Of a DNA stretch of 40,095 nt, positions 1 through 40,095 are shown piece after piece; within the stretch, counting starts at the first letter, position 1; the number at the start of each line of letters is the position of its first letter. The position numbers were made by a program, and so were the translations under genes. Source of the DNA: a virus. Lineage: Duplodnaviria > Heunggongvirae > Uroviricota > Caudoviricetes. The notes beneath the pieces were generated by a model. That model did not search any database and was not told the DNA's origin. It saw only the letters and a list, made by a program, of their open reading frames with translations. The DNA lies in IMG/VR virus record IMGVR_UViG_2740892121_000006, positions 1 to 40,095 of that record. The stretch is one strand, 5' to 3'.

Positions 1-516
1 ATGAAATTTAAAAAATGTCTTCTGCCTGTGGCAATGTTAGCGTCATTCACTCTGGCAGGATGCCAGTCAAATGCTGATGATCATGCCGCCGATGTTTATC
101 AAACCGATCAACTGAATACCAAACAAGAAACTAAAACCGTTAATATTATTTCCATTCTTCCCGCAAAAGTTGCCGTAGACAACGCCCAAAATAAACGGAA
201 CGCACAAGCCTTCGGCGCGCTTATTGGCGCTGTCGCTGGCGGTGTTATCGGCCACAACGTCGGGTCTGGCAGCAATTCCGGAACGACGGCAGGTGCAGTT
301 GGCGGCGGAGCTGTAGGCGCGGCAGCGGGTTCTATGGTGAATGATAAAACCTTAGTGGAAGGTGTTTCTTTAACATATAAGGAAGGCACCAAAGTGTATA
401 CCTCCACCCAAGTGGGTAAAGAGTGCCAGTTTACGACAGGTTTAGCCGTTGTTATTACCACGACGTATAACGAAACGCGTATTCAGCCAAATACCAAATG
501 TCCTGAAAAGAGCTAA
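1..516 (+). CDS. SlyB/PCP-family glycine-zipper outer membrane lipoprotein
   Basis: Signal peptide with lipobox LAGC; Gly/Ala-rich zipper GALIGAVAGGVIG...GAVGGGAVGAAAG; ATG at 1, TAA at 514-516. Confidence 0.6.
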   Translation: MKFKKCLLPVAMLASFTLAGCQSNADDHAADVYQTDQLNTKQETKTVNIISILPAKVAVDNAQNKRNAQAFGALIGAVAGGVIGHNVGSGSNSGTTAGAVGGGAVGAAAGSMVNDKTLVEGVSLTYKEGTKVYTSTQVGKECQFTTGLAVVITTTYNETRIQPNTKCPEKS

Positions 517-531
517 TAATCAGGAGGAGTC

Positions 532-1071
532 ATGAAGAAAGTTTTTCTTTGCGCCATCTTAGCCTCCTTAAGCTATCCGGCTATCGCCTCATCATTGCAG
601 GATCAACTCTCGGCTGTCGCAGAAGCGGAACAGCAAGGTAAAAATGAAGAGCAAAGGCAGCATGACGAATGGGTCGCGGAGCGCAACAGGGAAATCCAGC
701 AAGAGAAGCAACGTCGCGCAAACGCCCAGGCCGCGGCTAATAAAAGAGCGGCAACGGCAGCAGCGAATAAGAAAGCTCGTCAGGATAAACTGGACGCCGA
801 AGCCACTGCGGACAAAAAACGCGATCAAAGTTATGAAGATGAGCTACGTAGCTTAGAGATTCAGAAACAAAAACTGGCGCTGGCGAAAGAAGAAGCCCGC
901 GTTAAGCGCGAAAACGAATTTATCGATCAGGAACTGAAGCACAAAGCTGCGCAAACCGATGTGGTGCAATCTGAAGCTGACGCAAACAGAAATATGACTG
1001 AAGGCGGTCGCGATCTGATGAAAAGCGTGGGTAAAGCAGAAGAGAATAAATCAGATAGCTGGTTTAACTAA
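532..1071 (+). CDS. Secreted, highly charged coiled-coil protein of unknown function
   Basis: N-terminal signal peptide (AIASS), Lys/Glu/Ala-rich repeats; SD AGGAGG 8 nt upstream of ATG. Confidence 0.5.
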   Translation: MKKVFLCAILASLSYPAIASSLQDQLSAVAEAEQQGKNEEQRQHDEWVAERNREIQQEKQRRANAQAAANKRAATAAANKKARQDKLDAEATADKKRDQSYEDELRSLEIQKQKLALAKEEARVKRENEFIDQELKHKAAQTDVVQSEADANRNMTEGGRDLMKSVGKAEENKSDSWFN

Positions 1072-1110
1072 ACGATGTTAGTAACTTCAAACCTATAATT
1101 CTTTAGGATA

Positions 1111-1140
1111 AAAAACCCTCTGTAGTAACAGAGGGTTTTG
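1111..1140. terminator. Bidirectional rho-independent terminator
   Basis: A-run, stem CCCTCTGT / ACAGAGGG (1116-1135) with 4-nt loop, then TTTT. Confidence 0.6.
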
Positions 1141-1265
1141 TTCATTCATAGTGCAGGGTCAAATCATTCCCACTCAATTATTTACGATACACATAAACAA
1201 TTGACTGATAACAACTTTCTTCCAAATGATTTTCACCGTACCGTTTTATATACCGTCACCGGAAA

Positions 1266-1763
1266 TCAGTGCCACGATTTTTGCTTCTTCAGTGAATCGT
1301 ATTGCTGTTCGCAGGATTCTCCTGCAATCCGATACTTTTCAGCCTCAGCTGCTGTTGCGTTGTAAACTCGGTTGCTTTCTTCAAGCATGTCGGCGAGCAC
1401 ACCGATGACCTTGCTGGCTGGCGTGCCAGTGGGGAAAGATCCGGTATAGTGTTCGGCGAGTCGCTTGGTTTTGTCAAGCTCGGCGCGCAGGCTGTCAGCA
1501 GCGGCATTAGCATGCTCAGCATCAACACGCGCCACATCGATACGGGACTGTGCTTCACGTTCAATTTGTGTTTTCTCCTGATCACGTTGTGACCTGGCCT
1601 TATCATCAGCCTGTTTCTGATCTTCCTGTGCCTGCGCATACCCGGCGTCGTACTGACGACTGCCGTGTGCATTCCAGGCTACAACTCCTGATATGACCAG
1701 AACAGCAAGCATCGCCATGATAACCAACTGTTTCCAGTATGCTTTTGCGAATGCCCAGATCAT
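1266..1763 (-). CDS. Rz: Rz-like i-spanin
   Basis: N-terminal TM helix then charged coiled-coil; follows endolysin with ATGA overlap; contains embedded out-of-frame lipoprotein ORF. Confidence 0.7.
   Translation of the reverse strand: MIWAFAKAYWKQLVIMAMLAVLVISGVVAWNAHGSRQYDAGYAQAQEDQKQADDKARSQRDQEKTQIEREAQSRIDVARVDAEHANAAADSLRAELDKTKRLAEHYTGSFPTGTPASKVIGVLADMLEESNRVYNATAAEAEKYRIAGESCEQQYDSLKKQKSWH
1289..1537 (-). CDS. Rz1: Rz1-like o-spanin (embedded lipoprotein)
   Basis: Alternate frame wholly inside Rz; internal Met gives MWRVLMLSMLMPLLTAC with lipobox LTAC and Pro-rich mature part; start among Met 1537/1522/1513 uncertain. Confidence 0.5.
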   Translation of the reverse strand: MWRVLMLSMLMPLLTACAPSLTKPSDSPNTIPDLSPLARQPARSSVCSPTCLKKATEFTTQQQLRLKSIGLQENPANSNTIH

Positions 1764-2389
1764 ACCGCCAGCACCTTACTGGCAGTGATGTACCGCGCGC
1801 GCCGGTCGTCGATGCCGTTCCGGCCACCATTGATAATCAGAGTTACACGTGCAATATCGCCGGTATACTTCATGCATCCTTTGCTGGCAAAGAACCACGC
1901 CGCGCTACGAGCCGCGTATTCGTCCTGCGCCAGCAGTTCAGGACTCTCCAGCAGGTCAACCTTAAGACCGTTTCCACAGTCACGATAGTTATTCAAACCG
2001 GTAATCTGGATAAGTCCGCGACCACGGTAATTCCAGCCATCACCAGAGGCATTGTTACCCATGCGTTTGCTGTACACCAGATTTGCGATCGCGCGCTGGC
2101 GCTCAAGTGGCAATGGTGGCTCACCAGCACGGCGGCCCAGTGCGTTAGCCTGTCCCTGGGTGAGACGCCCAGCCCGAACGAAGTTAGCCAGTCCGGTGAC
2201 GCTGTAGTTGAAATTTTCCTGCAACCGGTTGAAGCCACCAGACTCATGCCCGACCTGAGCAATAAACATTGCCTGATCTTCGGGTTTGCTGATACCAAAC
2301 TCTTTCATCGCAGAAGTTATATGCGAGAACCAGCGAGCGGCCAGCGCCTCGCTAATACCAGCAGCTCGCTGGAATTGTTTAATCTCCAT
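1760..2389 (-). CDS. Endolysin, glycoside hydrolase family 19-like (phage lysozyme)
   Basis: Motifs AQVGHESGGF and NYRGRGLIQITG typical of GH19 chitinase-like lysozymes; start moved to MEIKQ (ATG 2389) with SD GAGGT; track ORF extends to 2620. Confidence 0.75.
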   Translation of the reverse strand: MEIKQFQRAAGISEALAARWFSHITSAMKEFGISKPEDQAMFIAQVGHESGGFNRLQENFNYSVTGLANFVRAGRLTQGQANALGRRAGEPPLPLERQRAIANLVYSKRMGNNASGDGWNYRGRGLIQITGLNNYRDCGNGLKVDLLESPELLAQDEYAARSAAWFFASKGCMKYTGDIARVTLIINGGRNGIDDRRARYITASKVLAV

Positions 2390-2687
2390 GTTTAGACCTC
2401 GATATTTTGAAAATATGAACAACGTTACCGCGTGTTTTAATAACCGCGGCAAGCATGACAGCGTTGATAATGACCTCAGATAAATCCACAGCCATTGGCG
2501 TGCGTAACCAGATTGCATAGACGACACGAACAGGAATACTTGCCGCAGCAACAATAAGGAAATAAGCAAGCCACCCTCCCCATCTTCGATGTTGAGAGCC
2601 GTTACGCCGGAATGTGACAACGCGAATTGCTATGCCAGTACAAATAACTGCATTGGTGATAAGCAAAAAAAACTCATGCGTTACCAT
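2379..2687 (-). CDS. Small membrane protein, holin/antiholin candidate
   Basis: 102 aa, about 3 predicted TM segments, SD GGGGAG upstream, immediately 5' of endolysin with 11-nt overlap. Confidence 0.5.
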   Translation of the reverse strand: MVTHEFFLLITNAVICTGIAIRVVTFRRNGSQHRRWGGWLAYFLIVAAASIPVRVVYAIWLRTPMAVDLSEVIINAVMLAAVIKTRGNVVHIFKISRSKHGD

Positions 2688-3078
2688 CGTCTTTTCTCCC
2701 CGGAATTAACTCGCGTGGATTATCGGAACGGTGATAGAGCCAGATGCCAATACGCACGGCGACAATTGCTGACACGAATGCGCCTGCAGAGAAAACAATC
2801 CCTTTTTCAAAAGAGTCCTGCGTGATGGTAGGGATCAGGCTGGCTATGCCGATAAGAATTGATGCTGCTGGTTTGTAAAAGAGAAGGCCGCAAAGAAAGC
2901 TGAGCATCGACAGGAGCACCCGGCGACGGATGGGGTACTCTACTGCAGAGGTAACAAAAATTACCGCCCCAGCCAAAGCCCCTAAAGCAACCTCCGGAGG
3001 GACACCTGCAATAACCGCAGCAAGAGAACTAACACTAAGCCACTGATTTGAAGTTTCATTGGTTAGTTGGAATGACAT
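2674..3078 (-). CDS. Membrane protein, holin-like (first gene of lysis cassette)
   Basis: 134 aa, 3-4 hydrophobic helices; overlaps next gene by 14 nt. Confidence 0.45.
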   Translation of the reverse strand: MSFQLTNETSNQWLSVSSLAAVIAGVPPEVALGALAGAVIFVTSAVEYPIRRRVLLSMLSFLCGLLFYKPAASILIGIASLIPTITQDSFEKGIVFSAGAFVSAIVAVRIGIWLYHRSDNPRELIPGRKDDGNA

Positions 3079-3150
3079 AACGAAACCCGTTTATTTGCAA
3101 ACACCCTGCTTCAGGAAAAGTATACCGCGCAACAACACACCATTTACGGT

Positions 3151-5613
3151 TCAATTCCCTGTTAATTGCAAAACTTGCTCTTCCAGCTTTTTAACCCTGC
3201 GTCTCATCATCGCAGATTCCAGAATCAGAGCCTCTTCATAACGGATACCGTAACATTCACCAGCCTCGACGGCTTCGCGTACCAGAACCTTTGTCTGTAT
3301 AAGTGGGTAAACTCCTGCAGAATGCTCTTCTTCCGTCACATCCCTGTATTCTGCCGGGGTCTCATTCCACTTGTCATAACAGATAAATGCCAGTCGTGAC
3401 ACATCTATGCCTTCATTCTGAAATACACTGATAACATGCTGCGCAACTGCACCAAAGTGCCATCTTGCTCCGTCTTTACCTTTCACTTCGATCCTGTCAA
3501 GGTACTGGTATGAAACCCATTCCACTCTTTCCCATGCGTCCAGTATTTTCTCATCAATAACCTCTGGAGCAGTCTTGAAACGCGCATCGGACAGCACCGT
3601 AAACGCTGACTGGGTAAATCCCCCCGACCATGCACGACCAGCCAACCCAAGAGAATAAGTATTCGTTTTCGATGGTGTCATGGCTGAATCAGAAAACTGT
3701 ATATATTCTGAATTTCCAGTAGATATTCGAATATTTCCATTTATTAGCGACATAGTGCCTTTAGTATTATCACTATTGAATAATTTCAATTGCGAACTTA
3801 TACCGCCTCCCACAGCCAGAGATACATCGCCTTCAGCAAGCATTCTGAATTTATCTGCAGAAACAAGCGTCTGGTTAGCAAGGTTAAAATATTTAACCCA
3901 CCATTCAAAACGCCCTGACATAGTCCCAACGTACTGACCAAGCGCAGGGACGTGAACAACATTGCTATTTGTAGTGCCGTCTATACTGGAAATACCAGTC
4001 ACCGCTGATGCAGAACTCAGAATATTATTTCTGTCACCCGGATGTTTAATTTCAACAAAGTTCCTGATACACCCTTCCTCGAAGGTAACCACGCCGGAAG
4101 AACTATACATGGGGAATATTGACGCATAATTACTGCGTGCAGCATCTAAGAAACGAATGGTTGTAGATGTCTGCAGATCTCCTGATTCATTTTTCCCATC
4201 ACACCCAGTCATTAGAATATTACTGGCAATATTATTATTTCCCTGAACGGTGACGCCGTGCGCCTGCTTTGCGTCCGATTCAGAGTAATCAACCAGCACA
4301 TTCGAAATCAGGTTACCAGTCCCCTTGCCAACAACTACTGCGGCGTATTTTGGGTTGTTAGCCATTACACTGCTAATGATATTATTCGTTGGTGCAGTTT
4401 CCGTCTCAGTTCCATTGTAAACAACGTGCTGACACTCTTCACCAATAACATTGCTGACAATGTTATATTTTGCTGCTGTTTTAAGTTCCACTGCACCAAA
4501 CTGAGGATAATTTCTGGCTATCACACCATCAATTAGCGTATTTTGCGATGAATCAAAAAGCACACAACCTGCTTTTTTATTATTTGCGAACCCTAAATAC
4601 TCTCCTCTTATATCTCTAACAATGTAACCTGACGGAATACCATTATTCGGATAAGCGATCAAGCTAAATCCTGTTCCTCGCGTATTTGTAAATCTGATAT
4701 TTTTAACCGATACATCATGGCCACCTGAAAATGACACCTGGTGTCCCTGCACACTATCATCTGATTTATTTCCCATAATTGTTAGCGTACTAAGCATGCC
4801 ACCATCGGGCATGTTAAAAACCAGATGATTACCATCTCTGTCATACTGTTTTATCGTTCCCCCACCTGTTCCGTACAAGCCACAACGTGAAAGAGAAACT
4901 AAAGATGTATTGAATACCCCTTCCGGAACAAAAACACTGCTAAACGAATGTAATGATTTTGTAAAAGCATCCTTGTTATCATTTAAGATTCCATTTTGAG
5001 CTCCAAAATCCTTAATGCTGACACCATCACGCATCTTATCCTGGAACGTTCTGTATACCGCTCCAGAACCATACTGAATAAACCAACCAAAACCACCAAT
5101 AACTCCGGCGATTGCAGCATCGACATAATTACGCATTGAGCGATTATTTACAGCGTCCTGCTCAAGTGATGGATCGGCAAGGTTAGATATTCTGTTTTGC
5201 TTTGCATCGTAATATTTTGCAAGCAAAGATGGTTTCATCAATGCACGTCTGAACCACCCAAAACATCGCTGGATCAGCATCGTCAGGTAGTCAAATGCAT
5301 CCTCATGAACTTCGGGGAAAAATTTTCCCTGATTGCGAAGATCAGTCTCCTGCACCACATCAAGCACACGCTCTATCGTGATTCGCCAGCCAGCAGCAAG
5401 CGGCGACGGAAGAACCACTGCACCGCCACTATAAGTTCCCGCCCCTGTTACCGTATAACCAGCATCCAGCACTAGTTTTGTAACGTTACCGTTAAGGTCA
5501 GACACCTGAACAACCAGGTCGGATTTTTTGAAAATACGGAAGGTATACGGAAATGATGTCGTAACGCCGTTACCTGTGTATTCGTTGTGGTCAACTTCGG
5601 TTGAGACCGTCAT
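3151..5613 (-). CDS. Tailspike / tail fibre with T7-fibre-like N-terminal anchor and C-terminal S74 intramolecular chaperone
   Basis: N-terminus YTGNGVTTSFPYTFRIF resembles phage tail-fibre N-domain; long Gly/Asn/Ser-rich central region (beta-helix-like); C-terminus SDARFK...GARWHFGAVAQHV matches endosialidase-chaperone (peptidase S74) pattern; SD GGAG. Confidence 0.8.
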   Translation of the reverse strand: MTVSTEVDHNEYTGNGVTTSFPYTFRIFKKSDLVVQVSDLNGNVTKLVLDAGYTVTGAGTYSGGAVVLPSPLAAGWRITIERVLDVVQETDLRNQGKFFPEVHEDAFDYLTMLIQRCFGWFRRALMKPSLLAKYYDAKQNRISNLADPSLEQDAVNNRSMRNYVDAAIAGVIGGFGWFIQYGSGAVYRTFQDKMRDGVSIKDFGAQNGILNDNKDAFTKSLHSFSSVFVPEGVFNTSLVSLSRCGLYGTGGGTIKQYDRDGNHLVFNMPDGGMLSTLTIMGNKSDDSVQGHQVSFSGGHDVSVKNIRFTNTRGTGFSLIAYPNNGIPSGYIVRDIRGEYLGFANNKKAGCVLFDSSQNTLIDGVIARNYPQFGAVELKTAAKYNIVSNVIGEECQHVVYNGTETETAPTNNIISSVMANNPKYAAVVVGKGTGNLISNVLVDYSESDAKQAHGVTVQGNNNIASNILMTGCDGKNESGDLQTSTTIRFLDAARSNYASIFPMYSSSGVVTFEEGCIRNFVEIKHPGDRNNILSSASAVTGISSIDGTTNSNVVHVPALGQYVGTMSGRFEWWVKYFNLANQTLVSADKFRMLAEGDVSLAVGGGISSQLKLFNSDNTKGTMSLINGNIRISTGNSEYIQFSDSAMTPSKTNTYSLGLAGRAWSGGFTQSAFTVLSDARFKTAPEVIDEKILDAWERVEWVSYQYLDRIEVKGKDGARWHFGAVAQHVISVFQNEGIDVSRLAFICYDKWNETPAEYRDVTEEEHSAGVYPLIQTKVLVREAVEAGECYGIRYEEALILESAMMRRRVKKLEEQVLQLTGN

Positions 5614-5716
5614 GTTAAATCTCCAGATAGTCGCAGCACCCGTTGCGCCGCATATCTGGTTATTCTATTACCCAAAAAACCATATATGGATAGAAAGACT
5701 GTGAATATGAATAGAT

Positions 5717-5733
5717 ATTACCTTTCAGGTAAT
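5717..5733. promoter_or_regulatory. 17-bp palindrome ATTACC-N5-GGTAAT (candidate repressor operator)
   Basis: ATTACCTTTCAGGTAAT, perfect 6-bp inverted arms; about 75 bp upstream of small ant-like gene. Confidence 0.5.
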
Positions 5734-5769
5734 TTGCAAAACGTGCTGGATAGCAAACAAATTATTTGC

Positions 5770-5789
5770 TACTGTATAAATATACAGTT
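5770..5789. promoter_or_regulatory. LexA box (SOS operator)
   Basis: TACTGTATAAATATACAGTT = CTGT-N8-ACAG with AT-rich core, 18/20 match to TACTGTATATATATACAGTA; ends 6 nt before the first ATG. Confidence 0.7.
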
Positions 5790-5809
5790 ATTGCATGGAG
5801 AAGATTAAG

Positions 5810-6067
5810 ATGCAGCAGTATCACTATCCACTGGAAGAGGGATTTACCGAAAGGATTCACACGCCGGGAGGCGTCAGGTCACTGGTGGAGGGATCGCACT
5901 TGATGAAATTACTCCGGGATCTCGATAAGGATGGATTTAATGTCGATGGCCCACTTGCCGAACTGACTGCACTGATTAACTACGTCACCAGCTCACAGAT
6001 GTCTATGCAGGATCTGCAAACACATCTCGACTATTGTGCCGAACAATTACGAAAGCAAACCACATAA
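5810..6067 (+). CDS. Small antirepressor-like protein (stand-alone copy of Ant C-terminal domain), LexA-controlled
   Basis: About 40 percent identity by eye to the C-terminal 65 aa of the Ant protein at 7534-8226; start at second ATG (SD GGAG 9 nt upstream); track start 5795 also possible. Confidence 0.55.
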   Translation: MQQYHYPLEEGFTERIHTPGGVRSLVEGSHLMKLLRDLDKDGFNVDGPLAELTALINYVTSSQMSMQDLQTHLDYCAEQLRKQTT

Positions 6068-6090
6068 AGAAAAGGCCGCAAGAGCGGCCA
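6068..6090. terminator. Hairpin terminator between convergent genes
   Basis: Stem GGCCGC / GCGGCC (6074-6089) with loop AAGA; A-run on plus side gives T-run for minus-strand transcript ending gene B. Confidence 0.5.
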
Positions 6091-6597
6091 TTAACAGTCG
6101 AAAAATTCTGGGTCCCACAAACTTGCATCGCGCGGCATGGATTCTAACTTTTTCAGCCGCAAAATTCTGTCACACTCGACAACTAATTTTTGCTTCTGCT
6201 CGTCAATTTCTACTGTCTTATGTGCTGGTTCATCCCAATAATCCAGAAGGAAGGCATGGCGTTCAGATGTGACCAGATAAATCACATACACGTCACTGGT
6301 TGGGATCTTTTTATGCTTGTTAGTGGTCTTGTCTTTCTTCCCAGACGCCCAGTTTTTCCAGCATTGTTCCGTACCGCTCTCACCAAACTTGTCAGTATAG
6401 TTTCCGATGTTTACATGAACGTGGCGTATGTGATATTCCAGCATCTCTTTCGGTGGATCCCGAAACAGAGTGTCCTTTCCGAAATCCTTATGATGACCGT
6501 AGCGCCAGTGATCTATGAACGCGTTTTTGATAGGTATTAGCTCAGGGTCCTTCCCAAAAATTCCAGGGTGAACCAACCCCTGGAATTTATTCGGCAT
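6091..6597 (-). CDS. Hypothetical protein (gene B of two-gene moron operon)
   Basis: 168 aa from ATG 6597 (SD AGGAG), start overlaps last codons of gene A by 11 nt; His-rich segments GHHKDFGKD, HIRHVHV; no family recognised; track ORF extends to 6660. Confidence 0.5.
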   Translation of the reverse strand: MPNKFQGLVHPGIFGKDPELIPIKNAFIDHWRYGHHKDFGKDTLFRDPPKEMLEYHIRHVHVNIGNYTDKFGESGTEQCWKNWASGKKDKTTNKHKKIPTSDVYVIYLVTSERHAFLLDYWDEPAHKTVEIDEQKQKLVVECDRILRLKKLESMPRDASLWDPEFFDC

Positions 6598-7114
6598 CGT
6601 CGTAGAGCTCCTGAGCCATATCTTCAGCAGTGCGTGCAAACATCCTGCGCGAGATTGCATGGGATTTCTCTACGGACATCTTTGGGACCTCATGCATAAC
6701 AAGTTGATGAGTTTTCTCATCAACTTGAAGTGGCTTGTATAAACGTTGCCACCTTTCGTTAATTTTATCCTTAAAGCCAGCGAAACCACTTTCCTGACTC
6801 TTGTATCCAAAATGAGATAAAGCCAAATTCCTTTCCATTTCATTCCTAATGTACTCAGCAAGGTTGCAGTGGAATACTTCCCCTTGTTTTTTTAGGCATG
6901 CTTCATGGTCTGTAACACTGTGACGGCTCTCATATAAGTAAATGCGATAGGAATTTTTATTATCCTCTTCTTCATAATTTCTAATCGCATCAGCAGTTGC
7001 CATAGCTGCAGCGTAAGCGGCTGCTTCAATCACCATCTCTTGCTCTTTTTCTTTTTCAGGCCTTTTCAAGGCAAAGCGTCTATGCCTCATCGCTGTAACT
7101 CTCTTCGTGTTCAT
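6587..7114 (-). CDS. Hypothetical protein (gene A of two-gene moron operon)
   Basis: 175 aa from ATG 7114 (G-rich SD); basic N-terminus, largely helical, acidic C-terminus; no family recognised; track start TTG 7126. Confidence 0.5.
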   Translation of the reverse strand: MNTKRVTAMRHRRFALKRPEKEKEQEMVIEAAAYAAAMATADAIRNYEEEDNKNSYRIYLYESRHSVTDHEACLKKQGEVFHCNLAEYIRNEMERNLALSHFGYKSQESGFAGFKDKINERWQRLYKPLQVDEKTHQLVMHEVPKMSVEKSHAISRRMFARTAEDMAQELYDDAE

Positions 7115-7125
7115 GGGCACCCCCA

Positions 7126-7142
7126 ACTACCTTTAGGGTAAA
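7126..7142. promoter_or_regulatory. Degenerate copy of the 17-bp palindrome
   Basis: ACTACCTTTAGGGTAAA, one mismatch per arm; overlaps the translation-initiation region of gene A. Confidence 0.35.
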
Positions 7143-7250
7143 CATTCTATCGAAAGTATACGCTCACTGGCAAAAAAATAGGCAGGTATTTTCTGAAATG
7201 GGATCAATCAAACCACATAGGGTTGAAATAACGTGAGTTATGCATTTATT

Positions 7251-7267
7251 ATTACCTTTACGGTAAA
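7251..7267. promoter_or_regulatory. 17-bp palindrome (candidate operator) upstream of ant
   Basis: ATTACCTTTACGGTAAA; preceded by TTGAAA-N17-TTATTA promoter-like hexamers on plus strand. Confidence 0.45.
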
Positions 7268-7359
7268 TTTACATTGCACTCCTCTTGTGCCATAGTAATC
7301 AGGCACTGGCAAAATCCAGTGCCGGGATTGGTCTCCCGGATTACTACAGAGGCACATAT

Positions 7360-7379
7360 GCCGCATAAGCGGTTTTTTT
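7360..7379 (+). terminator. Intrinsic terminator-like hairpin plus U-run inside the ant leader
   Basis: GCCGC-ATAA-GCGG followed by TTTTTTT; two further hairpins just upstream (7302-7323, 7322-7339). Confidence 0.4.
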
Positions 7380-7533
7380 ATGTGTAAAGCGCACCTATTC
7401 TATGGTGGGCTGTGTGGGGGCACCGAAAGGTGCGCCGGGTTCCTTTGTAGCCGGTAAGACCAACTCTGCACAGTTCACCACCATCTGATTGGTCTCAGCG
7501 GTGGTGATTAACCTAACTACAAAGGTGATCGCC

Positions 7534-8226
7534 ATGAATACCAAACCTTCCATCTTTTCCTTTGAGTCATCCTGCCAGATCCGTATGTTCATGATTGACG
7601 GAGAACCTTGGTTTGTCACCAAAGATGTGTGCAATGCTTTGAATATTGATGTTACACAAGCGAGAAAACTTGATAAAAAAGGCTGGAACAAAAAGGGGCT
7701 GTATTCAATACAGACCCCTGGTGGAATACAAGAACTATCCATCGTTTCAGAATCAGGTCTCTACATCCTTATTCTGCGTTGCAAAGAGGCAATGACAGAG
7801 GGAACGAGAGCATTCAGATTTCTTGAATGGGTTACAGGTGAGGTTCTTCCTCAGATCCGCCGCACCGGAAGTTACATTAAAAACTCGCTCCCGCAGGAAG
7901 AACGCATAAAGATGGTTGCCGACCAGGTAGCCAACGCCACAGCATCAGCAGTGATGCAGGCAATGAAGATAGAGAACAAAACCTACAGTGCCCCACTGAA
8001 GCCCGGCTACCGCAGCCTGATTCACTCGCCGTCTGGTGTTCTCGGCCTGACGGAGAACTCACTGCTGATGAATCTGCTGAACCAGTTACAGGACGACGGG
8101 CACGACGTATCGGGCGCGGCGGCGGAGCTGACCACCATGTTCTGCTACATCGTTGGTGTGAGCAAATGCCTGCGTGATATCCAGACGCACGCGGAGTACA
8201 TCAACGACAAAGCAGGGTTCTTCTGA
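7534..8226 (+). CDS. Antirepressor (Bro-N/AntA-type N-terminal domain plus C-terminal domain)
   Basis: N-terminus IRMFMIDGEPWFVTKDVCNALNI...GLYILILR typical of Bro-N/Ant domain; ATG 7534 with SD AAAGGTGA; track ORF begins at TTG 7489. Confidence 0.7.
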   Translation: MNTKPSIFSFESSCQIRMFMIDGEPWFVTKDVCNALNIDVTQARKLDKKGWNKKGLYSIQTPGGIQELSIVSESGLYILILRCKEAMTEGTRAFRFLEWVTGEVLPQIRRTGSYIKNSLPQEERIKMVADQVANATASAVMQAMKIENKTYSAPLKPGYRSLIHSPSGVLGLTENSLLMNLLNQLQDDGHDVSGAAAELTTMFCYIVGVSKCLRDIQTHAEYINDKAGFF

Positions 8227-8309
8227 CGGAGGCGGCACAGGGATGTGCCTACAATTATCAATAATTGTTTACACTCGTTGCAGTTAAAAGCATTATACTC
8301 ATGTTTAAA

Positions 8310-8326
8310 ATTACCCGATTGGTAAA
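8310..8326. promoter_or_regulatory. 17-bp palindrome (candidate operator)
   Basis: ATTACCCGATTGGTAAA just downstream of a TATACT -10-like hexamer and 20 nt before ATG 8347. Confidence 0.45.
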
Positions 8327-8346
8327 GTCGATTGGTTGAGGTTCAT

Positions 8347-8673
8347 ATGAGCAGAAGATATGTCAAGGAGCTGGCTATAGAGTCTGGCACCCCTTTGGGT
8401 ATCGTTCCTGGCTCCAACTATGCCAAGGCTTTAAACCGAGACTCTGTCGTCAAAGTTATATCAAGAGACATGAATATGGTCGGAGACGATCTCAGACGGT
8501 CAGAAAATCGTGTTTATGCTGAATATATAGTAAAGAACGGAAAAAAAATTGCAGCGCCTGCTGGCGGAAAATGGGCAATAGTGACAGGGAAAAACTCAAA
8601 TGCAAGAGGAAAACCAGAAGCTAAAGGAATGTCCTTCGACAAATATGCAAAAATCTATTGGGCAACCAAGTGA
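8347..8673 (+). CDS. Hypothetical protein (moron operon, first gene)
   Basis: 108 aa from ATG 8347 with SD GAGGT; basic, no recognised motif. Confidence 0.45.
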   Translation: MSRRYVKELAIESGTPLGIVPGSNYAKALNRDSVVKVISRDMNMVGDDLRRSENRVYAEYIVKNGKKIAAPAGGKWAIVTGKNSNARGKPEAKGMSFDKYAKIYWATK

Positions 8674-9148
8674 TAACGAAGAAACTGAGTTCGAGGAAGT
8701 TGAGGAAGGGCTAAGTAACGAGATCATTCAACACCCAGATGCCTTCACAAGAGTTCTTGATCGCCCTGAAATTCAGGAGATAGTTGTCGCTCACCATGCG
8801 TTTCAGGGTCCGCTTCCTCCCCCCTATCTGCTTCGCGGGTATCAGGATATTTTACCTGATGCCCCCGAACGCATCTTCCAGCTGACGGAGAAGGAGTTTG
8901 CTCACCGCCAGAAAATGGAGGAAAAGGCACTTGACGGGGCTATTAATAGAGATAAACGTGGGCAGTGGTTTGGCCTGAGTGCAACTATTTTTACAGTAGC
9001 TTGTGCAACATTATTAGGTTTAACAGGTCATGAAGTTCTAGCTGGCACAGTGATCGGTACAGTTGTTGCAGTGGCTGGTATTTTCGTTCTTAGACAAAAA
9101 CCAAGCATCAAGAAGAAATCTGAAGACAACAAACCTGAAGAAAAGTAA
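8600..9148 (+). CDS. Membrane protein, acidic N-terminal domain plus two C-terminal TM helices (DUF2335-like by recollection)
   Basis: C-terminal hydrophobic helices FGLSATIFTVACATLLGL and TVIGTVVAVAGIFVL; start ambiguous (ATG 8600 or 8645); overlaps upstream gene. Confidence 0.45.
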   Translation: MQEENQKLKECPSTNMQKSIGQPSDNEETEFEEVEEGLSNEIIQHPDAFTRVLDRPEIQEIVVAHHAFQGPLPPPYLLRGYQDILPDAPERIFQLTEKEFAHRQKMEEKALDGAINRDKRGQWFGLSATIFTVACATLLGLTGHEVLAGTVIGTVVAVAGIFVLRQKPSIKKKSEDNKPEEK

Positions 9149-9169
9149 GCCCGCGCTGCGGGCTTTTTT
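9149..9169 (+). terminator. Rho-independent terminator
   Basis: GCCCGC-GCT-GCGGGC then TTTTTT directly after the TAA of 8600-9148. Confidence 0.65.
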
Positions 9170-9241
9170 GTGGACGAAACAAAAGTCAGTGCTACACTCA
9201 TTAACGCCACATTGAGGTGGCTTATAGATGGAAATTTCACA

Positions 9242-9403
9242 ATGAAAAAAGCATTTGCTGCACTGTTCGTTTTGTTGTCTCTGGTAGCTTCAACTCAGGC
9301 CTTTGCCGGTCGTTGTCAGCACGACAGCGACACTGCTGCTGACGGCTCCCGCTGCGGTGGGCGTTCTGCGGATTCCCGCCCGGGCGGCGGTGGCATTCGT
9401 TAA
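9242..9403 (+). CDS. Small secreted peptide (about 53 aa)
   Basis: MKKAFAALFVLLSLVASTQAFA signal peptide followed by Cys/Gly/Asp-rich 30 aa; ATG 9242 inside longer GTG-initiated track ORF. Confidence 0.4.
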   Translation: MKKAFAALFVLLSLVASTQAFAGRCQHDSDTAADGSRCGGRSADSRPGGGGIR

Positions 9404-9425
9404 AAACAAGGCCGCGAAAGCGGCC
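9404..9425 (-). terminator. Hairpin terminator for minus-strand gene 9440-9889
   Basis: GGCCGC-GAAA-GCGGCC (9410-9425); plus-strand A-run TAAAAACAA gives the T-run for the minus-strand transcript. Confidence 0.45.
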
Positions 9426-9426
9426 T

Positions 9427-9438
9427 GTGACATGTCAC
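9427..9438. repeat. 12-bp perfect palindrome GTGACATGTCAC (copy 1)
   Basis: Identical 12-mer recurs at 29024-29035; related GGCATGTCAC at about 26759. Confidence 0.5.
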
Positions 9439-9439
9439 G

Positions 9440-9889
9440 CTACTTGCGAAATCTTTCTTTACCCTTCCAGCCAGTAGATGTTAGTTCAGGATGAATGGTT
9501 CCCAATATAAAGCCAACCATAGCGGAGCGAGGATCTTCTATTTTATCCGTTAATTCTTCGGCATAACTCACAGGCAACCAAGCAACAAGATCACCAATCC
9601 TCAGCTTTGGTCCTTTGCTGTAAGATGAATCGGCAATAACAAAAAATCCACCATCAGCTGAGCACACCTTCAGCATTGCCCTTTGTCTTCCAGAATCTAG
9701 CAAAACTGGCTGTTCCCCACTTGGACCAGGTATGATGATGGCTGGCATTGGTTTATTGGCTGAAAGGCTTGTGTCAAGATACTTACACGCATACTCAAAA
9801 GCTGAAAAGTTATCCTTAAAGATAAGAGGTTGAATTTTATTGCTAACCTCCTTACCACCGATTAATCTGTTGATCATCTTCTTGAACAT
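9440..9889 (-). CDS. Hypothetical protein
   Basis: 149 aa from ATG 9889 with SD AGGTGA; track start is GTG 9898; no family recognised. Confidence 0.45.
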   Translation of the reverse strand: MFKKMINRLIGGKEVSNKIQPLIFKDNFSAFEYACKYLDTSLSANKPMPAIIIPGPSGEQPVLLDSGRQRAMLKVCSADGGFFVIADSSYSKGPKLRIGDLVAWLPVSYAEELTDKIEDPRSAMVGFILGTIHPELTSTGWKGKERFRK

Positions 9890-9901
9890 AAAGGTCACCT
9901 A

Positions 9902-10342
9902 ATGATTAAGCCGATGCACGCTATTACAGCTACCGTTTTGTTTATCCTACCAATTTTTTCGTTTGCAAACGACATATGTTTTAAGAATTTAATAAATGAG
10001 GATATGTGTGCACATGCAAACAAAATTGCATCAGAAGCAGGAAAGTCACTTCCCATAAAATTGAATGATAATATGTCTATTGTTTCAATAAATGCAATAC
10101 TAAACAAACTTTTAGTTGTAGCGCATCTTAATTACAACAACAGCTATTTATCAAAAGTTTATAACGGTGATGTAACCTTAGAAAATAAATTAAAGAGTGT
10201 AATGCGAAATTATTCAAAATCGAGCATTTGCTCCAACAGGCAAATGAAAGCATTTATTCACCTTGGCGGAGAGATTGAATATAGGTATGTATTTAGTGAT
10301 GGCAATATATTTGATACATACGCCATCACTAATTGTGAATAG
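9902..10342 (+). CDS. Secreted Cys-containing protein of unknown function (AT-rich moron)
   Basis: Signal peptide ending FSFA; 4 Cys; markedly AT-rich coding sequence; SD AAGGT; start only 13 bp from the divergent start at 9889. Confidence 0.45.
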   Translation: MIKPMHAITATVLFILPIFSFANDICFKNLINEDMCAHANKIASEAGKSLPIKLNDNMSIVSINAILNKLLVVAHLNYNNSYLSKVYNGDVTLENKLKSVMRNYSKSSICSNRQMKAFIHLGGEIEYRYVFSDGNIFDTYAITNCE

Positions 10343-13300
10343 CTATTTCATCTGCTCTTCAACTTTATTTAGTAACGGTGATATCGCCCACAGGTTCTGA
10401 AAAGGTAGCATTTTACGGACCGCGTGGGTTTGCTGGCTGTCAAATTCTCCGTTAAGTACACCATTCGCAACCGTCGCGGCATCACCGCCAAGATCAAAGG
10501 TAGGACCAAGTAAAGCACCAATAGCATTACGACTCTGAAACCTTGATACCGGAGGCGCACCAAACATCGCGCCAAGACCAAACCTACCGCCGCTTATGTT
10601 CTCAACGGTATTCAGCGGCTCAGAGAGCCAGCCAAGCATTCCGCCCCGGTCGATCCCCTCTTTCACAAGGTTATTCCAGCTGTAGTCGATATCGCGACCG
10701 CTTAACTTCTGTTTCATCATATAGACCATTGAGCCAAGCGCAATCGTGCCAAGCGCACCAAGATAGAATGCAGCATCGCCCTGCTGGATACCAGATACTA
10801 GCACCCTGTTATGCTGTGCGAAGATAAACGTTTTGAACTGCGTGATCATCTTCCAGCCTTCTTTACTAAAAAACAGCGGTGTATCACCTACGCCAGGCGT
10901 TACAATCACTGAGTCTACATCTTTCAGCACTGCAGACTGGAAAATCTCTCTAGCGAAACGGTCATCCCACAGATGACTATGCCCGGTTAACAGCCCGTCC
11001 ATATCCTCTCCGTGCTTCCCGAATTGCTCCCCGATTCGGCGCAGAACATCTTCATTGATGCCGACCTGTGCCATCTTCCGCATTTCACTTTTGGAGAGCG
11101 TGCCACCAGCAGAAACTTGGCGAGCCGCGTCAAGTATCCTCGACTGCACTATCATCCCGGACCATGATTTAAGTGCGCTGTTCCACTGATTCATCAGCGT
11201 CCAGTTACCGAATTTCTGCGTCATCCAGTTCAGACCTCGCTCAGCGGCGCTTCTCCGGCTATAGGGGTCAGTAAGATCCGCTATAGCCTTTGTACGCGTA
11301 GACAGGACATAATCAAGCCCAACGGCCATTTCTCGCAAATCCCTGGTTGCAATTTTCACTGAGTCCATATTTTTAAGCATGCTTACCATTGGTCCGAGAG
11401 ATTTTCTCAGGCCATGCTGCATCATCGGTCGCATCAGATCAGTTGCAGCGGAGACAGTCATTCCACCAAGCAAACGGAGGAAGTTAATATTCCTAGCAAC
11501 TCGCCCGGCACGAACAAAGAAACTGCGTGGATCTTGAGGTGCACCGTAAGTACCAAGCAGTCGATCACGCATAGCCGTAATATCCCTAATATCAGCCTCC
11601 CGTTGCTTCTCAAGAACTGCACGTCGTTTAGGTGTTTTAGCCTCTTTTATTAGCCGGGTATATTCCTCACTAACCTGACGGATTTGCTCCCCCATATCTT
11701 TACGGCCAAACTGCGCAGTCAGCTCAATTTCTGGTGCCACCTGCCGGAGATAACTTTCCATGATGTAGTTAACATCTGATTCAAGAAAATCTTCTATACG
11801 CTCATCAGGAATAAGCAGCGTTCTGCTTTTAGTGAAACCAGCCCGACCAACGAGTTTCTCTGGGATAATATCGGCTGGTACAAGCCCGGAAGGTGCGCCT
11901 ATTATTTTATTCACGATCTCGTCAGCAGCGTCCTCTGCTTCCTCTCGGGATAGAGGCTCCATCTGCTTCAGTGCTCGTTCGCGGCTTGCATTCAGCCTTG
12001 TGGTTGAATTTGCCCGTTTTTGCAGTCGGCGAAGCTCAGAACGATATTTCCGTGGATTATCCAGCAACTCCATATGGCGCTGATAGACAGGAAGCTCACT
12101 CTTTGCCTGCGCTATATCATCAAGGCGTGTTTTAAGGTCAGAGCTTTCTTTCATCATTCTTGCCTGAAGTTTTTCTGATGAAGTCTCGGCCAACTCTTTT
12201 TCTATTCTTGTAAGACGCGCCTGTGTGTCAGTCTCCTGAGATATAAGCTTATTTCGTTTATCCAGTTCTTCCATGAGTAGAATTTTTTTACCAGACCATT
12301 TCTCCGCTTCAGCGATTTCACTAGCGAGAGCATCAGCGCGCGGTGCCGATTCCTCTGCAGTTTTTAGCAATGAATTTATCCTTTCAATTCGCTGACCTGC
12401 TTTGTCAGCACCTTTGGCACTAATCCCTTGTATCCAGTTGGCAATTCGCCCTCTGAATTCAGTGCGGTCGGAAAGTATCTTATCGAACTTATAAATGCGG
12501 GGAAGATAACTTTTCGCCGTCACGACATCGATATCCTCAGGAAGGATCCCCAGTTCCTGCATACGGGCTTTTGTGGTCTCGAAAATGGGGCGGATTCTGG
12601 CGGCTGCTTGTGAAACCTCAGGAATATCACTCTGATCACCACGGCGCATAGCCATGCCAACAGCTTCATTGAAATCAATAAAGTTCATCCTCTTCACGCC
12701 GCGGGCGCTAACAGATTTGCTGTACTGCTGGTAAGCATCACGAGTGGCTTCCATCTGCTTATAAAGCATGGCGTCGTATTGCTTAATCTTAGTCTCGACT
12801 GCCGTAAACGTAGCCAACCCCTCATCATTTTTGGCGAAGAAATAGTTATTTTCGGCAAGCTGCTGGTTAATCTGACGGGAGACAAGAGATGGTGATTGAG
12901 CCAAGCGGCCAGCAGGAGTGACACTCAACGTTTTGTTAGCAAGTCCAAGTCCAGCGAGCTGTTCCTGATCGAGTGTGGTATTGAAAACCTGAGCTGCACC
13001 AATGCTTTGAGGAGAATCCATACCTCGCAAATGATTACCTACTGAGTTAACCACTGCCTCGCGCGCGCTAGGTCCAGCAAGTAGCTGTGCACCAGCACCA
13101 AGGATCCCACCAACGAGAGCATCAACAACAACGTTCGATACGCTCTCCATCGGTGAGCGAGCTTCCTGAGTGGCCTGTAATGCGGCTTCTGATACTCCCC
13201 CACCAGCAGCATTCGCCAGGGCAAAACGCCCTGCCGTCTCAGCAATACTTCCTCCACGCGCTACCGCCCCTACAGGGATAAACATTGCAGCCACATTAAC

Positions 13301-13732
13301 CGGGTCTATCATTCCCATTGCTAAGCTTGAAATAGTACCAGCACCACCCATTTCAGATAGATATTCTCTATCTGTTCTTTGCTTATCGATTCGATGTTTA
13401 ATTGCCATTGTTTCTTCATGCGAACCGGAGTTGATAAACGAATCTGCAAAATCTTCATAGCCTTTAATATCTGCTGCATCGTTATCAAATGGGTTATATC
13501 CTTCAACCCTGTCAAACTGACTGAAAGGAGCACTGGCAATAAAGCTACCCAGCGTGTTATCTATACGAAATGCTGCTTGTCTAGACCTTTGAACGCGTTG
13601 ATCACTGGTAAATGGGTTCACAGCAGAAAGCAAAGAAGGTGTTTCCATATAGAAATTACTGTCATCAGGTGCTGCTATTTGCTGAATATCCTCGCCAAGC
13701 AACTCTTTAGGATCCTGTTCATATATCGGCAT
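10343..13732 (-). CDS. Large internal virion / ejection protein (1129 aa)
   Basis: Gly/Ala-rich N-terminal region, long central coiled-coil (residues about 450-620); position equals T7 gp16 slot. Confidence 0.45.
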   Translation of the reverse strand: MPIYEQDPKELLGEDIQQIAAPDDSNFYMETPSLLSAVNPFTSDQRVQRSRQAAFRIDNTLGSFIASAPFSQFDRVEGYNPFDNDAADIKGYEDFADSFINSGSHEETMAIKHRIDKQRTDREYLSEMGGAGTISSLAMGMIDPVNVAAMFIPVGAVARGGSIAETAGRFALANAAGGGVSEAALQATQEARSPMESVSNVVVDALVGGILGAGAQLLAGPSAREAVVNSVGNHLRGMDSPQSIGAAQVFNTTLDQEQLAGLGLANKTLSVTPAGRLAQSPSLVSRQINQQLAENNYFFAKNDEGLATFTAVETKIKQYDAMLYKQMEATRDAYQQYSKSVSARGVKRMNFIDFNEAVGMAMRRGDQSDIPEVSQAAARIRPIFETTKARMQELGILPEDIDVVTAKSYLPRIYKFDKILSDRTEFRGRIANWIQGISAKGADKAGQRIERINSLLKTAEESAPRADALASEIAEAEKWSGKKILLMEELDKRNKLISQETDTQARLTRIEKELAETSSEKLQARMMKESSDLKTRLDDIAQAKSELPVYQRHMELLDNPRKYRSELRRLQKRANSTTRLNASRERALKQMEPLSREEAEDAADEIVNKIIGAPSGLVPADIIPEKLVGRAGFTKSRTLLIPDERIEDFLESDVNYIMESYLRQVAPEIELTAQFGRKDMGEQIRQVSEEYTRLIKEAKTPKRRAVLEKQREADIRDITAMRDRLLGTYGAPQDPRSFFVRAGRVARNINFLRLLGGMTVSAATDLMRPMMQHGLRKSLGPMVSMLKNMDSVKIATRDLREMAVGLDYVLSTRTKAIADLTDPYSRRSAAERGLNWMTQKFGNWTLMNQWNSALKSWSGMIVQSRILDAARQVSAGGTLSKSEMRKMAQVGINEDVLRRIGEQFGKHGEDMDGLLTGHSHLWDDRFAREIFQSAVLKDVDSVIVTPGVGDTPLFFSKEGWKMITQFKTFIFAQHNRVLVSGIQQGDAAFYLGALGTIALGSMVYMMKQKLSGRDIDYSWNNLVKEGIDRGGMLGWLSEPLNTVENISGGRFGLGAMFGAPPVSRFQSRNAIGALLGPTFDLGGDAATVANGVLNGEFDSQQTHAVRKMLPFQNLWAISPLLNKVEEQMK

Positions 13733-16479
13733 TATTTGCCCCCTGCGTATATATTGCTCGGAAGGTAATTGGCTGAACCATAACCGAATGGTTTGGTCAG
13801 ATCTGGAGGAGTATATCCATCTTTATTGCTGAACTGCGGCAGCGGATTGCCTTCTCTCCGCACTCTAGCCTCATCAACACGCTGTTGCTGGAACTGAATG
13901 GTTTGCCTGTACATTGGAGATGTCAGCTGATCCGGCTTGAAACGAACAGGGAGACCATTTTCTCCAATATAATTTCTCGGTTCTATCGCTCCGTTTGCGT
14001 CAGGCTGTAAAACCATAACAGCATAACTCCTATCCCTTGCCGTAAGGCCATCAGAAACAAGTATTAAGTCCGTATCACTGCGAGGACCGCCAAAGGATTT
14101 TGATTTAAGCTCGCGTTTTTCCTGCTCCCACTGCCCCTGTATCCAGTTACCAGCACCATTATTTACTCCGTACAATGCCTCAGGTGCATACTTCATAACC
14201 TCTGCTTTGCCATTAACCGTAGAAACTCCCCAGGTGGTTCTGATCATGGCATTGGTCATTTTCTCAGCCTGTTCTGCATCGCCACCTGTCTGTACAAAGT
14301 TAGCATCGTAAATTGTCTGGTAATCTCGCTGATAGGCCGCATTTGATTTTCCTGGATCGGTAATATCCGGAGACCACGAACCAAAGGAAGTCAGACTGCT
14401 GGCGTTATTTTGTGCAGCAGTTGCCCTCGCCGCGACATATTTTTTGTCTCGCATGGCAGTGGAAAGCATCTGTTTCATTCGGTCATCCTGTTGGAACACC
14501 TGGCTGTAAGCCATATCAACAGCCTTATCCTCCGGCACGCCAGCGCGGGAATAATCGTAAACCTTGCCGTAAAATGCCATCGTACTTTTATCAAGTGTTG
14601 CCGCTGCCGCCGGATTATTATCGAATAACTGACCGTAGAATTTTGCCATCGGGACAACCAGCGCAGGATCTCTTGATGTTGCTCCACTGTTAAGCATTGT
14701 TTTAACCTGAGTTGGTATCATGCCGCTTTTAGTTGTGACGGTGACCAGTGTATTGATGCTCTGCGGATCAGATATGGAAAACGAAGGCGCGATATCCTGC
14801 GCGAAATAACGGTCTACCGCTGCCTGATTGTTTTTGTCGTTCGGGTCCAGCGGGAAGTTATTTTGCATTGAAGACACGAACCTGTTTCTTCCCTGCTGAA
14901 TCTCCCACTCCCTATCCATCTCTTTAAATTTGGCCTGCATTTTCTCCCAGCGTTGCTGGTTAGCTGCAAATCCAGGAGCGTTTGGATCCTGTGGACGTAA
15001 ACGTTCAAGAATGTCTTGTCGTCCTTCTGGAGTGAGGTCTTTAGCGGCACCAATGACACCTCCATATTGTATCTGCGCCTGCATATCCTTCCACTTCATA
15101 GCGCCAATGCGCGGACCATTGGCCCGGATAAAATCGTCCTCAGAAGGTAACTTCTCAGGTTTCAATCCTTCATCAAGGGCTGAATATGCATCTTTAACTA
15201 CGGTGCTAAGCTGGTCCGCATACTGCTGGCGGTACTGATTTCTCAGCTCATTAGCCTGCCTCAATGCCTGTATTTGCATTTGAGGGCTCATAGCATCAAA
15301 TGCCGCATTGCCTGTATAACGCTTAGGTGAATCAAGGTTAGTTAGACCAAGGGCTGCCGAGATACCAGTTTCAAGCTGTTCGGTGCTATAAGGCATACTG
15401 CCATTTTCGTGTTTAATAATCCCAGCACATAAAGCAGCTAGTGTCTTTGGGTTAGAGATATCAAGCTGATCATTCTCCCCAACACCAAGCTCACCACACA
15501 ATGCCCTAATATAAGCATCAGTATTATTACCATCACTAGCCGGAGCATAGCGATTAACAATCTCGCTAACGGTGTCATAGCCTTGACGCTGGTAAGACAA
15601 CATATTTTTACCCAACGCGCGGATTCCATGCTCAGGGGTAGCAAACGTTGCAAAACGTCCATCGCTACCGATCTGACCTTCCCACGGGTTAGATTTGCTC
15701 GCTTCAATATTACCAGGGTTATTATTACGTAAACCACGAGCATCCAATGAATTACCATGTGATATTGCACGACTCACACCATCAAGATCCCCTGGCTCTC
15801 CATTAACCTGAAGAAACTCGTTGTATTTTTGAGCGATATTTCCTATCCATGCTTGCTGCCCCATTTGTTCCTTGAGCTGAGTTTTCTGCTGAACACGCCA
15901 CTCATCAGGAAGCCCATGCGCATCAGCGTATTGATCAATAGATTCAAATCGCTGCTTGGCTAAATCGACAAATGCTTGGTTATCGCTATATAGCCCCGCA
16001 GACTGAGTGACAGCCAATGCATTTCCTGACAAATACGTTTGATCTTGGAATTGCTGAAACTGCCCAACTTCATATCGACGTGCCTGATTGTAATAAGACT
16101 GCATAGACTGCTGGAGTTGAAAGGATAATTTATTCCTTTCCTCACTTTCAGGAATTGAACCTAATAATGCCTGAGCCCTTTCCTGCATATTTTTCATAAC
16201 AGCGTCACTCTGACCAAGAGCGTTTTTACCCTGTTTAGAAATCAGCCCACTTTCAGGGTTGTTAATCTGGTCATCTGCAAATTGGTTAAATTGCAGTAAC
16301 GCCTCCTGGGCCATAGCAACATTCGCTTTCTGCCTGGCTTCACCATATGCCACCGCATACTGATCTGCGACATTCGCCAGCACCTGACCTGCTTGAGGAA
16401 CATCGAAGATCTGAAAACCACCGGTTTGCACACCACGACTTTGCACCTGACGTCCGGATGTAGTAGGAACAACAGGCAT
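13732..16479 (-). CDS. Internal virion protein with putative cell-wall hydrolase-like motif region (915 aa)
   Basis: Conserved-looking block RGLRNNNPGNIE...GRFATFATPEHGIRALGKNM; ATGA overlap with downstream gene; position equals T7 gp15 slot. Confidence 0.45.
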   Translation of the reverse strand: MPVVPTTSGRQVQSRGVQTGGFQIFDVPQAGQVLANVADQYAVAYGEARQKANVAMAQEALLQFNQFADDQINNPESGLISKQGKNALGQSDAVMKNMQERAQALLGSIPESEERNKLSFQLQQSMQSYYNQARRYEVGQFQQFQDQTYLSGNALAVTQSAGLYSDNQAFVDLAKQRFESIDQYADAHGLPDEWRVQQKTQLKEQMGQQAWIGNIAQKYNEFLQVNGEPGDLDGVSRAISHGNSLDARGLRNNNPGNIEASKSNPWEGQIGSDGRFATFATPEHGIRALGKNMLSYQRQGYDTVSEIVNRYAPASDGNNTDAYIRALCGELGVGENDQLDISNPKTLAALCAGIIKHENGSMPYSTEQLETGISAALGLTNLDSPKRYTGNAAFDAMSPQMQIQALRQANELRNQYRQQYADQLSTVVKDAYSALDEGLKPEKLPSEDDFIRANGPRIGAMKWKDMQAQIQYGGVIGAAKDLTPEGRQDILERLRPQDPNAPGFAANQQRWEKMQAKFKEMDREWEIQQGRNRFVSSMQNNFPLDPNDKNNQAAVDRYFAQDIAPSFSISDPQSINTLVTVTTKSGMIPTQVKTMLNSGATSRDPALVVPMAKFYGQLFDNNPAAAATLDKSTMAFYGKVYDYSRAGVPEDKAVDMAYSQVFQQDDRMKQMLSTAMRDKKYVAARATAAQNNASSLTSFGSWSPDITDPGKSNAAYQRDYQTIYDANFVQTGGDAEQAEKMTNAMIRTTWGVSTVNGKAEVMKYAPEALYGVNNGAGNWIQGQWEQEKRELKSKSFGGPRSDTDLILVSDGLTARDRSYAVMVLQPDANGAIEPRNYIGENGLPVRFKPDQLTSPMYRQTIQFQQQRVDEARVRREGNPLPQFSNKDGYTPPDLTKPFGYGSANYLPSNIYAGGK

Positions 16480-17054
16480 CAGTAACCTCCTATTTTGAAT
16501 CGGGAGTCAGAATTCATAAAACCTGAGTTAGATAACATTGGCGTCCCACCACTAGATGTACTTCCTTTAGAGAACGGACTCCACGTCCCACCAAACATCT
16601 GGTACGCACCGTATGCCTTCAGAGGCGCAGTGAGCAATGTTGTTGCTGCTCCCACATTCCCCTGTTTACGGGCTGAACTGGCTTCTGCTTTATAGTTGGC
16701 AGCCTGAACCTGATAACCGTAAGCCTCGCGTTGCGCGTTATTCACCGTCGTCAGAGAATCAAGAGCGCCAAACTGGGCAGTGTCGCCAAATATATCCAGC
16801 GCGTTACCTGTAGATAAATCAGCGCCGGTAGCCCCCATTGTCGCCGCCTGTGTACCAAGCCGCTGTCGGGTCTCTCTGCGCCGTTGCTCAGCTTCAGCGT
16901 TACCTCTGTTTATTGCATCATTTGCCTGAGCTGTGGCTATATCTGCGTTCGCTTCTGCAACCTTCGAGGCATACTTTCCCTGTTGGTACTGGGTGTATGC
17001 CTGAATGCCACTCATGGCGAGCATTGCGCCACCAGCAATAACCGGATCGCACAT
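16479..17054 (-). CDS. Internal virion protein (191 aa)
   Basis: Ala/Gly/Gln-rich, overlapping stop/start with neighbours; structural-operon context. Confidence 0.4.
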   Translation of the reverse strand: MCDPVIAGGAMLAMSGIQAYTQYQQGKYASKVAEANADIATAQANDAINRGNAEAEQRRRETRQRLGTQAATMGATGADLSTGNALDIFGDTAQFGALDSLTTVNNAQREAYGYQVQAANYKAEASSARKQGNVGAATTLLTAPLKAYGAYQMFGGTWSPFSKGSTSSGGTPMLSNSGFMNSDSRFKIGGY

Positions 17055-17518
17055 TATTTTCTCTCCATGTGAAATCTGTGGAAATTAAGACCAAGAGCAC
17101 CATAAGGCGCGGCTTCTTCAAGCCTGAATCCAAGCCAGTGCAGCCATGCTTTGGCAACATGGTTTCGCTCGTCGACATAGTTTTCCAGGCGCGGATAAAC
17201 TGCCAGCATCTGCTGCAATACAGGGCGGCAGTGGCGCAGAAATGTCTTCTGATATTTTTCAATACGGCTGGTCCCGACCAGCCATGGCGTACCATTGCCA
17301 CCGATCATTGACGCCGGAGATACACCAAACATGGTTACCAGCTCTCCGTTCGCGAACCCTGACCAGGCCATAGTCGCAGTGCGCAGACCAACACGCAGCG
17401 CATCTTCGGTAGTCATCAGCGATACCGCATACAGTTCGTCAATATCAGCCTGACGAACATCCGGCAAAATCATCTGAAGATGCTCTTCGGTAGCGGGAAT
17501 AATTCGAACATCGATCAT
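17054..17518 (-). CDS. Virion-associated protein (154 aa)
   Basis: Operon context between tail tube gene and internal proteins; ATGA-type coupling. Confidence 0.4.
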   Translation of the reverse strand: MIDVRIIPATEEHLQMILPDVRQADIDELYAVSLMTTEDALRVGLRTATMAWSGFANGELVTMFGVSPASMIGGNGTPWLVGTSRIEKYQKTFLRHCRPVLQQMLAVYPRLENYVDERNHVAKAWLHWLGFRLEEAAPYGALGLNFHRFHMERK

Positions 17519-19989
17519 CAGAATCCCCCAACAGTAAGGCGAGGAATAACGGCAAGAACAGACAGCGGCAACGGGTCAAGCTGACGGATTTTTACACGTC
17601 CGTTTTTGCCCCAGTTACTGTCCAGTTTCACTTCTACTTTTCCGGTAGCATCATCAACAGGATCATCGTAGAACTCGAATTCACGCTGTGGATATTCGTA
17701 CCATTTACCGCCGGGCGTAGTCGCCCAGATGCCGCGGCTGGCATTCACAACCAGAGTAACGGACGGGATCACCTGTTTTTTGTCCAGCAGCGTTTCCTGT
17801 CCGTTAATGTTGATATCCAGTGTTTCGAATTCAGCAGTTATTGGCAGGCCGATGTGCACTACAGCCCCCGGAGATTCCAGTGTGACGGCACCTCCGGAAA
17901 CAACTTTCTGTGGCTCAACATTCGCATCAGAAAGAATGTTTACGGTCTGGCCTTCAAGATGAGACAGGCCTCCAAATGTCCGGCGCGCCATCTGCCAGTT
18001 CGTGGTGGCCACATTCCTGAGGGATGGCGGGACGTTCCTGTTAGCACGAACCACTACAGCGGTATTGCTGGTTACAGAAATAATGTCGCAACGTAATTCT
18101 TTTGACACTTCATCGCCAGTATCAGGATCAGTTCCGGTATAAGGGAACTGTAGTTGCGCGCCGACATCACTACTGGTGAAGTACGCACCACCAGAAACAC
18201 TGATTGTATATTCCGCATGGTAATCCCATTCACCAGAACCACCAGTGATGGTCATCGTTCTGTCAGACGTATTTCTTCCATCATAGCTAAGGCCAGAATC
18301 AACAAAGAAAGCATCTTCATCGCTGGTAAATAAACGGCTGGACAGTCGCTCGATGTATCTCACTGTTTGCCCGTTAACGGTTCGGTTAACGACGAAATAC
18401 ACCGCATCTTCATTGCCTTCGCTGATACTGCATGTGCTTTCATATTTTCCGGTACTGGATTGTGGTGCCCATGCAAAAACCTGCTGATCACGCAAATAGG
18501 TCATCACCAGTAATTTACCGTCATCACGAATGCAGAAGGCACTGGAGTAAGGGACAATCGAGAAGCACCAGTCAACAATGCTGTGCTTCTGAAAAAGATG
18601 ATTGGCAAGGATGGTCAGGTCGTTCCCCTGATAGCCGTCAACATCGAATGAGTAGGCCAGATCACGGACAACACTGCCTTTCTCCTGGACGAACAGAGCA
18701 ATATTCGCCACGGCAATTGGTGGGACATTGCTCGAGCCATTTGATCCCTGAGAGCTGAATGCAAATGATGATGGGGTTAACACTTTGTTCTGGTCGCCGG
18801 TGATGACGTACTCACCTCCGGAAGTCAGTGCCACCAGCGAACCGACATCAATCAGGTGGCGGATCTCATTAACCTGACGCCCGGCATAGGTGTAGATAAT
18901 TCTGTCGTCATCCTGCGTAGGATTGCTTTTGCCAAAATCCTTATAATCCCCGGTACGGCTGGCCCAGATAGTCTGAGGGAACGCAGTCGATGCGGCGAAG
19001 TAAAGACGTTGTTGATAATAAACAACAGTGCCAGGATAACCATTAACACTGTTCCAGGCATATTTAGCCCATTTATAGCTGGCATTATCCTCGCCAACTA
19101 CCTGCGAAGGGATATAGGAAATCACCTCGGCAGTTGCAGTAGTTCCATTTGCAGCAGTGATACGGGCAATGCCAAAACCACTGTGCAGATATTCCCACTC
19201 AATGCCAGTATCATCATCACCGGATCCGCCCCAGCCATCCCATGATGTGCCTTCTGTATGCGAAGGGCGCAAAGTACCTGTTTTGCCTGCTGTAACGGCG
19301 CGATAGTAGTTACTGTCTGCACGGCGAATATCGCCAATCGACGTACTCTTACTGGTTTCCCATACCGGCACAGAATCCACTGCAGGCTGTTCCAGATAGA
19401 ACAATTTGCCTACCTGCTCCGCGCCAAAAATAGAGGCGCTTGCCGTTAACGTAATTGTCCCAGTGCTGGCGCTGGCATAAACCGTCACTGACTCGTCAAT
19501 ATTGATATCTTCAAATGGCCCGTTCTTCGTTATCACATCAACCAGTTGCCAGTTGTCATGAGCATATCGGCGCAACTCTTTCGGCGGGTATGCCGGGTGA
19601 ACCAGCGTAAGCACGTCGGCGCTTTGCGTGAATTTAATTCGGAACAGATCGGCTTCAGTATATGGCGTGGCAATTTCATAAATAACATTGCTACTGTTCA
19701 GCACCAACGCACCATCTTTGATAACGCGCATGTACTGGTGTCCGAACTCCAGAGCATAGGTCTGAACCGTCGAGAACTGGAACGGGATCAGGCGGCATTT
19801 CCGATTTGGGTATTTGGCGGCACCGACAAAACGCGTACCAGGTCGATTCTCAACGCCGCCATACTGCCGCACGATAAAGTTATCGCACTTGCGCAATGCC
19901 ACCTGGTACTTCGCCATGTCAATACGCCCGTACAACGACGGTCCAATCTCACCACCGGCAAAGCTGGGCTGGATCCAACTGATAGCCAT
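17518..19989 (-). CDS. Tail tubular protein B-like (nozzle), 823 aa
   Basis: Size and position match podovirus tail tube B; follows a 201-aa tube A-like gene. Confidence 0.45.
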   Translation of the reverse strand: MAISWIQPSFAGGEIGPSLYGRIDMAKYQVALRKCDNFIVRQYGGVENRPGTRFVGAAKYPNRKCRLIPFQFSTVQTYALEFGHQYMRVIKDGALVLNSSNVIYEIATPYTEADLFRIKFTQSADVLTLVHPAYPPKELRRYAHDNWQLVDVITKNGPFEDINIDESVTVYASASTGTITLTASASIFGAEQVGKLFYLEQPAVDSVPVWETSKSTSIGDIRRADSNYYRAVTAGKTGTLRPSHTEGTSWDGWGGSGDDDTGIEWEYLHSGFGIARITAANGTTATAEVISYIPSQVVGEDNASYKWAKYAWNSVNGYPGTVVYYQQRLYFAASTAFPQTIWASRTGDYKDFGKSNPTQDDDRIIYTYAGRQVNEIRHLIDVGSLVALTSGGEYVITGDQNKVLTPSSFAFSSQGSNGSSNVPPIAVANIALFVQEKGSVVRDLAYSFDVDGYQGNDLTILANHLFQKHSIVDWCFSIVPYSSAFCIRDDGKLLVMTYLRDQQVFAWAPQSSTGKYESTCSISEGNEDAVYFVVNRTVNGQTVRYIERLSSRLFTSDEDAFFVDSGLSYDGRNTSDRTMTITGGSGEWDYHAEYTISVSGGAYFTSSDVGAQLQFPYTGTDPDTGDEVSKELRCDIISVTSNTAVVVRANRNVPPSLRNVATTNWQMARRTFGGLSHLEGQTVNILSDANVEPQKVVSGGAVTLESPGAVVHIGLPITAEFETLDININGQETLLDKKQVIPSVTLVVNASRGIWATTPGGKWYEYPQREFEFYDDPVDDATGKVEVKLDSNWGKNGRVKIRQLDPLPLSVLAVIPRLTVGGF

Positions 19990-20594
19990 CAGGACAACCT
20001 CGCAATGGTAAACTCATCAACCGGTGGCTGTGGTTCCTGTGATTCATTCTGGCTATGCGAGCCAGCACTAAGAATCACGCGATTGTACATATTGAGGGCA
20101 AACGTACCGAGGTCTGCATTCCCAGTCAGCGCCATGTTAATAGCTGCCGCAAGACGCCAGGCCAACGCCTCCATAAAAATGGCATCAAACATGTTCACAT
20201 CTGTAACGCGAGAGACATACTTGAGCCATGCCTGAGGCTGGTCTGTATAGATCAACTTTCCTGTTCCGTTGGTGTCTGCACCAACTTCGTACTGAACGCG
20301 CATTGCTGCTGTTGGATTGCGTACACCAGGAAGCATAATTTCAGTAATGCGCAGACAATCGGACGGGTACTGATACGCATATTCCCAGTCAGGCGGTGGA
20401 TTGCTCGTATCTGCAAGCGCCACGCGTTTAGTAGCAAAGTTCCAGTCAAAATCAGAAAGCACAGCATCACGGCAGGCTTCAAAGTGCAGCGAACATTCCC
20501 CCGCTTCCTTGCTGGCTTCCGTCAGGCTGTTAATGCTGCGGCTATTGCCAATATTGGACAGCGCACGATTGCAGATCTCTACTACAGAGGCCAT
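19989..20594 (-). CDS. Tail tubular protein A-like / adaptor (201 aa)
   Basis: Size and position analogous to T7 gp11; overlapping stop/start. Confidence 0.4.
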   Translation of the reverse strand: MASVVEICNRALSNIGNSRSINSLTEASKEAGECSLHFEACRDAVLSDFDWNFATKRVALADTSNPPPDWEYAYQYPSDCLRITEIMLPGVRNPTAAMRVQYEVGADTNGTGKLIYTDQPQAWLKYVSRVTDVNMFDAIFMEALAWRLAAAINMALTGNADLGTFALNMYNRVILSAGSHSQNESQEPQPPVDEFTIARLS

Positions 20595-20923
20595 TACTCA
20601 CCCCCATTGCCGTACAGAGTTTCAGCCGCTGATTTTTCTACATCCCCGGAAACAGGAGCGATCGCCATATCAGTGATCTGCAGATCGGCGCTACGATTAA
20701 CACCATCGTCAGTTTCTCTGGCAGACAGGCCTCGAATAACAGCCTTTGCAGTTATCATCACTTCTGTTCCGACGCCCTGAGGTTGCGCCTTCAGCTTATT
20801 CAATGTGTCGTTATTAAGAGTGATGCACAGCCCCCACGGGTATTCATCGCGAGTTCTGGTTTCTCCGCTCTCATCCTGGTAGCTGTCAGTGCCGGTTTTG
20901 AGGTTTACGAGTTCCATATACAC
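20594..20923 (-). CDS. Small head-tail joining or head-completion protein (109 aa)
   Basis: Position between capsid-proximal genes and tail tube genes. Confidence 0.35.
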   Translation of the reverse strand: MYMELVNLKTGTDSYQDESGETRTRDEYPWGLCITLNNDTLNKLKAQPQGVGTEVMITAKAVIRGLSARETDDGVNRSADLQITDMAIAPVSGDVEKSAAETLYGNGGE

Positions 20924-20967
20924 TCCTGCAATAAAGGGGCCGAAGCCCCTTGTCTGATCCGCGAGGC

Positions 20968-21303
20968 TTACACGCCCAGTTCTTTACGCTTATCTGCGAT
21001 CTTCTCGCGGAGCGTTTCGGCTTTGACTTTATGGTGTGGCTTCTCGTTAAAGAGCAATTCGTACTCTTCACGGAGCTTATCCAGTTCACCATCATCTGAC
21101 ACATCGTTGATGATTTTGGTGCTGGTTGCTGCCATTGACACCTTTCCTGCAACTTTTGCTTTTGCCTGTCTGGCTGCATCGTTAACAGGTTCCAGTGCGC
21201 TACCAGGCTCACCTTCGTATTCGATTTCTGCCCCCTCCGGCCACAGAGTGTTATGGATATGAGAGAGGCGCAAAACGCGGTATCTTGGTTTCTCACCTGA
21301 CAT
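20968..21303 (-). CDS. Hypothetical structural-module protein (111 aa)
   Basis: ATG 21303 with SD AAGGTGA; track start GTG 21312. Confidence 0.4.
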   Translation of the reverse strand: MSGEKPRYRVLRLSHIHNTLWPEGAEIEYEGEPGSALEPVNDAARQAKAKVAGKVSMAATSTKIINDVSDDGELDKLREEYELLFNEKPHHKVKAETLREKIADKRKELGV

Positions 21304-21313
21304 CGATATCACC

Positions 21314-21751
21314 TTAACCAGTTACTTTTGAGCGGATCGGATACGGCGTATTGGCATCAACATCAAGACTGATACCAGCAGTGAATTCGCCAGCCGTTAG
21401 TGGGCCAGTTGCGACGGAGTAGTTAACACGCAGATATCGCTGAACACCGGCAGGCACCTTTGCAGAAACAACTCGTTTACCTGCTGTCAGGGCGGTCTTT
21501 GCCAGTGCGCCACTATCATAAATAGTGGTCCATGAGCTGTTATTCTCACTCGTCTGCAACTGGATGTTTACAGTTGCATCACCGCTTGCCGCGGCGGCTG
21601 TGTTAACCAGCGCCCAAAACTCAAGCGGGTAACCCACGCCGATATCACGACGTTTTCCGTCAATTGGACCGAGATCGATTACGTCAGTAGAAGCCGCGGT
21701 ATTCGTAACCGCCTGAGCTTCGGAGAACATCAACAGTTTGTCGGTGATCAT
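21314..21751 (-). CDS. Possible capsid decoration / Ig-like protein (145 aa)
   Basis: Ser/Thr/Ala/Val-rich beta-type composition, immediately after major capsid gene and a stem-loop. Confidence 0.35.
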   Translation of the reverse strand: MITDKLLMFSEAQAVTNTAASTDVIDLGPIDGKRRDIGVGYPLEFWALVNTAAAASGDATVNIQLQTSENNSSWTTIYDSGALAKTALTAGKRVVSAKVPAGVQRYLRVNYSVATGPLTAGEFTAGISLDVDANTPYPIRSKVTG

Positions 21752-21802
21752 CTTCTTTCTCCATTAGTGGGTCTGTTACGACCCACAGGTTAATAACAGG
21801 CG

Positions 21803-22795
21803 TTACACCACGCGGGCTTCTGTTTCCAGAAGCGCATCAGTTTCACGGATTGGTACACCACGGAATGAAGTCCACCACTCGCCTTCTGTCTCTTTTACGC
21901 TGATCGCCAGAGATGTTTTCTCCAGAGATTGCAGATCAAGAGCCTGGCCTACAGTGCGGTTCATGTAGAACACCGGGCGACCCATGCCACGATTTGGAAT
22001 GCGATGCAGTGCTTTAACCATCAACTTCGCAATATTTGCGGCAGAGGAAGGTTCTGAAAGATTGCTGACATCGATGTTTGCAATGCGAACAACATAACGC
22101 CAGTCACGCAGAGCAAGTCCGTTGTCCCATTTGTAATGGGTACGGTAGCCTTCGTACTTGCCGCCATTCGCATCTTCCAGTGTCACCTGGCCTTTATCTT
22201 CCATCTGGATGCCAGCCTTCTGCCCTTTCGGGAAGATGCCATGCACGGTGTTTTCGCCCCAAACCACTAACCAGATTGAGGTGTTATCTGTACCCGTGCC
22301 ACCAGCATCAATGATGTTCTGAGCATTACCCGCAGACAGGCTGGAATAGCGGGAGGACAGTCCCATAAACTGCTGAGGGTTAACGCTGGAATCACCATAA
22401 AACAGTGTCTGCGCCATCTGCTGATTCATCGCTTCAATAAATGCGCGGTCTTCAGACAGGCGGAATTCGGCGGTATTACCGTTCAGATCAGCCAGTGACT
22501 TATCGACTTCAGCATAGGTTTCCAGCATGCCAACGGAATCGGTGACCTGCACTGTGGTTGATTTGCTTGGCTGTACACCATAGTTCAGCAAACGCCAGGT
22601 AGCTGAAGGTAAACCAGAACGAATGGTGGTTCGGTGTCCGGTAGGAAGGTTCCCTTCGACAAAAGGCATATCCTGAAGGATCGGGTTAGTTTGACCGAGA
22701 AGCTCGATAATCTTATCGACTTTCCCGTTTGGATCGACGCGCTTACCCCAGTCAGCCAGCGTTAGCGCAGTTAAGCCTTTAACAGCCATTGTCAT
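21803..22795 (-). CDS. Major capsid protein
   Basis: 330 aa, directly downstream of scaffold gene; size typical of podovirus HK97-fold coat proteins. Confidence 0.65.
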   Translation of the reverse strand: MTMAVKGLTALTLADWGKRVDPNGKVDKIIELLGQTNPILQDMPFVEGNLPTGHRTTIRSGLPSATWRLLNYGVQPSKSTTVQVTDSVGMLETYAEVDKSLADLNGNTAEFRLSEDRAFIEAMNQQMAQTLFYGDSSVNPQQFMGLSSRYSSLSAGNAQNIIDAGGTGTDNTSIWLVVWGENTVHGIFPKGQKAGIQMEDKGQVTLEDANGGKYEGYRTHYKWDNGLALRDWRYVVRIANIDVSNLSEPSSAANIAKLMVKALHRIPNRGMGRPVFYMNRTVGQALDLQSLEKTSLAISVKETEGEWWTSFRGVPIRETDALLETEARVV

Positions 22796-22803
22796 TTCCT
22801 CTC

Positions 22804-23499
22804 TTATTTGCCATAGAGCACTTCGGCCGCACTACGCTGGCCTTCATTACCACCGGTGACCATGCCATCTTCAGACATCGCCTTTCCGATTTTCACGAAC
22901 GTTTTGACCAGATCAGGGTGATTACCCAGCCCGGTGGTGTTCAGATATTCTTTGAGTTCAGGTGTCCCGAACTGGTCAAGCGCACGCTGTGCGGCGCTAA
23001 GGTTAGAAATCAACTTGTCGCCACCGATTTCTTTGTCAGCTTTTACATCCGCAGCCCACTGCTCGGTTGTTTTCTGCCAGGCTTCTGCCTGGCGCTGCTG
23101 AACACCTGCCAGAATCTTCGGATAAGCATCAACCAGCTTTTGCGCTTGCTCGTTGGTCAGGTTTAGTTCTCGCGCCACCGGCTCGAATTCCTTCAACGCT
23201 TCTGTATCCAGCTCTACGCCTTCGGCAGCCTGAAACTCGTACTTCTCCGGCGCACCCTCCGGTTTATCGCCGCCCTTTTTTTCATCCTGCTTATCGTTTT
23301 CAGGCTTTTTGTCATCAGCAGGTTTATCGCCATCAGCAACAGGTTGTGGCTTATCACCTTCCTGTTGTGATGGTTCACCAACTGGAGCAGGGGTATCACC
23401 TGCAGGCGCTGACGGTTCTGACGCAGCCGGAGCTGCTCCACCATCGACTGGTTGCTCATTGCAAAGACGGCGATACAGCAAACGCTCAAATAAATTCAT
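22804..23499 (-). CDS. Scaffolding protein
   Basis: Pro/Ala/Asp/Lys-rich low-complexity N-terminal half, helical C-terminal half; between portal and capsid; ATG 23499 with SD AGGAG. Confidence 0.6.
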   Translation of the reverse strand: MNLFERLLYRRLCNEQPVDGGAAPAASEPSAPAGDTPAPVGEPSQQEGDKPQPVADGDKPADDKKPENDKQDEKKGGDKPEGAPEKYEFQAAEGVELDTEALKEFEPVARELNLTNEQAQKLVDAYPKILAGVQQRQAEAWQKTTEQWAADVKADKEIGGDKLISNLSAAQRALDQFGTPELKEYLNTTGLGNHPDLVKTFVKIGKAMSEDGMVTGGNEGQRSAAEVLYGK

Positions 23500-23501
23500 G
23501 A

Positions 23502-23798
23502 TCACTCCTGTTCACTGGCCTCTTTGGCCATCTTCAAATACTGTTCAGGGCAATGCGCCATAACGCGCTGAAACAGTTCCAGCGCCAGATTGCGTTGCCC
23601 CTCATTAAATGCCATTGCCATAGCGTCCATCGGTGAGATAGCGGAAAACACACGGCCTTTCTCCAGCACCGACCAGACAACGCGACGCCCCTGTTCACTG
23701 CTCATGACAAAGCGAATGTCATCAATTTCACGCTGCGCCATGTCACGTTGCTTACGGGCGTTTTCTTCTTTCAGTTGATCGTCTTCGTAATCAGTCAT
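23502..23798 (-). CDS. Small acidic protein (98 aa), head-assembly context
   Basis: ATGA overlap with portal stop; coiled-coil-like charged sequence. Confidence 0.45.
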   Translation of the reverse strand: MTDYEDDQLKEENARKQRDMAQREIDDIRFVMSSEQGRRVVWSVLEKGRVFSAISPMDAMAMAFNEGQRNLALELFQRVMAHCPEQYLKMAKEASEQE

Positions 23799-25474
23799 TG
23801 TGATTGCCCACCCTGACCACTAACTGCATTCGCCATAGCTGACAAAACACTCGGATCCGAAGTTTTAGCTTCGCTTAGCGTCTTGGCGCCCTGTGCCGCC
23901 GCCATCCCCATCGCCATCATTTGTTGCTGCTGTTGCTGCTGTGCCCGTTGCTGGCGAGCCTGCTCAACCTGTTCCTGCGGAACAATGACGGTTGGAGACA
24001 CTCCGGACATATCAGCGAATGCATCGATCGCCTGATCAACGTTGAGTTTGTCGAGAGCTTCTGGTTTCGCTTGCGCAAGTTGACCAATGAAGTTGACCGT
24101 AGACGCCAGACTGGACAGGCCGATAGACTTCTGCGCCTGAGCCATGACGGAAATGTATTCGACCTTCAGGGGCATACCTTCCATCACGTCTGGCGGTGGC
24201 GGCAGCATGTTTTTACGCACCATCATTGAGAAAGCGCGGTCAATGAGAGGATTAAGACATTCGTCGTTCAGACGCTCCAGAACCGGCCCCAACATCAGAA
24301 GTTTTTCTTCTTTCATTTCGATCACTGCTTCAACAGGCATCGAGCGGGTATTGATGTTCTGCAACATCATGAACAGATCGACAAAGTAGGCGCTGTTAAT
24401 GATTTGACGAGTGTCCTGAATGTCTGCTACCAGATCTGCTGTACTGGGGTTAACCAGATAAGCAGGCCTGAAGCCATCCTGACCAGTAATCTGATCGATA
24501 TACGTGATGTCGCCAGGAAGAAGGGAGGCGCGCTGATTCTTGAGGGAAGTCGGAGCAACCATCGGCGGATTGGTGGCTTTATCAATCAACTGCGACTTGC
24601 GCTTCTGGAGAAGTTGCAATGCCTTAACAGGTCCAAGCGCCAGCATACCCGGGCATGATGATCCATAAACATCTTCGCCATTAACTTCCCAGCGCGGAGC
24701 CATAATTGGAAACTCATCAAATCCGGACTCACGCAACAACTTGTCGTTATCGCCACCAACCTCGTAATAAACCGATTTGAATGGCTTGTTCTTGCTATCC
24801 AGCTTCGATGTATCGCGGTCAATGTTCGGGTAAACCGAATGCATCACGTCAATCCACTTCTCGTAGGTGCCGCTTTCCCACATGCTTTTTACGGATTCGC
24901 TGACGTTATTTAGCCCGAACTCCTGAACAAGCTGACGAACAGTCATAGAGAACTTGCGAAAACAGGTGTCCACACTGCCACGAGGTGAGTTAGCCAGGTA
25001 GTAACTGCCTATCGGGAATGGCATTGTGCGAATGATGTCCTCGTCATCCTCCAGCACCGCCATTGCACCAGTGCTGTATGTGCCGAGGCTTCCGTATAAC
25101 TGCGGAAGAGACTGGTAGAGATTCGACTTATTGAACATATCGTTCATGCGGTTCTGCACCGCCTCGAGCCACAACTTAACAGGACCATAATCCATCATTT
25201 CAGGATCTGGCGTAGCCAGGCGAAACCACGGACGCGCGGGGCTTGTGATGCCTGACATCATGCCGCTGGCGAGAGTGCGCGCCGCCATAGTCCCGGTCGA
25301 ATCAATAATGCGTGTATTGCGTCGATCGTTACGGTTGACCTCAGAAGTCAGAAAGCGGGAACCACGCGGGTTGATGTAATCACTCAACTCGCGCCAGTGC
25401 GGCTCAAACGACTGACGCTCGCTTTCAAGTTGTGCGAACTGTTTGTTCAATCGCTCTTTAGTTGTTTCCGCCAT
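23795..25474 (-). CDS. Portal protein
   Basis: 559 aa; position after terminase and before scaffold; C-terminal Gln/Ala/Gly-rich tail. Confidence 0.7.
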   Translation of the reverse strand: MAETTKERLNKQFAQLESERQSFEPHWRELSDYINPRGSRFLTSEVNRNDRRNTRIIDSTGTMAARTLASGMMSGITSPARPWFRLATPDPEMMDYGPVKLWLEAVQNRMNDMFNKSNLYQSLPQLYGSLGTYSTGAMAVLEDDEDIIRTMPFPIGSYYLANSPRGSVDTCFRKFSMTVRQLVQEFGLNNVSESVKSMWESGTYEKWIDVMHSVYPNIDRDTSKLDSKNKPFKSVYYEVGGDNDKLLRESGFDEFPIMAPRWEVNGEDVYGSSCPGMLALGPVKALQLLQKRKSQLIDKATNPPMVAPTSLKNQRASLLPGDITYIDQITGQDGFRPAYLVNPSTADLVADIQDTRQIINSAYFVDLFMMLQNINTRSMPVEAVIEMKEEKLLMLGPVLERLNDECLNPLIDRAFSMMVRKNMLPPPPDVMEGMPLKVEYISVMAQAQKSIGLSSLASTVNFIGQLAQAKPEALDKLNVDQAIDAFADMSGVSPTVIVPQEQVEQARQQRAQQQQQQQMMAMGMAAAQGAKTLSEAKTSDPSVLSAMANAVSGQGGQSQ

Positions 25475-25488
25475 TTCAATGACTCCGG

Positions 25489-25695
25489 TTACTGACCAAG
25501 CAGCGTTTTACCGCTGGTATTAGCGGTTGATGTGTCGCCCTGAGAACCGGTAAGCAGCGTAGAACTACGACCAGCAGCAGCGCGACGGCGACGTGTTTCT
25601 TCGTCGCGGGCATCAACAACGGCGACATCCTGCTCCTGTGGTGCTGCCTGAACTTCTGGTGTTGCAGGCACTGATGGTGAGCTACCCATGCACAT
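25489..25695 (-). CDS. Small acidic/Pro-rich protein (68 aa)
   Basis: SD GGAG 8 nt upstream of ATG 25695; preferred over overlapping frame 25476-25715 whose translation is Cys/His/Arg-rich. Confidence 0.35.
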   Translation of the reverse strand: MCMGSSPSVPATPEVQAAPQEQDVAVVDARDEETRRRRAAAGRSSTLLTGSQGDTSTANTSGKTLLGQ

Positions 25696-25784
25696 ATCAA
25701 TGACTCCGTACGCAATTAAATTATTACCAATTTAACCACATATGTTTTATTTATCGTAGAAGGTTGACATTTAACGCGCTAATT

Positions 25785-25801
25785 ATTACCTTTCAGGTAA
25801 C
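25785..25801. promoter_or_regulatory. 17-bp palindrome (candidate operator) with TTGACA hexamer upstream
   Basis: ATTACCTTTCAGGTAAC, identical in 16/17 positions including spacer to the site at 5717; TTGACA at 25764-25769; half-site ATTACC at 25723. Confidence 0.45.
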
Positions 25802-26122
25802 TAAAGAGTTCATTCCGGTTACTAACCTGACTGGCTTGTCGTTAAATTGAACAGGTGGAGTGAGCTTTTATTTTGAGCAGTACGGCGTATGGCACATGCG
25901 CCGATAGCGGTCTGGATACGTTTAAGGGGCACCCTCCCTTGCTCGGGCAAACGAACCAGGTAGCCGGAATGTGCAAGTCGAGCGGTTTTATTCCGCGCAC
26001 GGGGATTCACCATCCCGGCGATTCGGTGTGACGCCTCGGAAGAGACGAGGGTACAACGATGAGAGCATTTATGGAGCCGCGACAAAGTGTGGCGCCTTAA
26101 CAGGCTAAGTGCTCTCAGCGTT

Positions 26123-26199
26123 GTGGCATTAGCTCAGTTGGACAGAGCAACCGCCTTCTAAGCGGTTGGTCGCAGGTTCGAATCCTGCATGCCACGCCA
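26123..26199 (+). tRNA. tRNA-Arg (anticodon UCU, reads AGA)
   Basis: Cloverleaf read by eye: acceptor GTGGCAT/ATGCCAC, D-arm AGCTCAGTTGGACAGAGC, anticodon loop CUUCUAA, T-arm GCAGGTTCGAATCCTGC, discriminator G, encoded CCA. Confidence 0.85.
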
Positions 26200-26242
26200 G
26201 AATCACGCCTAAGGACCGTGATGCCAGAAGTTCCAGGGGCTT

Positions 26243-26286
26243 GGCGGTGATGGTTTCCCTTGAAGGACTATCACCGCCCTTTTTAC
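26243..26286 (+). terminator. Rho-independent terminator after tRNA
   Basis: About 10-bp stem GGCGGTGATGG / CTATCACCGCC followed by CTTTTT. Confidence 0.65.
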
Positions 26287-26362
26287 AGCAGGACGCCATT
26301 GCGATGACTTCATGCTGTAAACCAGTACAGCCACGGAAGGCATAACTCATTGCTTCCAGTTC

Positions 26363-26386
26363 GCCCGGTTCGCCGGGCATTTTTTT
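26363..26386 (+). terminator. Terminator-like hairpin abutting the RBS of gene 26398
   Basis: GCCCGG-TTCG-CCGGGC then ATTTTTTT, 11 nt before SD AAGGTGAG. Confidence 0.5.
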
Positions 26387-26397
26387 AAGGTGAGATT

Positions 26398-26754
26398 ATG
26401 AACGACCAGCAAATCGAAAAAGAAATCGTTGAGAAAGGCAAAACCGCTCCGCGAGTTACGCCTCAATATATCGAAAGCATCATTCTTGAAGAGCATTTCT
26501 TTACTGCTTATGACGGCATTCGTGCTGCCAATATGGGCGTTGGCGATTCATGGACAGCGCATAAATCTACAGACCTCCTGACTTTCTGCGTATTGGTACT
26601 GAAGAATGGCTTCACCGTCACCGGAGAGAGTGCCTGTGCAAGTCCGGAAAATTTTGATGCAGAAATTGGTCGGAAGATTGCCCGGCAGAATGCTGTAAAC
26701 AAAATCTGGATGCTCGAAGGTTACTTGCTGAAGCAGAAGTTAAGCGAGCAATAA
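26398..26754 (+). CDS. Conserved small phage protein of unknown function (moron)
   Basis: 118 aa, strong SD AAGGTGAG; opposite strand to flanking terminase/portal genes. Confidence 0.5.
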   Translation: MNDQQIEKEIVEKGKTAPRVTPQYIESIILEEHFFTAYDGIRAANMGVGDSWTAHKSTDLLTFCVLVLKNGFTVTGESACASPENFDAEIGRKIARQNAVNKIWMLEGYLLKQKLSEQ

Positions 26755-26844
26755 CACCGTGGCATGTCACAAACAGCAAGCCTATGAACTGGCTTTGTTT
26801 TATCCTCACCAGAAGATATCAACGACATTATCCCCACCAGCGAA

Positions 26845-28320
26845 TTAAGCATAAGGGTCATAATCCGTTATGGCCCTTCCCTGCTGGCTTTGCTGTCCTG
26901 GTATATTTATGCGTTTCGAGACCGGGAAAGCAAACGTCAGCAGTAGCGCATCGCCTTTACCAGGAGAACGCCCAAGACGCTCTTTGATATCTTCCTTCGG
27001 TTCGATAACGATTTTACCGTCCACACGAACTTTGTACTCTGCCGCAGACAGGTCGTCCGCTGTTTCCTGGTCATCCAGCATGCCGCCCAGCCTCAGCCAT
27101 GTCTTGCATGAGTTGAACATCTCCCCACGCTTGTTGAGCATCTGCGGGTCAGTAGACGCACCACCGAACGGAACAAGTTGCCATGTGCGCCCCCAACCAT
27201 CACCGATTGACTTCAGACCGGTACCGTAACCGAAGTCGATGAACACCGCGTCAGCCTGATACTGGTCTTCAAAGTCAGCGATACGCTTCGCCATAATCAG
27301 ATCGTCGGTAGTCTTGTTGCCAGTCCACAGCACCTTACTGTGTAGCCCCTGCCGCAGGTATATCACCGCGTCATCAACGCCTGAATATGCCGGGTCAACA
27401 CCGATTATCACCGGAGCATGCGCCACCTGCGCAGCGGTTACCACCCGTTTCATTGCCTCATCAGTAAGACCGGTAGGGATAAACTGCAATTCAGATGCAT
27501 CAGGGAATATGCCGCGCACACGGATTTTAACGAAGTCGCTGTCTTCCCCGTAGTCATCGACCCATTTCTGCAACTGCTGTTTGTTAGTGCCTTCCACCGT
27601 CCGGCTGTCAATCTGCGCAGTTTTCCAGCGGTGTTTATATTTGCGGAAACATTCGCGGAAACGCCCGGTGTTACGTGTAGGGTTTCCGAACGCCACCCAG
27701 ATAATCTCAGTGTCTTCGTCCGTAAGCGCACCCTCAGCAACTTCCCACACCAGATCCGCAATGTTCGACGCTTCATCGAATACCACGATGATGCGTTTGC
27801 GCTCGTTGTGTAGTCCGGCGAATGCCTCAGTGTTGTGCTCAGACCAGGGGATTGCGTCAGCTCGCCACCGCTTGTCGTGCCCAGGATCATTGCTGTACAT
27901 CGCGGTAGCGGTACAGGTAAACCAGTCTTTCGTGATAGCAAGGTTCGACCACTTGATAATTTCCGGCCAGGTCTTCGTTCGTAGCTGGTTGTCGGTGTTG
28001 GCGGTCACCACGACCTTACAATCCTCGCAAGTGGACATGCCCCAGTTGATCAGCATTGAGATGAATGCGGATTTACCAATACCGTGACCAGAAGCACGTG
28101 CCAGCATAAGCGGCTGATATCGCGTCTCTGGATTCTGCAGGTGATCACGTATCTCTCGGAACGCATCGGCCTGCCACTGACGTGGACCGGTGGCATGTGC
28201 CAGTTCAGTACCCTCTTCCCCCCACGGGAACGCATAGAGGGCATAGCCAAGCGGATCGTGAGTGAACCCTGCAATATCCTCGATTAACTGCTCTTCAGGA
28301 GATAACGCTGTATCTGTCAC
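26845..28320 (-). CDS. Terminase large subunit
   Basis: ATPase motifs (Walker A-like GHGIGKS, Walker B-like VVFDEASN) and C-terminal nuclease-type acidic motifs (IIGVDPAYSG); overlaps terS stop. Confidence 0.85.
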   Translation of the reverse strand: MTDTALSPEEQLIEDIAGFTHDPLGYALYAFPWGEEGTELAHATGPRQWQADAFREIRDHLQNPETRYQPLMLARASGHGIGKSAFISMLINWGMSTCEDCKVVVTANTDNQLRTKTWPEIIKWSNLAITKDWFTCTATAMYSNDPGHDKRWRADAIPWSEHNTEAFAGLHNERKRIIVVFDEASNIADLVWEVAEGALTDEDTEIIWVAFGNPTRNTGRFRECFRKYKHRWKTAQIDSRTVEGTNKQQLQKWVDDYGEDSDFVKIRVRGIFPDASELQFIPTGLTDEAMKRVVTAAQVAHAPVIIGVDPAYSGVDDAVIYLRQGLHSKVLWTGNKTTDDLIMAKRIADFEDQYQADAVFIDFGYGTGLKSIGDGWGRTWQLVPFGGASTDPQMLNKRGEMFNSCKTWLRLGGMLDDQETADDLSAAEYKVRVDGKIVIEPKEDIKERLGRSPGKGDALLLTFAFPVSKRINIPGQQSQQGRAITDYDPYA

Positions 28321-28910
28321 TGATTACCATCCTGACGTTCTTTGAGTCGCTTCCTGGCTGCTGCTATGCGATCAGCAATTGTCACATTCACATTAACATC
28401 CAGGCGTTCTTTGAACGCATTGACGTCGACGTGCTTACCAATCAGTTCGAGGTTCTTCACCTTGTCAGGCCATTTAATTTTTTTGAGAATTGTCTCTATC
28501 GAATCCTCGTTCATGTTCATGATGGTCGATGACAGATCAAAGCCGCTAAGCGTAGTGCGCCAGATTTTCGGCCACTCTCGGATTGGCTTAAGGCTCCCAT
28601 CGTCGTTGAGGATATCAATCACGTCCATCTGGTCGATCTCCACCAGGCGCATGAGAACGTAATCAGCACTGACGCGCATTCGTTTGTTGCGCTCCTCCAT
28701 CAACTCGGCAATCCGTTTTTGAATGCGTTCATCGCGCATCATGACACTGGCTTTAACTGCCGCTGTATTTGGGGAGAATCCTGCGTTAATCGCTGCCTGA
28801 GTCTGGTTTTCAGGCGTTTTGATGTATGACTGACAATAAGCCTCCTGCATTGCTGTTAGTGGCTTAAATTGCGTTGATTTGCGTTTATAGGTTTTAGGTT
28901 CAGCAGGCAT
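28317..28910 (-). CDS. Terminase small subunit
   Basis: LTAMQEAYCQSYIKTPENQTQAAINAGFSPNTAAVKAS matches the terminase small subunit HTH pattern; ATG 28910 with SD GGTGG; track TTG 28991 extension contains a terminator hairpin. Confidence 0.75.
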   Translation of the reverse strand: MPAEPKTYKRKSTQFKPLTAMQEAYCQSYIKTPENQTQAAINAGFSPNTAAVKASVMMRDERIQKRIAELMEERNKRMRVSADYVLMRLVEIDQMDVIDILNDDGSLKPIREWPKIWRTTLSGFDLSSTIMNMNEDSIETILKKIKWPDKVKNLELIGKHVDVNAFKERLDVNVNVTIADRIAAARKRLKERQDGNQ

Positions 28911-28955
28911 CATAACCACCGTGGTAATAGTTACCGTTGTGGTAATAGTACCATG

Positions 28956-28982
28956 CAAAATAAAGCCGCCATAGTTGGCGGC
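28956..28982 (-). terminator. Rho-independent terminator just upstream of terS
   Basis: Minus strand: GCCGCC-AACTAT-GGCGGC followed by TTTATTTTG. Confidence 0.6.
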
Positions 28983-29023
28983 AGTATTCAAAACCCATCA
29001 AATTCATCATGCATAATCTACTC

Positions 29024-29035
29024 GTGACATGTCAC
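29024..29035. repeat. 12-bp perfect palindrome GTGACATGTCAC (copy 2)
   Basis: Overlaps stop codon of gene 29032-29379, about 110 bp upstream of terS start. Confidence 0.5.
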
Positions 29036-29379
29036 ACTATTAATTTCGTTTCATGCCAGCCTTTAGTCACCCAGCATTGCGAGTCACCATTACACGGGCA
29101 TGAATTAACGGGAACTCTCTCGCCGCACTTACCGCAAAGTTTTCTGCTGATCGATTTTATACGCCCGCGCACACGTGCATCATCCTGGCGGATCAGCAGC
29201 GCGATGTACTCGGCCATTTCATAGGGATCGCGACCAGGGCGCCGGGCGGCGCAGTTCCGCGCCAGCATTTCCTGCTCCTGCTTATCCAGCACCAGTTCAA
29301 TTTTGCGCTCACCGGCGGCGGACTGCCGAGCGCGCTGCGCGGCTTTGCGTTCTGCGGGGGATTTAGCCACGAATCGCAC
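29032..29379 (-). CDS. Basic protein with C-terminal Cys-rich zinc-ribbon-like motif; candidate regulator
   Basis: CGKCGERVPVNSCPCNGDSQC motif; Arg/Ala-rich helical N-terminus; last gene before terminator and terS; start GTG 29379 or 29370. Confidence 0.4.
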   Translation of the reverse strand: MRFVAKSPAERKAAQRARQSAAGERKIELVLDKQEQEMLARNCAARRPGRDPYEMAEYIALLIRQDDARVRGRIKSISRKLCGKCGERVPVNSCPCNGDSQCWVTKGWHETKLIV

Positions 29380-29485
29380 TCCACGCCAGATTGATTAATG
29401 ACTCCCAGGTAATATAAACCCGGATACCAGCAGCCAGGCCGAAACCAATCACCATGGCATAAAGCAGAGCGTTGCACTTGTTCAT
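29363..29485 (-). CDS. Unlisted small hydrophobic peptide (40 aa)
   Basis: MNKCNALLYAMVIGFGLAAGIRVYITWESLINLAWSAIRG; ATG overlaps upstream TGA (ATGA) and its end overlaps the next gene start; below the 60-aa cutoff of the ORF track. Confidence 0.3.
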   Translation of the reverse strand: MNKCNALLYAMVIGFGLAAGIRVYITWESLINLAWSAIRG

Positions 29486-30300
29486 CACTTCACCTCATGC
29501 GGCGATTCTGGTAGAAGCATCCAATTGATTACATCGCATTCAGGTATGCTGATATCATCACCAAGCCACCCTTGACCTTCAGACCAGCATTGCACGTAAT
29601 ACCCGTATTCTGTGTTCACTACGCACCACTGCGCGTCGTTCGGCATTCGCTCACTACAGCTTATCCAACCATCCGGAGTTCCCGGAGAATTGCCATTTAC
29701 CAAGTCAGCTCGAACATATAGCGTGTCATCATGGTGCTGATTGTGGCTGCACCACGTTAATTCGCTTAACTCGCCATCTTCTGGCCATACTCCAGCTGTT
29801 TGCAGCCAGATATGGGCTGGCGCATCCTGGCAAGGTGTATTAACTGGCAACTTGTAAGTTTGGCTTACAGGTTCGGCACCATGAAGCATGGCGCCGCTCC
29901 GCTCTATGCCATCCAGCGCGATTCGCAGTGCCTGAATTGTGGTAGAGCTATCGTTTGGGGCTATTCCATATCGCTCGAATACAGCTAAATGGTTGCGCAT
30001 AATCTCAGGCGTAAGCTCTTTGTAAGCATAAGCAAGAGGCTCTGATGCATTATCCAGCACAACCGACGCAGGCGCGGCAGCATAAACAGGAATAACGTCC
30101 GCTTGCTCTTTATTGCTTTCATCCGTTAAAGCCCAGAATAATTTCCCGGCCGGATGTTTGAAAATATAAGCAACTGGATCTGCTTCCAGCGATGCCAGTG
30201 CAATTTCATAAGCACGGCGCTCAATATTGTCTCGAACGTCCAAGCTGCCTATGCGCTCTTTGATTTCTTTAATCATTTCTTTGTCGGTTAAAGTTGTCAT
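29485..30300 (-). CDS. DUF551-like phage protein
   Basis: C-terminal Trp/Cys-rich module (PDGWISCSERMPNDAQWCVV...) recalled as DUF551-type; ATGA coupling with upstream gene. Confidence 0.45.
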   Translation of the reverse strand: MTTLTDKEMIKEIKERIGSLDVRDNIERRAYEIALASLEADPVAYIFKHPAGKLFWALTDESNKEQADVIPVYAAAPASVVLDNASEPLAYAYKELTPEIMRNHLAVFERYGIAPNDSSTTIQALRIALDGIERSGAMLHGAEPVSQTYKLPVNTPCQDAPAHIWLQTAGVWPEDGELSELTWCSHNQHHDDTLYVRADLVNGNSPGTPDGWISCSERMPNDAQWCVVNTEYGYYVQCWSEGQGWLGDDISIPECDVINWMLLPESPHEVK

Positions 30301-30812
30301 GCCGCGTTTCCTTCTTTCTTATTAACAATTACACCGTCATATATTTCATTAAGGTGTCCTCTTAGCTCCATGCGCCTTAATGCAGATAACATGTAATCGC
30401 ATTCAACCTGCTTATTCCCAGTAAATGGCTTATCGTCAGGATTACCCCAACAGCAATTCCCCTTGGGCCATCCATGTACTTTCCGTACTCTTCCGTTAAC
30501 AACGTGAAGTAATCCCCAGCCGGGAGGTAAATCCTCAACTGAAATAATTCCCGGCTCACTAATAAAGAATCGCCAGTCGCCCATTCCAAGAGACGGATTT
30601 TTACGGAAACGCTTTTTTCTATCTGCCAACAAGTCAGCACGAGAACACTTCGCCTCTATCAAGCATGATGCTGAATTTCTGAATCCCATAGCATCTGGCT
30701 GTTCTCCGGTACTGGTTACAGCTATAAAGCGGTCATGAAAGCAAACCTTGAACCCGTTGCGCTTAAGGAACTTGTACGCAATCTGACAGAGTTCGCGGTG
30801 TGTTAACGCCAT
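30297..30812 (-). CDS. Hypothetical protein, possible PD-(D/E)XK-type nuclease motif
   Basis: D...EAK arrangement (GEQPDAMGF...CLIEAKCS); SD GGAGAG upstream. Confidence 0.4.
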   Translation of the reverse strand: MALTHRELCQIAYKFLKRNGFKVCFHDRFIAVTSTGEQPDAMGFRNSASCLIEAKCSRADLLADRKKRFRKNPSLGMGDWRFFISEPGIISVEDLPPGWGLLHVVNGRVRKVHGWPKGNCCWGNPDDKPFTGNKQVECDYMLSALRRMELRGHLNEIYDGVIVNKKEGNAA

Positions 30813-30813
30813 C

Positions 30814-31026
30814 TCACTCTCCTTTAGTGCGCAGATAACAGTGGTTTTTCCAGCGGTTTTGCACCGCGCTACGCTTATCTTTGACTCCCTCTCTGGCTAT
30901 TCCAGAAAATGAGAACAACACCACACGGCGATTGCTAACTCTCAACCACTGGCTGGGGTAGCAAAGTCTGTATACACGGGAAATTAGCATCTTTGCTTTA
31001 CGATTGTTGGTTGCCATATCGTTCAT
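30814..31026 (-). CDS. Small basic hypothetical protein (70 aa)
   Basis: ORF directly upstream of and coupled to 30297-30812; weak coding character. Confidence 0.3.
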   Translation of the reverse strand: MNDMATNNRKAKMLISRVYRLCYPSQWLRVSNRRVVLFSFSGIAREGVKDKRSAVQNRWKNHCYLRTKGE

Positions 31027-31071
31027 CCTTTGATGCGAATGCCAGCGATAATTGAAGCCTGATAGCTAATT

Positions 31072-31523
31072 TTACTCACAGCCCCCCTGATAATTTCCCT
31101 GATAAAACGCCAGCACGCGCTGCATAACTTCGCTCTTCCTGCACTCGCAACAGATTATGTTCTGACGCCTGTCGTAGCGGCGTATTTCTCCGTCTGGTAA
31201 TGACCAGATAAGGTCAGGATCAACCACAACCGGTTTTTTCACCTTTTCCCTTGATAGTTTTTTGCGGGCGTTTTGCCAGTCTTTACGCGCCTGCTCAGAC
31301 GGGAATAATCCGTAGCCTGAATTGTATACATCACCACTGGCAACCAGCTCTCTGGCAAGAACGCTCAGCAGATATCTTGTCGCACCAGTTGCACTTCCAG
31401 TTGCGTTGCCAAATCGCTGATCAGCTTTGCCACACTGCGCATATCAACGGCACCACATTCTGCTTTCAGTTCCGAAGCCATCTCATGCCCGGCGGCAACT
31501 AACCCTTTGATATTACTTTCCAT
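31072..31523 (-). pseudogene. Apparent frameshifted gene (52-aa ORF followed by overlapping 124-codon frame)
   Basis: ATG 31523 with SD GAGGG gives 52 aa ending TGA 31365; a second protein-like frame runs 31443-31072 with no start codon until GTG 31242; no slippery heptamer seen. Confidence 0.35.
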
Positions 31524-31584
31524 CTTTACCCTCGCTTATCCACATAACTTATTGATTACATTGATAACTAAAAAGATCGTCGAT

Positions 31585-31929
31585 TCAGAACTCTTCGATT
31601 TTCCATCCGCCACCTGCTTTCTTTGGCTTAACAGTTACCCCGATGATTCGGAACGGATATTGATCTGCGGCGACTTTGGTTTTCACCCTGGCGTCGTCGG
31701 TCCAGAAACCTTTCACTTCGTGCAGTTCCATCTCTCCGGTGGCGAGCATCACAGCGAAATCTGGCGTATAGAACGTGTTATCAGCTAACCGCAGCTTGAT
31801 ACCCTCGAATCGATACCAGGCGATTTCCCCTGCACGTTTACGCAGCTCAAGGTGCTGGCAATACGCAGATTCTGTTTTGTTCATCTGGCCTGTTTTGAGT
31901 CGACCAAGAGCCTGTATCTGTTTTCTCAT
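31585..31929 (-). CDS. Small phage protein with PD-(D/E)XK-like motif (VRR-NUC/DUF1064-like)
   Basis: YTPDF...ELHEVKG resembles D..E.K nuclease core; SD AGGGG; palindrome site overlaps its RBS. Confidence 0.45.
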   Translation of the reverse strand: MRKQIQALGRLKTGQMNKTESAYCQHLELRKRAGEIAWYRFEGIKLRLADNTFYTPDFAVMLATGEMELHEVKGFWTDDARVKTKVAADQYPFRIIGVTVKPKKAGGGWKIEEF

Positions 31930-31931
31930 GA

Positions 31932-31948
31932 TTTACCCCTGAGGTAAT
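31932..31948. promoter_or_regulatory. 17-bp palindrome (candidate operator)
   Basis: TTTACCCCTGAGGTAAT; overlaps RBS of gene 31585-31929. Confidence 0.4.
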
Positions 31949-31993
31949 TAAAAACCACATAAGACACGAAATCAATAGAGTTTAGAATATTTT

Positions 31994-32010
31994 ATTACCA
32001 AACAGGTAAT
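31994..32010. promoter_or_regulatory. 17-bp palindrome (candidate operator)
   Basis: ATTACCAAACAGGTAAT, perfect arms; 62 bp from the previous site. Confidence 0.45.
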
Positions 32011-32046
32011 TATCAAGACGTAAAAAAATGCGCTATCGCGCTGGTA

Positions 32047-32823
32047 TTACTTGATAAATCCTGCCGCCTTTCCCCGCCTGTATTCCTCCATCAGCCACTG
32101 CGCCGGTGTTATTCCCCCCAGGGTGGCGGCGTTAGGCATACACCCGAAACTTCGCCCTGGTGGATGGTAAACGTCTCTCCCTGTGTCCGGAGGTGTACTC
32201 ATGGGTTCTGGCTTTGCCTGTATGCTGATCACCGGATCGGGTATCTGCTGTCCGGAAGCCACCTTTTTCGCCCAATCATCGAGCAGCCTGCGCGCGTGTT
32301 TCTCAACCTCAATCTCGCTAAGCTGGCGCTGATACATTGCACGGCGGGTATCACATACGACCCAGTACATAACCGGATGTCGCCACGGGAATCTTTCGGG
32401 ACCACCAGGATATAAACTTTTTTCCTTGCTGTACCGGTGAAACTCCGCCATCACATCGTCAATGGTGACGCCAAGAACCATCTTGCTGTCTTTGCACCAC
32501 TTGATGAATTGCCCAGGCGACGGCCAGAACGGAGATTCACTGGCGCGGGCGTGGCGCATACCAGCGTTAACCTGTTCCATTGTTGTGATCCCATTCTCCA
32601 GAAACGCAAGCATCCATTGCTTACGGAATTCATTAAGTTTGTTCTGCTCCCTTATGGTCGAAACGCTTGCAGGAAATGCAGCCTGTAACTGGACAAATAG
32701 TTCATTGAAAATTCTAGCAACCTGCTCCTTTTTGCCATTGCTGTCACGCCGCTCTTCATGCACAGCAACACCATGCTCACGTAAGCGATCGTACTCATTG
32801 AGAAGTTCTGGAGTTGATTTCAT
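32047..32823 (-). CDS. Replication protein P-like (DnaB helicase loader)
   Basis: Clear similarity to lambda P: FPAS..., QWxLAFxENGITTMEQVNAGMRxAR, PFxPSPGQFxxWC. Confidence 0.8.
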   Translation of the reverse strand: MKSTPELLNEYDRLREHGVAVHEERRDSNGKKEQVARIFNELFVQLQAAFPASVSTIREQNKLNEFRKQWMLAFLENGITTMEQVNAGMRHARASESPFWPSPGQFIKWCKDSKMVLGVTIDDVMAEFHRYSKEKSLYPGGPERFPWRHPVMYWVVCDTRRAMYQRQLSEIEVEKHARRLLDDWAKKVASGQQIPDPVISIQAKPEPMSTPPDTGRDVYHPPGRSFGCMPNAATLGGITPAQWLMEEYRRGKAAGFIK

Positions 32824-33625
32824 CCCACACCCCTTCTATCCAGTCAGTGTTATTCCAGTCAAGCTCATCGCTTTTCCCGGCGTTTTTTGATTTTCCCCTG
32901 ATATGATTTACGTGCCTGGCGAATTTTTGTTCCCACTGAACCTGCGTGAACACTTTGCCCTCAGCCATCCAGTAATCCCGGAATGCAGCAAGTTCAGCAG
33001 GTGTAAATTCCGGTTCCGGCAGGGCCGTTCCCCACAGCGCAGCACGCCGTCGAAAATCCGGCGACGGATGCCAGCCATCGGTCATCGGAAATTTCCCGAT
33101 GGGTTCACTCAGGCCATCCAGAAATTCAGGTTCAGCCACCTGCAACGGCATACCGTTCGCTTCACTGGTCGGAGCACCCTCGCGCACGTGCGCTATGTGT
33201 GGGGTTTTATATATATCTTCCTCTTCCTCTTCCTCTGGTAACTCCTTTTGTAACGCTGTTGGCGTTACTTTTTGCGTTACTCGTTTTCGATGCTCTGCCA
33301 CTCTTCTATTCGTAAGTGCACGTTTTTTCGATGATTCTCCATTATGTCGCTCAAAGTTTGGAAGAATTAGTTTGCCGTCATGATAAGCAAGCCATCCGAC
33401 GCTAATGAGGGCGTCAGCAAATCCTGTAATAAAAGCGAGTCTATCAAGTACTCCTTTTGTAACGCTGCCAGCGTTACCGTCTATTGTTTGCTGGTCAGCC
33501 CATGCCCATATACGAACCAGCTTTCCAAGAACAGCATCTGGATCAATACCCAGAATTTCTGCTATCTGAAAAATTTCAGGTTTATCAGGAGTGATAACTT
33601 CAACCTTAATCCAGCTGCTTGCCAT
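32795..33625 (-). CDS. Replication initiation / replisome organiser protein (lambda O functional analogue, not O-like in sequence)
   Basis: Immediately upstream of and overlapping P-like gene; acidic Glu-rich linker; ATG 33625 with SD GAGGGG. Confidence 0.55.
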   Translation of the reverse strand: MASSWIKVEVITPDKPEIFQIAEILGIDPDAVLGKLVRIWAWADQQTIDGNAGSVTKGVLDRLAFITGFADALISVGWLAYHDGKLILPNFERHNGESSKKRALTNRRVAEHRKRVTQKVTPTALQKELPEEEEEEDIYKTPHIAHVREGAPTSEANGMPLQVAEPEFLDGLSEPIGKFPMTDGWHPSPDFRRRAALWGTALPEPEFTPAELAAFRDYWMAEGKVFTQVQWEQKFARHVNHIRGKSKNAGKSDELDWNNTDWIEGVWDEINSRTSQ

Positions 33626-33818
33626 AGGTTTCCCCTCTTGCACTCTTTAGTGCACAAGCAAATTCATTACGATGGCGGTTGGCGCTATTCATTGCACATT
33701 CAACACATGTTCCGTTCAGAACATACCTTTCAGAGAGATGGCCGTGACGGCACCGCTTTCCTGTGAAATAGCGATTTAACCCGGCTTTTGCGGCCTCCAT
33801 TCTGGTTACTATCTTCAA
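33606..33818 (-). CDS. Small zinc-ribbon protein (cII position)
   Basis: CxxH...CxxC arrangement (KRCRHGH...GTCVECA); TTG start with SD GGGG or internal ATG 33800. Confidence 0.4.
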   Translation of the reverse strand: MKIVTRMEAAKAGLNRYFTGKRCRHGHLSERYVLNGTCVECAMNSANRHRNEFACALKSARGETYGKQLD

Positions 33819-33895
33819 TTTTTCCGCCCCTTTTTGTTATTGATATTGGCTATTTTGCACAATTGGAAAATTTGATCAACCAGATTTGGTTTTTT

Positions 33896-33912
33896 ATTAC
33901 CTTTGAGGTACG
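33896..33912. promoter_or_regulatory. 17-bp palindrome (candidate operator), weaker right arm
   Basis: ATTACCTTTGAGGTACG between terminator after cro and next gene. Confidence 0.35.
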
Positions 33913-33917
33913 AATAG

Positions 33918-33944
33918 ATATGAAAAGACCGCCGGGTGGCGGTC
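33918..33944 (-). terminator. tR1-like rho-independent terminator immediately after cro-like gene
   Basis: Minus strand hairpin GACCGCC-ACCC-GGCGGTC followed by TTTTCATAT. Confidence 0.6.
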
Positions 33945-33966
33945 TACAGAGGGTTGTAGCTGGATA

Positions 33967-34197
33967 TCATGAGTAGAAGAAGTATGCCAGTTCTGCTTTT
34001 GAGCGCAGCCATTGTCTTGTTTTACAGGCTTTAAAAAGCCCATTCATCAATACTTTACCTGGCATTTTGCGCTTACCTGTTAAGTGAGTCTGGATATAGT
34101 GACTCGTCGTTCCGGCTTCCTGTGCGAAGGCTTCACGCTCATCCGGAGTAAGTGCAAGCCAGTGCTTTTTGAAATCGAAATGTCCGTTATCGCTCAT
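33967..34197 (-). CDS. Cro-like DNA-binding protein
   Basis: 76 aa, HTH-like segment, divergent from repressor gene across an operator-bearing 154-bp intergenic region. Confidence 0.6.
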   Translation of the reverse strand: MSDNGHFDFKKHWLALTPDEREAFAQEAGTTSHYIQTHLTGKRKMPGKVLMNGLFKACKTRQWLRSKAELAYFFYS

Positions 34198-34243
34198 AGC
34201 TATTGCCTGATATTTATTTCAGATAATAAATATTCACCCATAA

Positions 34244-34297
34244 GGTAACAAAAATCAAGGATAGTTACCCATGAGGTGCATTTACCTGTTGGGTAAT
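34244..34297. promoter_or_regulatory. Operator cluster in the cI-cro intergenic region
   Basis: TTTACCTGTTGGGTAAT (34281-34297) plus inverted half-sites GGTAAC-N14-GTTACC (34244-34269) overlapping a minus-strand TTGATT-N17-GAATAT promoter-like element. Confidence 0.5.
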
Positions 34298-34351
34298 ATT
34301 GCTTTAAATTGAATCATCTACTGATTCATATATGAGGCGATTTTCCAGAAA

Positions 34352-34936
34352 ATGAAAAGTATCCAGGACGTCCGCAGGCAAAATCTCAACGACTTGATCG
34401 ACCGTGAATTCAATGGTGTTCAGACGCGGATGGCAGAAAAACTTGGAACTCAGGCAAATCTGGTAAACCGCTGGGCTCTTGGCAAGAAGGTTATCGGCGA
34501 CCAGGTTGCGCGAAAAATTGAAGCTGCCGCCAATAAACCACGTAACTGGCTTGATATCGATCGCTCGCTTTCTCAGGAAGGTTTTCAGCCTGTCGGCCCA
34601 AGCGACATTGGTCAGCTGGCGGCTCACAACCTGGAACGCTGGATGAGCGAAAGCCGCGACCTTTCAACTCAGGGAAAACTTCACCGCGCATCCGGCGTCG
34701 CCCAGGTGACAATCAGCCGCCTGTTAAACAATGAGGTCAGTGTTTCCATTTCCACCCTGGAGAATGTTGCATCAGCATTCGGGCGTCACGGCTATGAATT
34801 ACTGATTCACCCGCACGACCCTGCGACCATCAACTATGACCGCTCGCGCTACGCATTGTTACCCGAAACCGAGAAAGCAAAGATCGAAAGTTACATTGAA
34901 TTTGTCATCAACCAGAACGAAAAAAACAAACAATAA
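34352..34936 (+). CDS. CI-like repressor with two tandem HTH (XRE-type) domains, no S24 peptidase domain
   Basis: HTH-like segments at residues about 25-65 and 105-150; no Ala-Gly/Ser-Lys protease signature; divergent from cro-like gene. Confidence 0.65.
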   Translation: MKSIQDVRRQNLNDLIDREFNGVQTRMAEKLGTQANLVNRWALGKKVIGDQVARKIEAAANKPRNWLDIDRSLSQEGFQPVGPSDIGQLAAHNLERWMSESRDLSTQGKLHRASGVAQVTISRLLNNEVSVSISTLENVASAFGRHGYELLIHPHDPATINYDRSRYALLPETEKAKIESYIEFVINQNEKNKQ

Positions 34937-34956
34937 AATCATATTTTTCAGTAAGT

Positions 34957-34980
34957 AAGCCGCCTTCTGGCGGCTTTTTT
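34957..34980 (+). terminator. Rho-independent terminator after repressor gene
   Basis: AAGCCGCC-TTCT-GGCGGCTT followed by TTTT. Confidence 0.7.
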
Positions 34981-34992
34981 ATTGCCTATACT

Positions 34993-35009
34993 ATTACCTA
35001 ATGGGTAAT
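34993..35009. promoter_or_regulatory. 17-bp palindrome (candidate operator) upstream of -35
   Basis: ATTACCTAATGGGTAAT, perfect arms. Confidence 0.5.
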
Positions 35010-35027
35010 TTTTTTAACTCATATCTA

Positions 35028-35056
35028 TTGACATCAAACCAAATACGCATAATTAT
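35028..35056 (+). promoter_or_regulatory. PL-like sigma70 promoter
   Basis: TTGACA (35028-35033), 17-bp spacer, AATTAT (35051-35056); flanked by two palindrome sites. Confidence 0.5.
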
Positions 35057-35071
35057 TACCTCAACGGTAAC
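35055..35071. promoter_or_regulatory. 17-bp palindrome (candidate operator) overlapping -10/+1
   Basis: ATTACCTCAACGGTAAC. Confidence 0.5.
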
Positions 35072-35089
35072 AGACCGAGGTAACAAGTT

Positions 35090-35242
35090 ATGCAGTGGAA
35101 AATCATCAACGGTTGGTACTGCGTTACTGCATGCGGATTCATGAGCTGGAAGTTCCGCACCTTACAGGAAGGCATTAAGTGGGCTTTCGTCAGCAAAGAA
35201 TCTCGCGATGTGGCCAACGATAACGAGATATGGGAGGGCTGA
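35090..35242 (+). CDS. Small ORF (50 aa), first gene after PL-like promoter
   Basis: SD GAGGT 8 nt upstream of ATG; Trp/Cys-rich product MQWKIINGWYCVTACGF...; below ORF-track cutoff. Confidence 0.3.
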   Translation: MQWKIINGWYCVTACGFMSWKFRTLQEGIKWAFVSKESRDVANDNEIWEG

Positions 35243-35244
35243 TA

Positions 35245-35544
35245 ATGAACGTTAATCAGCAGAAAAATCTTCAAAAAATCATGCTGGCATTCGACAAGGA
35301 CTACCGCCTGTCAGAACAGCTATATGACCGACAAGTTGAACTGATCGAGAGCATCCGGCTTCATCAACTGGCCTCAACTTTCGACGCTGTAACAGGTAAA
35401 GGCGTTCGCCAGGAAGTACTGGAGGCCGCTAAAGACAGTCCAGAGTTCGAAGAACTGATGGATTCCTACCGGCGAGAGGCAATGGCAATTATCGCCCGCT
35501 GGGATCTGGCTGATCAGCTTGATGGGCAGAGGGACGCGGCATGA
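35245..35544 (+). CDS. Hypothetical early protein (99 aa)
   Basis: SD GGGAGGG 7 nt upstream of ATG 35245; ATGA coupling to exonuclease gene. Confidence 0.5.
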   Translation: MNVNQQKNLQKIMLAFDKDYRLSEQLYDRQVELIESIRLHQLASTFDAVTGKGVRQEVLEAAKDSPEFEELMDSYRREAMAIIARWDLADQLDGQRDAA

Positions 35545-36362
35545 AACCGGGAATTTATTTCGACATCAGCAACGAAGACTACCACGCCGGTGACGGCGTG
35601 AGTAAGTCGCAACTGGACATGGTTGCCAAGAATCCGGCGCTTCTTAAATGGGTTCAGGCAGCACCAGAAGACGAAGAGAAAAAGTCTGCACTGGATATGG
35701 GAACCGCATTGCACTGTCTGCTTCTGGAGCCTGGAGAGTTCGACAAACGCTTCATTGTTTCACCGAAATTCGAACGTCGGACGAAACAAGGTAAAGCTGA
35801 CGAAGAGGCATTTCTTCGTGATATTGCGGATATGGGGATTTCGGTACTTGATGCAGAGCAGTGGCGGAAACTGGAGCTGATGCGTGATAGCGCAATGGCT
35901 CACCCGGCGGCACGCTGGATGTTGGAAGCACCTGGTTACTGCGAAGCATCAATGTACTGGAACGATGAAGAGACGGGGGAGTTGTGCCGAATTCGTCCAG
36001 ACAAATGGCTGAACGAGCACAACGTGATCGTCGACGTGAAAAAGGTTGCAGATATGGACCGTTTTGCACGCCACATCGAGGAATTCCGCTACCACGTGCA
36101 GGACGCAATGTACCGCGAAGGCGCAATGAGGGTTACTGGTCAGCCGCATGGTTTTTTCTTTCTTGCCGTGAGCGAAAGCATTGATTGTGGTCGGTATCCG
36201 GTACGCGTGTTCGAGCTGGATGCGCAGGATGTCGATGCCGGGCACGCTCTGTTCCGCCGGGATCTGAATACCTATCACGAATGCCGCATCAATGATGAAT
36301 GGGGCGGTGTGGAAATCATTAAACGCCCTGAGTGGGCACGCAAACAGGATATGTACATATGA
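35541..36362 (+). CDS. PD-(D/E)XK exonuclease (RecE/YqaJ-like recombination exonuclease)
   Basis: Acidic/Lys motif RPDKW...VIVDVKKV; immediately upstream of and coupled (ATGA) to RecT. Confidence 0.6.
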   Translation: MKPGIYFDISNEDYHAGDGVSKSQLDMVAKNPALLKWVQAAPEDEEKKSALDMGTALHCLLLEPGEFDKRFIVSPKFERRTKQGKADEEAFLRDIADMGISVLDAEQWRKLELMRDSAMAHPAARWMLEAPGYCEASMYWNDEETGELCRIRPDKWLNEHNVIVDVKKVADMDRFARHIEEFRYHVQDAMYREGAMRVTGQPHGFFFLAVSESIDCGRYPVRVFELDAQDVDAGHALFRRDLNTYHECRINDEWGGVEIIKRPEWARKQDMYI

Positions 36363-37300
36363 GCAACGACATCGCAAACATCAACGCACCAGTAGACACA
36401 GCAATCGCTGGAACTGCTGCAACTATTTTCAGCCCAGACGGCTTGAACCAACTGATGAAATTCGCCGAGGTAATGGCGCAAAGCCGCGTAACGGTACCGG
36501 CGCACCTCGCCGGGAAACCAGCTGATTGCATGGCCGTGGCAATGCAGGCTGCGCAGTGGGGAATGAACCCGTTTGCCGTGGCTCAGAAAACCCATGTTGT
36601 GAACGGCACGCTAGGTTATGAAGCCCAATTAGTAAACGCAGTTATCTCAACGATGTCGCCAACAAAAGATCGCATCAACTACGAGTGGTTCGGGCCGTGG
36701 GAACGCGTGATCGGTAAGTTTGTTGAGAAAACATCCAAAAACGGCAATCCATATATCGCACCAGGCTGGACTCTAAAAGACGAAGAAGGCTGCGGTGTTC
36801 GCGTATGGGCAACCATGAAGGGCGAGGATCAACCTCGAGTGCTTGAGTTAATGCTGTCTCAAGCACAGGTAAGAAACTCCACACTTTGGGCCAGTGATCC
36901 GAAACAACAACTCGCATACCTTGCGACAAAACGCTGGTCTCGCTTGCACTGTCCTGACGTAATCATGGGCGTCTACACCCCTGACGAATTACAGGAAACG
37001 GCACCGCGCGTTGAGCGAGACATTACTCCGCAAACGACCACTGCTGCGGGAATGAACAGTCTGATCAACGCTAAACCAGTGAAAAAGCCTGATGAGCAAA
37101 CGCGTAAAGCGGATAGCCGTGATCCAGAAGAAATGCTGATGGCCTTTACCAGCGCAGCGATGAATTACAGCACTGTCTCCGAACTGGATAAGGCTTACAA
37201 ATACATTGAACAGAAACTTTCAGATGATGACGAACTGCTGGCAAAAGCCACCGACGTTTACAGCGTTCGTCGGGAAGAATTAAACGAAACATCTATGTAA
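36359..37300 (+). CDS. recT: RecT-family single-strand annealing recombinase
   Basis: Characteristic RecT-like core (LGYEAQLVNAVIS..., WASDPKQQLAYLATKRWSRL); paired with exonuclease. Confidence 0.75.
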   Translation: MSNDIANINAPVDTAIAGTAATIFSPDGLNQLMKFAEVMAQSRVTVPAHLAGKPADCMAVAMQAAQWGMNPFAVAQKTHVVNGTLGYEAQLVNAVISTMSPTKDRINYEWFGPWERVIGKFVEKTSKNGNPYIAPGWTLKDEEGCGVRVWATMKGEDQPRVLELMLSQAQVRNSTLWASDPKQQLAYLATKRWSRLHCPDVIMGVYTPDELQETAPRVERDITPQTTTAAGMNSLINAKPVKKPDEQTRKADSRDPEEMLMAFTSAAMNYSTVSELDKAYKYIEQKLSDDDELLAKATDVYSVRREELNETSM

Positions 37301-37349
37301 CCACCACCGCGGCGCCACGCGCGCCGCACTGCAACCAAGAGAGGTATTT

Positions 37350-37598
37350 ATGAAAGGTGCATTAGGTAAGAAGGAACTCCTGGCGGTGGTGCCACTGTCA
37401 TGGAGCACTATCGACCGTATGGAGCGCGCAGGGGAATTTCCTAAACGCTGGTATATCACTGACAAACGCTGCGCATGGAACCGTGACGAAGTTGAGCGTT
37501 GGCTTGATGAACGTCAGGCAGCAAGCCCGGCAGAGTTCCAGGGTAAAAAGCCTCCTGTTCAGCAACGTGTATATCGTCCTGTGAGCAACGCTGCATGA
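37350..37598 (+). CDS. AlpA-family DNA-binding protein / excisionase-like
   Basis: LSWSTIDRMERAGEFPKRWYITDKRCAWNRDEVERWL matches AlpA/Xis-type HTH pattern. Confidence 0.6.
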   Translation: MKGALGKKELLAVVPLSWSTIDRMERAGEFPKRWYITDKRCAWNRDEVERWLDERQAASPAEFQGKKPPVQQRVYRPVSNAA

Positions 37599-37707
37599 GT
37601 GCGCTGCTAAGGCACTGGAGCAAATGGTCAGGATGGTACTTATTCCTGGCCTCTGTTTCAGCATGGCTTTATCTGCTGGCATTAATTTTCAGAGAGGGTT
37701 GGATTAA

Positions 37708-38007
37708 GTGAGAAAGTTAAGCCGACTTGAAAAATATCACATGAACAAGGTTTCAATGCGCCGTCCTTCAAAGGTTATCGCCGTTACTCCTGCGGCGATA
37801 GAGTTCGAAAAACGCGCGATTGAAAGAGAGAAAAAAGGGCAGTTCCGCATTGCCGCCCACCTTTGGCTTCAGTGTATGGATGTTGCTTCTGGTGATGTTG
37901 AGCGTGCAAGGATCGCGGTTCGCAGGGACCAATGTATCACAAAAGGTAACGGCCTTCGCCGTGGAGACTATAGCGGTATAGGATGTTGCGGGGTGGTTTA
38001 TGACTAA
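37708..38007 (+). CDS. Hypothetical protein (99 aa)
   Basis: Track ORF from GTG; alternative ATG starts at 37741/37756; overlaps methyltransferase start. Confidence 0.35.
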   Translation: MRKLSRLEKYHMNKVSMRRPSKVIAVTPAAIEFEKRAIEREKKGQFRIAAHLWLQCMDVASGDVERARIAVRRDQCITKGNGLRRGDYSGIGCCGVVYD

Positions 38008-38650
38008 GAAATACACGCTAATCTATGCAGATCCACCATGGGTATACCGGGACAAAGCCGCAGATGGTAATCGCGGTGCCGGTTTTAAATATCCAGTTAT
38101 GAGTGTGCTGGATATCTGCCGCCTTCCTGTGTGGGATTTGGCCGCTGAAAACTGTCTGTTGGCCATGTGGTGGGTGCCAACACAACCACTCGAAGCACTA
38201 AAAGTTGTTGAAGCCTGGGGATTTCGTCTTATGACCATGAAGGGCTTCACGTGGATAAAATGTGGTAGTCGACAACCAGATAAACTGGTTATGGGTATGG
38301 GACACATGACTCGCGCCAATAGTGAAGATTGCCTGTTTGCGGTAAAGGGAAAACTACCTCCGCGCATTAATGCAGGGATCGTTCAGTCATTTACCGCACC
38401 GCGGCTTGAGCACTCAAGAAAACCAGATGTCGTTCGTGAAAAACTTGTGCAATTGTTAGGCGATGTTTCTCGCATTGAACTGTTCGCCCGCCAGTCGTCT
38501 CATGGCTTCGATGTTTGGGGTAATCAGTGCGAAGACTCGGCAGTGCAACTACACCCTGGATACGCGTTGGATATTGGCGGATTAACAAATGCATTCAGCA
38601 ATTCTCCGCTGTCACCAACAGACAACCAGGGGCGGGAGCGTGCTGCATGA
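38000..38650 (+). CDS. MT-A70 family N6-adenine DNA methyltransferase (orphan)
   Basis: N-terminal catalytic motif YADPPW; no adjacent restriction endonuclease gene. Confidence 0.8.
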   Translation: MTKKYTLIYADPPWVYRDKAADGNRGAGFKYPVMSVLDICRLPVWDLAAENCLLAMWWVPTQPLEALKVVEAWGFRLMTMKGFTWIKCGSRQPDKLVMGMGHMTRANSEDCLFAVKGKLPPRINAGIVQSFTAPRLEHSRKPDVVREKLVQLLGDVSRIELFARQSSHGFDVWGNQCEDSAVQLHPGYALDIGGLTNAFSNSPLSPTDNQGRERAA

Positions 38651-38841
38651 ACATGGCATCACCAGCAGATTTAAGAAAATGCCTTGAAACTGCAAACATG
38701 CTTGCACACAGCGGGATCAGGTTTGTTCCAATTCCCGCTGTCACTGATGCTGAATTTGCAACACTGTCAGCAATATTCGAAAACAAAATTGAATCACTGG
38801 CAGCAGAAGCAGAGATGGAAGAAAATCAGCAGAACTATTAA
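38647..38841 (+). CDS. Small acidic hypothetical protein (64 aa)
   Basis: ATGA overlap with methyltransferase stop; ATG 38647. Confidence 0.4.
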   Translation: MNMASPADLRKCLETANMLAHSGIRFVPIPAVTDAEFATLSAIFENKIESLAAEAEMEENQQNY

Positions 38842-38844
38842 ACG

Positions 38845-40095
38845 TTATTCCCCCGCCATCCACTTCTCAAACTTCGACGGGGAGAACGGAATCAGATCCG
38901 TATGCTCCCCGTTAATCCAGGAATCAATCATATCGGCCCACTGCTGCAACATGTAGGCGCGCTGTCTGGCGTATTCCGCTTTGTTATATACGGCGCGCAC
39001 ACCTTTCTGCTCATGTGCCAGAGCCTTTTCAATCCAGTCTGAAGGATAACCAGCCTCATGCAACAACGTACTGGCTGTACGGCGCATATCGTGTACGGTG
39101 AAGCCCTGAATATGCTCACCATCTTCATTTATTATTTTCACCGTTCTGTCGATCAGAGAGTTCAGCGCGGCATTAGATAATGGCTTCCGGAAATTGTAAC
39201 GACCAGGAACCAGATATTCACTTCCACCAGCGCACATCTGCAACCCAACCAATATATCCTGTGCCTGTTTAGGCAGGTAAATAACGTGCGCCCGGCTTCC
39301 CTTCATGCGGTCTGAAGGAATTGTCCATGTCCATTTTTTAAAATCTATTTCATCCCACGTTGCATTGGTGAATTCGCCTTTACGAACCATAGTGATAAGC
39401 ACCAGCTTTAAAGCCATTTTCATAGTGCCCATAGCACCAATGGCATCCAGCGTGCGGAAGAACAGACCAATTTCTTCTGGTGTCAGTGTTCGCTCTCGTG
39501 GTTTAAATATGGCGATAGACGAAGGTTTAATGTCAGCCGCAGGATTAAACAAACCATGACCACGGTCATTGGCATGACGGTATACGCTGCTGATGATCTC
39601 CCTGGCCTGCACTGCTGTTGCCCGGCCGCCGCGTTCGACAATCCGGTCACACAAATCACGAACCATCGATGTGGTAATTTCAGTCATCATTTTGTTGCCA
39701 AGAACCGGAAGTATGTCACGGTCGATCACCACCTGCTTCATTGCGCGGGTACTGTCAGCCAGGATGACATGTTTCATATAACTGTCGGTATGTACCGCAA
39801 ACGTCTCGGCACCACGAATCTTTTTGATACCGTCACGTTTAGCCGCAGCCGGTGACTGGCCTGCTTTAAGCAGCTTCTTTGCAGCAATCAGTTCTTCTCG
39901 CGCTTCTGCCAGGCTGATACCGTCACGCCCATACTGCCCGATTACCAGTGTTTCGCGGCGACCGTTGATACGGTAGTCATAGCGAAACGAGACCGTGCCT
40001 GACGTAAGCACAGCTACATACAGCCCGTCACGATCGGAGACCTTGTACAGTTTGTCCTGCGGCTTGAGGTTTTTTAATTTTGTATCGGTAAGCAC
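38845..40095 (-). CDS. int: Tyrosine integrase (phage integrase family), 5' end at or beyond window edge
   Basis: N-terminal LTDTKLKNLKP...GLYVAV SAM-like domain, C-terminal catalytic region with HDMRRT and tyrosine-bearing tail; ORF reaches last base of window. Confidence 0.85.
   Translation of the reverse strand: MLTDTKLKNLKPQDKLYKVSDRDGLYVAVLTSGTVSFRYDYRINGRRETLVIGQYGRDGISLAEAREELIAAKKLLKAGQSPAAAKRDGIKKIRGAETFAVHTDSYMKHVILADSTRAMKQVVIDRDILPVLGNKMMTEITTSMVRDLCDRIVERGGRATAVQAREIISSVYRHANDRGHGLFNPAADIKPSSIAIFKPRERTLTPEEIGLFFRTLDAIGAMGTMKMALKLVLITMVRKGEFTNATWDEIDFKKWTWTIPSDRMKGSRAHVIYLPKQAQDILVGLQMCAGGSEYLVPGRYNFRKPLSNAALNSLIDRTVKIINEDGEHIQGFTVHDMRRTASTLLHEAGYPSDWIEKALAHEQKGVRAVYNKAEYARQRAYMLQQWADMIDSWINGEHTDLIPFSPSKFEKWMAGE

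Follow-up and report, generated by a model that had tools for sequence, protein, structure and literature searches.

The 40,095-nucleotide stretch analysed here (IMG/VR record IMGVR_UViG_2740892121_000006, hereafter the window) is an epsilon15/phiV10-like (Uetakevirus) prophage of E. coli, inserted beside yfgH-yfgI. Its small gene ant very probably belongs to a switch of the type found in phage SPC32H, in which LexA would repress ant and Ant made during the SOS response would inactivate the repressor, Rep, without cleaving it. A first reading of the locus, made from the sequence without database searches (the sequence-only reading), had proposed LexA-dependent antirepressor induction in place of RecA-mediated repressor cleavage, and this proposal is supported by the orthology of Ant and Rep with their SPC32H counterparts and by the conservation of the LexA box in front of ant. 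The mechanism itself is already known from SPC32H, a phage of the same genus; what the databases do not hold is the annotation of ant as an antirepressor.

The window is recognised as a prophage with host flank because yfgH-yfgI lie at its left end and an integrase gene at its right. Around ant, identity was 93-96% with the phiV10/TL-2011b/EC.W1-9 group of Escherichia phages and about 77-79% with Enterobacter phage Tyrion and the epsilon15-like phages of Salmonella. Wherever the fetched records of these relatives state a genus, it is Uetakevirus. The features discussed below are collected in Table 1.

Table 1. Coordinates of the features discussed, numbered from the first nucleotide of the window.
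Feature	Position	Strand	Details
Host genes yfgH-yfgI	1-1071		Left end of window
Tailspike gene	3151-5613	-	Pfam Peptidase_S74 and Beta_helix; divergent from ant
Conserved block, candidate tailspike (late) promoter	5662-5690	-	Suggested by alignment and recurring layout
Elements of the conserved block			-10 TAGAAT, 5667 to 5662; half-site ATTACC, 5667-5672; motif AACCATATATG, 5678-5688
17-bp palindrome ATTACCTTTCAGGTAAT, repressor-operator-type	5717-5733		36 nt between palindrome and LexA box
Predicted ant promoter	5747-5775	+	-35 TGGATA, 5747-5752; 17-nt spacer ending TGc, 5767-5769; -10 TACTGT, 5770-5775
LexA (SOS) box TACTGTATAAATATACAGTT	5770-5789		Core CTGT-N8-ACAG at 5772-5787; weight-matrix score 27.4 bits
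Shine-Dalgarno GGAG of ant	5797-5800	+	9 nt before ATG 5810; invariant in alignment
ant, antirepressor, SPC32H Ant orthologue	5810-6067	+	85 aa and stop
GC hairpin	6074-6089		Between ant and convergent YafO-like gene; T-run on minus strand only; from terminator scan
Palindrome	7251-7267		Adjoins -35 TTTACA (7268-7273) of isrK-C4-ant2 promoter
isrK-like Hfq-binding sRNA with terminator	7303-7379	+	Rfam RF01394, 74.7 bits (gathering cut-off 50)
C4 antisense RNA	7398-7485	+	Rfam RF01695, 78.6 bits (gathering cut-off 45)
ant2, Bro-N protein with Ant-like C-terminal domain	7534-8226	+	230 aa; RefSeq start and product name
Palindromes	34233-34297		Divergent region between cro-like gene and rep
rep, 194-aa non-cleavable repressor, presumed Ant target	34352-34936	+
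Two palindromes, 62 bp apart	34993-35071		Bracket early promoter TTGACA-17-CATAAT downstream of rep
Integrase gene			Right end of window

The sequence-only reading had given the position of the LexA box, its CTGT-N8-ACAG core and the AT-rich centre of that core correctly, and had suggested scoring the site with a LexA weight matrix. Using a matrix derived from 21 LexA boxes of E. coli, we found that the site outscored all 21 training sites (best 26.4 bits), and that the runner-up in the 40 kb window reached 9.8 bits. In 30 shuffled windows the maximum score averaged 11.9 bits and the highest was 19.9. Three copies of CTGT-N8-ACAG are present in the window, where 0.51 would be expected, and an A/T core is seen only in the copy at 5770-5789. 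The box is near-perfect and the sole strong LexA site of the window, and chance is excluded; the same scan gave no site of at least 8 bits near ant2 or rep.

To follow the box beyond the window, the tailspike-ant intergenic region was aligned among nine phages and then together with five prophages of Citrobacter, Erwinia, Pseudocitrobacter and Scandinavium. The box was kept in all 14 relatives compared, with a degenerate left arm in two Klebsiella phages, whose version (left arm ATGT) scored 18.6 bits. In the twelve non-Klebsiella sequences, SPC32N excepted, the box scored at least 22.6 bits and began 39-42 nt ahead of the ant ATG. Over seven genera (E. coli, Salmonella, Citrobacter, Enterobacter, Erwinia, Pseudocitrobacter and Scandinavium), the distance from the start of the box to the ATG was 38-42 nt. 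Both arms, CTGT and ACAG, were constant among the non-Klebsiella sequences, again apart from SPC32N, while the central 8 nt varied (ATAAATAT, GTATTTAT, ATGTTTAT, ATAAGCAT, ACATATAT and others). Arms that stay fixed around a centre that differs suggest a protein-binding site under selection. Among the IMG/VR loci, 76 of 77 carried a box of at least 26.7 bits, and in the single exception the left arm had been replaced by foreign DNA resembling the end of a transposase gene. The intergenic regions of SPC32H and SPC32N differ by one base, which lies within the LexA box and changes ACAG to AAAG; this mutation was reportedly found by Kim & Ryu in 2013 to make Ant constitutive and the phage lytic.

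A generic sigma-70 scan of positions 5550-6150 reported no promoter, and the ant promoter was therefore read from conservation instead. The elements TGGATA-17-TGnTACTGT were identical in 11 of 12 orthologous regions, with the Klebsiella version shifted by one base. The -10 hexamer TACTGT of this candidate coincides with the left arm of the LexA box and forms part of an extended -10, TGc-TACTGT. Transcription of ant is predicted to start near position 5782, within the box, so that bound LexA would occlude RNA polymerase. The conserved TGnTACTGT element thus points to an overlap of box and promoter like that in the SPC32H switch. Two other candidates for the promoter were set aside. TTGCAA-17-ACAAAT degenerates across the relatives, where its -10 becomes TTCGAA, AGAAAG or GCAAAC, and it is kept as a minor alternative only; a sigma-54 promoter CTGGATAG...TTGC, judged by eye, has the wrong GG-GC spacing.

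The start codon of ant lies 20 nt downstream of the end of the box. The ATG at 5810 was taken as the start because the other in-frame ATG, at 5795, falls out of frame in relatives that are one base shorter upstream. The product of this frame, which the sequence-only reading had described as a small Ant-like protein just 3' of the box, showed 89.5% global identity to SPC32H Ant (~86 aa) and matched PDB entry 5D50 chain E ('Anti-repressor protein') with E=5e-48 over residues 2-85. In the GenBank record of SPC32H the orthologue, SPC32H_020, is named ant and the repressor gene is named rep. Ant belongs to phrog_450, a family labelled 'unknown function', and its structural and family matches were SPC32H Ant and phrog_450 only; no Pfam or NCBIfam model for Ant was found. 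A Pfam scan of Ant at E<=0.01 gave no DinI-like domain and only a sub-threshold match to DUF724. In an alignment of ten Ant sequences, ant2 included, 21 residues were invariant. The gene is not part of the immunity region and points away from the tailspike gene; SPC32H, epsilon15 and phiV10 have the same divergent tailspike/ant order. A search of genome contigs with Ant, which detects close relatives only, returned five loci.

The intergenic region holds a second candidate regulatory site, the palindrome at 5717-5733. TTACC-N5-GGTAA occurs in the window ten times exactly and 15 times with at most one mismatch, against 0.74 expected. These palindromes cluster around rep, where four copies flank the gene, and others precede the terminase, head, tailspike and ant2 genes and further operons. 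In the epsilon15 record the equivalent 17-mers are annotated as protein_bind 'repressor', including one between gp19 (epsilon15 Ant) and the tailspike gene. Both the clustering of copies at rep and the epsilon15 annotation indicate that the palindrome is the operator motif of the phage. In most of the relatives compared its position relative to the ant ATG is -92/-95, in Klebsiella phages it is -90, and phiV10 has a one-base variant. The sequence-only reading had suggested that this palindrome might place ant under dual control. The palindrome is real and of the operator type, and that part of the suggestion stands; control of ant by it is not established, because the site may instead work for the tailspike promoter on the other strand.

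We give an even chance to the reading in which the palindrome works as the upstream operator within a composite promoter that reads leftward into late genes (tailspike and lysis), and is a neighbour of ant only by lying in the same intergenic region. Read along the minus strand, the palindrome is followed by about 28 nt, CATATATGGTTTTTTGGGTAATAGAAT and the tailspike gene. A like layout is seen at three leftward regions that have no ant, most clearly at 25785 (head genes) and 31994 and more loosely at 7251, and in SPC32H it also precedes the genes for head, tailspike and lysis; it is this recurrence before other leftward genes, here and in SPC32H, that suggests a role at the late tailspike promoter. 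The epsilon15 record likewise places repressor and IHF sites before gp3 (head genes) and before the tailspike gene. However, at about -70 the site misses the core of this promoter too, so that any repression from there might act through a loop to the half-site at the -10 or through bending by IHF, and a role in tailspike expression is compatible with an additional effect on ant.

True dual control, in which Rep bound at 5717-5733 would also repress or damp ant, maximal Ant production would require the loss of Rep as well as LexA cleavage, and a positive feedback would sharpen the switch, is in our view doubtful, though several observations speak for it. The palindrome beside ant has the same motif as the cluster around rep and is kept next to ant in every relative compared, with the one-base variant in phiV10. 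It also abuts a -35-like TTGCAA, just as the copy at 7251-7267 abuts the TTTACA of the isrK-C4-ant2 promoter, where the predicted transcription start coincides with the start of the isrK model. Yet the promoter that TTGCAA would belong to has no conserved -10 in the relatives, and the centre of the palindrome, at about -57 from the predicted ant start, lies beyond the core promoter. Nor would it be logical for Rep to repress ant tightly: every lysogen contains Rep, so SOS could never start induction. A single change in the LexA box of SPC32N was also enough for the lytic phenotype, as reportedly described by Kim & Ryu in 2013. The palindrome may nevertheless damp ant or act on it by positive feedback.

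The presumed target of Ant, Rep, matched chain A of 5D50 ('Repressor') from end to end (E=4e-42) and 5D4Z_A (crystallised Rep 92-198) over residues 89-190 (E=4e-20). Its sequence is the same as that of the phiV10 repressor (100% identity), whereas identity to SPC32H Rep is 41%. The sequence-only reading had described a repressor that lacks a protease domain, and Pfam indeed found HTH domains only in Rep, with no Peptidase_S24 even at E<=0.1. In the alignment, read by eye, the C-terminal Ant-binding/tetramerisation segment was recognisably conserved, and the positions aligned with the tetramer-interface residues Phe187/Phe190 were Tyr/Phe. In SPC32H the C-terminal domain of Rep (CAD) serves both tetramerisation and Ant binding (PMC9986798). 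Since Rep is only 41% identical to its SPC32H counterpart, binding of Ant to Rep in this phage is an extrapolation. Ant was present in 35 phage records and Rep in 37, largely the same ones. Lambda-like self-cleavage of the repressor stimulated by RecA, with the LexA box and small ORF as accessories or relics, has in its favour only that it is the default model for temperate phages, and is highly improbable here given that Rep has no Peptidase_S24, that the structure of its homologue consists of HTH, dimerisation and tetramerisation domains only, and that the box and the ORF are under clear purifying selection across genera.

On the SPC32H model, the switch would work as follows. In the lysogen, a Rep tetramer would shut the lytic promoters by binding the 17-bp ATTACC-N5-GGTAAT operators; each Rep would comprise an N-terminal HTH, a middle dimerisation part and a C-terminal Ant-binding/tetramerisation domain. 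As Rep has no protease domain, RecA could not trigger its self-cleavage. Host LexA bound at 5770-5789 would cover the -10 and the transcription start of ant and keep the gene silent. DNA damage would activate RecA, LexA would cleave itself, and ant would be transcribed. Ant would then bind the C-terminal domain of Rep and dismantle the DNA-bound tetramer, so that Rep would leave its operators and lytic growth would follow. We infer LexA binding, Ant-Rep binding and Ant-dependent induction in this phage from the work on SPC32H. In SPC32H, as summarised in passages of PMC9638917 and PMC7380047, Ant binds Rep and releases it from DNA, and induction proceeds via Ant and the cleavage of LexA. PMC7380047, a review that cites Kim & Ryu, describes for Salmonella phages the sequence of LexA self-cleavage, Ant synthesis and inhibition of the repressor by protein-protein interaction.

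The larger antirepressor gene that the sequence-only reading had mentioned exists as well (ant2). Its longest ORF extends upstream to a TTG at 7489. The product contains a Bro-N domain (PF02498, E=2e-13, 51.2 bits against a cut-off of 25.6) and also matches PHROG anti-repressor families; the N-terminal domain of P22 Ant (PF10547) scored 17.6 bits in ant2, under the cut-off of 30.7. Over its last 74 aa the product shares 42% identity with Ant (E=1e-15), phrog_450 matched residues 162-243 (E=5.8e-37), and ant2 has all 21 invariant columns of the ten-sequence alignment, of which it is itself a member. Upstream, the predicted promoter TTTACA-17-CATAGT would start transcription at ~7303, the first position of the isrK model. 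The loop of the C4 RNA, CCUUUGUAG (7442-7450), is complementary over 9 nt to CUACAAAGG (7517-7525), a segment that overlaps the ribosome-binding site of ant2. The isrK-C4-ant2 module was found in phiV10, Tyrion and EC.W1-9 and was absent from the scanned stretches of SPC32H and Klebsiella BUCT711.

These features would allow a two-tier circuit, in which the LexA-controlled Ant acts first and ant2 second, with positive feedback on Ant through the Rep operator and cross-induction by Ant. We regard this combination as speculative and rather unlikely. In such a circuit ant2, lying behind a Rep-type operator, an isrK-like sRNA and C4, may be released only after Rep falls, and it could then either lock the switch or serve as a factor that counters the immunity of resident relatives. 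Identity across genera was 62-99% for Ant and 42-100% for Rep. Since Ant is far more conserved than Rep, it might cross-induce heteroimmune Uetakevirus prophages, as Gifsy antirepressors do.

The closest known system is the Rep-Ant-LexA lytic switch of SPC32H, reportedly worked out by Kim & Ryu (2013, J Virol 87:11775) and Kim et al. (2016, PNAS 113:E2480). The phages share the genus, orthologous Ant (89.5%) and Rep (41%, same domain order), a LexA box equally far from the ant start, the divergent tailspike/ant order and the same operator arms. They differ in host (Salmonella for SPC32H, E. coli here), in the central 8 nt of the box and in Rep, which is here of the phiV10 type and far from SPC32H Rep; in addition, the window has a module of isrK, C4 and the gene for the Bro-N/Ant-domain protein that is not seen in the scanned SPC32H stretch.

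The sequence-only reading had named Gifsy-type prophages as the precedent. The logic is the same, but the exact precedent is SPC32H Ant/Rep, and SPC32H Ant is said by Kim & Ryu to be structurally distinct from the Gifsy antirepressors. The likeness to GfoA/GfhA is functional only and consists in a LexA-controlled antirepressor encoded outside the immunity region, whereas the repressors of the Gifsy phages, which are lambdoid siphoviruses, are unrelated. The antirepressor Tum of coliphage 186 carries a DinI-like C-terminal part. Ant, in contrast, has no Pfam DinI match, and 186 is a P2-like myovirus. For Gifsy-1/Gifsy-3, a passage of PMC3121763 describes a non-cleavable repressor and the antirepressors GfoA/GfhA, encoded outside the immunity region and directly controlled by LexA. 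Tum is presented in a passage of PMC7380047, which cites Shearwin et al. 1998, as a LexA-repressed antirepressor that reversibly inactivates the non-cleavable CI.

Two further systems resemble ant2 alone. In P1/P7 immI, which comprises C4, icd and ant, C4 also lies immediately upstream, with a loop complementary to the ribosome-binding site of the antirepressor, and in Gifsy-1 isrK-anrP an isrK-type sRNA precedes the antirepressor gene; both systems have a repressor-type operator at the promoter. Unlike P1/P7 immI, which encodes P1 Ant, ant2 is predicted to be a fusion of Bro-N to an SPC32H-Ant-like domain.

The locus thus belongs to a prophage family induced, on this evidence, through LexA-controlled antirepression and not through repressor cleavage. 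Its practical value lies in the transfer of annotation from SPC32H, with no new mechanism. Two leads are mildly new: what the Rep operator next to ant may do, and a possible RNA-controlled second protein with an Ant domain. The assignment is relevant to phiV10-type phages used in O157 typing and detection, and to predicting which SOS-inducing antibiotics mobilise such prophages. All 12 RefSeq rows listed call the small ORF 'hypothetical protein', as do most phage records. Of 5,426 complete E. coli genomes, 532 (~10%) contain the 561-bp stretch around ant.

Ant is much more conserved across phage records than its presumed target, the repressor Rep. Between the window and SPC32H, the identity of Ant is 89.5% compared to 41% for Rep; for the Klebsiella phages the values are about 62-65% (Ant) and 45% (Rep). 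This gap is compatible with antirepression that is cross-reactive among heteroimmune relatives.

The 17-bp palindrome ATTACC-N5-GGTAAT occurs at 15 sites in the whole window, compared to 0.74 expected, and these palindromes constitute an operator family spread genome-wide. Two pairs of sites (31932/31994 and 34993/35055) are spaced by exactly 62 bp, which fits a looping tetrameric repressor. A second repeated motif, AACCAYATAWG, is found at a distance of 40-52 bp from four of the palindromes and in every case faces minus-strand genes. It is accompanied by a half-site, GGTAAT, located where TAGAAT/TAATTT resembles a -10 element. Together, these elements have the look of a composite promoter for late or middle genes; its -35 is poor, and this candidate promoter may require an activator.

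Coordinates of the features in the window
Feature	Position	Strand	Remark
Palindrome, exact	5717, 7251, 8310, 25785, 28930, 31932, 31994, 34281, 34993, 35055		
Palindrome, 1 mismatch	5485, 7126, 28912, 33896, 34233		
AACCAYATAWG	5678-5688, ~7210, 25734, 31953		
Larger ant module	7251-8226		immI-like
Rep-type palindrome	within 7251-8226		first element of module; adjoins promoter directly
isrK-like sRNA	7303-7379		second element; 3' of palindrome/promoter
C4 antisense RNA	7398-7485		third element; between isrK-like sRNA and ant2
ant2	7534-8226		last element; Bro-N protein with SPC32H-Ant-like C-terminal domain
Overlapping ORF pair	6091-7126	minus	convergent with ant
tRNA-Arg	26123-26199	+	anticodon TCT
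Window start	1-1071		within host yfgH-yfgI
Window end	38845-40095		within phage integrase gene

The larger ant gene forms, with its upstream elements, an immI-like module. The ribosome-binding site of ant2 (7517-7525) is complementary to the C4 loop (7442-7450). The isrK/C4/ant2 module is also carried by phiV10, Tyrion and EC.W1-9, and was not found in the scanned stretches of SPC32H and BUCT711.

Some relatives depart from the LexA box upstream of ant. In the Klebsiella phages BUCT711 and Kp4865-1 (compared loci L006 and L007), the left arm of the box is ATGT rather than CTGT and the score is 18.6 bits. Because this arm is degenerate, SOS control of ant may be weaker in the Klebsiella branch. 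In locus L064 (IMGVR_UViG_2563366870_000004), foreign sequence at about 1160 takes the place of the left arm and of everything upstream, cutting ant off from its own promoter and palindrome. The foreign sequence resembles the end of a transposase gene, and L064 is the sole locus among the 77 from IMG/VR altered in this way.

The two overlapping ORFs convergent with ant are probably a toxin-antitoxin moron. RefSeq labels the downstream ORF 'type II toxin-antitoxin system YafO family toxin', although searches of Pfam and NCBIfam found no match for it. In E. coli K-12, yafO is a member of the LexA-controlled dinB operon.

The tRNA-Arg gene is located on the strand opposite to that of the surrounding structural genes, and the equivalent position in SPC32H also holds a tRNA-Arg. 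The window starts in host genes and ends in the integrase gene, and therefore covers one prophage junction.

Follow-up and report, generated by a model that had tools for sequence, protein, structure and literature searches.

A dispersed 17-bp palindrome as the probable operator of the lysogeny repressor Rep in a Uetakevirus prophage

Introduction

A 17-bp palindrome, ATTACC-N5-GGTAAT, is scattered over a tailed-phage genome of 40,095 nt (IMG/VR record IMGVR_UViG_2740892121_000006; this whole stretch is called the window below), which raises the question of what reads it and which genes are controlled through it. The window is a phiV10/ε15-like (Uetakevirus) prophage integrated at guaA of E. 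coli. An initial annotation listed eleven sites and took a repressor operator as the simplest reading, extending it to moron promoters and leaving room for another factor or for RNA hairpins. Judged from sequence comparison, the palindrome is very probably the operator of Rep, the lysogeny repressor that the prophage encodes, and in Salmonella phage ε15 these dispersed sites already bear an annotation as repressor sites.

A conserved, strongly over-represented palindrome

The palindrome is real, and its frequency is far above chance. The core TTACC-N5-GGTAA is present in 10 exact copies against about 0.04 expected, and 15 sites carry it with at most one mismatch (0.74 expected). The pattern WTTACC-N5-GGTAMH yields 17 strand matches at 10 distinct sites, where shuffled sequence predicts 0.03. 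In the motif search of prophage versus host DNA, set beforehand as a check, not a single exact TTACC-N5-GGTAA was found in the 216.8 kb of E. coli host DNA scanned. All 13 strong sites (10 exact and three near-exact) are non-coding, although non-coding DNA makes up 8.5% of the prophage (P about 1e-14). The consensus reads wATTACC-ww-W-ww-GGTAATw; site scores in bits derive from a matrix of 57 sites from six related genomes, a set in which the spacer centre is A or T in 112 of 114 half-oriented sites.

The repeat claimed initially is therefore confirmed, with some amendments to its inventory. Nine of the eleven listed sites match the proposed pattern exactly (5717, 7251, 8310, 25785, 31932, 31994, 34281, 34993, and 35055), while 7126 (ACTACC) and 33896 (ending in GGTACG) are each one base off and still score 15.7 and 16.8 bits. 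Sites 5717 and 25785 share 16 of 17 positions including the spacer, as had been noticed, and their flanks are unrelated. The list lacked an exact site at 28930-28946 and its weak neighbour at 28913-28929, and the “inverted half-sites” at 34244/34264 exist but are in fact the inner halves of full-length degenerate operators (34233-34249 and 34264-34280).

In all six Uetakevirus genomes examined, this is the most over-represented 5+5 palindrome, with 8-11 copies each. The sites occupy ten positional classes in common, and both these classes and the fixed spacings (62; 17 plus 30/31; 18 bp) recur in ε15, SPC32H, phiV10, Tyrion, BUCT711, and five further prophages from Superficieibacter, Erwinia, Klebsiella, and Citrobacter. 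The features of the window are collected in Table 1.

Table 1. Operator sites and associated genes, RNAs, and control elements in the window.
Feature	Position	Strand	Remarks
Operator ATTACCTTTCAGGTAAT	5717..5733		Tailspike/ant intergenic gap; exact, 27.3 bits
LexA box TACTGTATAAATATACAGTT	5770..5789	+	Precedes small antirepressor gene
Small antirepressor Ant, 85 aa	5810..6067	+	phrog_450; 89% identical to SPC32H Ant
One-mismatch operator ACTACCTTTAGGGTAAA	7126..7142		15.7 bits; one base downstream of -10
Operator ATTACCTTTACGGTAAA	7251..7267		Exact; fused to -10 of TTGAAA-18-TATTAT (7223-7252, plus strand)
isrK-type RNA	7303-7379	+	Rfam 74.7 bits
C4 antisense RNA	7398-7485	+	Rfam 78.6 bits
Second antirepressor, Bro-N plus C-terminal Ant-like domain	7534..8226	+	Pfam Bro-N; phrog_130, phrog_450
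Operator ATTACCCGATTGGTAAA	8310..8326		Exact; at or just after promoter-like 8268-8296, 8284-8311
Operator ATTACCTTTCAGGTAAC	25785..25801		Exact; upstream of gp3/portal head operon (minus strand)
Two adjacent operators	28913..28946		28930-28946 exact, 28913-28929 weak; directly upstream of small-terminase gene
DUF1064 pair, downstream operator	31932..31948		Exact; overlaps the gene's ribosome-binding site and a TTTAAT -10-like element
DUF1064 pair, upstream operator	31994..32010		Fills spacer of minus-strand TTGATA-16-TAAAAT (32016-31989)
One-mismatch operator ATTACCTTTGAGGTACG	33896..33912		16.8 bits; just downstream (minus strand) of terminator after cro-like gene
Cro-like protein, 76 aa	33967..34197	-	phrog_35, transcriptional repressor
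OR region, three operators	34233..34297		Spacings 31 + 17 bp
Rep, lysogeny repressor, 194 aa	34352..34936	+	PDB 5D50 homology
PL upstream operator	34993..35009		About 20 bp upstream of -35
PL downstream operator	35055..35071		Fused to -10 of TTGACA-17-AATTAT (35028-35056)

Position of the sites relative to promoters and genes

The motif flanks or overlaps the divergent promoters of rep and the cro-like gene as well as the PL-like promoter, and annotated ε15 sites stand at equal positions, so that the repressor-operator reading holds. Within OR, the operator 34233-34249 (16.2 bits) sits between the -35 and the -10 of the Cro-side promoter TTGTTA-17-TATTAT. Its neighbour 34264-34280 is degenerate, and the exact 34281-34297 shares bases with a -10-like TAATAT on the side of rep. 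The same layout is found in ε15, where we located the OR sites at 33341, 33358, and 33388 (unannotated in the ε15 record). The 31 + 17 bp spacing recurs in 10 prophages besides this one. The 62-bp spacing of the PL pair is kept in relatives, and its ε15 equivalents are annotated as repressor sites. The terminator behind the cro-like gene spans 33945-33926; the nearby operator at 33896 occupies a conserved position in relatives, about 337-341 bp from OR.

Outside the immunity region, the small Ant gene is divergent from the tailspike gene and lies behind a perfect LexA box that is conserved in all six genomes. The operator at 5717 abuts the ant-side TTGCAA and is about 50 bp from a conserved GGTAAT-TAGAAT on the tailspike side; its position is kept in all six genomes and corresponds to the annotated ε15 repressor site 19895-19911. 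The promoter at 7223-7252 drives isrK, C4, and the gene of a second antirepressor, which shares 42% identity with the small Ant across 74 aa. This module is found together with its operator in phiV10, TL-2011b, ZX5, Tyrion, and a Klebsiella prophage. The operator at 7126 belongs to a promoter TTGCCA-18-TAGAAT (7173-7144, minus strand) upstream of a two-gene cassette (6091-7114) for which EC.W1-9 was the only phage record found. The operator at 8310 precedes ORF 8347-8673 and a DUF2335 gene, and BUCT711 has a site upstream of its own DUF2335 gene. The minus-strand DUF1064 gene is preceded by two operators 62 bp apart, and the ε15 equivalent of the upstream one (35906-35922) is annotated. The idea that a single regulator acts beyond the immunity region is supported, with the second antirepressor gene among its putative targets.

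Operators are also present upstream of the terminase, head, and tailspike/lysis operons. The position of 25785 is kept in all six genomes (ε15 annotated site 2931-2947). The small-terminase pair lies between a terminator (28982-28965) and the ATG at 28910, with the weak member covering the ribosome-binding site; its 18-bp arrangement is common to ε15 (annotated site 12-27), phiV10, and Tyrion. With sites before the late operons too, almost all transcription units carry an operator of their own. The initial remark that two sites overlap ribosome-binding sites was roughly right, the two being 31932 and 28913.

The description of the sites as promoter-proximal applies to six of them, which overlap strong σ70-like promoters in a consensus promoter scan. 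At the PL-like, DUF1064, isrK-C4-Bro-Ant, and 8310 promoters, the first two operator bases are at the same time the last two of the -10 hexamer. The scan does not bear the description out for the late-operon sites 28930, 25785, and 5717, where it found no good σ70 promoter overlapping the operator. At two of these three, the best conserved -10-like element lies about 70 bp downstream of the operator centre. Simple occlusion does not explain repression at the late-operon sites.

Rep as the probable reader of the motif

Homology shows Rep to be of the SPC32H type, predicted to consist of an N-terminal helix-turn-helix domain, a central domain for dimerisation, and a C-terminal one for tetramerisation, and to have no self-cleaving protease domain. 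Residues 1-190 align with the crystallised SPC32H Rep (PDB 5D50; E = 4e-42), and the C-terminal half matches the dimerisation and tetramerisation domains of that protein; Pfam detected only helix-turn-helix domains and no Peptidase_S24 domain. Rep is 100% identical to phiV10 Rep (gp40) and ZX5 Rep (ORF21) and 42% identical to ε15 Rep, and its recognition helix, N36-L-V-N-R-W41, is invariant wherever the motif is retained despite overall identities of 42-44%. Motif and helix occur together in at least seven enterobacterial genera. In a Providencia relative, the helix is altered to PNVISRY, the motif is gone, and other palindromes stand at homologous places; this covariation is partial, as there are two different new palindromes, one of which (TAACC) is one base from TTACC. 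The cI protein of Pseudomonas siphophage PseuP_224 has a homologous N-terminal and a different C-terminal domain, and its gene has TTACC-N4-GGTAA sites on both sides.

Overexpression of the identical ZX5 Rep lowers endolysin and holin transcripts by 99.97-99.99% (PMC9782041). SPC32H Rep is cited in PMC9638917 and PMC9986798 as a tetramer on palindromic sites that is disassembled by an Ant tetramer. The small Cro-like protein encoded divergently from Rep probably shares the operators.

Other readings of the palindrome

The Cro-like protein might even be the main reader in place of Rep, the dispersed sites then serving to turn down transcription in the lytic phase. In favour of this, CI and Cro use common operators in classical switches, the protein belongs to a PHROG family of transcriptional repressors, and its identity across genera is 58-84%, the helix-turn-helix AGTTSHYIQxHLT being invariant. 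It is conserved at least as well as Rep, so conservation alone cannot tell which of the two reads the motif. However, the TTACC half-site tracks the Rep-type N-terminal domain into PseuP_224, the ε15 annotators credited the sites to the repressor, and Rep overexpression alone silences the lysis genes. We therefore consider a leading role of the Cro-like protein unlikely; it would in any case be compatible with binding by Rep too. It is very improbable that the motif is bound by a different factor (a host protein, the AlpA-/PerC-like regulators, or a phage methyltransferase) or is a by-product of duplicated promoter modules. The phage does encode AlpA-like, PerC-like, and MT-A70 proteins, and IHF sites were predicted beside three operators in ε15, but the site flanks are unrelated, which speaks against duplication, and the absence of the motif from 217 kb of host DNA leaves no signal of a host regulon. 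Moreover, methylation targets are not restricted to intergenic DNA, and it is rep itself that is bracketed by the densest cluster.

The suggestion that the palindromes work as RNA hairpins, masking ribosome-binding sites or acting as processing signals, is hardly credible and was rejected, even though 31932 and 28913 overlap Shine-Dalgarno regions and RNase III sites were predicted nearby in ε15. The predicted stems are weak (-1.1 to -5.2 kcal/mol), and sites 34993, 31994, and 34233 lie upstream of the -35 or in promoter spacers, where they would go untranscribed from those promoters. It is the half-site sequence itself that is conserved, beyond mere complementarity. None of the conserved deviations (TCACC, GTACC, GGTAT) is met by a compensating change in the opposite arm, and the A/T spacer centre is a DNA-shape rather than a loop feature.

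Comparison with known repressor systems

The closest parallel is ε15 (AY150271.2; Kropinski et al. 2007), whose record holds seven “protein_bind: repressor / lysogeny” features, all TTACC-N5-GGTAA, which may be predictions. Palindrome and 62-bp pair spacing are the same. Sites are shared upstream of the small terminase, gp3/portal, and the gene that follows the replication module, as well as in the gp19 (ant)/tailspike gap and the PL cluster. Unlike ε15, the prophage has extra sites at 7126, 7251, and 8310 (the second antirepressor module and two further promoters), and it lacks a lysis-operon site because its lysis genes directly follow the tailspike gene. With the SPC32H Rep-Ant switch (PDB 5D50, 5D4Z) the prophage shares a Rep homologue, Ant, a LexA box before ant, and the lack of an autocleavage domain, while its Bro-N::Ant-like fusion, which follows isrK and C4 RNAs and has a Rep operator, is additional.

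As in the lambda CI/Cro OR-OL system, the divergent repressor and cro-like genes are separated by an OR with three sites, a PL operator set stands on the far side of the repressor gene, and cooperative multi-site binding is likely; in contrast to lambda, the prophage has no RecA-dependent self-cleavage, is predicted to rely on an antirepressor for induction, and carries operators outside the immunity region as well. The gp71 stoperators of mycobacteriophages L5/L1 are likewise numerous repressor sites in short intergenic gaps, some downstream of promoters, but they are asymmetric, orientation-dependent 13-mers, whereas the prophage sites are two-fold symmetric and mostly overlap promoters. The C1 repressor of phage P1 reportedly has dispersed operators too, including that of the immI c4-icd-ant operon, in an account attributed to Lobocka et al. 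2004. Common to both are one immunity repressor, many scattered operons, and an antirepressor module with a C4-type antisense RNA; P1, however, is a plasmid prophage whose operators are 17-mers without symmetry and whose C1 has no relationship to Rep.

A proposed model for the lysogenic switch

For the moron promoters proposed initially, the outlying sites provide no support, as they stand at core positions conserved in the genus: the small terminase, the gp3/portal head operon, the ant/tailspike gap, the isrK-C4-Bro-Ant module, and the DUF2335 gene, the cassette 6091-7114 being the exception. At the true cargo-like loci, tRNA-Arg and ORF 26398-26754, no operator was found. The units under putative Rep control are conserved phage operons. 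By definition, a promoter that the lysogeny repressor keeps closed is silent in the lysogen, and an operator at +1 predicts such silence.

In the lysogen, Rep tetramers would sit on the operators, a pair of N-terminal domains contacting each palindrome and one tetramer holding up to two, which fits the OR triplet as well as the rigidly kept pairs 62 bp (about 6 helical turns) apart. At the four -10-fused promoters, and at the Cro-side promoter with its spacer site, bound Rep would keep RNA polymerase out. The SPC32H Rep is said, in work ascribed to Kim & Ryu 2013 and Kim et al. 2016, to be inactivated by a small LexA-controlled antirepressor. By analogy, DNA damage would remove LexA from the box before the small antirepressor gene, and Ant would strip Rep from the DNA. 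This may in turn free the promoter of the Bro-N::Ant-like antirepressor and so create positive feedback.

Gene Order of the Prophage

The window is a podovirus prophage of the phiV10/ε15 type (genus Uetakevirus) from an E. coli host. Over the immunity region it is 99.9% identical to a prophage beside guaA in strain MCJCHV-1, and it is 98.5% identical to phage vB_EcoP_ZX5. The interval separating the large terminase gene from the head operon holds a tRNA-Arg gene (anticodon TCT, 26123-26199, plus strand) and a 118-aa ORF (26398-26754, plus strand); this locus is cargo-like, stands on the strand opposite to the terminase and head genes, and has no Rep site nearby.

Features of the prophage and of related genomes (window coordinates unless a genome is named)
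Feature	Position	Strand	Remark
Host genes yfgH and yfgI	1-1071		
Lysis genes	1266-3078	minus	
Tailspike gene	3151-5613	minus	
Variable region	5.8-10.3 kb		
TTGCCA-18-TAGAAT	7173-7144	minus	operator 7126-7142 begins one base past -10
TTGAAA-18-TATTAT	7223-7252	plus	operator 7251-7267 fused to -10, PL-like fashion
isrK-type RNA	7303-7379	plus	Rfam 74.7 bits
C4 antisense RNA	7398-7485	plus	Rfam 78.6 bits
TTAAAA-16-TAAAAT	8284-8311	plus	operator 8310-8326 fused to -10, PL-like fashion
Tail, head and terminase genes	10343-28910	minus	
Early-right operon	29032-34197	minus	
TTGATA-16-TAAAAT	32016-31989	minus	operator 31994-32010 in spacer
TTGTTA-17-TATTAT (Cro side)	34251-34223	minus	operator 34233-34249 in spacer
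rep	34352-34936	plus	
TTGACA-17-AATTAT (PL-like)	35028-35056	plus	operator 35055-35071 begins in -10; 34993-35009 lies 62 bp upstream
Early-left operon	35090-38841	plus	
Integrase gene	38845-40095	minus	
Site class 1			two sites, 18 bp apart, adjoining the start of the small-terminase gene
Site class 2			upstream of gp3/portal
Site class 3			ant/tailspike gap
Site class 4			second-antirepressor region
Site class 5			ahead of the lysis operon, in genomes whose conversion genes part it from the tailspike gene
Site class 6			about 50 bp upstream of int
Site class 7			62-bp pair at PL; Salmonella, Citrobacter and Klebsiella types add a third site 74-76 bp on
Site class 8			OR triplet, spacings 17 and 30/31 bp
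Site class 9			single site directly past the terminator after the cro-like gene
Site class 10			second 62-bp pair, past the replication genes
Palindromes, Providencia prophage (L019)	1674, 1692, 3905, 4656, 4729, 4900		
GTGACATGTCAC, phiV10 (L002)	2262, 19493		
GTGACATGTCAC, ε15 (L003)	2142, 19517, 39612		
GTGACATGTCAC, SPC32H (L005)	2145, 19634, 38629		
GTGACATGTCAC, Tyrion (L007)	2702, 20377		
GTGACATGTCAC, BUCT711 (L008)	431, 18526, 26462		copy 26462 inside a gene

A Dispersed Palindrome Confined to Intergenic DNA

The initial annotation described a dispersed palindrome, ATTACC-N5-GGTAAT, and its non-random character is borne out: the pattern then used gives 10 distinct sites against 0.03 expected strand matches, and the 10-base core with at most one mismatch gives 15 sites in the window against 0.74 expected. 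When all 5+5 palindromes with spacers of 0-12 bases were counted without bias, TTACC-N5-GGTAA came out on top in the window (10 copies against 0.04 expected). A site matrix built on 57 sites from six genomes (the window, phiV10, ε15, SPC32H, Tyrion, and BUCT711) yields the consensus wATTACC-ww-W-ww-GGTAATw, with A or T as the central spacer base in 112 of 114 oriented sites. Thirteen window sites score at least 15 bits (5717, 7126, 7251, 8310, 25785, 28930, 31932, 31994, 33896, 34233, 34281, 34993, and 35055), and the matrix also picks up 28913 as a weak partner site. Site 5486 (8.5 bits), inside the tailspike gene, is probably a chance match, about one per window being expected at that threshold. 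All 13 strong sites fall in non-coding DNA, which makes up 8.5% of the prophage (P about 1e-14).

Within 216.8 kb of host chromosome there was no exact site and only one match of at least 12 bits, and thus the possibility raised at the outset, that the motif is equally frequent in host DNA, falls away. Most of the sites listed initially fit the pattern given for them, but 7126 and 33896 are each one base off, 28930 and 28913 had been missed, and the supposed half-sites at 34244 and 34264 are parts of two degenerate full operators (34233-34249 and 34264-34280).

Conservation across the Genus

The motif also ranks first among the palindromes of phiV10 (8 copies), ε15 (11), SPC32H (10), the Enterobacter phage Tyrion (9), and the Klebsiella phage BUCT711 (9), and when related genomes are compared, ten positional classes account for the sites. 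The int-proximal site, TATACCTTTAAGGTAAT, is found at 28758 of the MCJCHV-1 locus (L001), about 43 bp past window position 40095 and upstream of the integrase start, and all five reference phages keep it in that position. When one genome per species was scanned with a Rep alignment, five further prophages with identical layout and spacings came up, from Superficieibacter, Erwinia, Klebsiella, and two Citrobacter species. The GenBank record of ε15 carries seven dispersed features labeled "protein_bind, repressor, lysogeny", and all seven are this palindrome; the phiV10 and ZX5 records have no operator annotated. A search of published text for the genus and phage names together with "operator" brought up the ZX5 paper alone, which defines no operator (PMC9782041). 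The dispersed palindrome is, then, a genus-wide property, and its reading as an operator has already been made for ε15.

A second genus-wide repeat is the perfect palindrome GTGACATGTCAC, present in the window at 9427-9438 and 29024-29035 and annotated in none of the records. It stands nearly always at operon 3′ ends, past the last tail gene and past the large terminase gene, and also at the end of the early-right operon, immediately ahead of the terminator preceding terS. The ε15 genes gp18 and gp49 each take their stop codon from the TGA within this palindrome.

The Probable Reader of the Motif

The Rep of the window is 100% identical to the phiV10 and ZX5 repressors and is a clear homologue of the SPC32H Rep of solved structure (PDB 5D50; E = 4e-42); a LexA-like cleavage domain is lacking. 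When the identical Rep of ZX5 was overexpressed, free phage disappeared and endolysin and holin transcripts fell by over 99.9% (PMC9782041). Between the types from E. coli, Enterobacter, Klebsiella, and Salmonella, overall Rep identity is only 42-78%, yet the segment N36-L-V-N-R-W41 of the N-terminal helix-turn-helix is invariant among them and matches the invariant half-site. Every member of the genus keeps both helix and motif.

Two out-groups tie the half-site to the Rep-type N-terminal domain. In the Pseudomonas siphophage PseuP_224, the N-terminal domain of CI is homologous to that of Rep and the rest of the protein differs, with a lambda-like, S24-type C-terminal domain; TTACC-N4-GGTAA flanks its cI gene on both sides (19922, 19961, 20797, and 20823 of L013), that is, the half-site is the same but the spacer is one base shorter than in Uetakevirus. 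The Rep of a Providencia alcalifaciens prophage (34% identity) has a changed recognition helix, PNVISRY; exact TTACC-N5-GGTAA sites are absent from this prophage, and the palindromes TTAACC-N5-GGTTAA and ATAAAC-N5-GTTTAT replace the motif at the homologous PL, OR, and -2.3 kb positions. Providencia alone differs in this way, and the covariation there is partial.

The initial annotation had also allowed for RNA hairpins. The stems are weak, however, some sites occupy positions that are not transcribed, and conservation is of the half-site sequence itself, beyond pairing, with departures from the consensus left uncompensated; this reading is therefore rejected. Duplication of promoter modules is discarded because the site flanks are unrelated. 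Host-factor sites and methylation targets do not fit the absence of the motif from host DNA, its intergenic restriction, and, again, the unrelated flanks. Strong conservation is seen for the Cro-like protein too; as in other switches, it probably uses the sites of Rep as well, which is compatible with the repressor–operator reading. Comparative evidence and indirect functional evidence give that reading good support.

Operators at Early Promoters and Late Operons

Promoter-like sites were found by a consensus scan and read against the sequence. In the DUF1064 region, TTGATT-17-TTTAAT with operator 31932-31948 fused to its -10 was recognized by eye; since the scan rule rejects this promoter, we only infer that it repeats the PL design exactly.

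At the late operons, no σ70 promoter after the terS and gp3 operators passes the scan. The two terminase operators lie past the terminator at 28982-28965 and extend right up to the start codon (ATG, 28910); the scan finds no promoter in this interval. Upstream of gp3, about 95 bp from operator to start codon (25696-25784, minus strand; e.g., ATATGTGGTTAAATTGGTAATAATTTAA) are nearly invariant in an alignment of E. coli, Salmonella, Enterobacter, and Klebsiella phages, whereas upstream of the operator the sequences cannot be aligned. Within the 95 bp are an extended -10-like TGGTTAAAT and a half-site, GGTAAT, whose center is exactly 62 bp from that of the operator; the conserved block may represent a late promoter of unusual type or else a structured leader. 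The tailspike/ant gap holds an invariant GGTAAT-TAGAAT about 50 bp from the operator, and on the ant side TTGCAA abuts the operator. Possible modes of action for Rep at late sites are looping to the half-site, a transcription roadblock, or control of the divergent ant promoter.

Antirepressors and Induction

The prophage has two antirepressor paralogues. Ant (85 aa, 5810-6067, plus strand) is of the small SPC32H type, being 89% identical to SPC32H Ant, and a perfect LexA box, TACTGTATAAATATACAGTT (5770-5789), stands ahead of its gene; the box is kept in all six genomes. The other is the 230-aa Bro-N protein (7534-8226, plus strand), whose residues 149-222 are 42% identical to Ant, and which looks like a Bro-N::Ant fusion. 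A Rep-controlled promoter (7223-7252) drives the isrK-type RNA, then the C4 RNA, then the Bro-N gene, an order that resembles the immI module of phage P1. It can be proposed that release of LexA would allow Ant synthesis, Ant would take Rep off the DNA, and the second antirepressor would then be expressed, forming a feed-forward loop.

The module and its operator are common to phiV10, TL-2011b, ZX5, Tyrion, and a Klebsiella prophage. On comparative grounds, it belongs to the genus backbone and is probably not cargo. The "moron regulon" framing proposed initially is not supported.

A two-gene cassette (6091-7114, minus strand; PHROG families 9503 and 1651) carries a one-mismatch operator and a strong promoter-like site of its own, TTGCCA-18-TAGAAT; among phage records it was found in EC.W1-9 only. 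A defence-system identity was considered for the genes behind 7126 and 8310 and set aside, as PADLOC matches were sub-threshold only (for the cassette, to cyclase and Csx1 models).

Operator Spacing and a Possible Circuit

Paired operators are 62 or 63 bp apart in 22 of 22 pairs examined, and the sequence between them diverges freely. SPC32H Rep is described in secondary sources as a tetramer on palindromic DNA, with each DNA-binding pair coming from different dimers (PMC9638917). Its p53-like C-terminal tetramerization domain is said to hold two domain pairs at a distance of about 100 Å, in the manner of loop-forming regulators, and the way in which this repressor family represses "has not been extensively characterized" (PMC9986798). 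The invariance of 62/63 bp fits one Rep tetramer that would bridge two operators on the same helix face. The strict pairing matches the tetrameric architecture of the crystallized SPC32H repressor and suggests DNA looping that is testable.

A wider, "flat" circuit can be drawn, although we consider it rather unlikely as a whole. One repressor, Rep, would act directly on all transcription units, both early and late, to silence them, its tetramer bridging operator pairs at the constant spacing of 62 bp (six turns). In the case of the late head and tailspike promoters, a full operator about 70 bp upstream would be bridged to the conserved GGTAAT half-site at the -10 region. The second antirepressor, Rep-repressed and C4-gated, would make the switch irreversible once the LexA-controlled Ant has fired.

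The operator layout is wired as would be expected for a temperate phage and opens no new question; what interest remains concerns the geometry of looping and the working of the late-operon sites. For phiV10/ZX5-type prophages, common at guaA in extraintestinal pathogenic E. coli, it provides a complete, testable operator map, fuller than earlier ones.

What the first reader, a model, noticed from the sequence alone, without database searches (positions are those of the whole stretch)
5810..8226. Two antirepressor paralogues: full-length Ant and a stand-alone copy of its C-terminal domain
The C-terminal 65 aa of the Bro-N-type Ant (7534-8226) and the small protein (5810-6067) align by eye at roughly 40 percent identity (shared GV.L.E.S.LM.LL..L..DG..V.G..AELT.....V......D.QTH..Y). 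The modular duplication suggests the C-terminal domain is the repressor-binding module, present once fused to a Bro-N domain and once alone under LexA control.
Basis: seen in the sequence. Interest (0 to 1): 0.5.

Follow-up and report, generated by a model that had tools for sequence, protein, structure and literature searches.

The report
Two antirepressors sharing one repressor-binding domain
This phiV10/epsilon15-like E. coli phage carries the same small repressor-disabling domain twice, once alone behind a DNA-damage (LexA) switch and once fused to a Bro-N domain behind a P1-style antisense-RNA switch; each part is of an already known kind.

Summary
The 85-aa ORF (5810-6067) and residues 149-222 of the 230-aa Bro-N protein (7534-8226) align without gaps at 42% identity (BLASTP E=1e-15; z=29 against 5,000 shuffles).

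The small protein is an orthologue (about 89% identical) of Salmonella phage SPC32H Ant, solved in complex with its repressor (PDB 5D50). A perfect LexA box lies 22 bp upstream, and an SPC32H-type Rep is encoded at 34352-34936. The long protein's C-terminal domain matches the same PDB chain (E=1.6e-13).

The C4 loops pair with the ant ribosome-binding site. Relatives show compensatory changes that define two specificity types while Rep stays 98.5-100% identical, which parallels P1/P7 immI heteroimmunity.

In related prophages the same slot holds AntA-, Rha- or P22_AR_N-fused versions of the domain. Natural small/long chimeras also exist.

A published overexpression test in sibling phage ZX5 supports antirepressor activity of the long form.

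Verdict: confirmed. It is a member of known kinds (SPC32H Ant, P1/N15-type RNA-controlled anti-immunity). The paralogy link was not mentioned in the papers I could read. Interest is moderate.

The parts
5718..5732 (.). TTACCTTTCAGGTAA palindrome (probable Rep operator). It ends 1 bp before a TTGCAA -35-like hexamer upstream of the small ant.
   Evidence: TTACC-N5-GGTAA has 15 sites (at most 1 mismatch) in the window against 0.74 expected. The same element is upstream of ant in SPC32H, EC.W1-9, Tyrion and the Klebsiella phage.
5772..5787 (.). LexA (SOS) box CTGTATAAATATACAG, 22 nt upstream of the small ant start codon.
   Evidence: Exact match to CTGT-N8-ACAG. It is AT-rich inside, as in the consensus. 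An equivalent box lies upstream of SPC32H ant.
5810..6067 (+). Small stand-alone antirepressor Ant (85 aa), orthologue of SPC32H Ant.
   Evidence: PDB 5D50_E E=5e-48 over aa 2-85. About 89% identical to SPC32H ant by tblastn. phrog_450 E=1.6e-47.
6074..6089 (.). G+C-rich hairpin GGCCGC..GCGGCC just after the small ant stop codon. The scan calls it terminator-like on the - strand only; its palindromic stem could also end the small ant transcript.
   Evidence: Terminator scan; sequence.
7252..7266 (.). TTACCTTTACGGTAA palindrome (probable Rep operator) abutting the -35 of the isrK promoter.
   Evidence: It is conserved 51 nt upstream of isrK in every related locus, including the AntA and Rha versions.
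7268..7296 (+). Promoter-like site TTTACA-17-CATAGT (with TG before the second hexamer), placed to start transcription at isrK.
   Evidence: Promoter scan; isrK model position 1 is at 7303.
7303..7379 (+). isrK-family sRNA with its own terminator. It carries a1 (TTGGTCT, 7328-7334) and b1 (CTACAGAGG, 7344-7352), which are complementary to the C4 loops.
   Evidence: Rfam RF01394, 74.7 bits (gathering score 50). Motif positions. a1/b1 pair with a'/b' in 109/109 cells, with 2 compensatory pairs.
7398..7485 (+). C4 antisense RNA, with b' CCTTTGTAG at 7442-7450 and a' AGACCAA at 7457-7463.
   Evidence: Rfam RF01695, 78.6 bits (gathering score 45). Motif positions.
7489..7525 (+). C4 target in the ant leader: a2 TTGGTCT (7489-7495) and b2 CTACAAAGG (7517-7525). 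b2 overlaps the Shine-Dalgarno AAGGTGA of the long ant.
   Evidence: All 109 cells are paired across 7 phages, with 2 pairs changed on both sides and one co-deleted pair; slid controls give 24-50% paired.
7534..8226 (+). Long antirepressor (230 aa): Bro-N domain (aa 16-106, nt 7579-7851), helical linker, then the Ant-type C-terminal domain (aa 149-225, nt 7978-8208).
   Evidence: Pfam Bro-N. PDB 5D50_E E=1.6e-13 for aa 149-225. phrog_450 E=4.8e-37 for aa 147-228. 80% identical overall to ZX5 ORF4, and identical apart from one residue from about aa 105 onward.
34352..34936 (+). Rep, the SPC32H-type prophage repressor (194 aa) and presumed target of both antirepressors.
   Evidence: PDB 5D50_A E=4e-42 over aa 1-190. 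HTH_3 at aa 106-147 plus a weak, below-threshold YdaS-type match at aa 21-61. 100% identical in phiV10, ZX5 and EC.W1-9.
34234..34296 (.). Cluster of operator-like palindromes in the intergenic region upstream of rep: TCACCCATAAGGTAA at 34234 and TTACCTGTTGGGTAA at 34282, with a degenerate copy between them.

Best explanation
The window is a phiV10/epsilon15-like (Uetakevirus) temperate phage whose lysogeny is held by an SPC32H-type Rep. It encodes one Rep-inactivating domain twice, wired to two different inputs.

(1) The 85-aa stand-alone Ant is repressed by host LexA. DNA damage removes LexA, Ant is made, it binds Rep and takes it off its operators, and the prophage is induced. The sequence features are shown here. 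The function is inferred from about 89% identity to SPC32H Ant and from the solved Rep-Ant complex.

(2) The Bro-N-Ant fusion is the effector of a P1/P7/N15-style secondary immunity (anti-immunity) module. Transcription starts at the isrK promoter and mostly stops at the isrK terminator. Read-through RNA carries C4, whose a'/b' loops pair with a2/b2 and cover the ant ribosome-binding site, so a lysogen makes no long Ant. An infecting genome, or one entering a cell whose resident prophage makes a C4 of the other specificity type, can translate long Ant. Long Ant then inactivates Rep through its C-terminal domain and favours lytic growth or overrides Rep immunity.

The C-terminal domain is the part specific to this lineage's Rep. 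The N-terminal Bro-N, AntA, Rha or P22_AR_N domains are interchangeable, and their role is unknown. A TTACC-N5-GGTAA palindrome, probably the Rep operator, abuts both ant promoters. This suggests that Rep also damps both genes, so that Rep inactivation would reinforce itself; that step is inference.
For: Paralogy is significant.

The small Ant matches 5D50_E at E=5e-48, and the long C-domain matches the same chain at E=1.6e-13. A Rep homologue of 5D50_A is present. There is a perfect LexA box with the same layout as in SPC32H.

isrK and C4 score above the Rfam gathering thresholds directly upstream of the long ant. The same pair is found in all 8 related loci examined: EC.W1-9, phiV10, TL-2011b, Tyrion, a Klebsiella phage, ZX5, and the AntA- and Rha-fusion prophages.

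The C4 loops pair with the ant Shine-Dalgarno region in 100% of cells, and a1, a' and a2 change together in three places. This defines types A and B, while Rep is 98.5-100% identical between type A and type B phages.

The domain is portable. TL-2011b gp42 is P22_AR_N plus this domain (90% identical), sited next to an Arc-like repressor and a sar RNA. AntA, Rha and ORF6N fusions also exist.

Natural 84-aa chimeras join the N-half of the small Ant (50/51 identical) to the C-half of the long type (32/33 identical). One of them (P0095, whose two halves are of the small and the long type respectively) lies on a contig with a near-consensus LexA box and no isrK or C4.

In ZX5, overexpression of a long Ant that is identical bar one residue from about aa 105 onward, in a phage with an identical Rep, lowered the prophage titre from 1e9 to 1e6 and cut rep transcripts by 75% (PMC9782041).

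A review groups Kim and Ryu 2013 (the SPC32H paper) with the Salmonella prophages induced by LexA-repressed antirepressors (PMC7380047). SPC32H Ant is described as a tetramer that binds two Rep dimers (PMC9638917).
Against: There are no binding data for either protein of this phage.

The long C-domain differs from the small Ant at 58% of positions. I could not map the 5D50 interface residues because the primary papers are not held.

The long copy is dispensable in nature. It is absent from SPC32H, epsilon15, PAS61 and BUCT554 and frameshifted in phiV10.

The C4 covariation amounts to one evolutionary event (type A versus type B).

The ZX5 experiment used a GST-tagged, overexpressed protein.

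The assignment of the palindrome to Rep rests only on its enrichment and its position.
Confidence: 0.7

Rival explanations
1. In the fusion protein the shared C-terminal domain serves only as an oligomerisation (tetramerisation) module. The biological activity of the long protein would then reside in the Bro-N domain, for example DNA binding or action on another target, and would not involve Rep.
For: SPC32H Ant is a tetramer (PMC9638917), so the domain does carry an oligomerisation function. Bro-N proteins bind DNA in other systems (PMC7313666). The long-type domain is only 42% identical to the small Ant.
Against: The N-domain is the variable part in the same genomic slot (Bro-N, AntA, Rha), while the C-domain and the RNA control stay constant. 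Natural chimeras put the long-type C-half into a stand-alone Ant on a contig with a LexA-like box and no isrK or C4. Polar residues are invariant across both classes: Y4, H17, D41, E51, T71, H72. The ZX5 long Ant lowers lysogeny.
Confidence: 0.12
2. The long Ant is aimed mainly at repressors of other, related prophages (crosstalk or anti-immunity against competitors) and not at the phage's own Rep.
For: Gifsy antirepressors act on non-cognate repressors (PMC3121763). The small Ant is 89% identical between phages whose Reps are only 42% identical, so this domain family tolerates Rep divergence. TL-2011b carries three copies of the domain.
Against: Divergence of the long C-domain tracks the phage's own Rep in the three clades sampled: 98-100%, 78% and 53% against 98.5-100%, 78% and 45%. 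The ZX5 long Ant affects ZX5's own lysogeny. This reading overlaps with the best explanation more than it excludes it.
Confidence: 0.13
3. The similarity arises by chance or from composition, or the long copy is a decaying remnant without function.
For: phiV10 and O157 typing phages 9 and 10 carry a frameshift inside the C-domain.
Against: z=29 against shuffles. Independent profile hits to 5D50_E and phrog_450. An intact module covering at least 80% of the query is present in 118 of 5,426 complete E. coli genomes. It is conserved in Enterobacter and Klebsiella phages.
Confidence: 0.03

Closest known systems
Ant-Rep antirepression system of Salmonella phage SPC32H (Kim and Ryu 2013; Kim et al. 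2016; PDB 5D50/5D4Z)
   Same: The small Ant is about 89% identical to SPC32H Ant. It sits in the same position downstream of the tailspike gene, with the same LexA box and the same upstream palindrome, alongside a homologous Rep.
   Different: Rep here is only about 42% identical to SPC32H Rep. SPC32H has no second, fused copy and no isrK/C4.
immI of phages P1 and P7 (c4 antisense RNA, icd, ant; Citron and Schuster 1990, as cited in PMC7313666)
   Same: A C4-family RNA lies just upstream of an antirepressor gene. Its a'/b' loops are complementary to repeats both upstream (a1/b1) and at the RBS (a2/b2). Two specificity types occur with an unchanged primary repressor, as in P1/P7 heteroimmunity.
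   Different: No icd-like coupled ORF is evident; b2 overlaps the ant Shine-Dalgarno sequence itself. The upstream repeats lie in a separately terminated isrK sRNA. The host phage is a podovirus, and the Ant effector domain is SPC32H-type. Homology to P1 Ant was not tested.
Phage-plasmid N15: RNA-controlled immA (antA-icd-antB) plus the separate, SOS-controlled antC (PMC4488713; Mardanov and Ravin 2007)
   Same: The logic is the same: one antirepressor under LexA for induction, plus a second anti-immunity operon controlled by a small processed RNA. N15 AntB shares the Bro-N domain, 49% identical over 112 aa.
   Different: N15 AntB has an unrelated C-terminal region, and none of the small N15 proteins I tested resembles it (I did not identify antC with certainty). 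Here the two antirepressors are paralogues in their effector domain.
Gifsy-1 isrK-orf45-anrP locus (Hershko-Shalev et al. 2016, PMC4825925)
   Same: An isrK-family sRNA with a leaky terminator is followed by an antirepressor-like gene that is transcribed but kept translationally silent.
   Different: In Gifsy-1, IsrK acts in trans as an activator through orf45. Here there is no 45-codon ORF, only a 28-codon ORF inside C4, and the complementarity points to C4 as the repressor, with IsrK as a possible decoy. That decoy role is untested.
APSE phages of Hamiltonella: isrK + c4 + BRO-N gene cassette (PMC7313666)
   Same: The same three-part cassette has been noted, with c4 a'/b' matching the region upstream of the BRO gene.
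   Different: APSE phages belong to a different phage lineage. No link to an SPC32H-type Ant domain or to a second LexA-controlled copy was described there.
Escherichia phage vB_EcoP_ZX5 ORF4 'anti-repressor' (PMC9782041)
   Same: Sibling phage with an identical Rep and a long Ant that is identical apart from one residue from about aa 105 to the end. Overexpression reduced lysogens about 1000-fold.
   Different: Its Bro-N domain carries nearly all of the differences between the two proteins, and its C4 is type B. That paper does not mention the small Ant, which is annotated as hypothetical in the record, the paralogy, or the RNAs.

Membership tests
SPC32H-type Ant (PDB 5D50 chain E; phrog_450) | Full-length sequence homology to the crystallised 86-aa Ant | tested here: met
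   Small ORF: E=5e-48 over aa 2-85. Long ORF, aa 149-225: E=1.6e-13. phrog_450: E=1.6e-47 and 4.8e-37.
SPC32H-type Ant (PDB 5D50 chain E; phrog_450) | LexA box at the ant promoter | tested here: met
   Met for the small copy, with a perfect box at 5772-5787. Not met for the long copy: there is no box in 7130-7533 apart from a one-mismatch hit inside C4.
SPC32H-type Ant (PDB 5D50 chain E; phrog_450) | A cognate SPC32H-type Rep encoded in the same genome | tested here: met
   34352-34936 hits 5D50_A at E=4e-42. All 32 phage records that carry the Ant domain also carry a Rep homologue.
SPC32H-type Ant (PDB 5D50 chain E; phrog_450) | Same fold as chain E | tested here: inconclusive
SPC32H-type Ant (PDB 5D50 chain E; phrog_450) | Tetramer that binds Rep and releases it from DNA | not testable with these tools
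   Needs biochemistry or multimer modelling. Only monomer prediction is available here.
Bro-N domain proteins (PF02498) | Pfam match above the gathering score | tested here: met
   Long protein aa 16-106: 51.4 bits against a cut-off of 25.6.
P1/P7 immI-type C4-controlled antirepressor | C4 antisense RNA directly upstream of ant | tested here: met
   RF01695: 78.6 bits against a gathering score of 45, at 7398-7485.
P1/P7 immI-type C4-controlled antirepressor | a'/b' loops complementary to a2/b2 at the RBS and to upstream a1/b1 repeats, with covariation between immunity types | tested here: met
   109/109 cells paired, 2 compensatory pairs, one co-deleted pair.
P1/P7 immI-type C4-controlled antirepressor | An icd-like ORF translationally coupled to ant | tested here: not met
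   Only a 28-codon ORF (7402-7488) lies inside C4. b2 overlaps the ant Shine-Dalgarno sequence itself.
P1/P7 immI-type C4-controlled antirepressor | C4 processed from the precursor, and translational repression of ant | not testable with these tools
   Needs RNA mapping and reporter fusions.
isrK sRNA (RF01394) | Rfam match above the gathering score, with its own terminator | tested here: met
   74.7 bits against a gathering score of 50, at 7303-7379. Terminator hairpin at 7360-7373 followed by a T run.
P22 Ant (P22_AR_N / immI with Arc, Mnt, sar) | P22_AR_N domain above the Pfam threshold | tested here: not met
   Window long Ant: 17.6 bits against a cut-off of 30.7. It is met only by the third copy in TL-2011b, gp42 (153.6 bits), which lies next to an Arc-like gene and a sar RNA.
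186 Tum / Gifsy GfoA-type LexA-controlled antirepressors | Sequence homology to Tum or GfoA | not tested
   No Pfam or NCBIfam family hit for the small Ant. The resemblance is functional only: a LexA-controlled small antirepressor.

The most novel reading that the evidence does not exclude
Uetakevirus-type phages may use one portable 'Rep-binding warhead' domain as a plug-in. The same domain is wired to LexA (stand-alone), to an isrK/C4 RNA switch with P1/P7-like heteroimmunity types (behind interchangeable Bro-N, AntA or Rha heads), and in some phages to an Arc/sar P22-type switch. Recombination between the copies creates new antirepressors. If this holds, the C-terminal domains of the many Bro-N/KilA-N-type proteins annotated as antirepressors would in general be the repressor-specificity modules. 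Mixed small/long tetramers could also couple the SOS and superinfection inputs.
Probability: 0.35. Interest if true: 0.55.

Novelty: new member of a known kind. Interest (0 to 1): 0.4.

Why it matters
The result gives a concrete, testable domain assignment for a Bro-N 'antirepressor': the C-terminal 80-90 aa is the Rep-binding part.

It links the structurally solved SPC32H Ant to a larger set of fusion proteins. PHROGs still lists that domain family (phrog_450) as of unknown function.

It indicates that phiV10-like E. coli prophages have two-part immunity: Rep plus a C4 RNA that comes in at least two specificity types. At least 80% of the isrK-C4-ant module is found in 118 of 5,426 complete E. 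coli genomes. This predicts which of these phages can superinfect, or induce, each other's lysogens despite identical repressors.

Every component is of a known kind, so the gain is better annotation and a tidy model system. No new principle is involved.

Tried and rejected
1. AF2 on the whole long Ant from a single sequence failed (pLDDT 34).

3. RNA duplex energies of C4 against the ant leader and against isrK were only about 2-3 sd better than shuffles. The argument therefore rests on covariation.

4. The SPC32H primary papers (J Virol 2013, PNAS 2016) are not in the library. I could not map the Ant-Rep interface residues or confirm the Rep operator sequence. What I say about those papers beyond searches comes from memory of their abstracts.

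5. I tested whether the N15 pair shows the same paralogy. N15 AntB shares only Bro-N, and none of the small N15 proteins I tested matches its C-terminus. The paralogy is therefore not a general rule.

6. PADLOC, Pfam and NCBIfam scans of the flanking ORFs gave nothing usable.

7. Chance similarity is rejected.

8. Membership of the P22-type Ant family is rejected for the window's long protein, because P22_AR_N scores below threshold.
Full report
**What the window is.** The region 5600-8400 is 98% identical to Escherichia phage EC.W1-9. It matches phiV10, TL-2011b, ZX5 and other epsilon15-like podoviruses (genus Uetakevirus) in pieces. The two ORFs lie between the tailspike gene (3151-5613, - strand) and the virion structural genes (from 10343, - strand).

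**Checking the observation.** Both ORFs exist as described.
- BLASTP aligns small aa 2-75 with long aa 149-222 at 31/74 identities (42%), without gaps, E=1e-15.
- The Smith-Waterman score of 159 compares with a mean of 26.5 (sd 4.5, maximum 63) over 5,000 shuffles of either partner. This gives z of about 29-30 and a Gumbel p of about 1e-17.
- At the DNA level only 104 of 222 aligned bases match, so the duplication is old.
- Pfam places Bro-N at aa 16-106 of the long protein.
- A perfect LexA box (CTGTATAAATATACAG, 5772-5787) lies 22 nt upstream of the small ORF.

**Identity of the small protein.** It hits a single PDB sequence: chain E of 5D50, the 'Anti-repressor protein' of the Rep-Ant complex of Salmonella phage SPC32H, at E=5e-48 over its whole length. 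It is about 89% identical to the annotated SPC32H ant gene. SPC32H ant sits in the same place after the tailspike gene, with the same layout of palindrome, LexA box and GGAG-ATG. A Salmonella prophage review groups Kim and Ryu 2013, the SPC32H paper, with the prophages induced by LexA-repressed antirepressors (PMC7380047). [quoted passage not shown] The window also encodes the partner. ORF 34352-34936 hits 5D50 chain A (Rep) at E=4e-42, and it is 100% identical in phiV10, ZX5 and EC.W1-9 but only about 42% identical in SPC32H.

Rfam finds an isrK sRNA (7303-7379, 74.7 bits) and a C4 antisense RNA (7398-7485, 78.6 bits) immediately upstream of the long ant.
- C4's loop b' (CCTTTGTAG, 7442-7450) and its single-stranded a' (AGACCAA, 7457-7463) are exactly complementary to b2 (CTACAAAGG, 7517-7525) and a2 (TTGGTCT, 7489-7495). 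b2 overlaps the Shine-Dalgarno sequence 9 nt before the ATG.
- Copies a1 and b1 lie in isrK.
- In seven phages all 109 cells of these 16 pairs are paired, against 24-50% when the partner is slid by 1-3 columns.
- Three phages (phiV10, TL-2011b, ZX5) have changed two a-pairs on both sides and co-deleted one b-pair. The same changes appear in a1, a' and a2.
- This gives two specificity types: A (this window, EC.W1-9, Tyrion, the Klebsiella phage) and B. Rep is 98.5-100% identical between the E. coli type A and type B phages.

This is the logic of P1/P7 immI, where c4 regulates ant through complementary upstream regions (as summarised in PMC7313666). I recall from established P1/P7 literature that heteroimmunity there lies in c4 and not in c1. 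The covariation amounts to one evolutionary event, so it is supportive and not overwhelming.

**Modularity.**
- The cassette is the same in every relative: palindrome, isrK promoter, isrK, C4. The palindrome always sits 51 nt before isrK. The C-terminal domain is also constant, but the N-terminal head varies.
- Heads seen in the same slot after the small ant are Bro-N (this window and others), AntA (L010) and Rha (L011).
- A search of 1.84 billion representative proteins found only 68 clusters. Besides stand-alone forms of 80-100 aa, these include Bro-N, AntA, Rha and ORF6N fusions.
- TL-2011b carries a third copy, gp42: P22_AR_N plus this domain (90% identical to the window's), next to an Arc-like repressor gene and a sar RNA. 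That is a P22 immI-type control.
- Between the window and ZX5, the long Ants are identical apart from one residue from about aa 105 onward and diverge in Bro-N.
- Two 84-aa stand-alone proteins are clean chimeras. P0112 is 50/51 identical to the Klebsiella small Ant in its first 51 residues and 32/33 identical to the Klebsiella long C-domain in the rest. P0095 lies on a contig with a near-consensus LexA box, the palindrome, and no isrK or C4. If these chimeras are functional, the two paralogues' halves are interchangeable in a stand-alone antirepressor.

**Experimental hint for the long form.** In ZX5, overexpression of ORF4 (the Bro-N 'anti-repressor') lowered the prophage titre from 1e9 to 1e6 and reduced repressor transcripts by 75% (PMC9782041). 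ZX5 Rep is 100% identical to the Rep here. That paper mentions neither the small Ant, which is annotated as hypothetical in the record, nor the RNAs.

**A probable Rep operator at both promoters.** TTACC-N5-GGTAA occurs 15 times (at most 1 mismatch) against 0.74 expected. Sites include the rep-upstream intergenic region (34234, 34282), the small ant promoter region (5718) and the isrK promoter, where it abuts the -35 (7252). Further sites lie at 7127 and 8311 in front of neighbouring accessory genes. The element is conserved upstream of ant in SPC32H and the other relatives. I infer that this is the Rep (and/or Cro-like) operator, and that Rep also acts on both ant promoters. That step is not shown.

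**Mechanism proposed.**
- In the lysogen, Rep holds the lytic promoters, LexA holds the small ant, and C4 blocks translation of the long ant.
- DNA damage removes LexA. The small Ant then disassembles Rep and the prophage is induced (by homology to SPC32H).
- The long Ant works as an anti-immunity effector. It is translated when no matching C4 is present, either early in infection or in a lysogen of the other C4 type, and it inactivates Rep through the shared domain.

Shown here: the sequence features, the homologies and the covariation. Inferred: binding of the long form to Rep, the direction of C4 control, and the role of IsrK. IsrK could be a decoy for C4 through a1/b1, or a trans-activator as in Gifsy-1 (PMC4825925).

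**Comparison with known systems.**
- The small Ant is a member of the SPC32H Ant family.
- The long Ant's control module is a member of the C4/isrK family already noted next to BRO genes in APSE phages.
- The two-input design has a precedent in N15, which has an RNA-controlled immA operon plus a separate antC whose expression starts induction (PMC4488713). The cited Mardanov and Ravin 2007 title places antC in the SOS regulon. N15 AntB shares only the Bro-N domain, and none of the small N15 proteins I tested matches its C-terminus.
- The papers I could read do not mention that the SOS antirepressor and the RNA-controlled antirepressor of one phage are paralogues in their effector domain, nor that this domain is exchanged among five kinds of N-terminal head. 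PHROGs implicitly groups these sequences (phrog_450, labelled 'unknown function').

**Prevalence.** At least 80% of the isrK-C4-long ant module is found in 118 of 5,426 complete E. coli genomes, and parts of it in 484. The long copy is absent from the Salmonella members and frameshifted in phiV10 and O157 typing phages 9 and 10. It is therefore accessory.

**Verdict.** The elements are members of known kinds, and interest is moderate (0.4).

Noticed in passing
window 7303-7379 and 7398-7485 (+): isrK sRNA and C4 antisense RNA lie directly upstream of the Bro-N antirepressor gene. The C4 loops are complementary to the ant RBS and to repeats inside isrK. Related phages fall into two compensatory specificity types.
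   Followed up: yes
window 5718, 7127, 7252, 8311, 25786, 28913, 28931, 31933, 31995, 33897, 34234, 34282, 34994, 35056 (15-nt sites): The palindrome TTACC-N5-GGTAA is about 20-fold enriched (15 sites against 0.74 expected) and mostly intergenic, including the region upstream of rep and both ant promoters. It is probably the Rep/Cro operator and may outline the whole Rep regulon.
   Followed up: partly
window 6091-6660 (-) and 6587-7126 (-): Two overlapping ORFs of unknown function (phrog_1651, phrog_9503; no Pfam family; only weak PADLOC noise) are inserted between the two ant genes. They have their own promoter-like site (7173-7144) and a one-mismatch palindrome at 7127. They are absent from ZX5 and phiV10, so they look like an accessory (moron) cassette.
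   Followed up: partly
window 8332-8673 (+), 8600-9148 (+), 9440-9898 (-), 9902-10342 (+): More accessory ORFs lie after the long ant: phrog_10654 (unknown function), a DUF2335 membrane protein, and two ORFs with no family. TL-2011b and contig L007 carry a YafO-family toxin gene downstream of ant, in the corresponding region.
   Followed up: no
L002 (phiV10) 4203-4456: The Bro-N antirepressor of phiV10 and of O157 typing phages 9 and 10 is split by a frameshift inside the Ant-type domain (annotated as p23 plus a 29-aa p22). This is either a natural loss of the second antirepressor or a sequencing error.
   Followed up: partly
L003 (TL-2011b) 7437-8621 (-): A third copy of the domain lies at the C-terminus of a P22_AR_N 'Ant' (gp42), next to an Arc-like repressor gene and a sar antisense RNA. 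This amounts to a P22 immI module carrying the uetakevirus effector domain.
   Followed up: partly
P0095 / L007 4001-4255; P0112: Natural 84-aa chimeras join the N-half of the small Ant to the C-half of the long-type domain. The P0095 contig lacks isrK and C4. This is consistent with recombination between the two paralogues deleting the interval between them.
   Followed up: yes
L011 10001-10960: The gene called here as a 319-aa Rha-Ant fusion runs across isrK and C4, so its N-terminus is over-called. The true start is probably near codon 80.
   Followed up: no
window 26123-26199 (+): A tRNA-Arg (anticodon TCT) is encoded in the phage.
   Followed up: no
window 34352-34936 vs SPC32H Rep: The small Ant is about 89% identical between this phage and SPC32H, but Rep is only about 42% identical. 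Either Ant contacts a conserved Rep surface or it tolerates considerable Rep divergence, which would allow cross-induction between phages.
   Followed up: no

Follow-up and report, generated by a model that had tools for sequence, protein, structure and literature searches.

Mix-and-match domains in type II antitoxins are a general principle of prophage and plasmid modules. Phage P1 possesses a C1-repressor regulon with an immI region (C4 antisense RNA and antirepressor), and its toxin-antitoxin module, phd-doc, controls its own expression and is not of the family described here. To our knowledge, no structure has been solved for the YafO toxin family. In E. coli, YafO inhibits translation via mRNA cleavage, and the antitoxin gene is located upstream (PMC2814082, PMC11980606); whether YafO itself depends on the ribosome is a matter of dispute (PMC8546651).

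The locus studied here lies in a stretch of Caudoviricetes DNA that was analyzed over its full length of 40,095 nucleotides (the window). Two small genes on the minus strand, A (6587-7114, ATG at 7114, stop at 6587, 175 aa) and B (6091-6597, ATG at 6597, stop at 6091, 168 aa), are co-directional and overlap by 11 nt (ATGCCGAATAA); with a promoter-like site and a terminator they form one operon, as in type II modules. The coordinates, lengths, minus-strand operon and overlap given in a first-pass annotation made from the sequence alone were borne out, as was the hairpin terminator reported after B: a GC-rich hairpin followed by a T-run (GGCCGCTCTTGCGGCC TTTTCTTT, 6089-6074, minus strand) is located directly at the stop codon of B and doubles as the left edge of the cassette. 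Most likely, A-B is a type II toxin-antitoxin module on a phiV10/epsilon15-like prophage, with B as a toxin of the YafO branch and A as its cognate antitoxin.

In every E. coli genome with B (58 of 58), RefSeq calls it 'type II toxin-antitoxin system YafO family toxin'. The label was not traceable to an NCBIfam model, and NCBIfam scans of all B relatives were empty. Scans of B itself against Pfam, NCBIfam and PADLOC yielded nothing usable (no match in PADLOC-DB v2); B did not match PF13957 at E ≤ 1 or E ≤ 10 and stayed below the 25-bit Pfam gathering score, and the PHROGs matches of both A and B were families of unknown function only. Among the B family, 11 of 15 members matched PF13957 at E ≤ 10, and four relatives reached the 25-bit Pfam threshold of YafO_toxin: L053 with 33.1 bits (model positions 2-99 of 101), the second copy in EC24 with 26.3 bits, P0005, which is 67% identical to B, with 25.4 bits, and the Serratia protein with 25.3 bits. 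Alignment of the B family with the canonical YafO family by hhalign gave an E value of 7.7e-5 and a probability of 62% over 109 aligned columns (YafO 16-131 of 134), and pairwise BLASTP of B with YafO gave an E value of 0.002 over 54 aa only. The motifs FG(K/R)D, xHxH, TSD..YLxY and PxAH are common to both families, and the positions (nearly) invariant in both include F27, G34, F39, G40, D42, H61, T100, S101, D102, Y107 and H126; no member of the B family deviates at the His, Arg, Tyr and Asp positions that B has in common with YafO. The first-pass annotation had drawn attention to His-rich motifs and to VYVIYLV...LLDYW strands; both were found in B and are conserved in its relatives.

An AlphaFold2 model of B (pLDDT 92, pTM 0.87) predicted a RelE-like (BECR) fold, linking B to the RelE/HigB toxins. 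A search of viral structures (BFVD) with this fold gave no match at E ≤ 0.001, and the sole match of a PDB sequence search with the B profile, a designed helical repeat protein, was spurious. Within the RelE/ParE (BECR-fold) superfamily, B most likely belongs to the YafO branch, as a divergent member, and is, by analogy, presumed to be an mRNA endoribonuclease; because it contains an insertion of ~30 residues and a C-terminal extension, its activity may differ from that of YafO. The pair had been put forward as an undescribed system with neither product in a known family. This held for A, but B is joined to YafO_toxin via profiles and threshold-passing relatives and already has a name in RefSeq, which leaves only A without name or family.

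Gene A is 'hypothetical' in all database records seen. Its product has a basic N-terminus, a long helix, a variable middle and an acidic C-terminus; phrog_9503 (function unknown) was its sole match to a known family. No Pfam or NCBIfam match was obtained for A, no DNA-binding domain was detectable in A or its relatives, and a PDB search with the A profile returned matches with E values of at least 1 throughout. In PADLOC-DB v2, the matches of A were weak and inconsistent (cyclase, Cmr1 and Csx1 models, E 3e-4 to 3.5e-3) and were taken as noise. In an AlphaFold model of low confidence (pLDDT 60, pTM 0.20), too poor to support a fold search, A was predicted to be mostly helical or disordered. 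Disorder was predicted for much of A, as in many antitoxins. Relatives of A fell into only 25 clusters among 1.84 billion representative proteins, and these clusters contain many mutually unrelated versions of its exchangeable part.

The last 37 residues of A (residues 139-175; 6590-6700, minus strand; VMHEVPKMSVEKSHAISRRMFARTAEDMAQELYDDAE) constitute a conserved module of two helices that is common to proteins of otherwise unrelated sequence and for which the pLDDT is the highest in A (about 80). The border between the variable part and this module carries a perfect 12-bp inverted repeat with a 4-nt spacer (6700-6727), and homology with phage EC.W1-9 breaks at 6701/6702. Three flavors of the module, ELYDDAE, ASFDGPE and EEFDVFE, follow three toxin subgroups in a gapless alignment. 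Identity of the module correlated with toxin identity with a Spearman coefficient of 0.78, compared with 0.31 for the rest of A; at toxin identities of at least 90%, the modules were 96% identical and the rest of A averaged 55% identity, the lowest value being 27%. This pattern points to the module as the part of A that would bind and neutralize B. The co-variation could stem from physical linkage alone, as the module abuts and overlaps the toxin gene, and its conservation is in part imposed by the Shine-Dalgarno sequence and start codon of B. A kinship of the acidic C-terminus with YafN (ELYDDAE and EEFDVFE versus DDDFNDFKE) was considered and rejected, as hhalign of the module with YafN gave a probability of 0.1%. 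A is most likely the cognate antitoxin, of a new, mix-and-match kind that has no name.

A same-strand upstream partner ORF was present at 51 of 51 loci encoding a relative of B, corresponding to 30 distinct pairs, and likewise in four further contigs. The partner overlapped the toxin gene by 11 or 14 nt, except for one locus with a 5-nt gap. The first-pass annotation had proposed co-occurrence in other prophages as a check and would have given up its view had the pair never been conserved together; across the 51 loci, the two genes were kept together in related prophages. Both reading frames were intact at all loci examined, and the overlap and the C-terminal module were retained down to 41% toxin identity. 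B was carried by 58 of 5426 E. coli genomes, with both genes seen in the sampled rows, and a scan of species-representative genomes added one further locus only, in Serratia aquatilis. The pair is also present in EC.W1-9, a phage from sewage water. EC24 and TL-2011b contain a second, distant YafO-like gene in the slot where the window has cargo with a DUF2335 gene; the idea that the second RefSeq 'YafO family toxin' label in EC24 was a mis-annotated DUF2335 gene was rejected, as this is a genuine second gene.

Comparison of the window with phiV10 and TL-2011b by blastn delimited a cassette (moron) carrying the A-B operon at 6068-7261: the shared flanks stop at 6067/6089 and restart at 7262/7246. 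In place of the cassette, phiV10 has 41 bp and TL-2011b unrelated cargo. The GC content of the cassette (0.41-0.46) showed no contrast with its neighbors. With its own promoter and terminator, A-B is most likely self-contained optional cargo that occupies a variable slot in an E. coli prophage of the phiV10/epsilon15-like type (Uetakevirus). The site had been described as lying between two antirepressor genes. The right-hand neighbor is indeed a Bro-N antirepressor, preceded by a C4 antisense RNA and an isrK-like RNA adjoining the cassette, but the left-hand 90-aa ORF (5795-6067), with which the operon is convergent, resembles only the C-terminal part of that Bro-N protein (42% over 78 aa). 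The suggestion that this variable, tailspike-adjacent slot harbors cargo of the toxin-antitoxin type is supported by the YafO link and the conservation of the pair.

A consensus scan located a putative sigma-70-like promoter of the operon at 7144-7173 (minus strand; TTGCCA, 18 nt, TAGAAT; 10 of 12 positions matching), with the -10-like hexamer TAGAAT at 7149-7144; both hexamers are also kept in related group-1 loci. Between this hexamer and the Shine-Dalgarno sequence of A (GGGGG, 7124-7120), 2 nt downstream of the former, is an operator-like palindrome (7127-7141, TTACCCTAAAGGTAG) with one mismatch to TTACC-N5-GGTAA. The palindrome noted earlier over the initiation region of A thus exists but does not cover the ATG, which is 13 nt further downstream. 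A second copy (7252-7266, TTACCTTTACGGTAA) marks the right cassette edge beside the -35 element of the divergent isrK/C4/Bro promoter and also occurs at the empty site of phiV10. In the window, 15 TTACC-N5-GGTAA sites were observed versus 0.74 expected, among them sites in the cro-cI intergenic region that flank the cI-like repressor gene; next to the repressor gene, the palindrome is placed relative to the PL-like early promoter just as it is relative to the A-B promoter. The window also contains genes for a 194-aa HTH protein (34352-34936) and a cro-like protein (33967-34197). Of the 30 distinct loci, 19 have such a palindrome no more than 90 nt ahead of the antitoxin gene, and some of these 19 have unrelated flanks. 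A function in antitoxin autoregulation was considered less likely because the motif is phage-wide and constant while the N-terminal parts of the antitoxins differ. As the palindrome is spread over the phage and flanks the repressor gene, the A-B operon is probably governed by the prophage repressor and not by the antitoxin itself; if anything, this promoter architecture argues against constitutive expression in the lysogen.

For B, direct reading of the sequence gave a Shine-Dalgarno sequence (GGAG, 6608-6611, minus strand) within the last codons of A, 10 nt before the ATG. A perfect 11-bp hairpin with a 9-nt loop (6558-6588, minus strand; AAAUUCCAGGG, loop, CCCUGGAAUUU) begins 9 nt past the AUG of B, in a region with a local folding energy of -34.6 kcal/mol (z -4.1). 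Over seven distinct sequences, 88% of cells were paired and compensatory changes occurred in two pairs; the hairpin was confined to the closest toxin group and not found in more distant toxin groups. An internal terminator was rejected and translational coupling preferred, since the U-run is not conserved in relatives, so that the hairpin is possibly a coupling element. The position of the Shine-Dalgarno sequence and start codon of B inside the last codons of A, together with the hairpin after the AUG, suggests that translation of B is tied to that of A.

These features can be combined into a mechanism. The operon would be transcribed from the sigma-70-like promoter under control of the prophage repressor acting at the palindrome right after the -10 hexamer. 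Translation of B would fall mostly to ribosomes coming straight from A, and this may keep the antitoxin in excess. The two short helices at the end of A, terminating in ELYDDAE, would bind and neutralize B, while the remainder of A is predicted to be poorly structured and appears to have been exchanged between unrelated sequence types. Free B would arrest growth by cleaving mRNA and thereby blocking translation, by analogy with E. coli YafO. A bolder version, to which we give a low probability, takes the interchangeable middle of A as a sensor, each version having its own trigger (e.g. a protein of a competing phage or satellite) that releases the RNase. A-B would then be a repressor-gated abortive-infection or competition module, wired to the repressor operator network and firing only upon collapse of immunity or infection.

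The pair may serve phage exclusion, prophage retention or a function in the lytic cycle. Given the operator geometry, the operon would be expected to be repressed in the lysogen and expressed once the prophage is induced or a cell is infected, as would suit a RelE-fold RNase of the lytic programme (host translation shut-off or RNA processing) with A as its timing inhibitor or chaperone, both silent in the lysogen and not an addiction or defence module. We consider this unlikely. It is favored by a phage-wide palindrome placed directly after the -10 hexamer, by the same geometry at the PL-like promoter and by an operator position preserved in distant lineages; however, the proximal operator in this lineage is mismatched and solitary, so repression may be leaky, and a general mRNA-cleaving toxin would harm phage transcripts too. 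Moreover, type II modules are typically recognized by just this combination: the gene order, the overlap, a partner that is disordered but has a conserved module at its C-terminus, and a patchy distribution.

That A-B is a decayed or inactive remnant, hitch-hiking as cargo after B lost its toxicity, appears less likely still: the reading frames are intact at every locus examined, the His, Arg, Tyr and Asp residues shared with YafO are invariant in the B family, and overlap and C-terminal module persist to 41% toxin identity, even though B scores below the Pfam threshold of its own family and EC.W1-9 has the pair without obvious harm. A two-gene system outside the known families, for instance one that excludes phages or aborts infection by a new mechanism, would fit an A protein without family, the lack of PADLOC models for A and B, and the lack of viral structures like B. 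It is very improbable, given that profiles tie B to YafO_toxin, its fold to RelE/HigB, and a RefSeq name exists. Hardly credible at all is a function of A and B as virion or assembly components linked to the tailspike, for which only the position beside the tailspike gene speaks; the characterized phage phiV10 does without the cassette, B has a RelE fold, and the operon has its own promoter and terminator and runs convergently with ORF 5795-6067.

If confirmed, the toxin-antitoxin module would extend the YafO toxin family, which is small and poorly understood, by a phage-borne branch. It would also establish a new antitoxin family in which a short conserved neutralizing tail is combined with freely exchanged bodies, and provide an example of a toxin-antitoxin operon apparently under a prophage repressor instead of its own antitoxin. 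Should the sensor version be true, this antitoxin family would have swappable specificity, with control of transcription delegated to the phage. Gene A could be annotated as the partner of a YafO-like toxin. Beyond these points, there is nothing unusual about A-B as a prophage-borne type II module.

Among described systems, A-B resembles E. coli yafNO (YafN, YafO; PF13957) in gene order, with the antitoxin encoded first and the toxin second. The motifs that B has in common with YafO extend over nearly the full length of the latter, and the activity expected by analogy is inhibition of translation via mRNA cleavage (PMC2814082). In contrast to YafO (132 aa), B comprises 168 aa, 36 more, which include the insertion and the C-terminal extension. 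A is unrelated to YafN, an antitoxin of the Phd/YefM type, in both the Pfam and the hhalign comparisons, and whereas yafNO is part of the chromosomal dinB operon, A-B resides on a prophage, as a cassette whose promoter bears a phage operator. The fold of B was likened to that of V. cholerae HigB2 (5mje), M. tuberculosis HigB1 (7nbu), and E. coli HigB, RelE and YafQ, but B is only 7-17% identical to RelE/HigB-type toxins and is matched by no Pfam model of those families. HigB modules have the reverse order, toxin first, and their antitoxins contain HTH or RHH DNA-binding domains, unlike A. With the mix-and-match type II modules, A-B shares what appears to be a conserved neutralizing segment joined to interchangeable parts, a mobile element as carrier and a patchy distribution; it departs from them in that the exchangeable part of A has no recognizable DNA-binding domain and control is apparently delegated to the phage-wide operator. 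Like the P1 C1 regulon, the window has one operator scattered over the phage, including accessory genes, and combines a C4 RNA with an antirepressor; in contrast to P1, the operator is a symmetric 15-bp palindrome and the phage is an epsilon15-like podovirus unrelated to P1.

The product of gene B (168 aa) is a divergent member of the YafO toxin family, as follows from family matches, profile alignment, common motifs, a confident structure model, and published work on YafO. Direct Pfam and NCBIfam scans with B gave no match; RefSeq labels the protein 'type II toxin-antitoxin system YafO family toxin'. When this label was tested, 11 of 15 B-family members matched PF13957 (YafO_toxin), and four relatives scored at or above Pfam's threshold of 25 bits: L053 (33.1 bits, model positions 2-99 of 101), the E. 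coli EC24 paralogue (26.3 bits), P0005, which is 67% identical to B (25.4 bits), and a Serratia relative (25.3 bits). Comparison of the B-family profile with the canonical YafO profile gave an E value of 7.7e-5 (probability 62%, 109 columns, YafO 16-131 of 134). In the joint alignment, both share the motifs FG(K/R)D, xHxH, TSD..YLxY, and PxAH, and B has an insertion of approximately 30 residues and a C-terminal extension relative to YafO. The AlphaFold2 model of B built from the family alignment was confident (pLDDT 92, pTM 0.87); a YafO-family structure was not found in the PDB. YafO of E. coli stops translation through mRNA cleavage and is neutralized by YafN, which is encoded upstream (PMC2814082); it has been placed among the BECR-fold toxin families (PMC11980606), and its ribosome dependence is disputed (PMC8546651). 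The faint RelE/HigB resemblance noted for B in the first-pass annotation was well founded. The accompanying statement that neither product matches a family no longer applies to B and holds for A, whose sole match was phrog_9503 (function unknown).

Genes A (ATG 7114 to stop 6587, 175 aa) and B (ATG 6597 to stop 6091) were read from the minus-strand sequence, and their reading frames overlap by 11 nt (ATGCCGAATAA). On the same strand, a sigma-70-like promoter (TTGCCA, 18 nt, TAGAAT; 7173-7144) lies upstream of A, followed by the ribosome-binding site GGGGG (7124-7120) 5' of A; a palindrome (7141-7127) is located between the −10 hexamer and this site. The ribosome-binding site of B (GGAG, 6611-6608) lies within the final codons of A, and a GC hairpin with a T-run, the terminator (6089-6074), begins directly at the stop codon of B. 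Genes, overlap, and terminator were therefore found as first described; the palindrome is also present, 13 nt upstream of the ATG of A. An 11-bp perfect hairpin (6558-6588, minus strand) starts 9 nt past the AUG of B, with a local folding energy of −34.6 kcal/mol (z −4.1). The closest toxin group supplied seven distinct sequences, in which 88% of the hairpin pair cells were paired, and two pairs showed compensatory changes (conservative codon changes in the 5' arm, synonymous changes in the 3' arm); the observed score was reached in just 3 of 500 shuffles. The hairpin was not present in the two more distant toxin groups. It may be a lineage-specific device that ties translation of B to ribosomes completing A.

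Gene A had no relative in Pfam, NCBIfam, or PDB searches, and its structure model was poor (pLDDT 60, pTM 0.2), with a long N-terminal helix, a low-confidence middle, and, at residues 148-172, a pair of C-terminal helices that are better defined. The final 37 residues (VMHEVPKMSVEKSHAISRRMFARTAEDMAQELYDDAE), referred to here as the tail, are near-invariant among homologues and recur on proteins whose other 100 to 150 residues, the body, are related neither to A nor among themselves. A profile search with A against 1.84 billion representative proteins recovered only 25 clusters, all of them bearing the tail and none a Pfam domain above the curated threshold. A similarity of the acidic tail to the YafN C terminus was tested and not supported. 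Gene A contains a perfect inverted repeat of 12 bp around a 4-nt spacer (6700-6727; estimated expectation ∼0.004 for this 1.5-kb stretch), exactly at the homology break with the A variant of phage EC.W1-9 (6701/6702), which is the border between variable body and conserved tail; the repeat may mark a recombination hotspot or have arisen as a corrected quasi-palindrome.

The first-pass annotation had proposed looking for the pair elsewhere, and it does co-occur: a same-strand ORF overlapping the start of the toxin gene by 11 or 14 nt accompanied B relatives at 51 of 51 loci (IMG/VR viral contigs, Klebsiella, Serratia, metagenomes, and E. coli), with a 5-nt gap instead at one locus, and the arrangement was also present in four further contigs. 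Three tail flavors (ELYDDAE, ASFDGPE, and EEFDVFE), which align without gaps, match three toxin subgroups. In 435 pairwise comparisons, toxin identity correlated with tail identity (Spearman 0.78) far more closely than with identity of the remainder of the partner (0.31); where toxins shared ≥90% identity, tail identity was 96%, and the remainder had a mean identity of 55% and a minimum of 27%. Such covariation is what a toxin-binding tail on an exchangeable body would give, but because the tail adjoins the toxin gene, physical linkage alone could produce it too, and the final codons of the tail are also constrained by the ribosome-binding site and start codon of B. In the proposed mechanism, the tail would be the B-binding element of A and the body would be exchangeable.

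The palindrome TTACC-N5-GGTAA (≤1 mismatch) occurs at 15 sites in the 40-kb window versus 0.74 expected, and none of 100 shuffles came near this number. The 15-bp sites (positions 5486, 5718, 7127, 7252, 8311, 25786, 28913, 28931, 31933, 31995, 33897, 34234, 34282, 34994, and 35056) are grouped between cro and cI, at a PL-like promoter, and at accessory-gene promoters. One lies within the promoter spacer of the cro-like gene (34234-34248), another in the 154-bp cro-cI intergenic region (34282-34296), which has a third site with two mismatches at ∼34265; two more (34994-35008 and 35056-35070) surround the PL-like promoter just downstream of the gene for a 194-aa HTH repressor (34352-34936). The set probably represents the operators of this repressor. 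At the PL-like promoter the operator starts directly at the end of the −10 hexamer, and the A-B promoter has the same geometry (−10 at 7149-7144, operator 7141-7127). At distant loci with otherwise unrelated flanks, the antitoxin gene is again preceded by a −10-like hexamer with the motif directly 3' of it. Of 30 distinct loci, 19 have the motif no more than 90 nt from the antitoxin start, and 27 have it no more than 260 nt away. As the antitoxin bodies vary and the motif is constant, the protein binding it is most likely a phage regulator, probably the repressor, rather than the antitoxin. Under such control, A-B would be subject to at least partial repression in the lysogen and would become active upon immunity loss or infection, which weakens the idea of a constitutive defense. 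The operator set is not described in PMC9782041 on Uetakevirus regulation.

The A-B region is 97 to 99% identical to E. coli chromosomal prophages and phage EC.W1-9, and its flanks match phiV10, TL-2011b, and further Uetakevirus (epsilon15-like) phages. In place of 6068-7261, phiV10 has 41 bp and TL-2011b unrelated DNA; A-B therefore forms a discrete cassette in a variable slot, edged by its own terminator on one side and a palindrome copy on the other, with nothing unusual in GC content. B was present in 58 of 5426 complete E. coli genomes, in every case on the chromosome.

Just right of the cassette, Rfam identified the isrK Hfq-binding RNA (7303-7379, plus strand, 74.7 bits) and the C4 antisense RNA (7398-7485, plus strand, 78.6 bits) in tandem, 5' of the Bro-N antirepressor gene; next to the distal palindrome is a promoter-like site (7268-7296), and positions 7360-7373 form a terminator. 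This arrangement resembles the P1/P7 immI layout. The placement of the pair between two antirepressor genes was borne out on the Bro-N side (7534-8226) only: the 90-aa ORF on the other (5795-6067, plus strand), which resembles epsilon15 p19, matches the C-terminal part of Bro-N at 42% identity over 78 aa and represents this domain as a stand-alone copy instead of a complete antirepressor. To the right of the Bro gene, related prophages have a further YafO-like toxin gene, only distantly related to B (8821-9366 in the EC24 locus L001, 5354-6053 in the TL-2011b locus L005; identity to B 31-32%, PF13957 score 26.3 bits). It is preceded by a 59-aa ORF, apparently a minimal A-like antitoxin, that ends in ENYEFVCVAE; the equivalent window segment (8251-9147) instead holds a 113-aa ORF and a DUF2335 membrane protein. 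The region ∼9440-10400, where GC drops to 0.32-0.33 around 9800-10400, contains two ORFs without Pfam match (9440-9898, minus strand, 152 aa; 9902-10342, plus strand, 146 aa, with a hydrophobic N terminus) and may be a further foreign cargo cassette. A tRNA gene (26123-26196, plus strand, Rfam 73.3 bits) lies between structural and terminase genes inside the prophage, where the EC24 prophage has an annotated tRNA-Arg. The tailspike (3151-5613, minus strand) combines a right-handed beta-helix region with a Peptidase_S74 intramolecular chaperone domain at its C terminus; among otherwise near-identical prophages (EC24, EC.W1-9) it varies in sequence, as expected of a host-range module.

Taken as a whole, A-B probably functions as a toxin-antitoxin module of type II within the RelE superfamily. 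A reading in which the body of A is an interchangeable sensor and the module mediates abortive infection under repressor gating appears improbable. The pair is not among the systems of PADLOC; B is already labeled in RefSeq, and the A family and its regulation appear to be undescribed in the sources searched. Membership of B in the YafO family is distant, and A-B differs from yafNO in that A is unrelated to YafN, B is enlarged and falls below the YafO family threshold, and the genetic context is a prophage cassette; A-B is thus not an orthologue of yafNO.

Follow-up and report, generated by a model that had tools for sequence, protein, structure and literature searches.

The 400-bp region described here separates gene A, which reads divergently, from the antirepressor gene ant. 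It lies in a window of 40,095 nucleotides, the whole stretch of DNA analysed, from a virus of the Caudoviricetes (IMG/VR record IMGVR_UViG_2740892121_000006). The ant gene encodes a Bro-N protein (Pfam Bro-N, 1.8e-13; PHROG "anti-repressor Ant", 2e-50) that is 77% identical to ORF4 of phage ZX5, an antirepressor whose overexpression lowers lysogeny.

Judged from its sequence, the region upstream of ant is a known two-RNA control module, IsrK followed by a C4-type antisense RNA. It contains, from 5′ to 3′, an operator with tandem promoters, IsrK (with a1, b1, and a terminator), a C4-like RNA (with a′ and b′), and the sites a2 and b2 (Table 1). The module is real and well supported; it is also ordinary, with nothing new in kind. 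Of 5426 complete E. coli genomes, 434 contain the module, and the annotated features of those 434 genomes include neither IsrK nor C4 RNA. Every feature listed in the original prediction for this region, made from the letters alone, was found in its place or at most 1–2 nt away. ARAGORN found no tRNA-like gene in the region. An Rfam search of the region found no riboswitch or other cis-regulatory family apart from a speF match of 13 bits, an identity that we dropped because this score is at chance level.

Table 1. Features identified or predicted around the gene A–ant interval (window coordinates)
Feature	Position	Strand	Basis or remark
Operator copy, cTACC-TTTAG-GGTAA	7127–7141		directly downstream of the -10 in the gene A promoter
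Sigma-70-like promoter of divergent gene A, TTGCCA-18-TAGAAT	7144–7173	-	predicted by consensus match, 10/12
Upstream promoter candidate, TTGAAA-18-TATTAT	7223–7252	+	10/12 matches; position of P1 P51a (P2c4)
Operator palindrome, TTACC-TTTAC-GGTAA	7252–7266		candidate operator, between upstream-promoter -10 and proximal-promoter -35
Proximal IsrK promoter, TTTACA-17-CATAGT, TG upstream of -10	7268–7296	+	aligns with P1 P51b (P1c4); predicted start about 7303
IsrK small RNA: hairpin 1, hairpin 2, linker, intrinsic terminator	7303–7379	+	Rfam RF01394; equivalent to the structured c4-a1b1 element
a1, UUGGUCU	7328–7334	+	loop of IsrK hairpin 2; complementary to a′
b1, CUACAGAGG	7344–7352	+	single-stranded linker of IsrK; 9 bp with b′ including one G-U
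Outer helix around terminator hairpin and U-tract, 7352–7358 with 7379–7385	7352–7385	+	formable in read-through transcripts only
IsrK intrinsic terminator, GCCGC-AUAA-GCGGU and U run	7360–7379	+	terminator scan and fold
C4-type antisense RNA	7404–7482	+	ends predicted by register with mature P1 C4; Rfam match 7398–7485
b′, CCUUUGUAG	7442–7450	+	loop of C4 hairpin 2; perfect 9-nt complement of 7517–7525
a′, AGACCAA	7457–7463	+	single-stranded junction after C4 hairpin 2; perfect 7-mer complement of 7328–7334 and 7489–7495
Alternative hairpin, C4 closing-stem 3′ strand (7473–7482) with GGUGGUGA (7500–7507)	7473–7507	+	a2 in loop
ACCA 3′ of C4 closing stem, tRNA-3′-end-like	7480–7483	+	stem then R-C-C-A signature
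a2, UUGGUCU	7489–7495	+	target site in ant leader
b2, CUACAAAGG	7517–7525	+	target site on ant Shine-Dalgarno
Shine-Dalgarno of ant, AAGGUGA	7522–7528	+	5 nt before ATG at 7534
ant, Bro-N antirepressor, 230 aa	7534–8226	+	Pfam Bro-N, PHROG

Promoters and operator

The promoter-like hexamers originally proposed (TTGAAA-N17-TTATTA) are present, with 10 of 12 matches. TTGAAA at 7223–7228 can be read with TATTAT at 7247–7252 (spacer 18) or with TTATTA at 7246–7251 (spacer 17). The conserved promoter, however, is the proximal one, TTTACA-17-CATAGT. In 75 distinct loci we observed a -10 consensus tATAGT and a -35 TTG at a fixed distance from base 1 of IsrK, and the register is that of the annotated P1 promoter P1c4. 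Close Uetakevirus relatives have promoter-like hexamers at the position of the upstream promoter despite differing sequence (alignment judged by eye), and more distant modules lack this promoter.

The original proposal of an operator at the palindrome names the right kind of element, of which the genome has about 15 copies: TTACC-N5-GGTAA occurs at 15 sites in the window vs 0.74 expected. The copy at 7127–7141 is a direct repeat of the 7253–7267 site (93% identical), and the motif also flanks HTH repressor-like genes at 33.9–35.1 kb, where a 194-aa HTH protein is encoded at 34352–34936. Related phages keep the half-sites and vary the 5-nt spacer.

IsrK and its terminator

The first RNA of the module is a member of the IsrK family (74.7 bits vs a gathering score of 50, model positions 1–77 of 77). 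It contains hairpins at 7303–7322 and 7323–7338 and a 5-bp stem followed by a seven-T run. All three hairpins occur in the minimum-energy fold (-26.4 kcal/mol, z = -2.8), in agreement with the RF01394 model; the two hairpins and terminator fold as first described, and the terminator scan was positive. Hairpin 1 has compensatory changes in 5 of its 7 pairs (30 sequences). Because IsrK copies were delimited by a run of at least 5 T, all 68 distinct copies gathered have one at the 3′ end. The c4-a1b1 model (RF03163) spans the same two hairpins and scores 38.4 bits at 7290–7342, below its gathering score of 46.7, and the isrK model suits the window sequence better. In P1, c4-a1b1 scores 51.0 bits and the a1b1 region matches isrK as well, at 35 bits; in Gifsy-1 c4-a1b1 scores 48.1.

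Of 67 distinct modules, 66 have the helix that encloses the terminator hairpin in their minimum-energy fold; the sequence of this helix differs among modules. P1 also has complementary arms for it (sequence read by eye). IsrK of Gifsy-1 binds Hfq, and its terminator is partially read through into the antirepressor mRNA (PMC4825925).

We predict IsrK to be about 77 nt (7303–7379), since transcription from the conserved promoter would begin near 7303. The small RNA that had been proposed upstream of ant, complete with an intrinsic terminator, is the known IsrK; its proposed length of 110–130 nt is not that given by the conserved promoter. A longer transcript belongs to a very unlikely alternative, in which a single 110–130-nt small RNA or a plain attenuation leader occupies the region, ant expression depends on the terminator alone, and the 3′ part is a folded leader held by an inverted repeat at 7389/7435. 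The terminator and the upstream promoter do exist, and a transcript running from that promoter to 7379 would be about 120 nt, but the conserved promoter predicts 77 nt, and what follows the terminator is a C4 RNA whose target sites co-vary with it.

The repeat itself is perfect over 8 nt (GCGCACCT, 7389–7396, and AGGTGCGC, 7428–7435), but it is confined to one lineage: median complementarity is 4 nt in 66 distinct related contexts and reaches 8 only in close relatives of the window. We rejected it as a leader fold because relatives lack it and because it clashes with C4 hairpin 1, whose 3′ arm is the 7428–7435 region (co-varying with its partner 7419–7423). What stands of the attenuation proposal is RNA-based control of ant, with the downstream part probably reached by read-through as in Gifsy-1 (PMC4825925); the second half of the supposed leader is instead a C4 antisense RNA.

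C4 RNA and its target sites

The C4 match (RF01695) scores 78.6 bits vs a gathering score of 45 and covers model positions 1–87 of 87. The minimum-energy fold is -43.6 kcal/mol (z = -4.5). The architecture is a long closing stem around two hairpins and is backed by co-variation. In 36 sequences 99.3% of cells are paired and 19 of 27 pairs have compensatory change; sliding the partners by 1–3 columns leaves 31–52% of cells paired, and 0 of 500 shuffles reached the observed values. Right after the closing stem comes R-C-C, whose two C never vary; an A follows it in 25 of 36 aligned sequences and in 48 of 65 distinct C4 copies. The C4 precursor of P1/P7 was reportedly found by Hartmann et al. in 1995 to be a substrate of RNase P. 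The c4 feature of P1 lies at 3344–3420 of the P1 sequence used for comparison. The 3′ strand of the closing stem can also form the alternative hairpin with a2 in its loop, which is mutually exclusive with the closing stem. Runs of 8–10 bp occur at equal distance in nearly all modules and co-vary with the C4 3′ strand.

The recognition sequences a′ and b′ occupy the same positions in C4 as they do in P1, and the three copies of each sequence vary jointly (a′/a1/a2 and b′/b1/b2) across 74 distinct related modules. In these modules, a′ matches a1 and a2 of its own locus over at least 7 nt in 97%, vs 15–16% between different loci; b′ matches its own b1 in 68% and its own b2 in 88%, vs 4–6% between different loci. 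The allele words occur in mixed combinations (13 a and 43 b in 69 modules). Local duplex energies are -18.3 kcal/mol for a′-a1, -14.8 for a′-a2, -14.4 for b′-b1, and -15.5 for b′-b2, crude values for the local duplex alone that leave out intramolecular structure. Cofolding was set aside as an estimate of binding; its gain was about 0 kcal/mol, and loop-loop contacts are beyond it.

In most of 71 modules analysed an ATG lies about 6–14 nt past the end of b2. In the window no ORF lies between b2 and ant, which starts 9 nt past b2; in many other modules of this set, a gene of some 64 codons whose product begins MAT... comes directly after b2. The original prediction had missed the main content of 7398–7533, which is the C4-type antisense RNA and the target sites. 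Three more copies of CTACAGAGG occur in the window (1117, 20582, and 33944), in or beside hairpins with T runs on the 3′ side or within a gene. As extra C4 targets they were rejected, having no neighboring a site.

A 28-codon ORF also lies on the C4 sequence (ATG at 7402, codons 7402–7485, stop at 7486–7488). It has a sub-threshold match to Pfam Phage_ASH (E = 1.7e-4, 22.5 bits vs a cut-off of 26), and its equivalent in phage ZX5 is annotated as "ash family protein"; the remaining small ORFs of the region have no NCBIfam or Pfam match. If these annotations were taken at face value, the functional products would be small proteins (an Ash family protein or an orf45-like peptide) and not RNAs. 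We find this hardly credible, as substitutions keep the base pairs, the ORF varies between 3 and 154 codons among modules, and no purine-rich Shine-Dalgarno-like sequence lies directly 5′ of the 7402 ATG. According to the Gifsy-1 authors, too, it is the nucleotide sequence, not the amino acid sequence, that is conserved. "Ash family protein" calls on the C4 segment are probably translations of an RNA gene.

The same ORF is relevant to a purely cis-acting switch of the kind described in Gifsy-1. There the read-through mRNA would lock itself by placing a1/b1 on the C4 region, short IsrK would open the fold, and ant would be coupled to an orf45-like ORF, with no diffusible antisense RNA. The model was put to mutation tests in Gifsy-1 (PMC4825925), where an a1 mutation in cis raised anrP translation, a result that counts against a trans-antisense reading. 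Constitutive STnc1160 did not relieve IsrK toxicity in that study, which also counts against such a reading. In the authors' account, control comes from the long mRNA adopting alternative folds and from translating a small ORF that sits on the C4 region; it does not involve a diffusible C4 (PMC4825925). The window does have an ORF on C4 and conserved alternative helices that are unable to coexist. We nevertheless consider this model unlikely here. The stop of the 7402 ORF is 46 nt before the ant ATG, making termination-reinitiation coupling improbable, and the stop of the C4-region ORF (3–154 codons long) abuts a downstream ATG in only 1 of 71 modules; RNA structure is conserved and the reading frame is not. 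The conserved complementarity of b2 and b′ over the ribosome-binding site would be superfluous to a pure cis a1/b1 model, and a processed RNA of about 80 nt exists in Salmonella.

Control of ant and comparison with known systems

The best reading, which we hold to be very probable, is an RNA switch of the P1 immI type that holds the antirepressor Ant off. Antisense repression is established in P1/P7, and terminator read-through, a1-a′ pairing, and trans activation by IsrK are established in Gifsy-1. For the present phage, we infer the start site, read-through, C4 processing, and repression. Transcription would start at about 7303 from the conserved promoter, with the repressor operator adjoining it on the 5′ side and overlapping the upstream promoter. 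Most transcripts would end at the terminator (7379), giving a 77-nt IsrK that bears the target copies a1 and b1. Transcripts that read through would contain C4, which by homology with P1 may be excised as a stable RNA of about 79 nt, its 5′ end probably made by RNase P as in that phage. The a′ and b′ sequences would then pair with a2 and b2 in the ant leader, and ant would go untranslated because b2 covers its Shine-Dalgarno sequence, which C4 pairing would block. IsrK would compete for a′/b′ through its matching sites, and an excess of IsrK would release ant translation; Ant, once made, may inactivate the prophage repressor. Here too we infer the direction of the IsrK effect, the operator-binding protein, and what Ant acts on. 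As specificity alleles, a and b would restrict repression of a given ant to a C4 with matching sequences.

Every read-through transcript contains a1b1, C4, and a2b2 at 1:1:1, so repression would need C4 to outlive IsrK. Tentatively, and with some doubt, we suggest that IsrK is a dedicated RNA decoy for C4. On this view the module would work by itself as a three-site titration switch that responds to transcription rate, with a and b as an address code and with the elements specific to read-through transcripts guiding folding. Newly made IsrK, which would be short-lived, may be opposed to a stable C4 that has built up. The a and b words reassort freely and may form a two-part address code for cross-repression of co-resident or incoming phages; if so, keeping the three copies matched would require concerted change. 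The choice of precursor fold may be steered by two conserved elements, the helix around the terminator and the a2-displaying hairpin.

The module explains a conspicuous non-coding stretch in a common type of E. coli prophage. IsrK and C4, usually listed apart, are halves of one switch that gates the antirepressor and would therefore gate prophage induction and superinfection immunity. This suggests a rule for annotation: an isrK match, then a C4 match, then a Bro-N/Ant/Icd-like gene marks an immI-type module. The table of a and b alleles offers a route to predicting which prophages are homo-immune at the level of immI. Specialists in P1 or in Salmonella small RNAs will find no surprise here.

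The original prediction compared the locus with antisense control of ant in P22; P1/P7 c4 and Gifsy-1 isrK are the right comparison. In P22 immI (Pant, arc, mnt, and sar RNA) a small RNA also limits antirepressor translation, but sar is a true cis-antisense RNA from the opposite strand, whereas the regulator in the window is on the same strand as its target and upstream of it. Control by a sar-like RNA made from the other strand and running across the start of ant is exceedingly improbable. The minus strand has one weak promoter-like site (7619–7591, 9 of 12 matches). However, promoter-like sites number 4 vs a shuffle expectation of 1.4, only a modest excess, the terminator scan of the region found no terminator on the minus strand, Rfam found no match to sar or another minus-strand RNA family (E up to 1), and the conserved structure is on the plus strand. 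We also dropped 24B_1, a 20-nt RNA of Stx phage phi24B said to repress ant, as a relative: HM208303 at 45.3–47.3 kb has no C4 or isrK match, and the 24B_1 locus has a sub-threshold sok-like match only.

The immunity system of satellite phage P4 (seqA, CI RNA with seqB, and seqC) likewise has a processed sense-strand RNA between two target copies, and the Gifsy-1 authors consider IsrK a structural homologue of seqA (PMC4825925). The likeness to P4 is by description only, and P4 CI, as described, stops transcription prematurely and does not block the ribosome-binding site.

P1/P7 immI (Oc4/Op51, P51a/P51b, a1 b1, c4, a2 b2, icd, and ant1/2) has the same order of elements with nearly the same spacing. 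In P1 and the window, respectively, a1 is 14 and 16 nt from b1, a2 is 29 and 27 nt from b2, and b2 is 18 and 17 nt from the start codon. Both have a C4 family RNA (68.8 bits in P1), with a′ in the junction and b′ in the hairpin 2 loop. Both have a repressor operator at tandem promoters (about 40 nt apart in P1) and repressor operators scattered over the genome. The two differ in that icd is the first regulated gene of P1, with ant coupled to it, whereas the window has no icd and b2 is on the ribosome-binding site of ant itself. The antirepressor of P1 is Ant1/2 and not a Bro-N protein, its operator is an asymmetric 17-bp C1 site and not a palindrome, and P1 is a plasmid prophage whereas the window belongs to a Uetakevirus-like podovirus.

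The isrK-orf45-anrP locus of Gifsy-1 (Hershko-Shalev et al. 2016, PMC4825925) has an IsrK with the same three hairpins (79.3 bits), followed by a C4 family RNA (69 bits) equivalent to STnc1160/orf45′. As in the window, a2 follows C4 and b2 is on the ribosome-binding site of the antirepressor gene (anrP). The mutations G28A and G31A were tested there with the compensating C162U and C159U, and IsrK in trans activates anrP translation (PMC4825925); by our numbering on the Gifsy-1 sequence, G28A and G31A fall in a1. The alleles differ: a is TTGGCGT in Gifsy-1 and TTGGTCT in the window, and b is ATCACCG and CTACAAAGG, respectively. The C4-region ORF of Gifsy-1 has 45 codons and overlaps the anrP start (ATGA), which allows coupling; that of the window is shorter and ends well upstream. 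Nothing next to the window locus corresponds to AntQ, the antiterminator that is the downstream consequence in Gifsy-1.

APSE phages of Hamiltonella contain the same RNA pair beside a Bro-N gene, annotated in GenBank with a′/b′ (bioRxiv 10.1101/2020.03.17.996009). That study counted IsrK and C4 as small RNAs separate from each other (bioRxiv 10.1101/2020.03.17.996009). The APSE and window loci have about 70% nucleotide identity and different alleles.

IsrK, C4 RNA and their target sites

The intergenic region between gene A and ant encodes two RNAs with curated models. An Rfam search with the entire window gave full-length matches to isrK (RF01394; 74.7 bits, gathering score 50) and to C4 antisense RNA (RF01695; 78.6 bits, gathering score 45). 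The two hairpins (7303-7338) and the short stem with a seven-T run (7360-7379) listed in the original prediction are present and are IsrK; the part it interpreted as a leader closed by a long-range inverted repeat corresponds to C4 RNA. Also present are its promoter-like hexamers, TTGAAA (7223) and TATTAT/TTATTA (7246-7252), and its palindrome, TTACC-TTTAC-GGTAA (7252-7266). The region 7260-7545 folds far better than shuffled sequences (-114.6 kcal/mol, z = -6.0), so the structure noticed there is real, but two of the listed items were given the wrong weight.

The C4 fold has a 17-bp closing stem around two hairpins (minimum free energy -43.6 kcal/mol, z = -4.5). It carries the recognition sequences a' and b', with target copies both in IsrK (a1, b1) and ahead of ant (a2, b2). 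These complementarities account for the direct (D3, D4) and inverted (I3, I6, I14) repeats of the window repeat search. On the Rfam c4-a1b1 model the window scores 38.4 bits, under the threshold of 46.7. Neither a minus-strand search nor Rfam supports antisense control of ant from the opposite strand, as in P22, to which the region had been likened.

Features of the gene A-ant region and copies of the predicted operator
Feature	Position	Strand	Remark
Gene A, probable start	7114	minus	
Conserved promoter TTTACA-17-CATAGT	7268-7296		TG before -10
IsrK	7303-7379		Rfam match
a1	7328-7334		loop of IsrK hairpin 2; second copy of a target
b1	7344-7352		IsrK linker; second copy of b target; one G-U pair
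C4 RNA	7398-7485		Rfam match
b' (CCUUUGUAG)	7442-7450		loop of C4 hairpin 2
a' (AGACCAA)	7457-7463		C4 junction
a2	7489-7495		perfect complement of a'
b2	7517-7525		perfect complement of b'; overlaps ant Shine-Dalgarno
ant Shine-Dalgarno AAGGUGA	7522-7528		
ant ATG	7534	plus	
TTACC-N5-GGTAA copies	5486, 5718, 7127, 7252, 8311, 25786, 28913, 28931, 31933, 31995, 33897, 34234, 34282, 34994, 35056		

Two minus-strand genes, gene A (6587-7114; PHROG 9503) and the next gene (6091-6660; PHROG 1651), match nothing in Pfam or NCBIfam. The products of gene A and ant share the N-terminal sequence MNTK, so that a 13-nt imperfect inverted repeat (7104-7116/7532-7544) surrounds their start codons, probably by chance. 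Elsewhere, the phage carries a tRNA-Arg gene (anticodon TCT) at 26123-26199 on the plus strand.

Conservation across related modules

Relatives were searched with a pattern from the invariant part of IsrK that left the a1 loop free. It matched 120 viral contigs, from which 125 segments were extracted, and a C4-like RNA also lies downstream in 82 of these. Across 36 diverse sequences, including P1, 99.3% of the cells in the C4 structure are paired, and 19 of 27 pairs are changed on both sides. None of 500 shuffles attains the observed values, and pairing falls to 31-52% when partners are slid by 1-3 columns. IsrK hairpin 1 has compensatory changes in five of its seven pairs.

The recognition sequences match their own targets. 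Exact complementarity of 7 nt or more joins a' to the a1 of its own module in 97% of 74 distinct modules, and to the a2 likewise in 97%; b' matches its own b1 in 68% and its own b2 in 88%. When the C4 of one locus is compared with the targets of another, the values are 15% (a1), 16% (a2), 4% (b1), and 6% (b2). Specificity alleles reassort. Across 69 modules there are 13 distinct a words and 43 distinct b words; the b allele of the window accompanies two of the a words, and TTGGCGT as the a word accompanies 17 different b words. The three copies of each a or b sequence stay matched despite this free reassortment across related loci. In most modules an ATG follows within about 6-14 nt of the end of b2, which places b2 on the first gene's ribosome-binding site. 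Two viral contigs have two IsrK-pattern matches each, about 1-2.6 kb apart (L055 at 7107 and 9743, L079 at 2428 and 3571). Both matches in L079 are followed by a C4-like RNA, with different specificity sequences, and are predicted to be adjacent modules, each with an address of its own.

The inverted repeat 7389-7396/7428-7435, originally seen as a long-range leader fold, is present as a perfect 8-nt repeat. As a fold it was rejected: over 66 distinct contexts, median complementarity between the hairpin-1 region and the 25 nt preceding C4 is 4 nt, and 8 nt is attained only in the closest relatives of the window. Its 3' arm is part of C4 hairpin 1, in which all five pairs co-vary with 7419-7423. 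We take the repeat to be coincidental and particular to this lineage.

Two further helices are conserved, both outside the consensus of the Rfam isrK and C4 models. One, of 5-7 bp (7352-7358 with 7379-7385), surrounds the terminator of IsrK together with its U-tract and can form only in read-through RNA. It occurs, with varied sequence, in 66 of 67 distinct modules, and arms with the same complementarity are visible in P1. The other forms if 7473-7482, the 3' strand of the closing stem of C4, pairs instead with GGUGGUGA (7500-7507), giving a hairpin that displays a2 in a 17-18-nt loop. This hairpin co-varies across modules and is exclusive with folded C4. Both helices are probably part of the alternative folding reported for Gifsy-1.

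A 28-codon ORF (7402-7485, plus strand) lies exactly on C4 and could suggest that small proteins are the functional products. It has a sub-threshold Pfam match to PF10554 Phage_ASH (E = 1.7e-4), and the equivalent ORF of phage ZX5 (772-885 of comparison sequence L127) is annotated "ash family protein". However, the conservation pattern is that of the RNA, and functional small proteins are unlikely. Where this segment is called as an Ash-family protein, the call may in many cases be a translated C4 RNA gene.

Promoters, operator and proposed regulation

In 75 distinct upstream regions anchored on the first IsrK base, a -10 consensus tATAGT and a -35 TTG are found at fixed positions, while the remainder has diverged. 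The conserved promoter predicts a start at about 7303 and thus a 77-nt IsrK, not the small RNA of 110-130 nt or attenuation leader first envisaged; a plain attenuator or 120-nt RNA also leaves the C4 evidence out of account. The originally proposed promoter lies 44 nt further upstream, where hexamers are retained only by close relatives. P1 has a promoter at each position: P1c4 (formerly P51b) is in register with the conserved promoter, and P2c4 (formerly P51a) with the upstream one. An exact 11-nt repeat, CACTGGCAAAA (7165-7175 and 7304-7314; roughly 0.03 expected by chance in 500 bp), forms the 5' half of IsrK hairpin 1 and recurs inside the -35 region of the gene A promoter.

The palindrome between the two promoters is a predicted operator. 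The window has 15 copies of TTACC-N5-GGTAA with at most one mismatch (0.74 expected), nearly all intergenic; some lie in the region from which two HTH regulator genes diverge. Copies cluster about these genes (33.9-35.1 kb), and one (7127-7141) is at the start of the divergent gene A transcript. The gene A and IsrK promoters carry the same operator. Related phages keep the half-sites and vary the spacer. The set looks like a genome-wide set of repressor operators. A 90-aa ORF (5795-6067, plus strand; PHROG 450), a stand-alone copy of the Ant C-terminal domain (42% identity, E = 1e-20), is preceded at a distance of 63 nt by an operator copy of its own (5718-5732).

We propose that repressor bound at the operator limits transcription and that IsrK is the end product of most transcripts. 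C4 would arise from read-through transcripts, probably released by RNase P. The C4 stem is followed by an invariant R-C-C and usually A (ACCA at 7480-7483 in the window), and the C4 precursor of P1 and P7 is reportedly an RNase P substrate. Pairing of C4 with a2/b2 would block the ant ribosome-binding site, and IsrK, by competing for a'/b', would release ant. Local duplex energies of decoy and target are similar (a'-a1 -18.3, a'-a2 -14.8, b'-b1 -14.4, and b'-b2 -15.5 kcal/mol). Pairing of the middle portion of C4 with IsrK or the leader is far stronger than with shuffled targets. Usually b' pairs better with b2 (48 of 74 modules); a1 appears stronger than a2 in 73 of 74, partly reflecting palindromic CCGG stems. 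The small ORF on C4 stops 46 nt before ant, which argues that ant is controlled directly and not through coupling. The position and variability of this ORF weaken the alternative of a pure cis switch that works through coupling to it.

Comparison with known systems

The window belongs to a Uetakevirus-like phage, with relatives including phiV10, TL-2011b, and ZX5. It shares 98% identity with phage EC.W1-9 over 7100-7560, and its Ant is 77% identical to ZX5 ORF4, overexpression of which cut prophage titre a thousand-fold. The module is common, occurring in 434 of 5426 complete E. coli genomes; under an E. coli genome match, only the BRO-N gene is annotated. In phage phi24B (HM208303, about 45.6-45.8 kb; 337-498 of comparison sequence L125), a sub-threshold match to the sok antitoxin family (38 bits, E = 4e-7) suggests a hok/sok-like locus; it falls in the intergenic region reported to encode 24B_1, an RNA of microRNA size.

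The P1 immI region has an identical element order and nearly identical spacing; its GenBank record lists the operator Oc4, two promoters, a1, b1, a 77-nt C4 RNA, a2, b2, and icd-ant. The one departure of the window phage from the model systems is that it lacks icd. The P1 a1b1 region matches both c4-a1b1 (51 bits) and isrK (35 bits, sub-threshold, terminator included), so IsrK and the a1b1 element are the same thing. The palindromes of the window are dispersed much as C1 operators are in P1.

The Gifsy-1 isrK locus likewise encodes IsrK (79.3 bits) and C4 (69 bits), and there a2/b2 lie on the ribosome-binding site of anrP. At that locus Hershko-Shalev et al. (PMC4825925) showed that transcription reads through the terminator of IsrK, that a processed RNA (STnc1160) of about 80 nt exists, and that IsrK activates anrP translation in trans. 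Compensatory mutations support pairing of IsrK G28/G31 with C162/C159 of the C4 region (PMC4825925); numbered on the sequence of the locus, G28/G31 fall in a1. The authors noted the likeness to P4 seqA and CI, and read their data as refolding of a long mRNA and not as free C4 action; mutating a1 in cis raised expression (PMC4825925). This is the weak point of our proposed mechanism, which may act in cis as well as in trans. In APSE phage records, both RNAs are already annotated adjoining a Bro-N gene (bioRxiv 10.1101/2020.03.17.996009).

Both RNAs, the pairing logic, the decoy copy, and the antirepressor link are thus already in the literature, and the RNAs are in curated models. Only the instance is new, namely direct control of a Bro-N ant in a Uetakevirus-like prophage that has its own pair of alleles. 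To the known systems we add the operator that recurs across the genome and comparative detail on the reassortment of alleles and on the two further conserved helices.

Follow-up and report, generated by a model that had tools for sequence, protein, structure and literature searches.

As a two-gene unit next to the antirepressor gene of a temperate phage had been annotated in a first pass as a moron with suggested expression in the lysogen, we were interested in what this unit encodes and when it would be transcribed. The window, i.e. the whole stretch of 40,095 nt that was analysed, is a phiV10/epsilon15-like (Uetakevirus) temperate phage genome with E. coli on the host side. The unit is a two-gene cassette at 8274-9147 on the plus strand, which fills a hypervariable cargo slot 3' of the antirepressor.

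Layout of the cassette and its cargo slot

The gene of the Bro-N antirepressor ends with TGA at 8224-8226, just upstream of the cassette, and is followed by these elements:

8234-8249, plus strand: hairpin GGCACA-GGGA-TGTGCC without a U tract, shortly behind the stop codon of the antirepressor gene; bounds the unit on its upstream side
8338-8341, plus strand: Shine-Dalgarno sequence GAGG, 5 nt 5' of the ORF1 ATG
8347-8673, plus strand: ORF1, ATG to TGA, basic cytoplasmic partner protein of 108 aa
8600-9148, plus strand: ORF2, ATG to TAA, 182 aa (167 aa from the alternative ATG at 8645), DUF2335
9147-9172, plus strand: intrinsic terminator AAGCCCGCGCTGCGGGCTT with a T run behind it; overlaps the ORF2 stop codon and closes the cassette on the right

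The stem of the upstream hairpin carries compensatory changes in related loci (e.g. GGCGCA...TGCGCC in locus L021), and GAGGT is kept in all enterobacterial copies of the cassette. ORF1 and ORF2 overlap by 74 nt (start at 8600) or 29 nt (start at 8645), compared to 11-76 nt in other loci, and translational coupling is therefore probable. The terminator has a stem of 8 bp with six GC pairs (9147-9165). An Rfam scan of 5600-10400 gave no RNA family within the cassette, and a Trp_leader match at the terminator (E 0.6) was dismissed as chance. Both genes are under purifying selection, dN/dS being 0.18-0.35 in ORF1 and lower, about 0.07, in ORF2. The parts listed in the first-pass annotation, namely a plus-strand unit with a palindrome at its promoter, a Shine-Dalgarno sequence and a strong terminator, were all found again, as was the orientation opposite to the late operon, with the structural genes (10343-25474) on the minus strand.

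The cassette was found in 68 of 5426 complete E. coli genomes, its flanks being shared by 533, and the isolated phages vB_EcoP_ZX5 and EC.W1-9 carry it as well. Homology to TL-2011b and phiv142-3 breaks at 8273 and resumes at 9148 and 9136, respectively, with other cargo in between. These exact boundaries and the absence from close relatives bear out the description as a self-contained accessory unit. Among 80 related IMG/VR loci only four have the cassette at this position, just 3' of the c4-RNA/Bro-N antirepressor (immI-like) operon. YafO-toxin pairs occupy the slot in 24 loci within the two largest length classes, and TL-2011b has a YafO pair at the position of the cassette. Further loci contain DUF4760 or one of several units of a small upstream and a larger downstream gene; YafO toxins and DUF4760 are the only slot cargos with a family assignment.

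Two proteins encoded as an obligate pair

ORF2 belongs to the Pfam family DUF2335 (PF10097, 'predicted membrane protein'), with a score of 57.2 bits (E 1.6e-15; curated gathering cut-off 25) and a match from residue 73 to 122 (nt 8816-8965) that covers profile positions 1-50 of 50; it also matches phrog_3996 with E 8e-60. Residues 1-122 are acidic (pI 4.75, with a run EETEFEEVEE), and the C-terminal tail is basic. Hydropathy analysis led to two hydrophobic segments with peaks at residues ~132 and ~155, which places the predicted TM1 around residues 123-143 (nt 8966-9028) and the predicted TM2 around 146-165 (nt 9035-9094). The AlphaFold model has helices at 88-141 and 145-165, with pLDDT 73-85 in these parts and 62.7 for the model. 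Both are in agreement with the overlapping protein of 150-180 aa with an acidic N-terminal domain and two C-terminal transmembrane helices that had been described before, ORF2 being 182 or 167 aa long. From these predictions ORF2 is an inner-membrane protein with a putative acidic cytoplasmic N-terminal domain and a C-terminal membrane hairpin of two helices. Over 19 homologues with identities down to 25%, G70, P71, L72, P73, P75, Y81, H102 and R120 are invariant, and the same architecture, in which two transmembrane helices come after a GPLPxP / Y / H / R-G-Q core, recurs in all DUF2335 homologues.

Searches for a known relative of ORF2 gave little. PADLOC returned only a chance-level match to MTase_II (E 0.039), NCBIfam nothing meaningful, and a PDB sequence search with the profiles of both families (E<=10) nothing. 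Foldseek found no match for the ORF2 model in the PDB and only two unnamed viral proteins in BFVD, presumably members of the family. No solved structure of the family came up in the PDB searches, and no paper on DUF2335 function in the literature searched. The label 'DUF2335 (phospholipase)' in two papers on type VI secretion was not adopted, as ORF2 has no hydrolase-sized domain; almost certainly DUF2235 was meant, a family of Tle1-type phospholipases.

ORF1 is indeed the basic 108-aa protein announced earlier (8347-8673; pI 10.0, 21 K+R versus 10 D+E) and has no hydrophobic segments. Its conserved N-terminal core spans residues 12-59 (ESGTPLGIxPxSxY...DMxxVGDDLRR) and is followed by a variable linker and a conserved C-terminus, FDKYAKIYWATK. 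It matches phrog_10654 over positions 1-108 of 108 (E 9.5e-66) and had no match in Pfam, NCBIfam or PADLOC. Its AlphaFold model (pLDDT 48) was unusable. The family is tiny and unnamed: 5.8 billion proteins contained 19 clusters of it, and a second set of 1.84 billion had 11 representatives. The ORF1 core is homologous to short partner proteins in other phyla (hhalign probability 94%, E 1.2e-7), and the small upstream proteins share a core SDWxxVGxDxR, to which those of Proteobacteria add a tail FxKYAxLYxxTK. A Pfam search of 17 partner proteins (E<=10) gave scattered single weak matches, e.g. DUF7299 with E 0.008 in one member, from which no family could be assigned.

An upstream ORF with the partner motif was present at 89 of 100 DUF2335 loci, the other 11 being contig ends or motif variants. 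Conversely, all ORF1 homologues that were checked lie directly upstream of a DUF2335 gene and overlap it. The pair also occurs in Streptococcus Javan prophages, in Arthrobacter phage Gusanita (gp36/37) and in Klebsiella phage RAH1; for the DUF2335 protein, homologues were recorded in Leptospira LE1 phages too. Carriers are phages, plasmids and one defence island, from Proteobacteria through Gram-positives. The partner evolves faster, being 48-51% identical where the DUF2335 protein is 78-82% identical. The cassette is a mobile, obligately paired two-gene module. The Pfam description of DUF2335 lacks the upstream partner; the pairing is established here. A scan of genome contigs for the pair returned a single locus, too few for statistics.

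The neighbourhoods in which ORF2 occurs resemble those of conflict genes. In Enterobacter the pair lies outside any phage in a defence island, where it comes after a gene of the Abi family and 223 nt downstream of PD-Lambda-4_A/Avs8A (E=0). As Avs8A occurs on a related plasmid from which the cassette is missing, the cassette is a separate unit. Its position behind Avs8A prompted an assignment as Avs8B (PD-lambda-4 B), which was rejected, since neither protein matches a PD-Lambda-4 model and Avs8A stands alone on the related plasmid. On phage-plasmid-like contigs the pair begins 10 nt after the gene of a Rep3 initiator and precedes parA/repL, in Rahnella it has the Q antiterminator on one side and the lysis genes on the other, and in Streptococcus it directly follows holin and lysin; further copies are at prophage ends. 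A Bro-N antirepressor adjoins the pair in E. coli, Klebsiella and RAH1, a CapP/ImmA-like peptidase lies beside it in Leclercia, an HTH-ImmA/IrrE fusion follows DUF2335 directly in locus L049, and in Gusanita the pair is part of the integrase/immunity region.

Promoters and the predicted operator

The region between the upstream hairpin and the Shine-Dalgarno sequence, together with a distant repressor gene, contains the following elements:

8251-8268, no strand: A/T-rich 18-bp palindrome ACAATTATCAATAATTGT, abutting the -35 of P1; unique in the window
8268-8296, plus strand: promoter-like P1, TTTACA-17-CATTAT, kept in cassette copies L006, L021, L027 and L037
8284-8311, plus strand: promoter-like P2, TTAAAA-16-TAAAAT, whose -10 overlaps the operator by two bases
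8310-8326 (palindrome 8310-8325), no strand: predicted operator ATTACCCGATTGGTAA / ATTACCCGATTGGTAAA (ATTACC-N5-GGTAA), a putative prophage repressor site
34352-34936, plus strand: prophage repressor gene, 194 aa with two HTH motifs; predicted trans-acting controller of the cassette

The site at 8310-8325 differs from ATTACC-N5-GGTAAT by one mismatch at the last base. TACC-N5-GGTA occurs at 12 sites in the window (0.16 expected), and the intergenic region of the cro-like and repressor genes contains three tandem copies of the palindrome. A literature search for a published ATTACC/GGTAAT operator gave nothing relevant, and the annotation of epsilon15 was used instead, where seven such sites are recorded in GenBank AY150271.2 as 'protein_bind: repressor; lysogeny'. 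The antirepressor promoter likewise has a -10 (7247-7252) that ends in the AT of ATTACC (7251-7266), and the same geometry of -10 and operator is present at this slot in TL-2011b, phiv142-3 and Klebsiella. The repressor encoded at 34352-34936 corresponds to p40 of phiV10, a 'putative transcriptional repressor', by size, position and gene order. For ZX5, the ORF21 repressor is reported to be identical in sequence to phiV10 ORF40 and to block transcription of lytic genes (PMC9782041).

As the predicted repressor operator overlaps the promoter -10, silencing in the lysogen is predicted. From these sequence features we strongly infer that the cassette would be off in a stable lysogen and on when the repressor is missing or inactivated, i.e. 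upon fresh infection, induction or antirepressor action. The earlier proposal that self-contained signals mean expression in the lysogen is not supported, since the palindrome at the promoter corresponds to the site annotated for the epsilon15 repressor and, overlapping the -10, predicts repression. The term moron would hold in part: the unit has its own promoter and terminator and is present or absent among close relatives, but the predicted operator on the -10 points away from lysogen expression, and the expression measurements published for ZX5 concern other genes (PMC9782041). Outside a phage, as on an Enterobacter plasmid or in the defence island by Avs8A and Abi, the cassette should, again as a strong inference, be constitutive. 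The sole conserved operator-like element at the cassette is this predicted phage repressor site.

The A/T-rich palindrome at 8251-8268 was also considered as a regulatory site and was rejected. No second copy exists in the window, and other cassettes keep only its left half; for this reason ATTACC-N5-GGTAA is regarded as the relevant operator; the A/T-rich palindrome may be incidental or resemble an UP element.

A palindrome of the ATTACC type accompanies the cassette in contexts other than Uetakevirus as well.

Possible functions and known systems

Our preferred reading, put forward tentatively and with somewhat less than even confidence, is that the pair is a membrane conflict module of the toxin-antitoxin-like or abortive-infection type which acts when the repressor is absent. 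In this module the effector would be the conserved DUF2335 protein, whose membrane hairpin probably oligomerises and disturbs the inner membrane or a process at the membrane. The partner, which evolves quickly, would bind the cytoplasmic domain of this effector via its SDWxxVGxDxR core, in Proteobacteria also via the FxKYAxLYxxTK tail, and either restrain or trigger it. The obligate pairing and the evolutionary asymmetry of partner and effector argue for such a module, as do the slot shared with YafO-toxin pairs, the Avs8A/Abi neighbours, the copies at prophage ends, behind Q and behind a plasmid rep gene, and the gating by the predicted repressor site. Type II toxin-antitoxin systems of the YafO family likewise consist of two co-directional, overlapping genes with a small, fast-evolving protein first, are mobile, and have the identical position and operator; however, the cassette has no sequence relationship to any toxin-antitoxin family (Pfam, NCBIfam, PADLOC), and its transcription is apparently under the phage repressor and not under the pair itself. 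SpoIISA/SpoIISB, a membrane toxin with a small disordered antitoxin, is alike in combining a small gene with the gene of a membrane protein. RexA/RexB of lambda and gp30/gp31 of mycobacteriophage Sbash are prophage defences in which a cytoplasmic protein is paired with one in the membrane. The cassette is likened to them in this make-up and in the proposed control of a membrane effector by its soluble partner. The lambda lysogen, however, transcribes rexAB together with cI, and in its own lysogen the cassette is predicted to be repressed. Against a conflict module stands that neither protein showed homology to known toxin, antitoxin, Abi, Sie or defence families (Pfam, NCBIfam, PADLOC, PDB sequence, Foldseek), that a defence gene repressed in the lysogen would be unusual, and that the gap of 10 nt after a plasmid rep gene could equally mean replicon maintenance or membrane tethering. 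In addition, a ZX5 lysogen with the cassette had no phenotype in growth, stress and virulence assays (PMC9782041).

Superinfection exclusion, with the DUF2335 protein as an inner-membrane protein of the lysogen that blocks DNA entry of incoming phages as SieA of P22 does, is an unlikely alternative to the conflict module. It would fit the predicted membrane hairpin, the own promoter and terminator, and a location that mirrors that of sieA, a gene flanked by those of the ejection proteins and the tailspike and close to the immI antirepressor region (PMC10883804). ORF2 thus resembles SieA as an inner-membrane protein from an accessory region by the antirepressor of a short-tailed temperate phage. 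SieA is, however, a single gene product with three transmembrane segments, compared to two and a gene pair for the cassette; BLASTP of ORF2 against SieA gave no alignment at E<=100, and hhalign of the partner profile against SieA a probability of 0.1%. A resemblance of the ORF1 tail FDKYAKIYWATK to the SieA motif FxRYPxEAxxFNK was discarded, as hhalign gave no support. SieA exerts its effect while the prophage is repressed (PMC10883804), but the cassette promoter carries the predicted operator of the main repressor on its -10. In favour of exclusion, leaky transcription, or transcription driven by P1 past the single operator, would be possible. Known Sie systems are also single genes with narrow phage specificity, but the cassette is an obligate pair with a soluble partner which extends across phyla and to plasmids and a defence island outside phages. 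A similarly low probability is assigned to a role as an early lytic or replicon helper that is not directed against competitors, but would, for example, fix replicating DNA or a different early function at the membrane, or adjust when lysis occurs. Expression predicted only without repressor, the placement between Rep3 and parA/repL, by Q and lysis genes in Rahnella and by holin and lysin in Streptococcus, and a pI of 10 for ORF1, compatible with binding of nucleic acids, would all agree with this. Yet the cassette is dispensable (68 of 533 related E. coli prophages, 4 of 80 IMG/VR relatives), YafO toxins are interchangeable with it in the slot, and it stands by Avs8A and Abi without a phage. 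Least probable, and in our view quite improbable, is a modulator of the lysis-lysogeny switch, in which the membrane-anchored pair senses the state of the envelope or cell and modulates the antirepressor, ImmA/IrrE or the repressor. The repeated adjacency to Bro-N, CapP/ImmA-like peptidase, HTH-ImmA/IrrE and integrase/immunity genes suggests it, but adjacency is weak evidence because accessory genes generally cluster near immunity regions, and many loci (plasmid rep operon, prophage ends, defence island) have no switch gene nearby. Homology of the pair to virion morphogenesis proteins was not found.

Returning to the conflict module, a broader version of it is possible, if rather doubtful: the pair would be a previously unrecognised two-gene membrane conflict system that spans phyla, and the Uetakevirus slot a place for toxin-like cargos that fire only when repression collapses. 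Such a collapse would be triggered by induction, loss of the repressor or the antirepressor of an invading phage, and the slot would act as a repressor-guarded trap or as an arsenal for early lytic competition. The P2/P4 hotspots are defence and cargo hotspots of temperate phages. Like the slot, they hold many different small cargos in phages that are otherwise near-identical, with flanks and regulatory signals that stay the same; in contrast to them, the shared promoter region of the slot carries the predicted repressor operator, and the slot appears to be repressor-gated.

With the pairing, DUF2335, until now without a functional handle, becomes a testable two-component unit from Actinobacteria to Enterobacteria. 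The common equation of an own promoter and terminator with a moron expressed in the lysogen would need correction for this phage family, as the Uetakevirus slot, including its YafO pairs, lies behind a predicted repressor operator. If the operator works as predicted, the slot would hold a class of cargo that is deployed at derepression and not during lysogeny, and if this is true, such cargo genes would be better screened in repressor-free cells or during induction.

The cassette and its phage

The phage is a phiV10/epsilon15-like short-tailed temperate phage of the genus Uetakevirus, with the gene order of phiV10 and epsilon15. Between 8200 and 9450, identity reaches 99.5% with Escherichia phage EC.W1-9 and 99.3% with vB_EcoP_ZX5, and this region is also found as prophage in E. 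coli chromosomes.

Features of the window (coordinates, strand, identity)
3151-5613, minus strand, tailspike, gene order as in phiV10/epsilon15
about 7534-8226, Bro-N antirepressor gene, upstream of the cassette
8268-8296, promoter-like hexamers (P1)
8284-8311, promoter-like hexamers (P2)
8310-8325, palindrome ATTACCCGATTGGTAA (predicted operator)
8347-8673, plus strand, ORF1, small basic protein
8600-9148, plus strand, ORF2, DUF2335 membrane protein
9147-9165, intrinsic terminator, followed by a T run
10343-25474, minus strand, structural operon, gene order as in phiV10/epsilon15
33967-34197, minus strand, cro-like gene, divergent from the repressor gene
34352-34936, plus strand, prophage repressor gene, gene order as in phiV10/epsilon15

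The first-pass annotation had described a unit running opposite to the late genes, with its own promoter, a palindrome at that promoter, a Shine-Dalgarno sequence and a strong terminator, and this layout was recovered for the cassette formed by ORF1 and ORF2, with GAGG located 5 nt from the ATG of ORF1. As proposed, ORF1 encodes a basic soluble protein (108 aa, pI 10.0, hydrophobic segment absent), and ORF2, ending with TAA at 9148, overlaps it by 74 or 29 nt, depending on a start at ATG 8600 (182 aa, the RefSeq choice) or ATG 8645 (167 aa, the EC.W1-9 annotation). The acidic N-terminal domain of ORF2 (first 122 residues, pI 4.75) and its two C-terminal TM helices (hydrophobic peaks at residues ~132 and ~155) were likewise found. 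An AlphaFold model of ORF2 from a 19-sequence alignment (mean pLDDT 62.7; 73-85 across residues 70-160) was all-helical, with a long helix 88-141, predicted to enter the membrane, and a second helix 145-165. As RDKRGQ precedes TM1, the loop comprises three residues and RQKPSIKKK follows TM2, both termini would be cytoplasmic according to the positive-inside rule. Purifying selection on both genes is indicated by dN/dS, which was 0.18-0.35 for ORF1 outside the overlap and about 0.07 for ORF2. The cassette is slightly AT-richer than the window (GC 0.44 vs 0.484). In the ORF1 variants P0004-P0006 from read-assembled contigs, frameshifts occur at the A8 homopolymer within ORF1 (8541-8548) or at a nearby A5 run, one of them fusing ORF1 to ORF2; errors of sequencing or assembly are the probable cause, slippage a less likely one. 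Past the antirepressor stop codon lies a hairpin (8234-8249) that has no U tract and whose pairing survives in related loci through compensatory changes; instead of terminating transcription, it may serve for RNA processing or pausing. RNase III sites are annotated at comparable positions in the epsilon15 record.

Cargo slot and predicted repressor control

Homology with phages TL-2011b and phiv142-3 ends at 8273 and restarts at 9148 and 9136, respectively, the intervening slot being occupied by a 59-aa gene and a YafO-family toxin in TL-2011b and by two small ORFs in phiv142-3. The flanks were matched in 533 of 5426 complete E. coli genomes, the cassette in only 68. Among 80 IMG/VR relatives, gathered via the conserved downstream 56-aa gene (9233-9403), the interval from the last operator to this gene fell into more than 20 length classes; the ORF1/ORF2 cassette was present in four, YafO-toxin pairs formed two length classes (14 and 10 loci), and other contents were a DUF4760 membrane protein and several types of unit with a small upstream and a larger downstream gene. 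These comparisons indicate that the cassette is one among many cargos in a fixed slot. The 56-aa protein itself has a signal-peptide-like N-terminus, matches phrog_14503 and has its own SD. Two unknown genes at 9440-10342, convergent or divergent (152 aa, minus; 146 aa, plus; GC 0.37), are probably further cargo. The minus strand carries a second cargo pair at 6091-7126, composed of a gene for a 179-aa protein (phrog_9503) and, after it, a 189-aa ORF, whose 168-aa equivalent in a near-identical prophage is named YafO-family type II toxin by RefSeq; with an operator at 7126-7141 directly upstream of its start, this pair looks repressor-controlled too.

The palindrome at the cassette promoter counts among the 12 TACC-N5-GGTA sites that the window contains (0.16 expected by chance), all intergenic (5719, 7128, 7253, 8312, 25787, 28932, 31934, 31996, 33898, 34283, 34995 and 35057). 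At the sites inspected -10-like hexamers adjoin, as in the antirepressor promoter (TTGAAA-18-TATTAT) and the promoter at 35057 (TTGACA-17-AATTAT), both abutting TACC. Three tandem copies (34235, 34266 and 34283, the first two degenerate) lie between the cro-like and repressor genes, by their arrangement a classical repressor operator layout, and two more follow the repressor gene. Seven sites reading ATTACC-N5-GGTAAT are annotated as 'protein_bind: repressor; lysogeny' in the epsilon15 record AY150271.2, and the window sites, matching these, amount to a predicted genome-wide repressor regulon. As phiV10 has ten such sites and no cassette, the protein binding them should be a backbone protein and not ORF1. 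In the near-identical phage ZX5, overexpression of the repressor shut off lytic transcription, and the Bro-N protein encoded ahead of the cassette acted as an antirepressor (PMC9782041).

The operator overlaps the -10 hexamer of P2 (TAAAAT) and occupies positions from about +8 to +23 of P1, so bound repressor should block both promoters. The identical -10/operator arrangement precedes the cargos found in place of the cassette in TL-2011b, phiv142-3 and Klebsiella, and thus the entire slot appears repressor-gated. The predicted operator speaks against expression in the lysogen, which the first-pass annotation had suggested. An Rfam search upstream of the Bro-N gene (7290-7485, plus strand) detected an isrK-like Hfq-binding sRNA (7303-7379, 74.7 bits), a C4 antisense RNA (7398-7485, 78.6 bits) and, below gathering, an a1/b1 C4 target element (7290-7342); from these three elements, antisense control of the P1/P7 immI type appears to act on the antirepressor, on top of the repressor operator at 7251-7266.

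Outside the Uetakeviruses, TTACC-N5-GGTAA precedes the cassette in Rahnella lambdoid prophages, Enterobacter and Leclercia loci and two further database loci, L005 and L013, abutting a -10-like hexamer and being the sole such site in 8-10 kb (L009 4340, L010 4638, L047 3650, L013 510, L005 4677, L006 4708). In the Enterobacter copy nucleotide identity is 71% from 8250 on, which indicates simple co-transfer of the promoter region. The flanking DNA of the Rahnella copy is unrelated; either those phages have the same repressor type or the palindrome is also recognized by a cassette product. It is absent from the more distant pairs L014-L020.

Protein families and the upstream partner

ORF2 belongs to Pfam DUF2335 (PF10097; 57 bits, cut-off 25) and matches the PHROG 3996 profile. 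In homologues with as little as 25% identity, G70-P-L-P-x-P75, Y81, H102, R120 and the TM hairpin are conserved. ORF1 had no match in Pfam, NCBIfam or PADLOC and a full-length match only to PHROG 10654; its family is very small, with 19 clusters in 5.8 billion proteins by profile search and 11 representatives in 1.84 billion by a full HMMER pass. Members share an N-terminal core (IE[AS]G[ST]PLGIxPxSxY...D[MF]xxVGxDxR) and a C-terminal motif (FxKYAxLYxxTK), joined by a variable and probably disordered linker. Solved structures gave no match to either family by sequence or to the ORF2 model by fold, and a literature search found no published description of DUF2335 function; the current database names are 'DUF2335 domain-containing protein' and 'hypothetical protein'. 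In two papers on type VI secretion, 'DUF2335 (phospholipase)' appears among the effector toxin domains; we take this to be an error for DUF2235, and it could mislead annotation of DUF2335 proteins.

All ORF1 relatives that could be placed on DNA lie directly upstream of, and overlap, a DUF2335 gene. More distant DUF2335 genes have upstream partners of only 60-80 aa, which retain the core SD[WF]xx[VI]GxD[LI]R.

Settings of the partner/DUF2335 pairs
ORF1-type, Klebsiella, Uetakevirus-like prophages
ORF1-type, Enterobacter, island
ORF1-type, Rahnella, lambdoid prophages, downstream of the Q antiterminator
ORF1-type, prophage end adjoining a gpJ-type tail fibre
ORF1-type, plasmid or phage-plasmid contigs, 10 nt past the Rep3 gene, ahead of parA/repL
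ORF1-type, further metagenomic contigs
Short partner, Klebsiella phage vB_Kpn_RAH1, PV539235.1 about 29079-29276 (locus L053 3278-3475), unannotated 65-aa ORF
Short partner, Arthrobacter phage Gusanita, gp36/gp37, between two integrase genes
Short partner, Streptococcus Javan prophages, past the lytA lysin at the prophage end
Short partner, other viral contigs, pair present likewise

As the 65-aa ORF of RAH1 bears the partner core motif and runs into the beginning of the DUF2335 gene (ORF58), it represents a gene absent from the deposited annotation. A simple regular expression detected a motif-bearing upstream ORF in 89 of 100 DUF2335 loci, the remaining 11 being contig ends or motif variants. 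When ORF1 residues 12-59 were compared with the short partners, profile against profile, their homology was confirmed (94% probability, E 1.2e-7). Across the same locus pairs, identity was 48-51% for the partner and 78-82% for the DUF2335 protein, indicating a much faster evolution of the partner, and the distribution as a whole points to a pair that is obligate and old.

Possible function of the pair

We tentatively favour a model, held at somewhat below even probability, in which the DUF2335 protein would be a membrane effector and the partner its cytoplasmic regulator, because the features jointly resemble conflict modules of the toxin-antitoxin or abortive-infection type: obligate pairing, probable translational coupling, a small first gene that evolves fast and a conserved second one for a membrane protein, residence exclusively at accessory sites in temperate phages and plasmids, and interchangeability with YafO toxin pairs. 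In Enterobacter, moreover, an Abi family gene is followed by PD-Lambda-4_A (Avs8A) and then by the cassette. Avs8A is a STAND NTPase sensing major capsid proteins (bioRxiv 10.1101/2025.07.02.662641; 10.64898/2026.01.04.697583). The Enterobacter gene is a full-length PD-Lambda-4_A match (PADLOC E=0; L006 668-4519, L057 4001-7852) with the cassette just downstream, and Avs8B, the usual second gene, seems to be missing there; an E. mori plasmid carries Avs8A without the cassette.

Among the less probable rival readings, SieA-like exclusion in the lysogen is weakened both by the operator at the cassette promoter and by the absence of homology to SieA. The rep-operon context suggests another, a helper for early functions or replication of the element itself, which is weakened by the dispensability of the cassette, and the repeated proximity of the pair to antirepressors and ImmA/IrrE-type peptidases would suit a third, in which the pair modulates the lysis-lysogeny switch from the membrane.

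What is new is the apparently universal partner, the cargo-slot context and the predicted repressor gating of the cassette, which we rate as a mobile, putatively membrane-acting two-gene cargo. Its significance would grow if toxicity, defence or an action triggered by derepression proved true.
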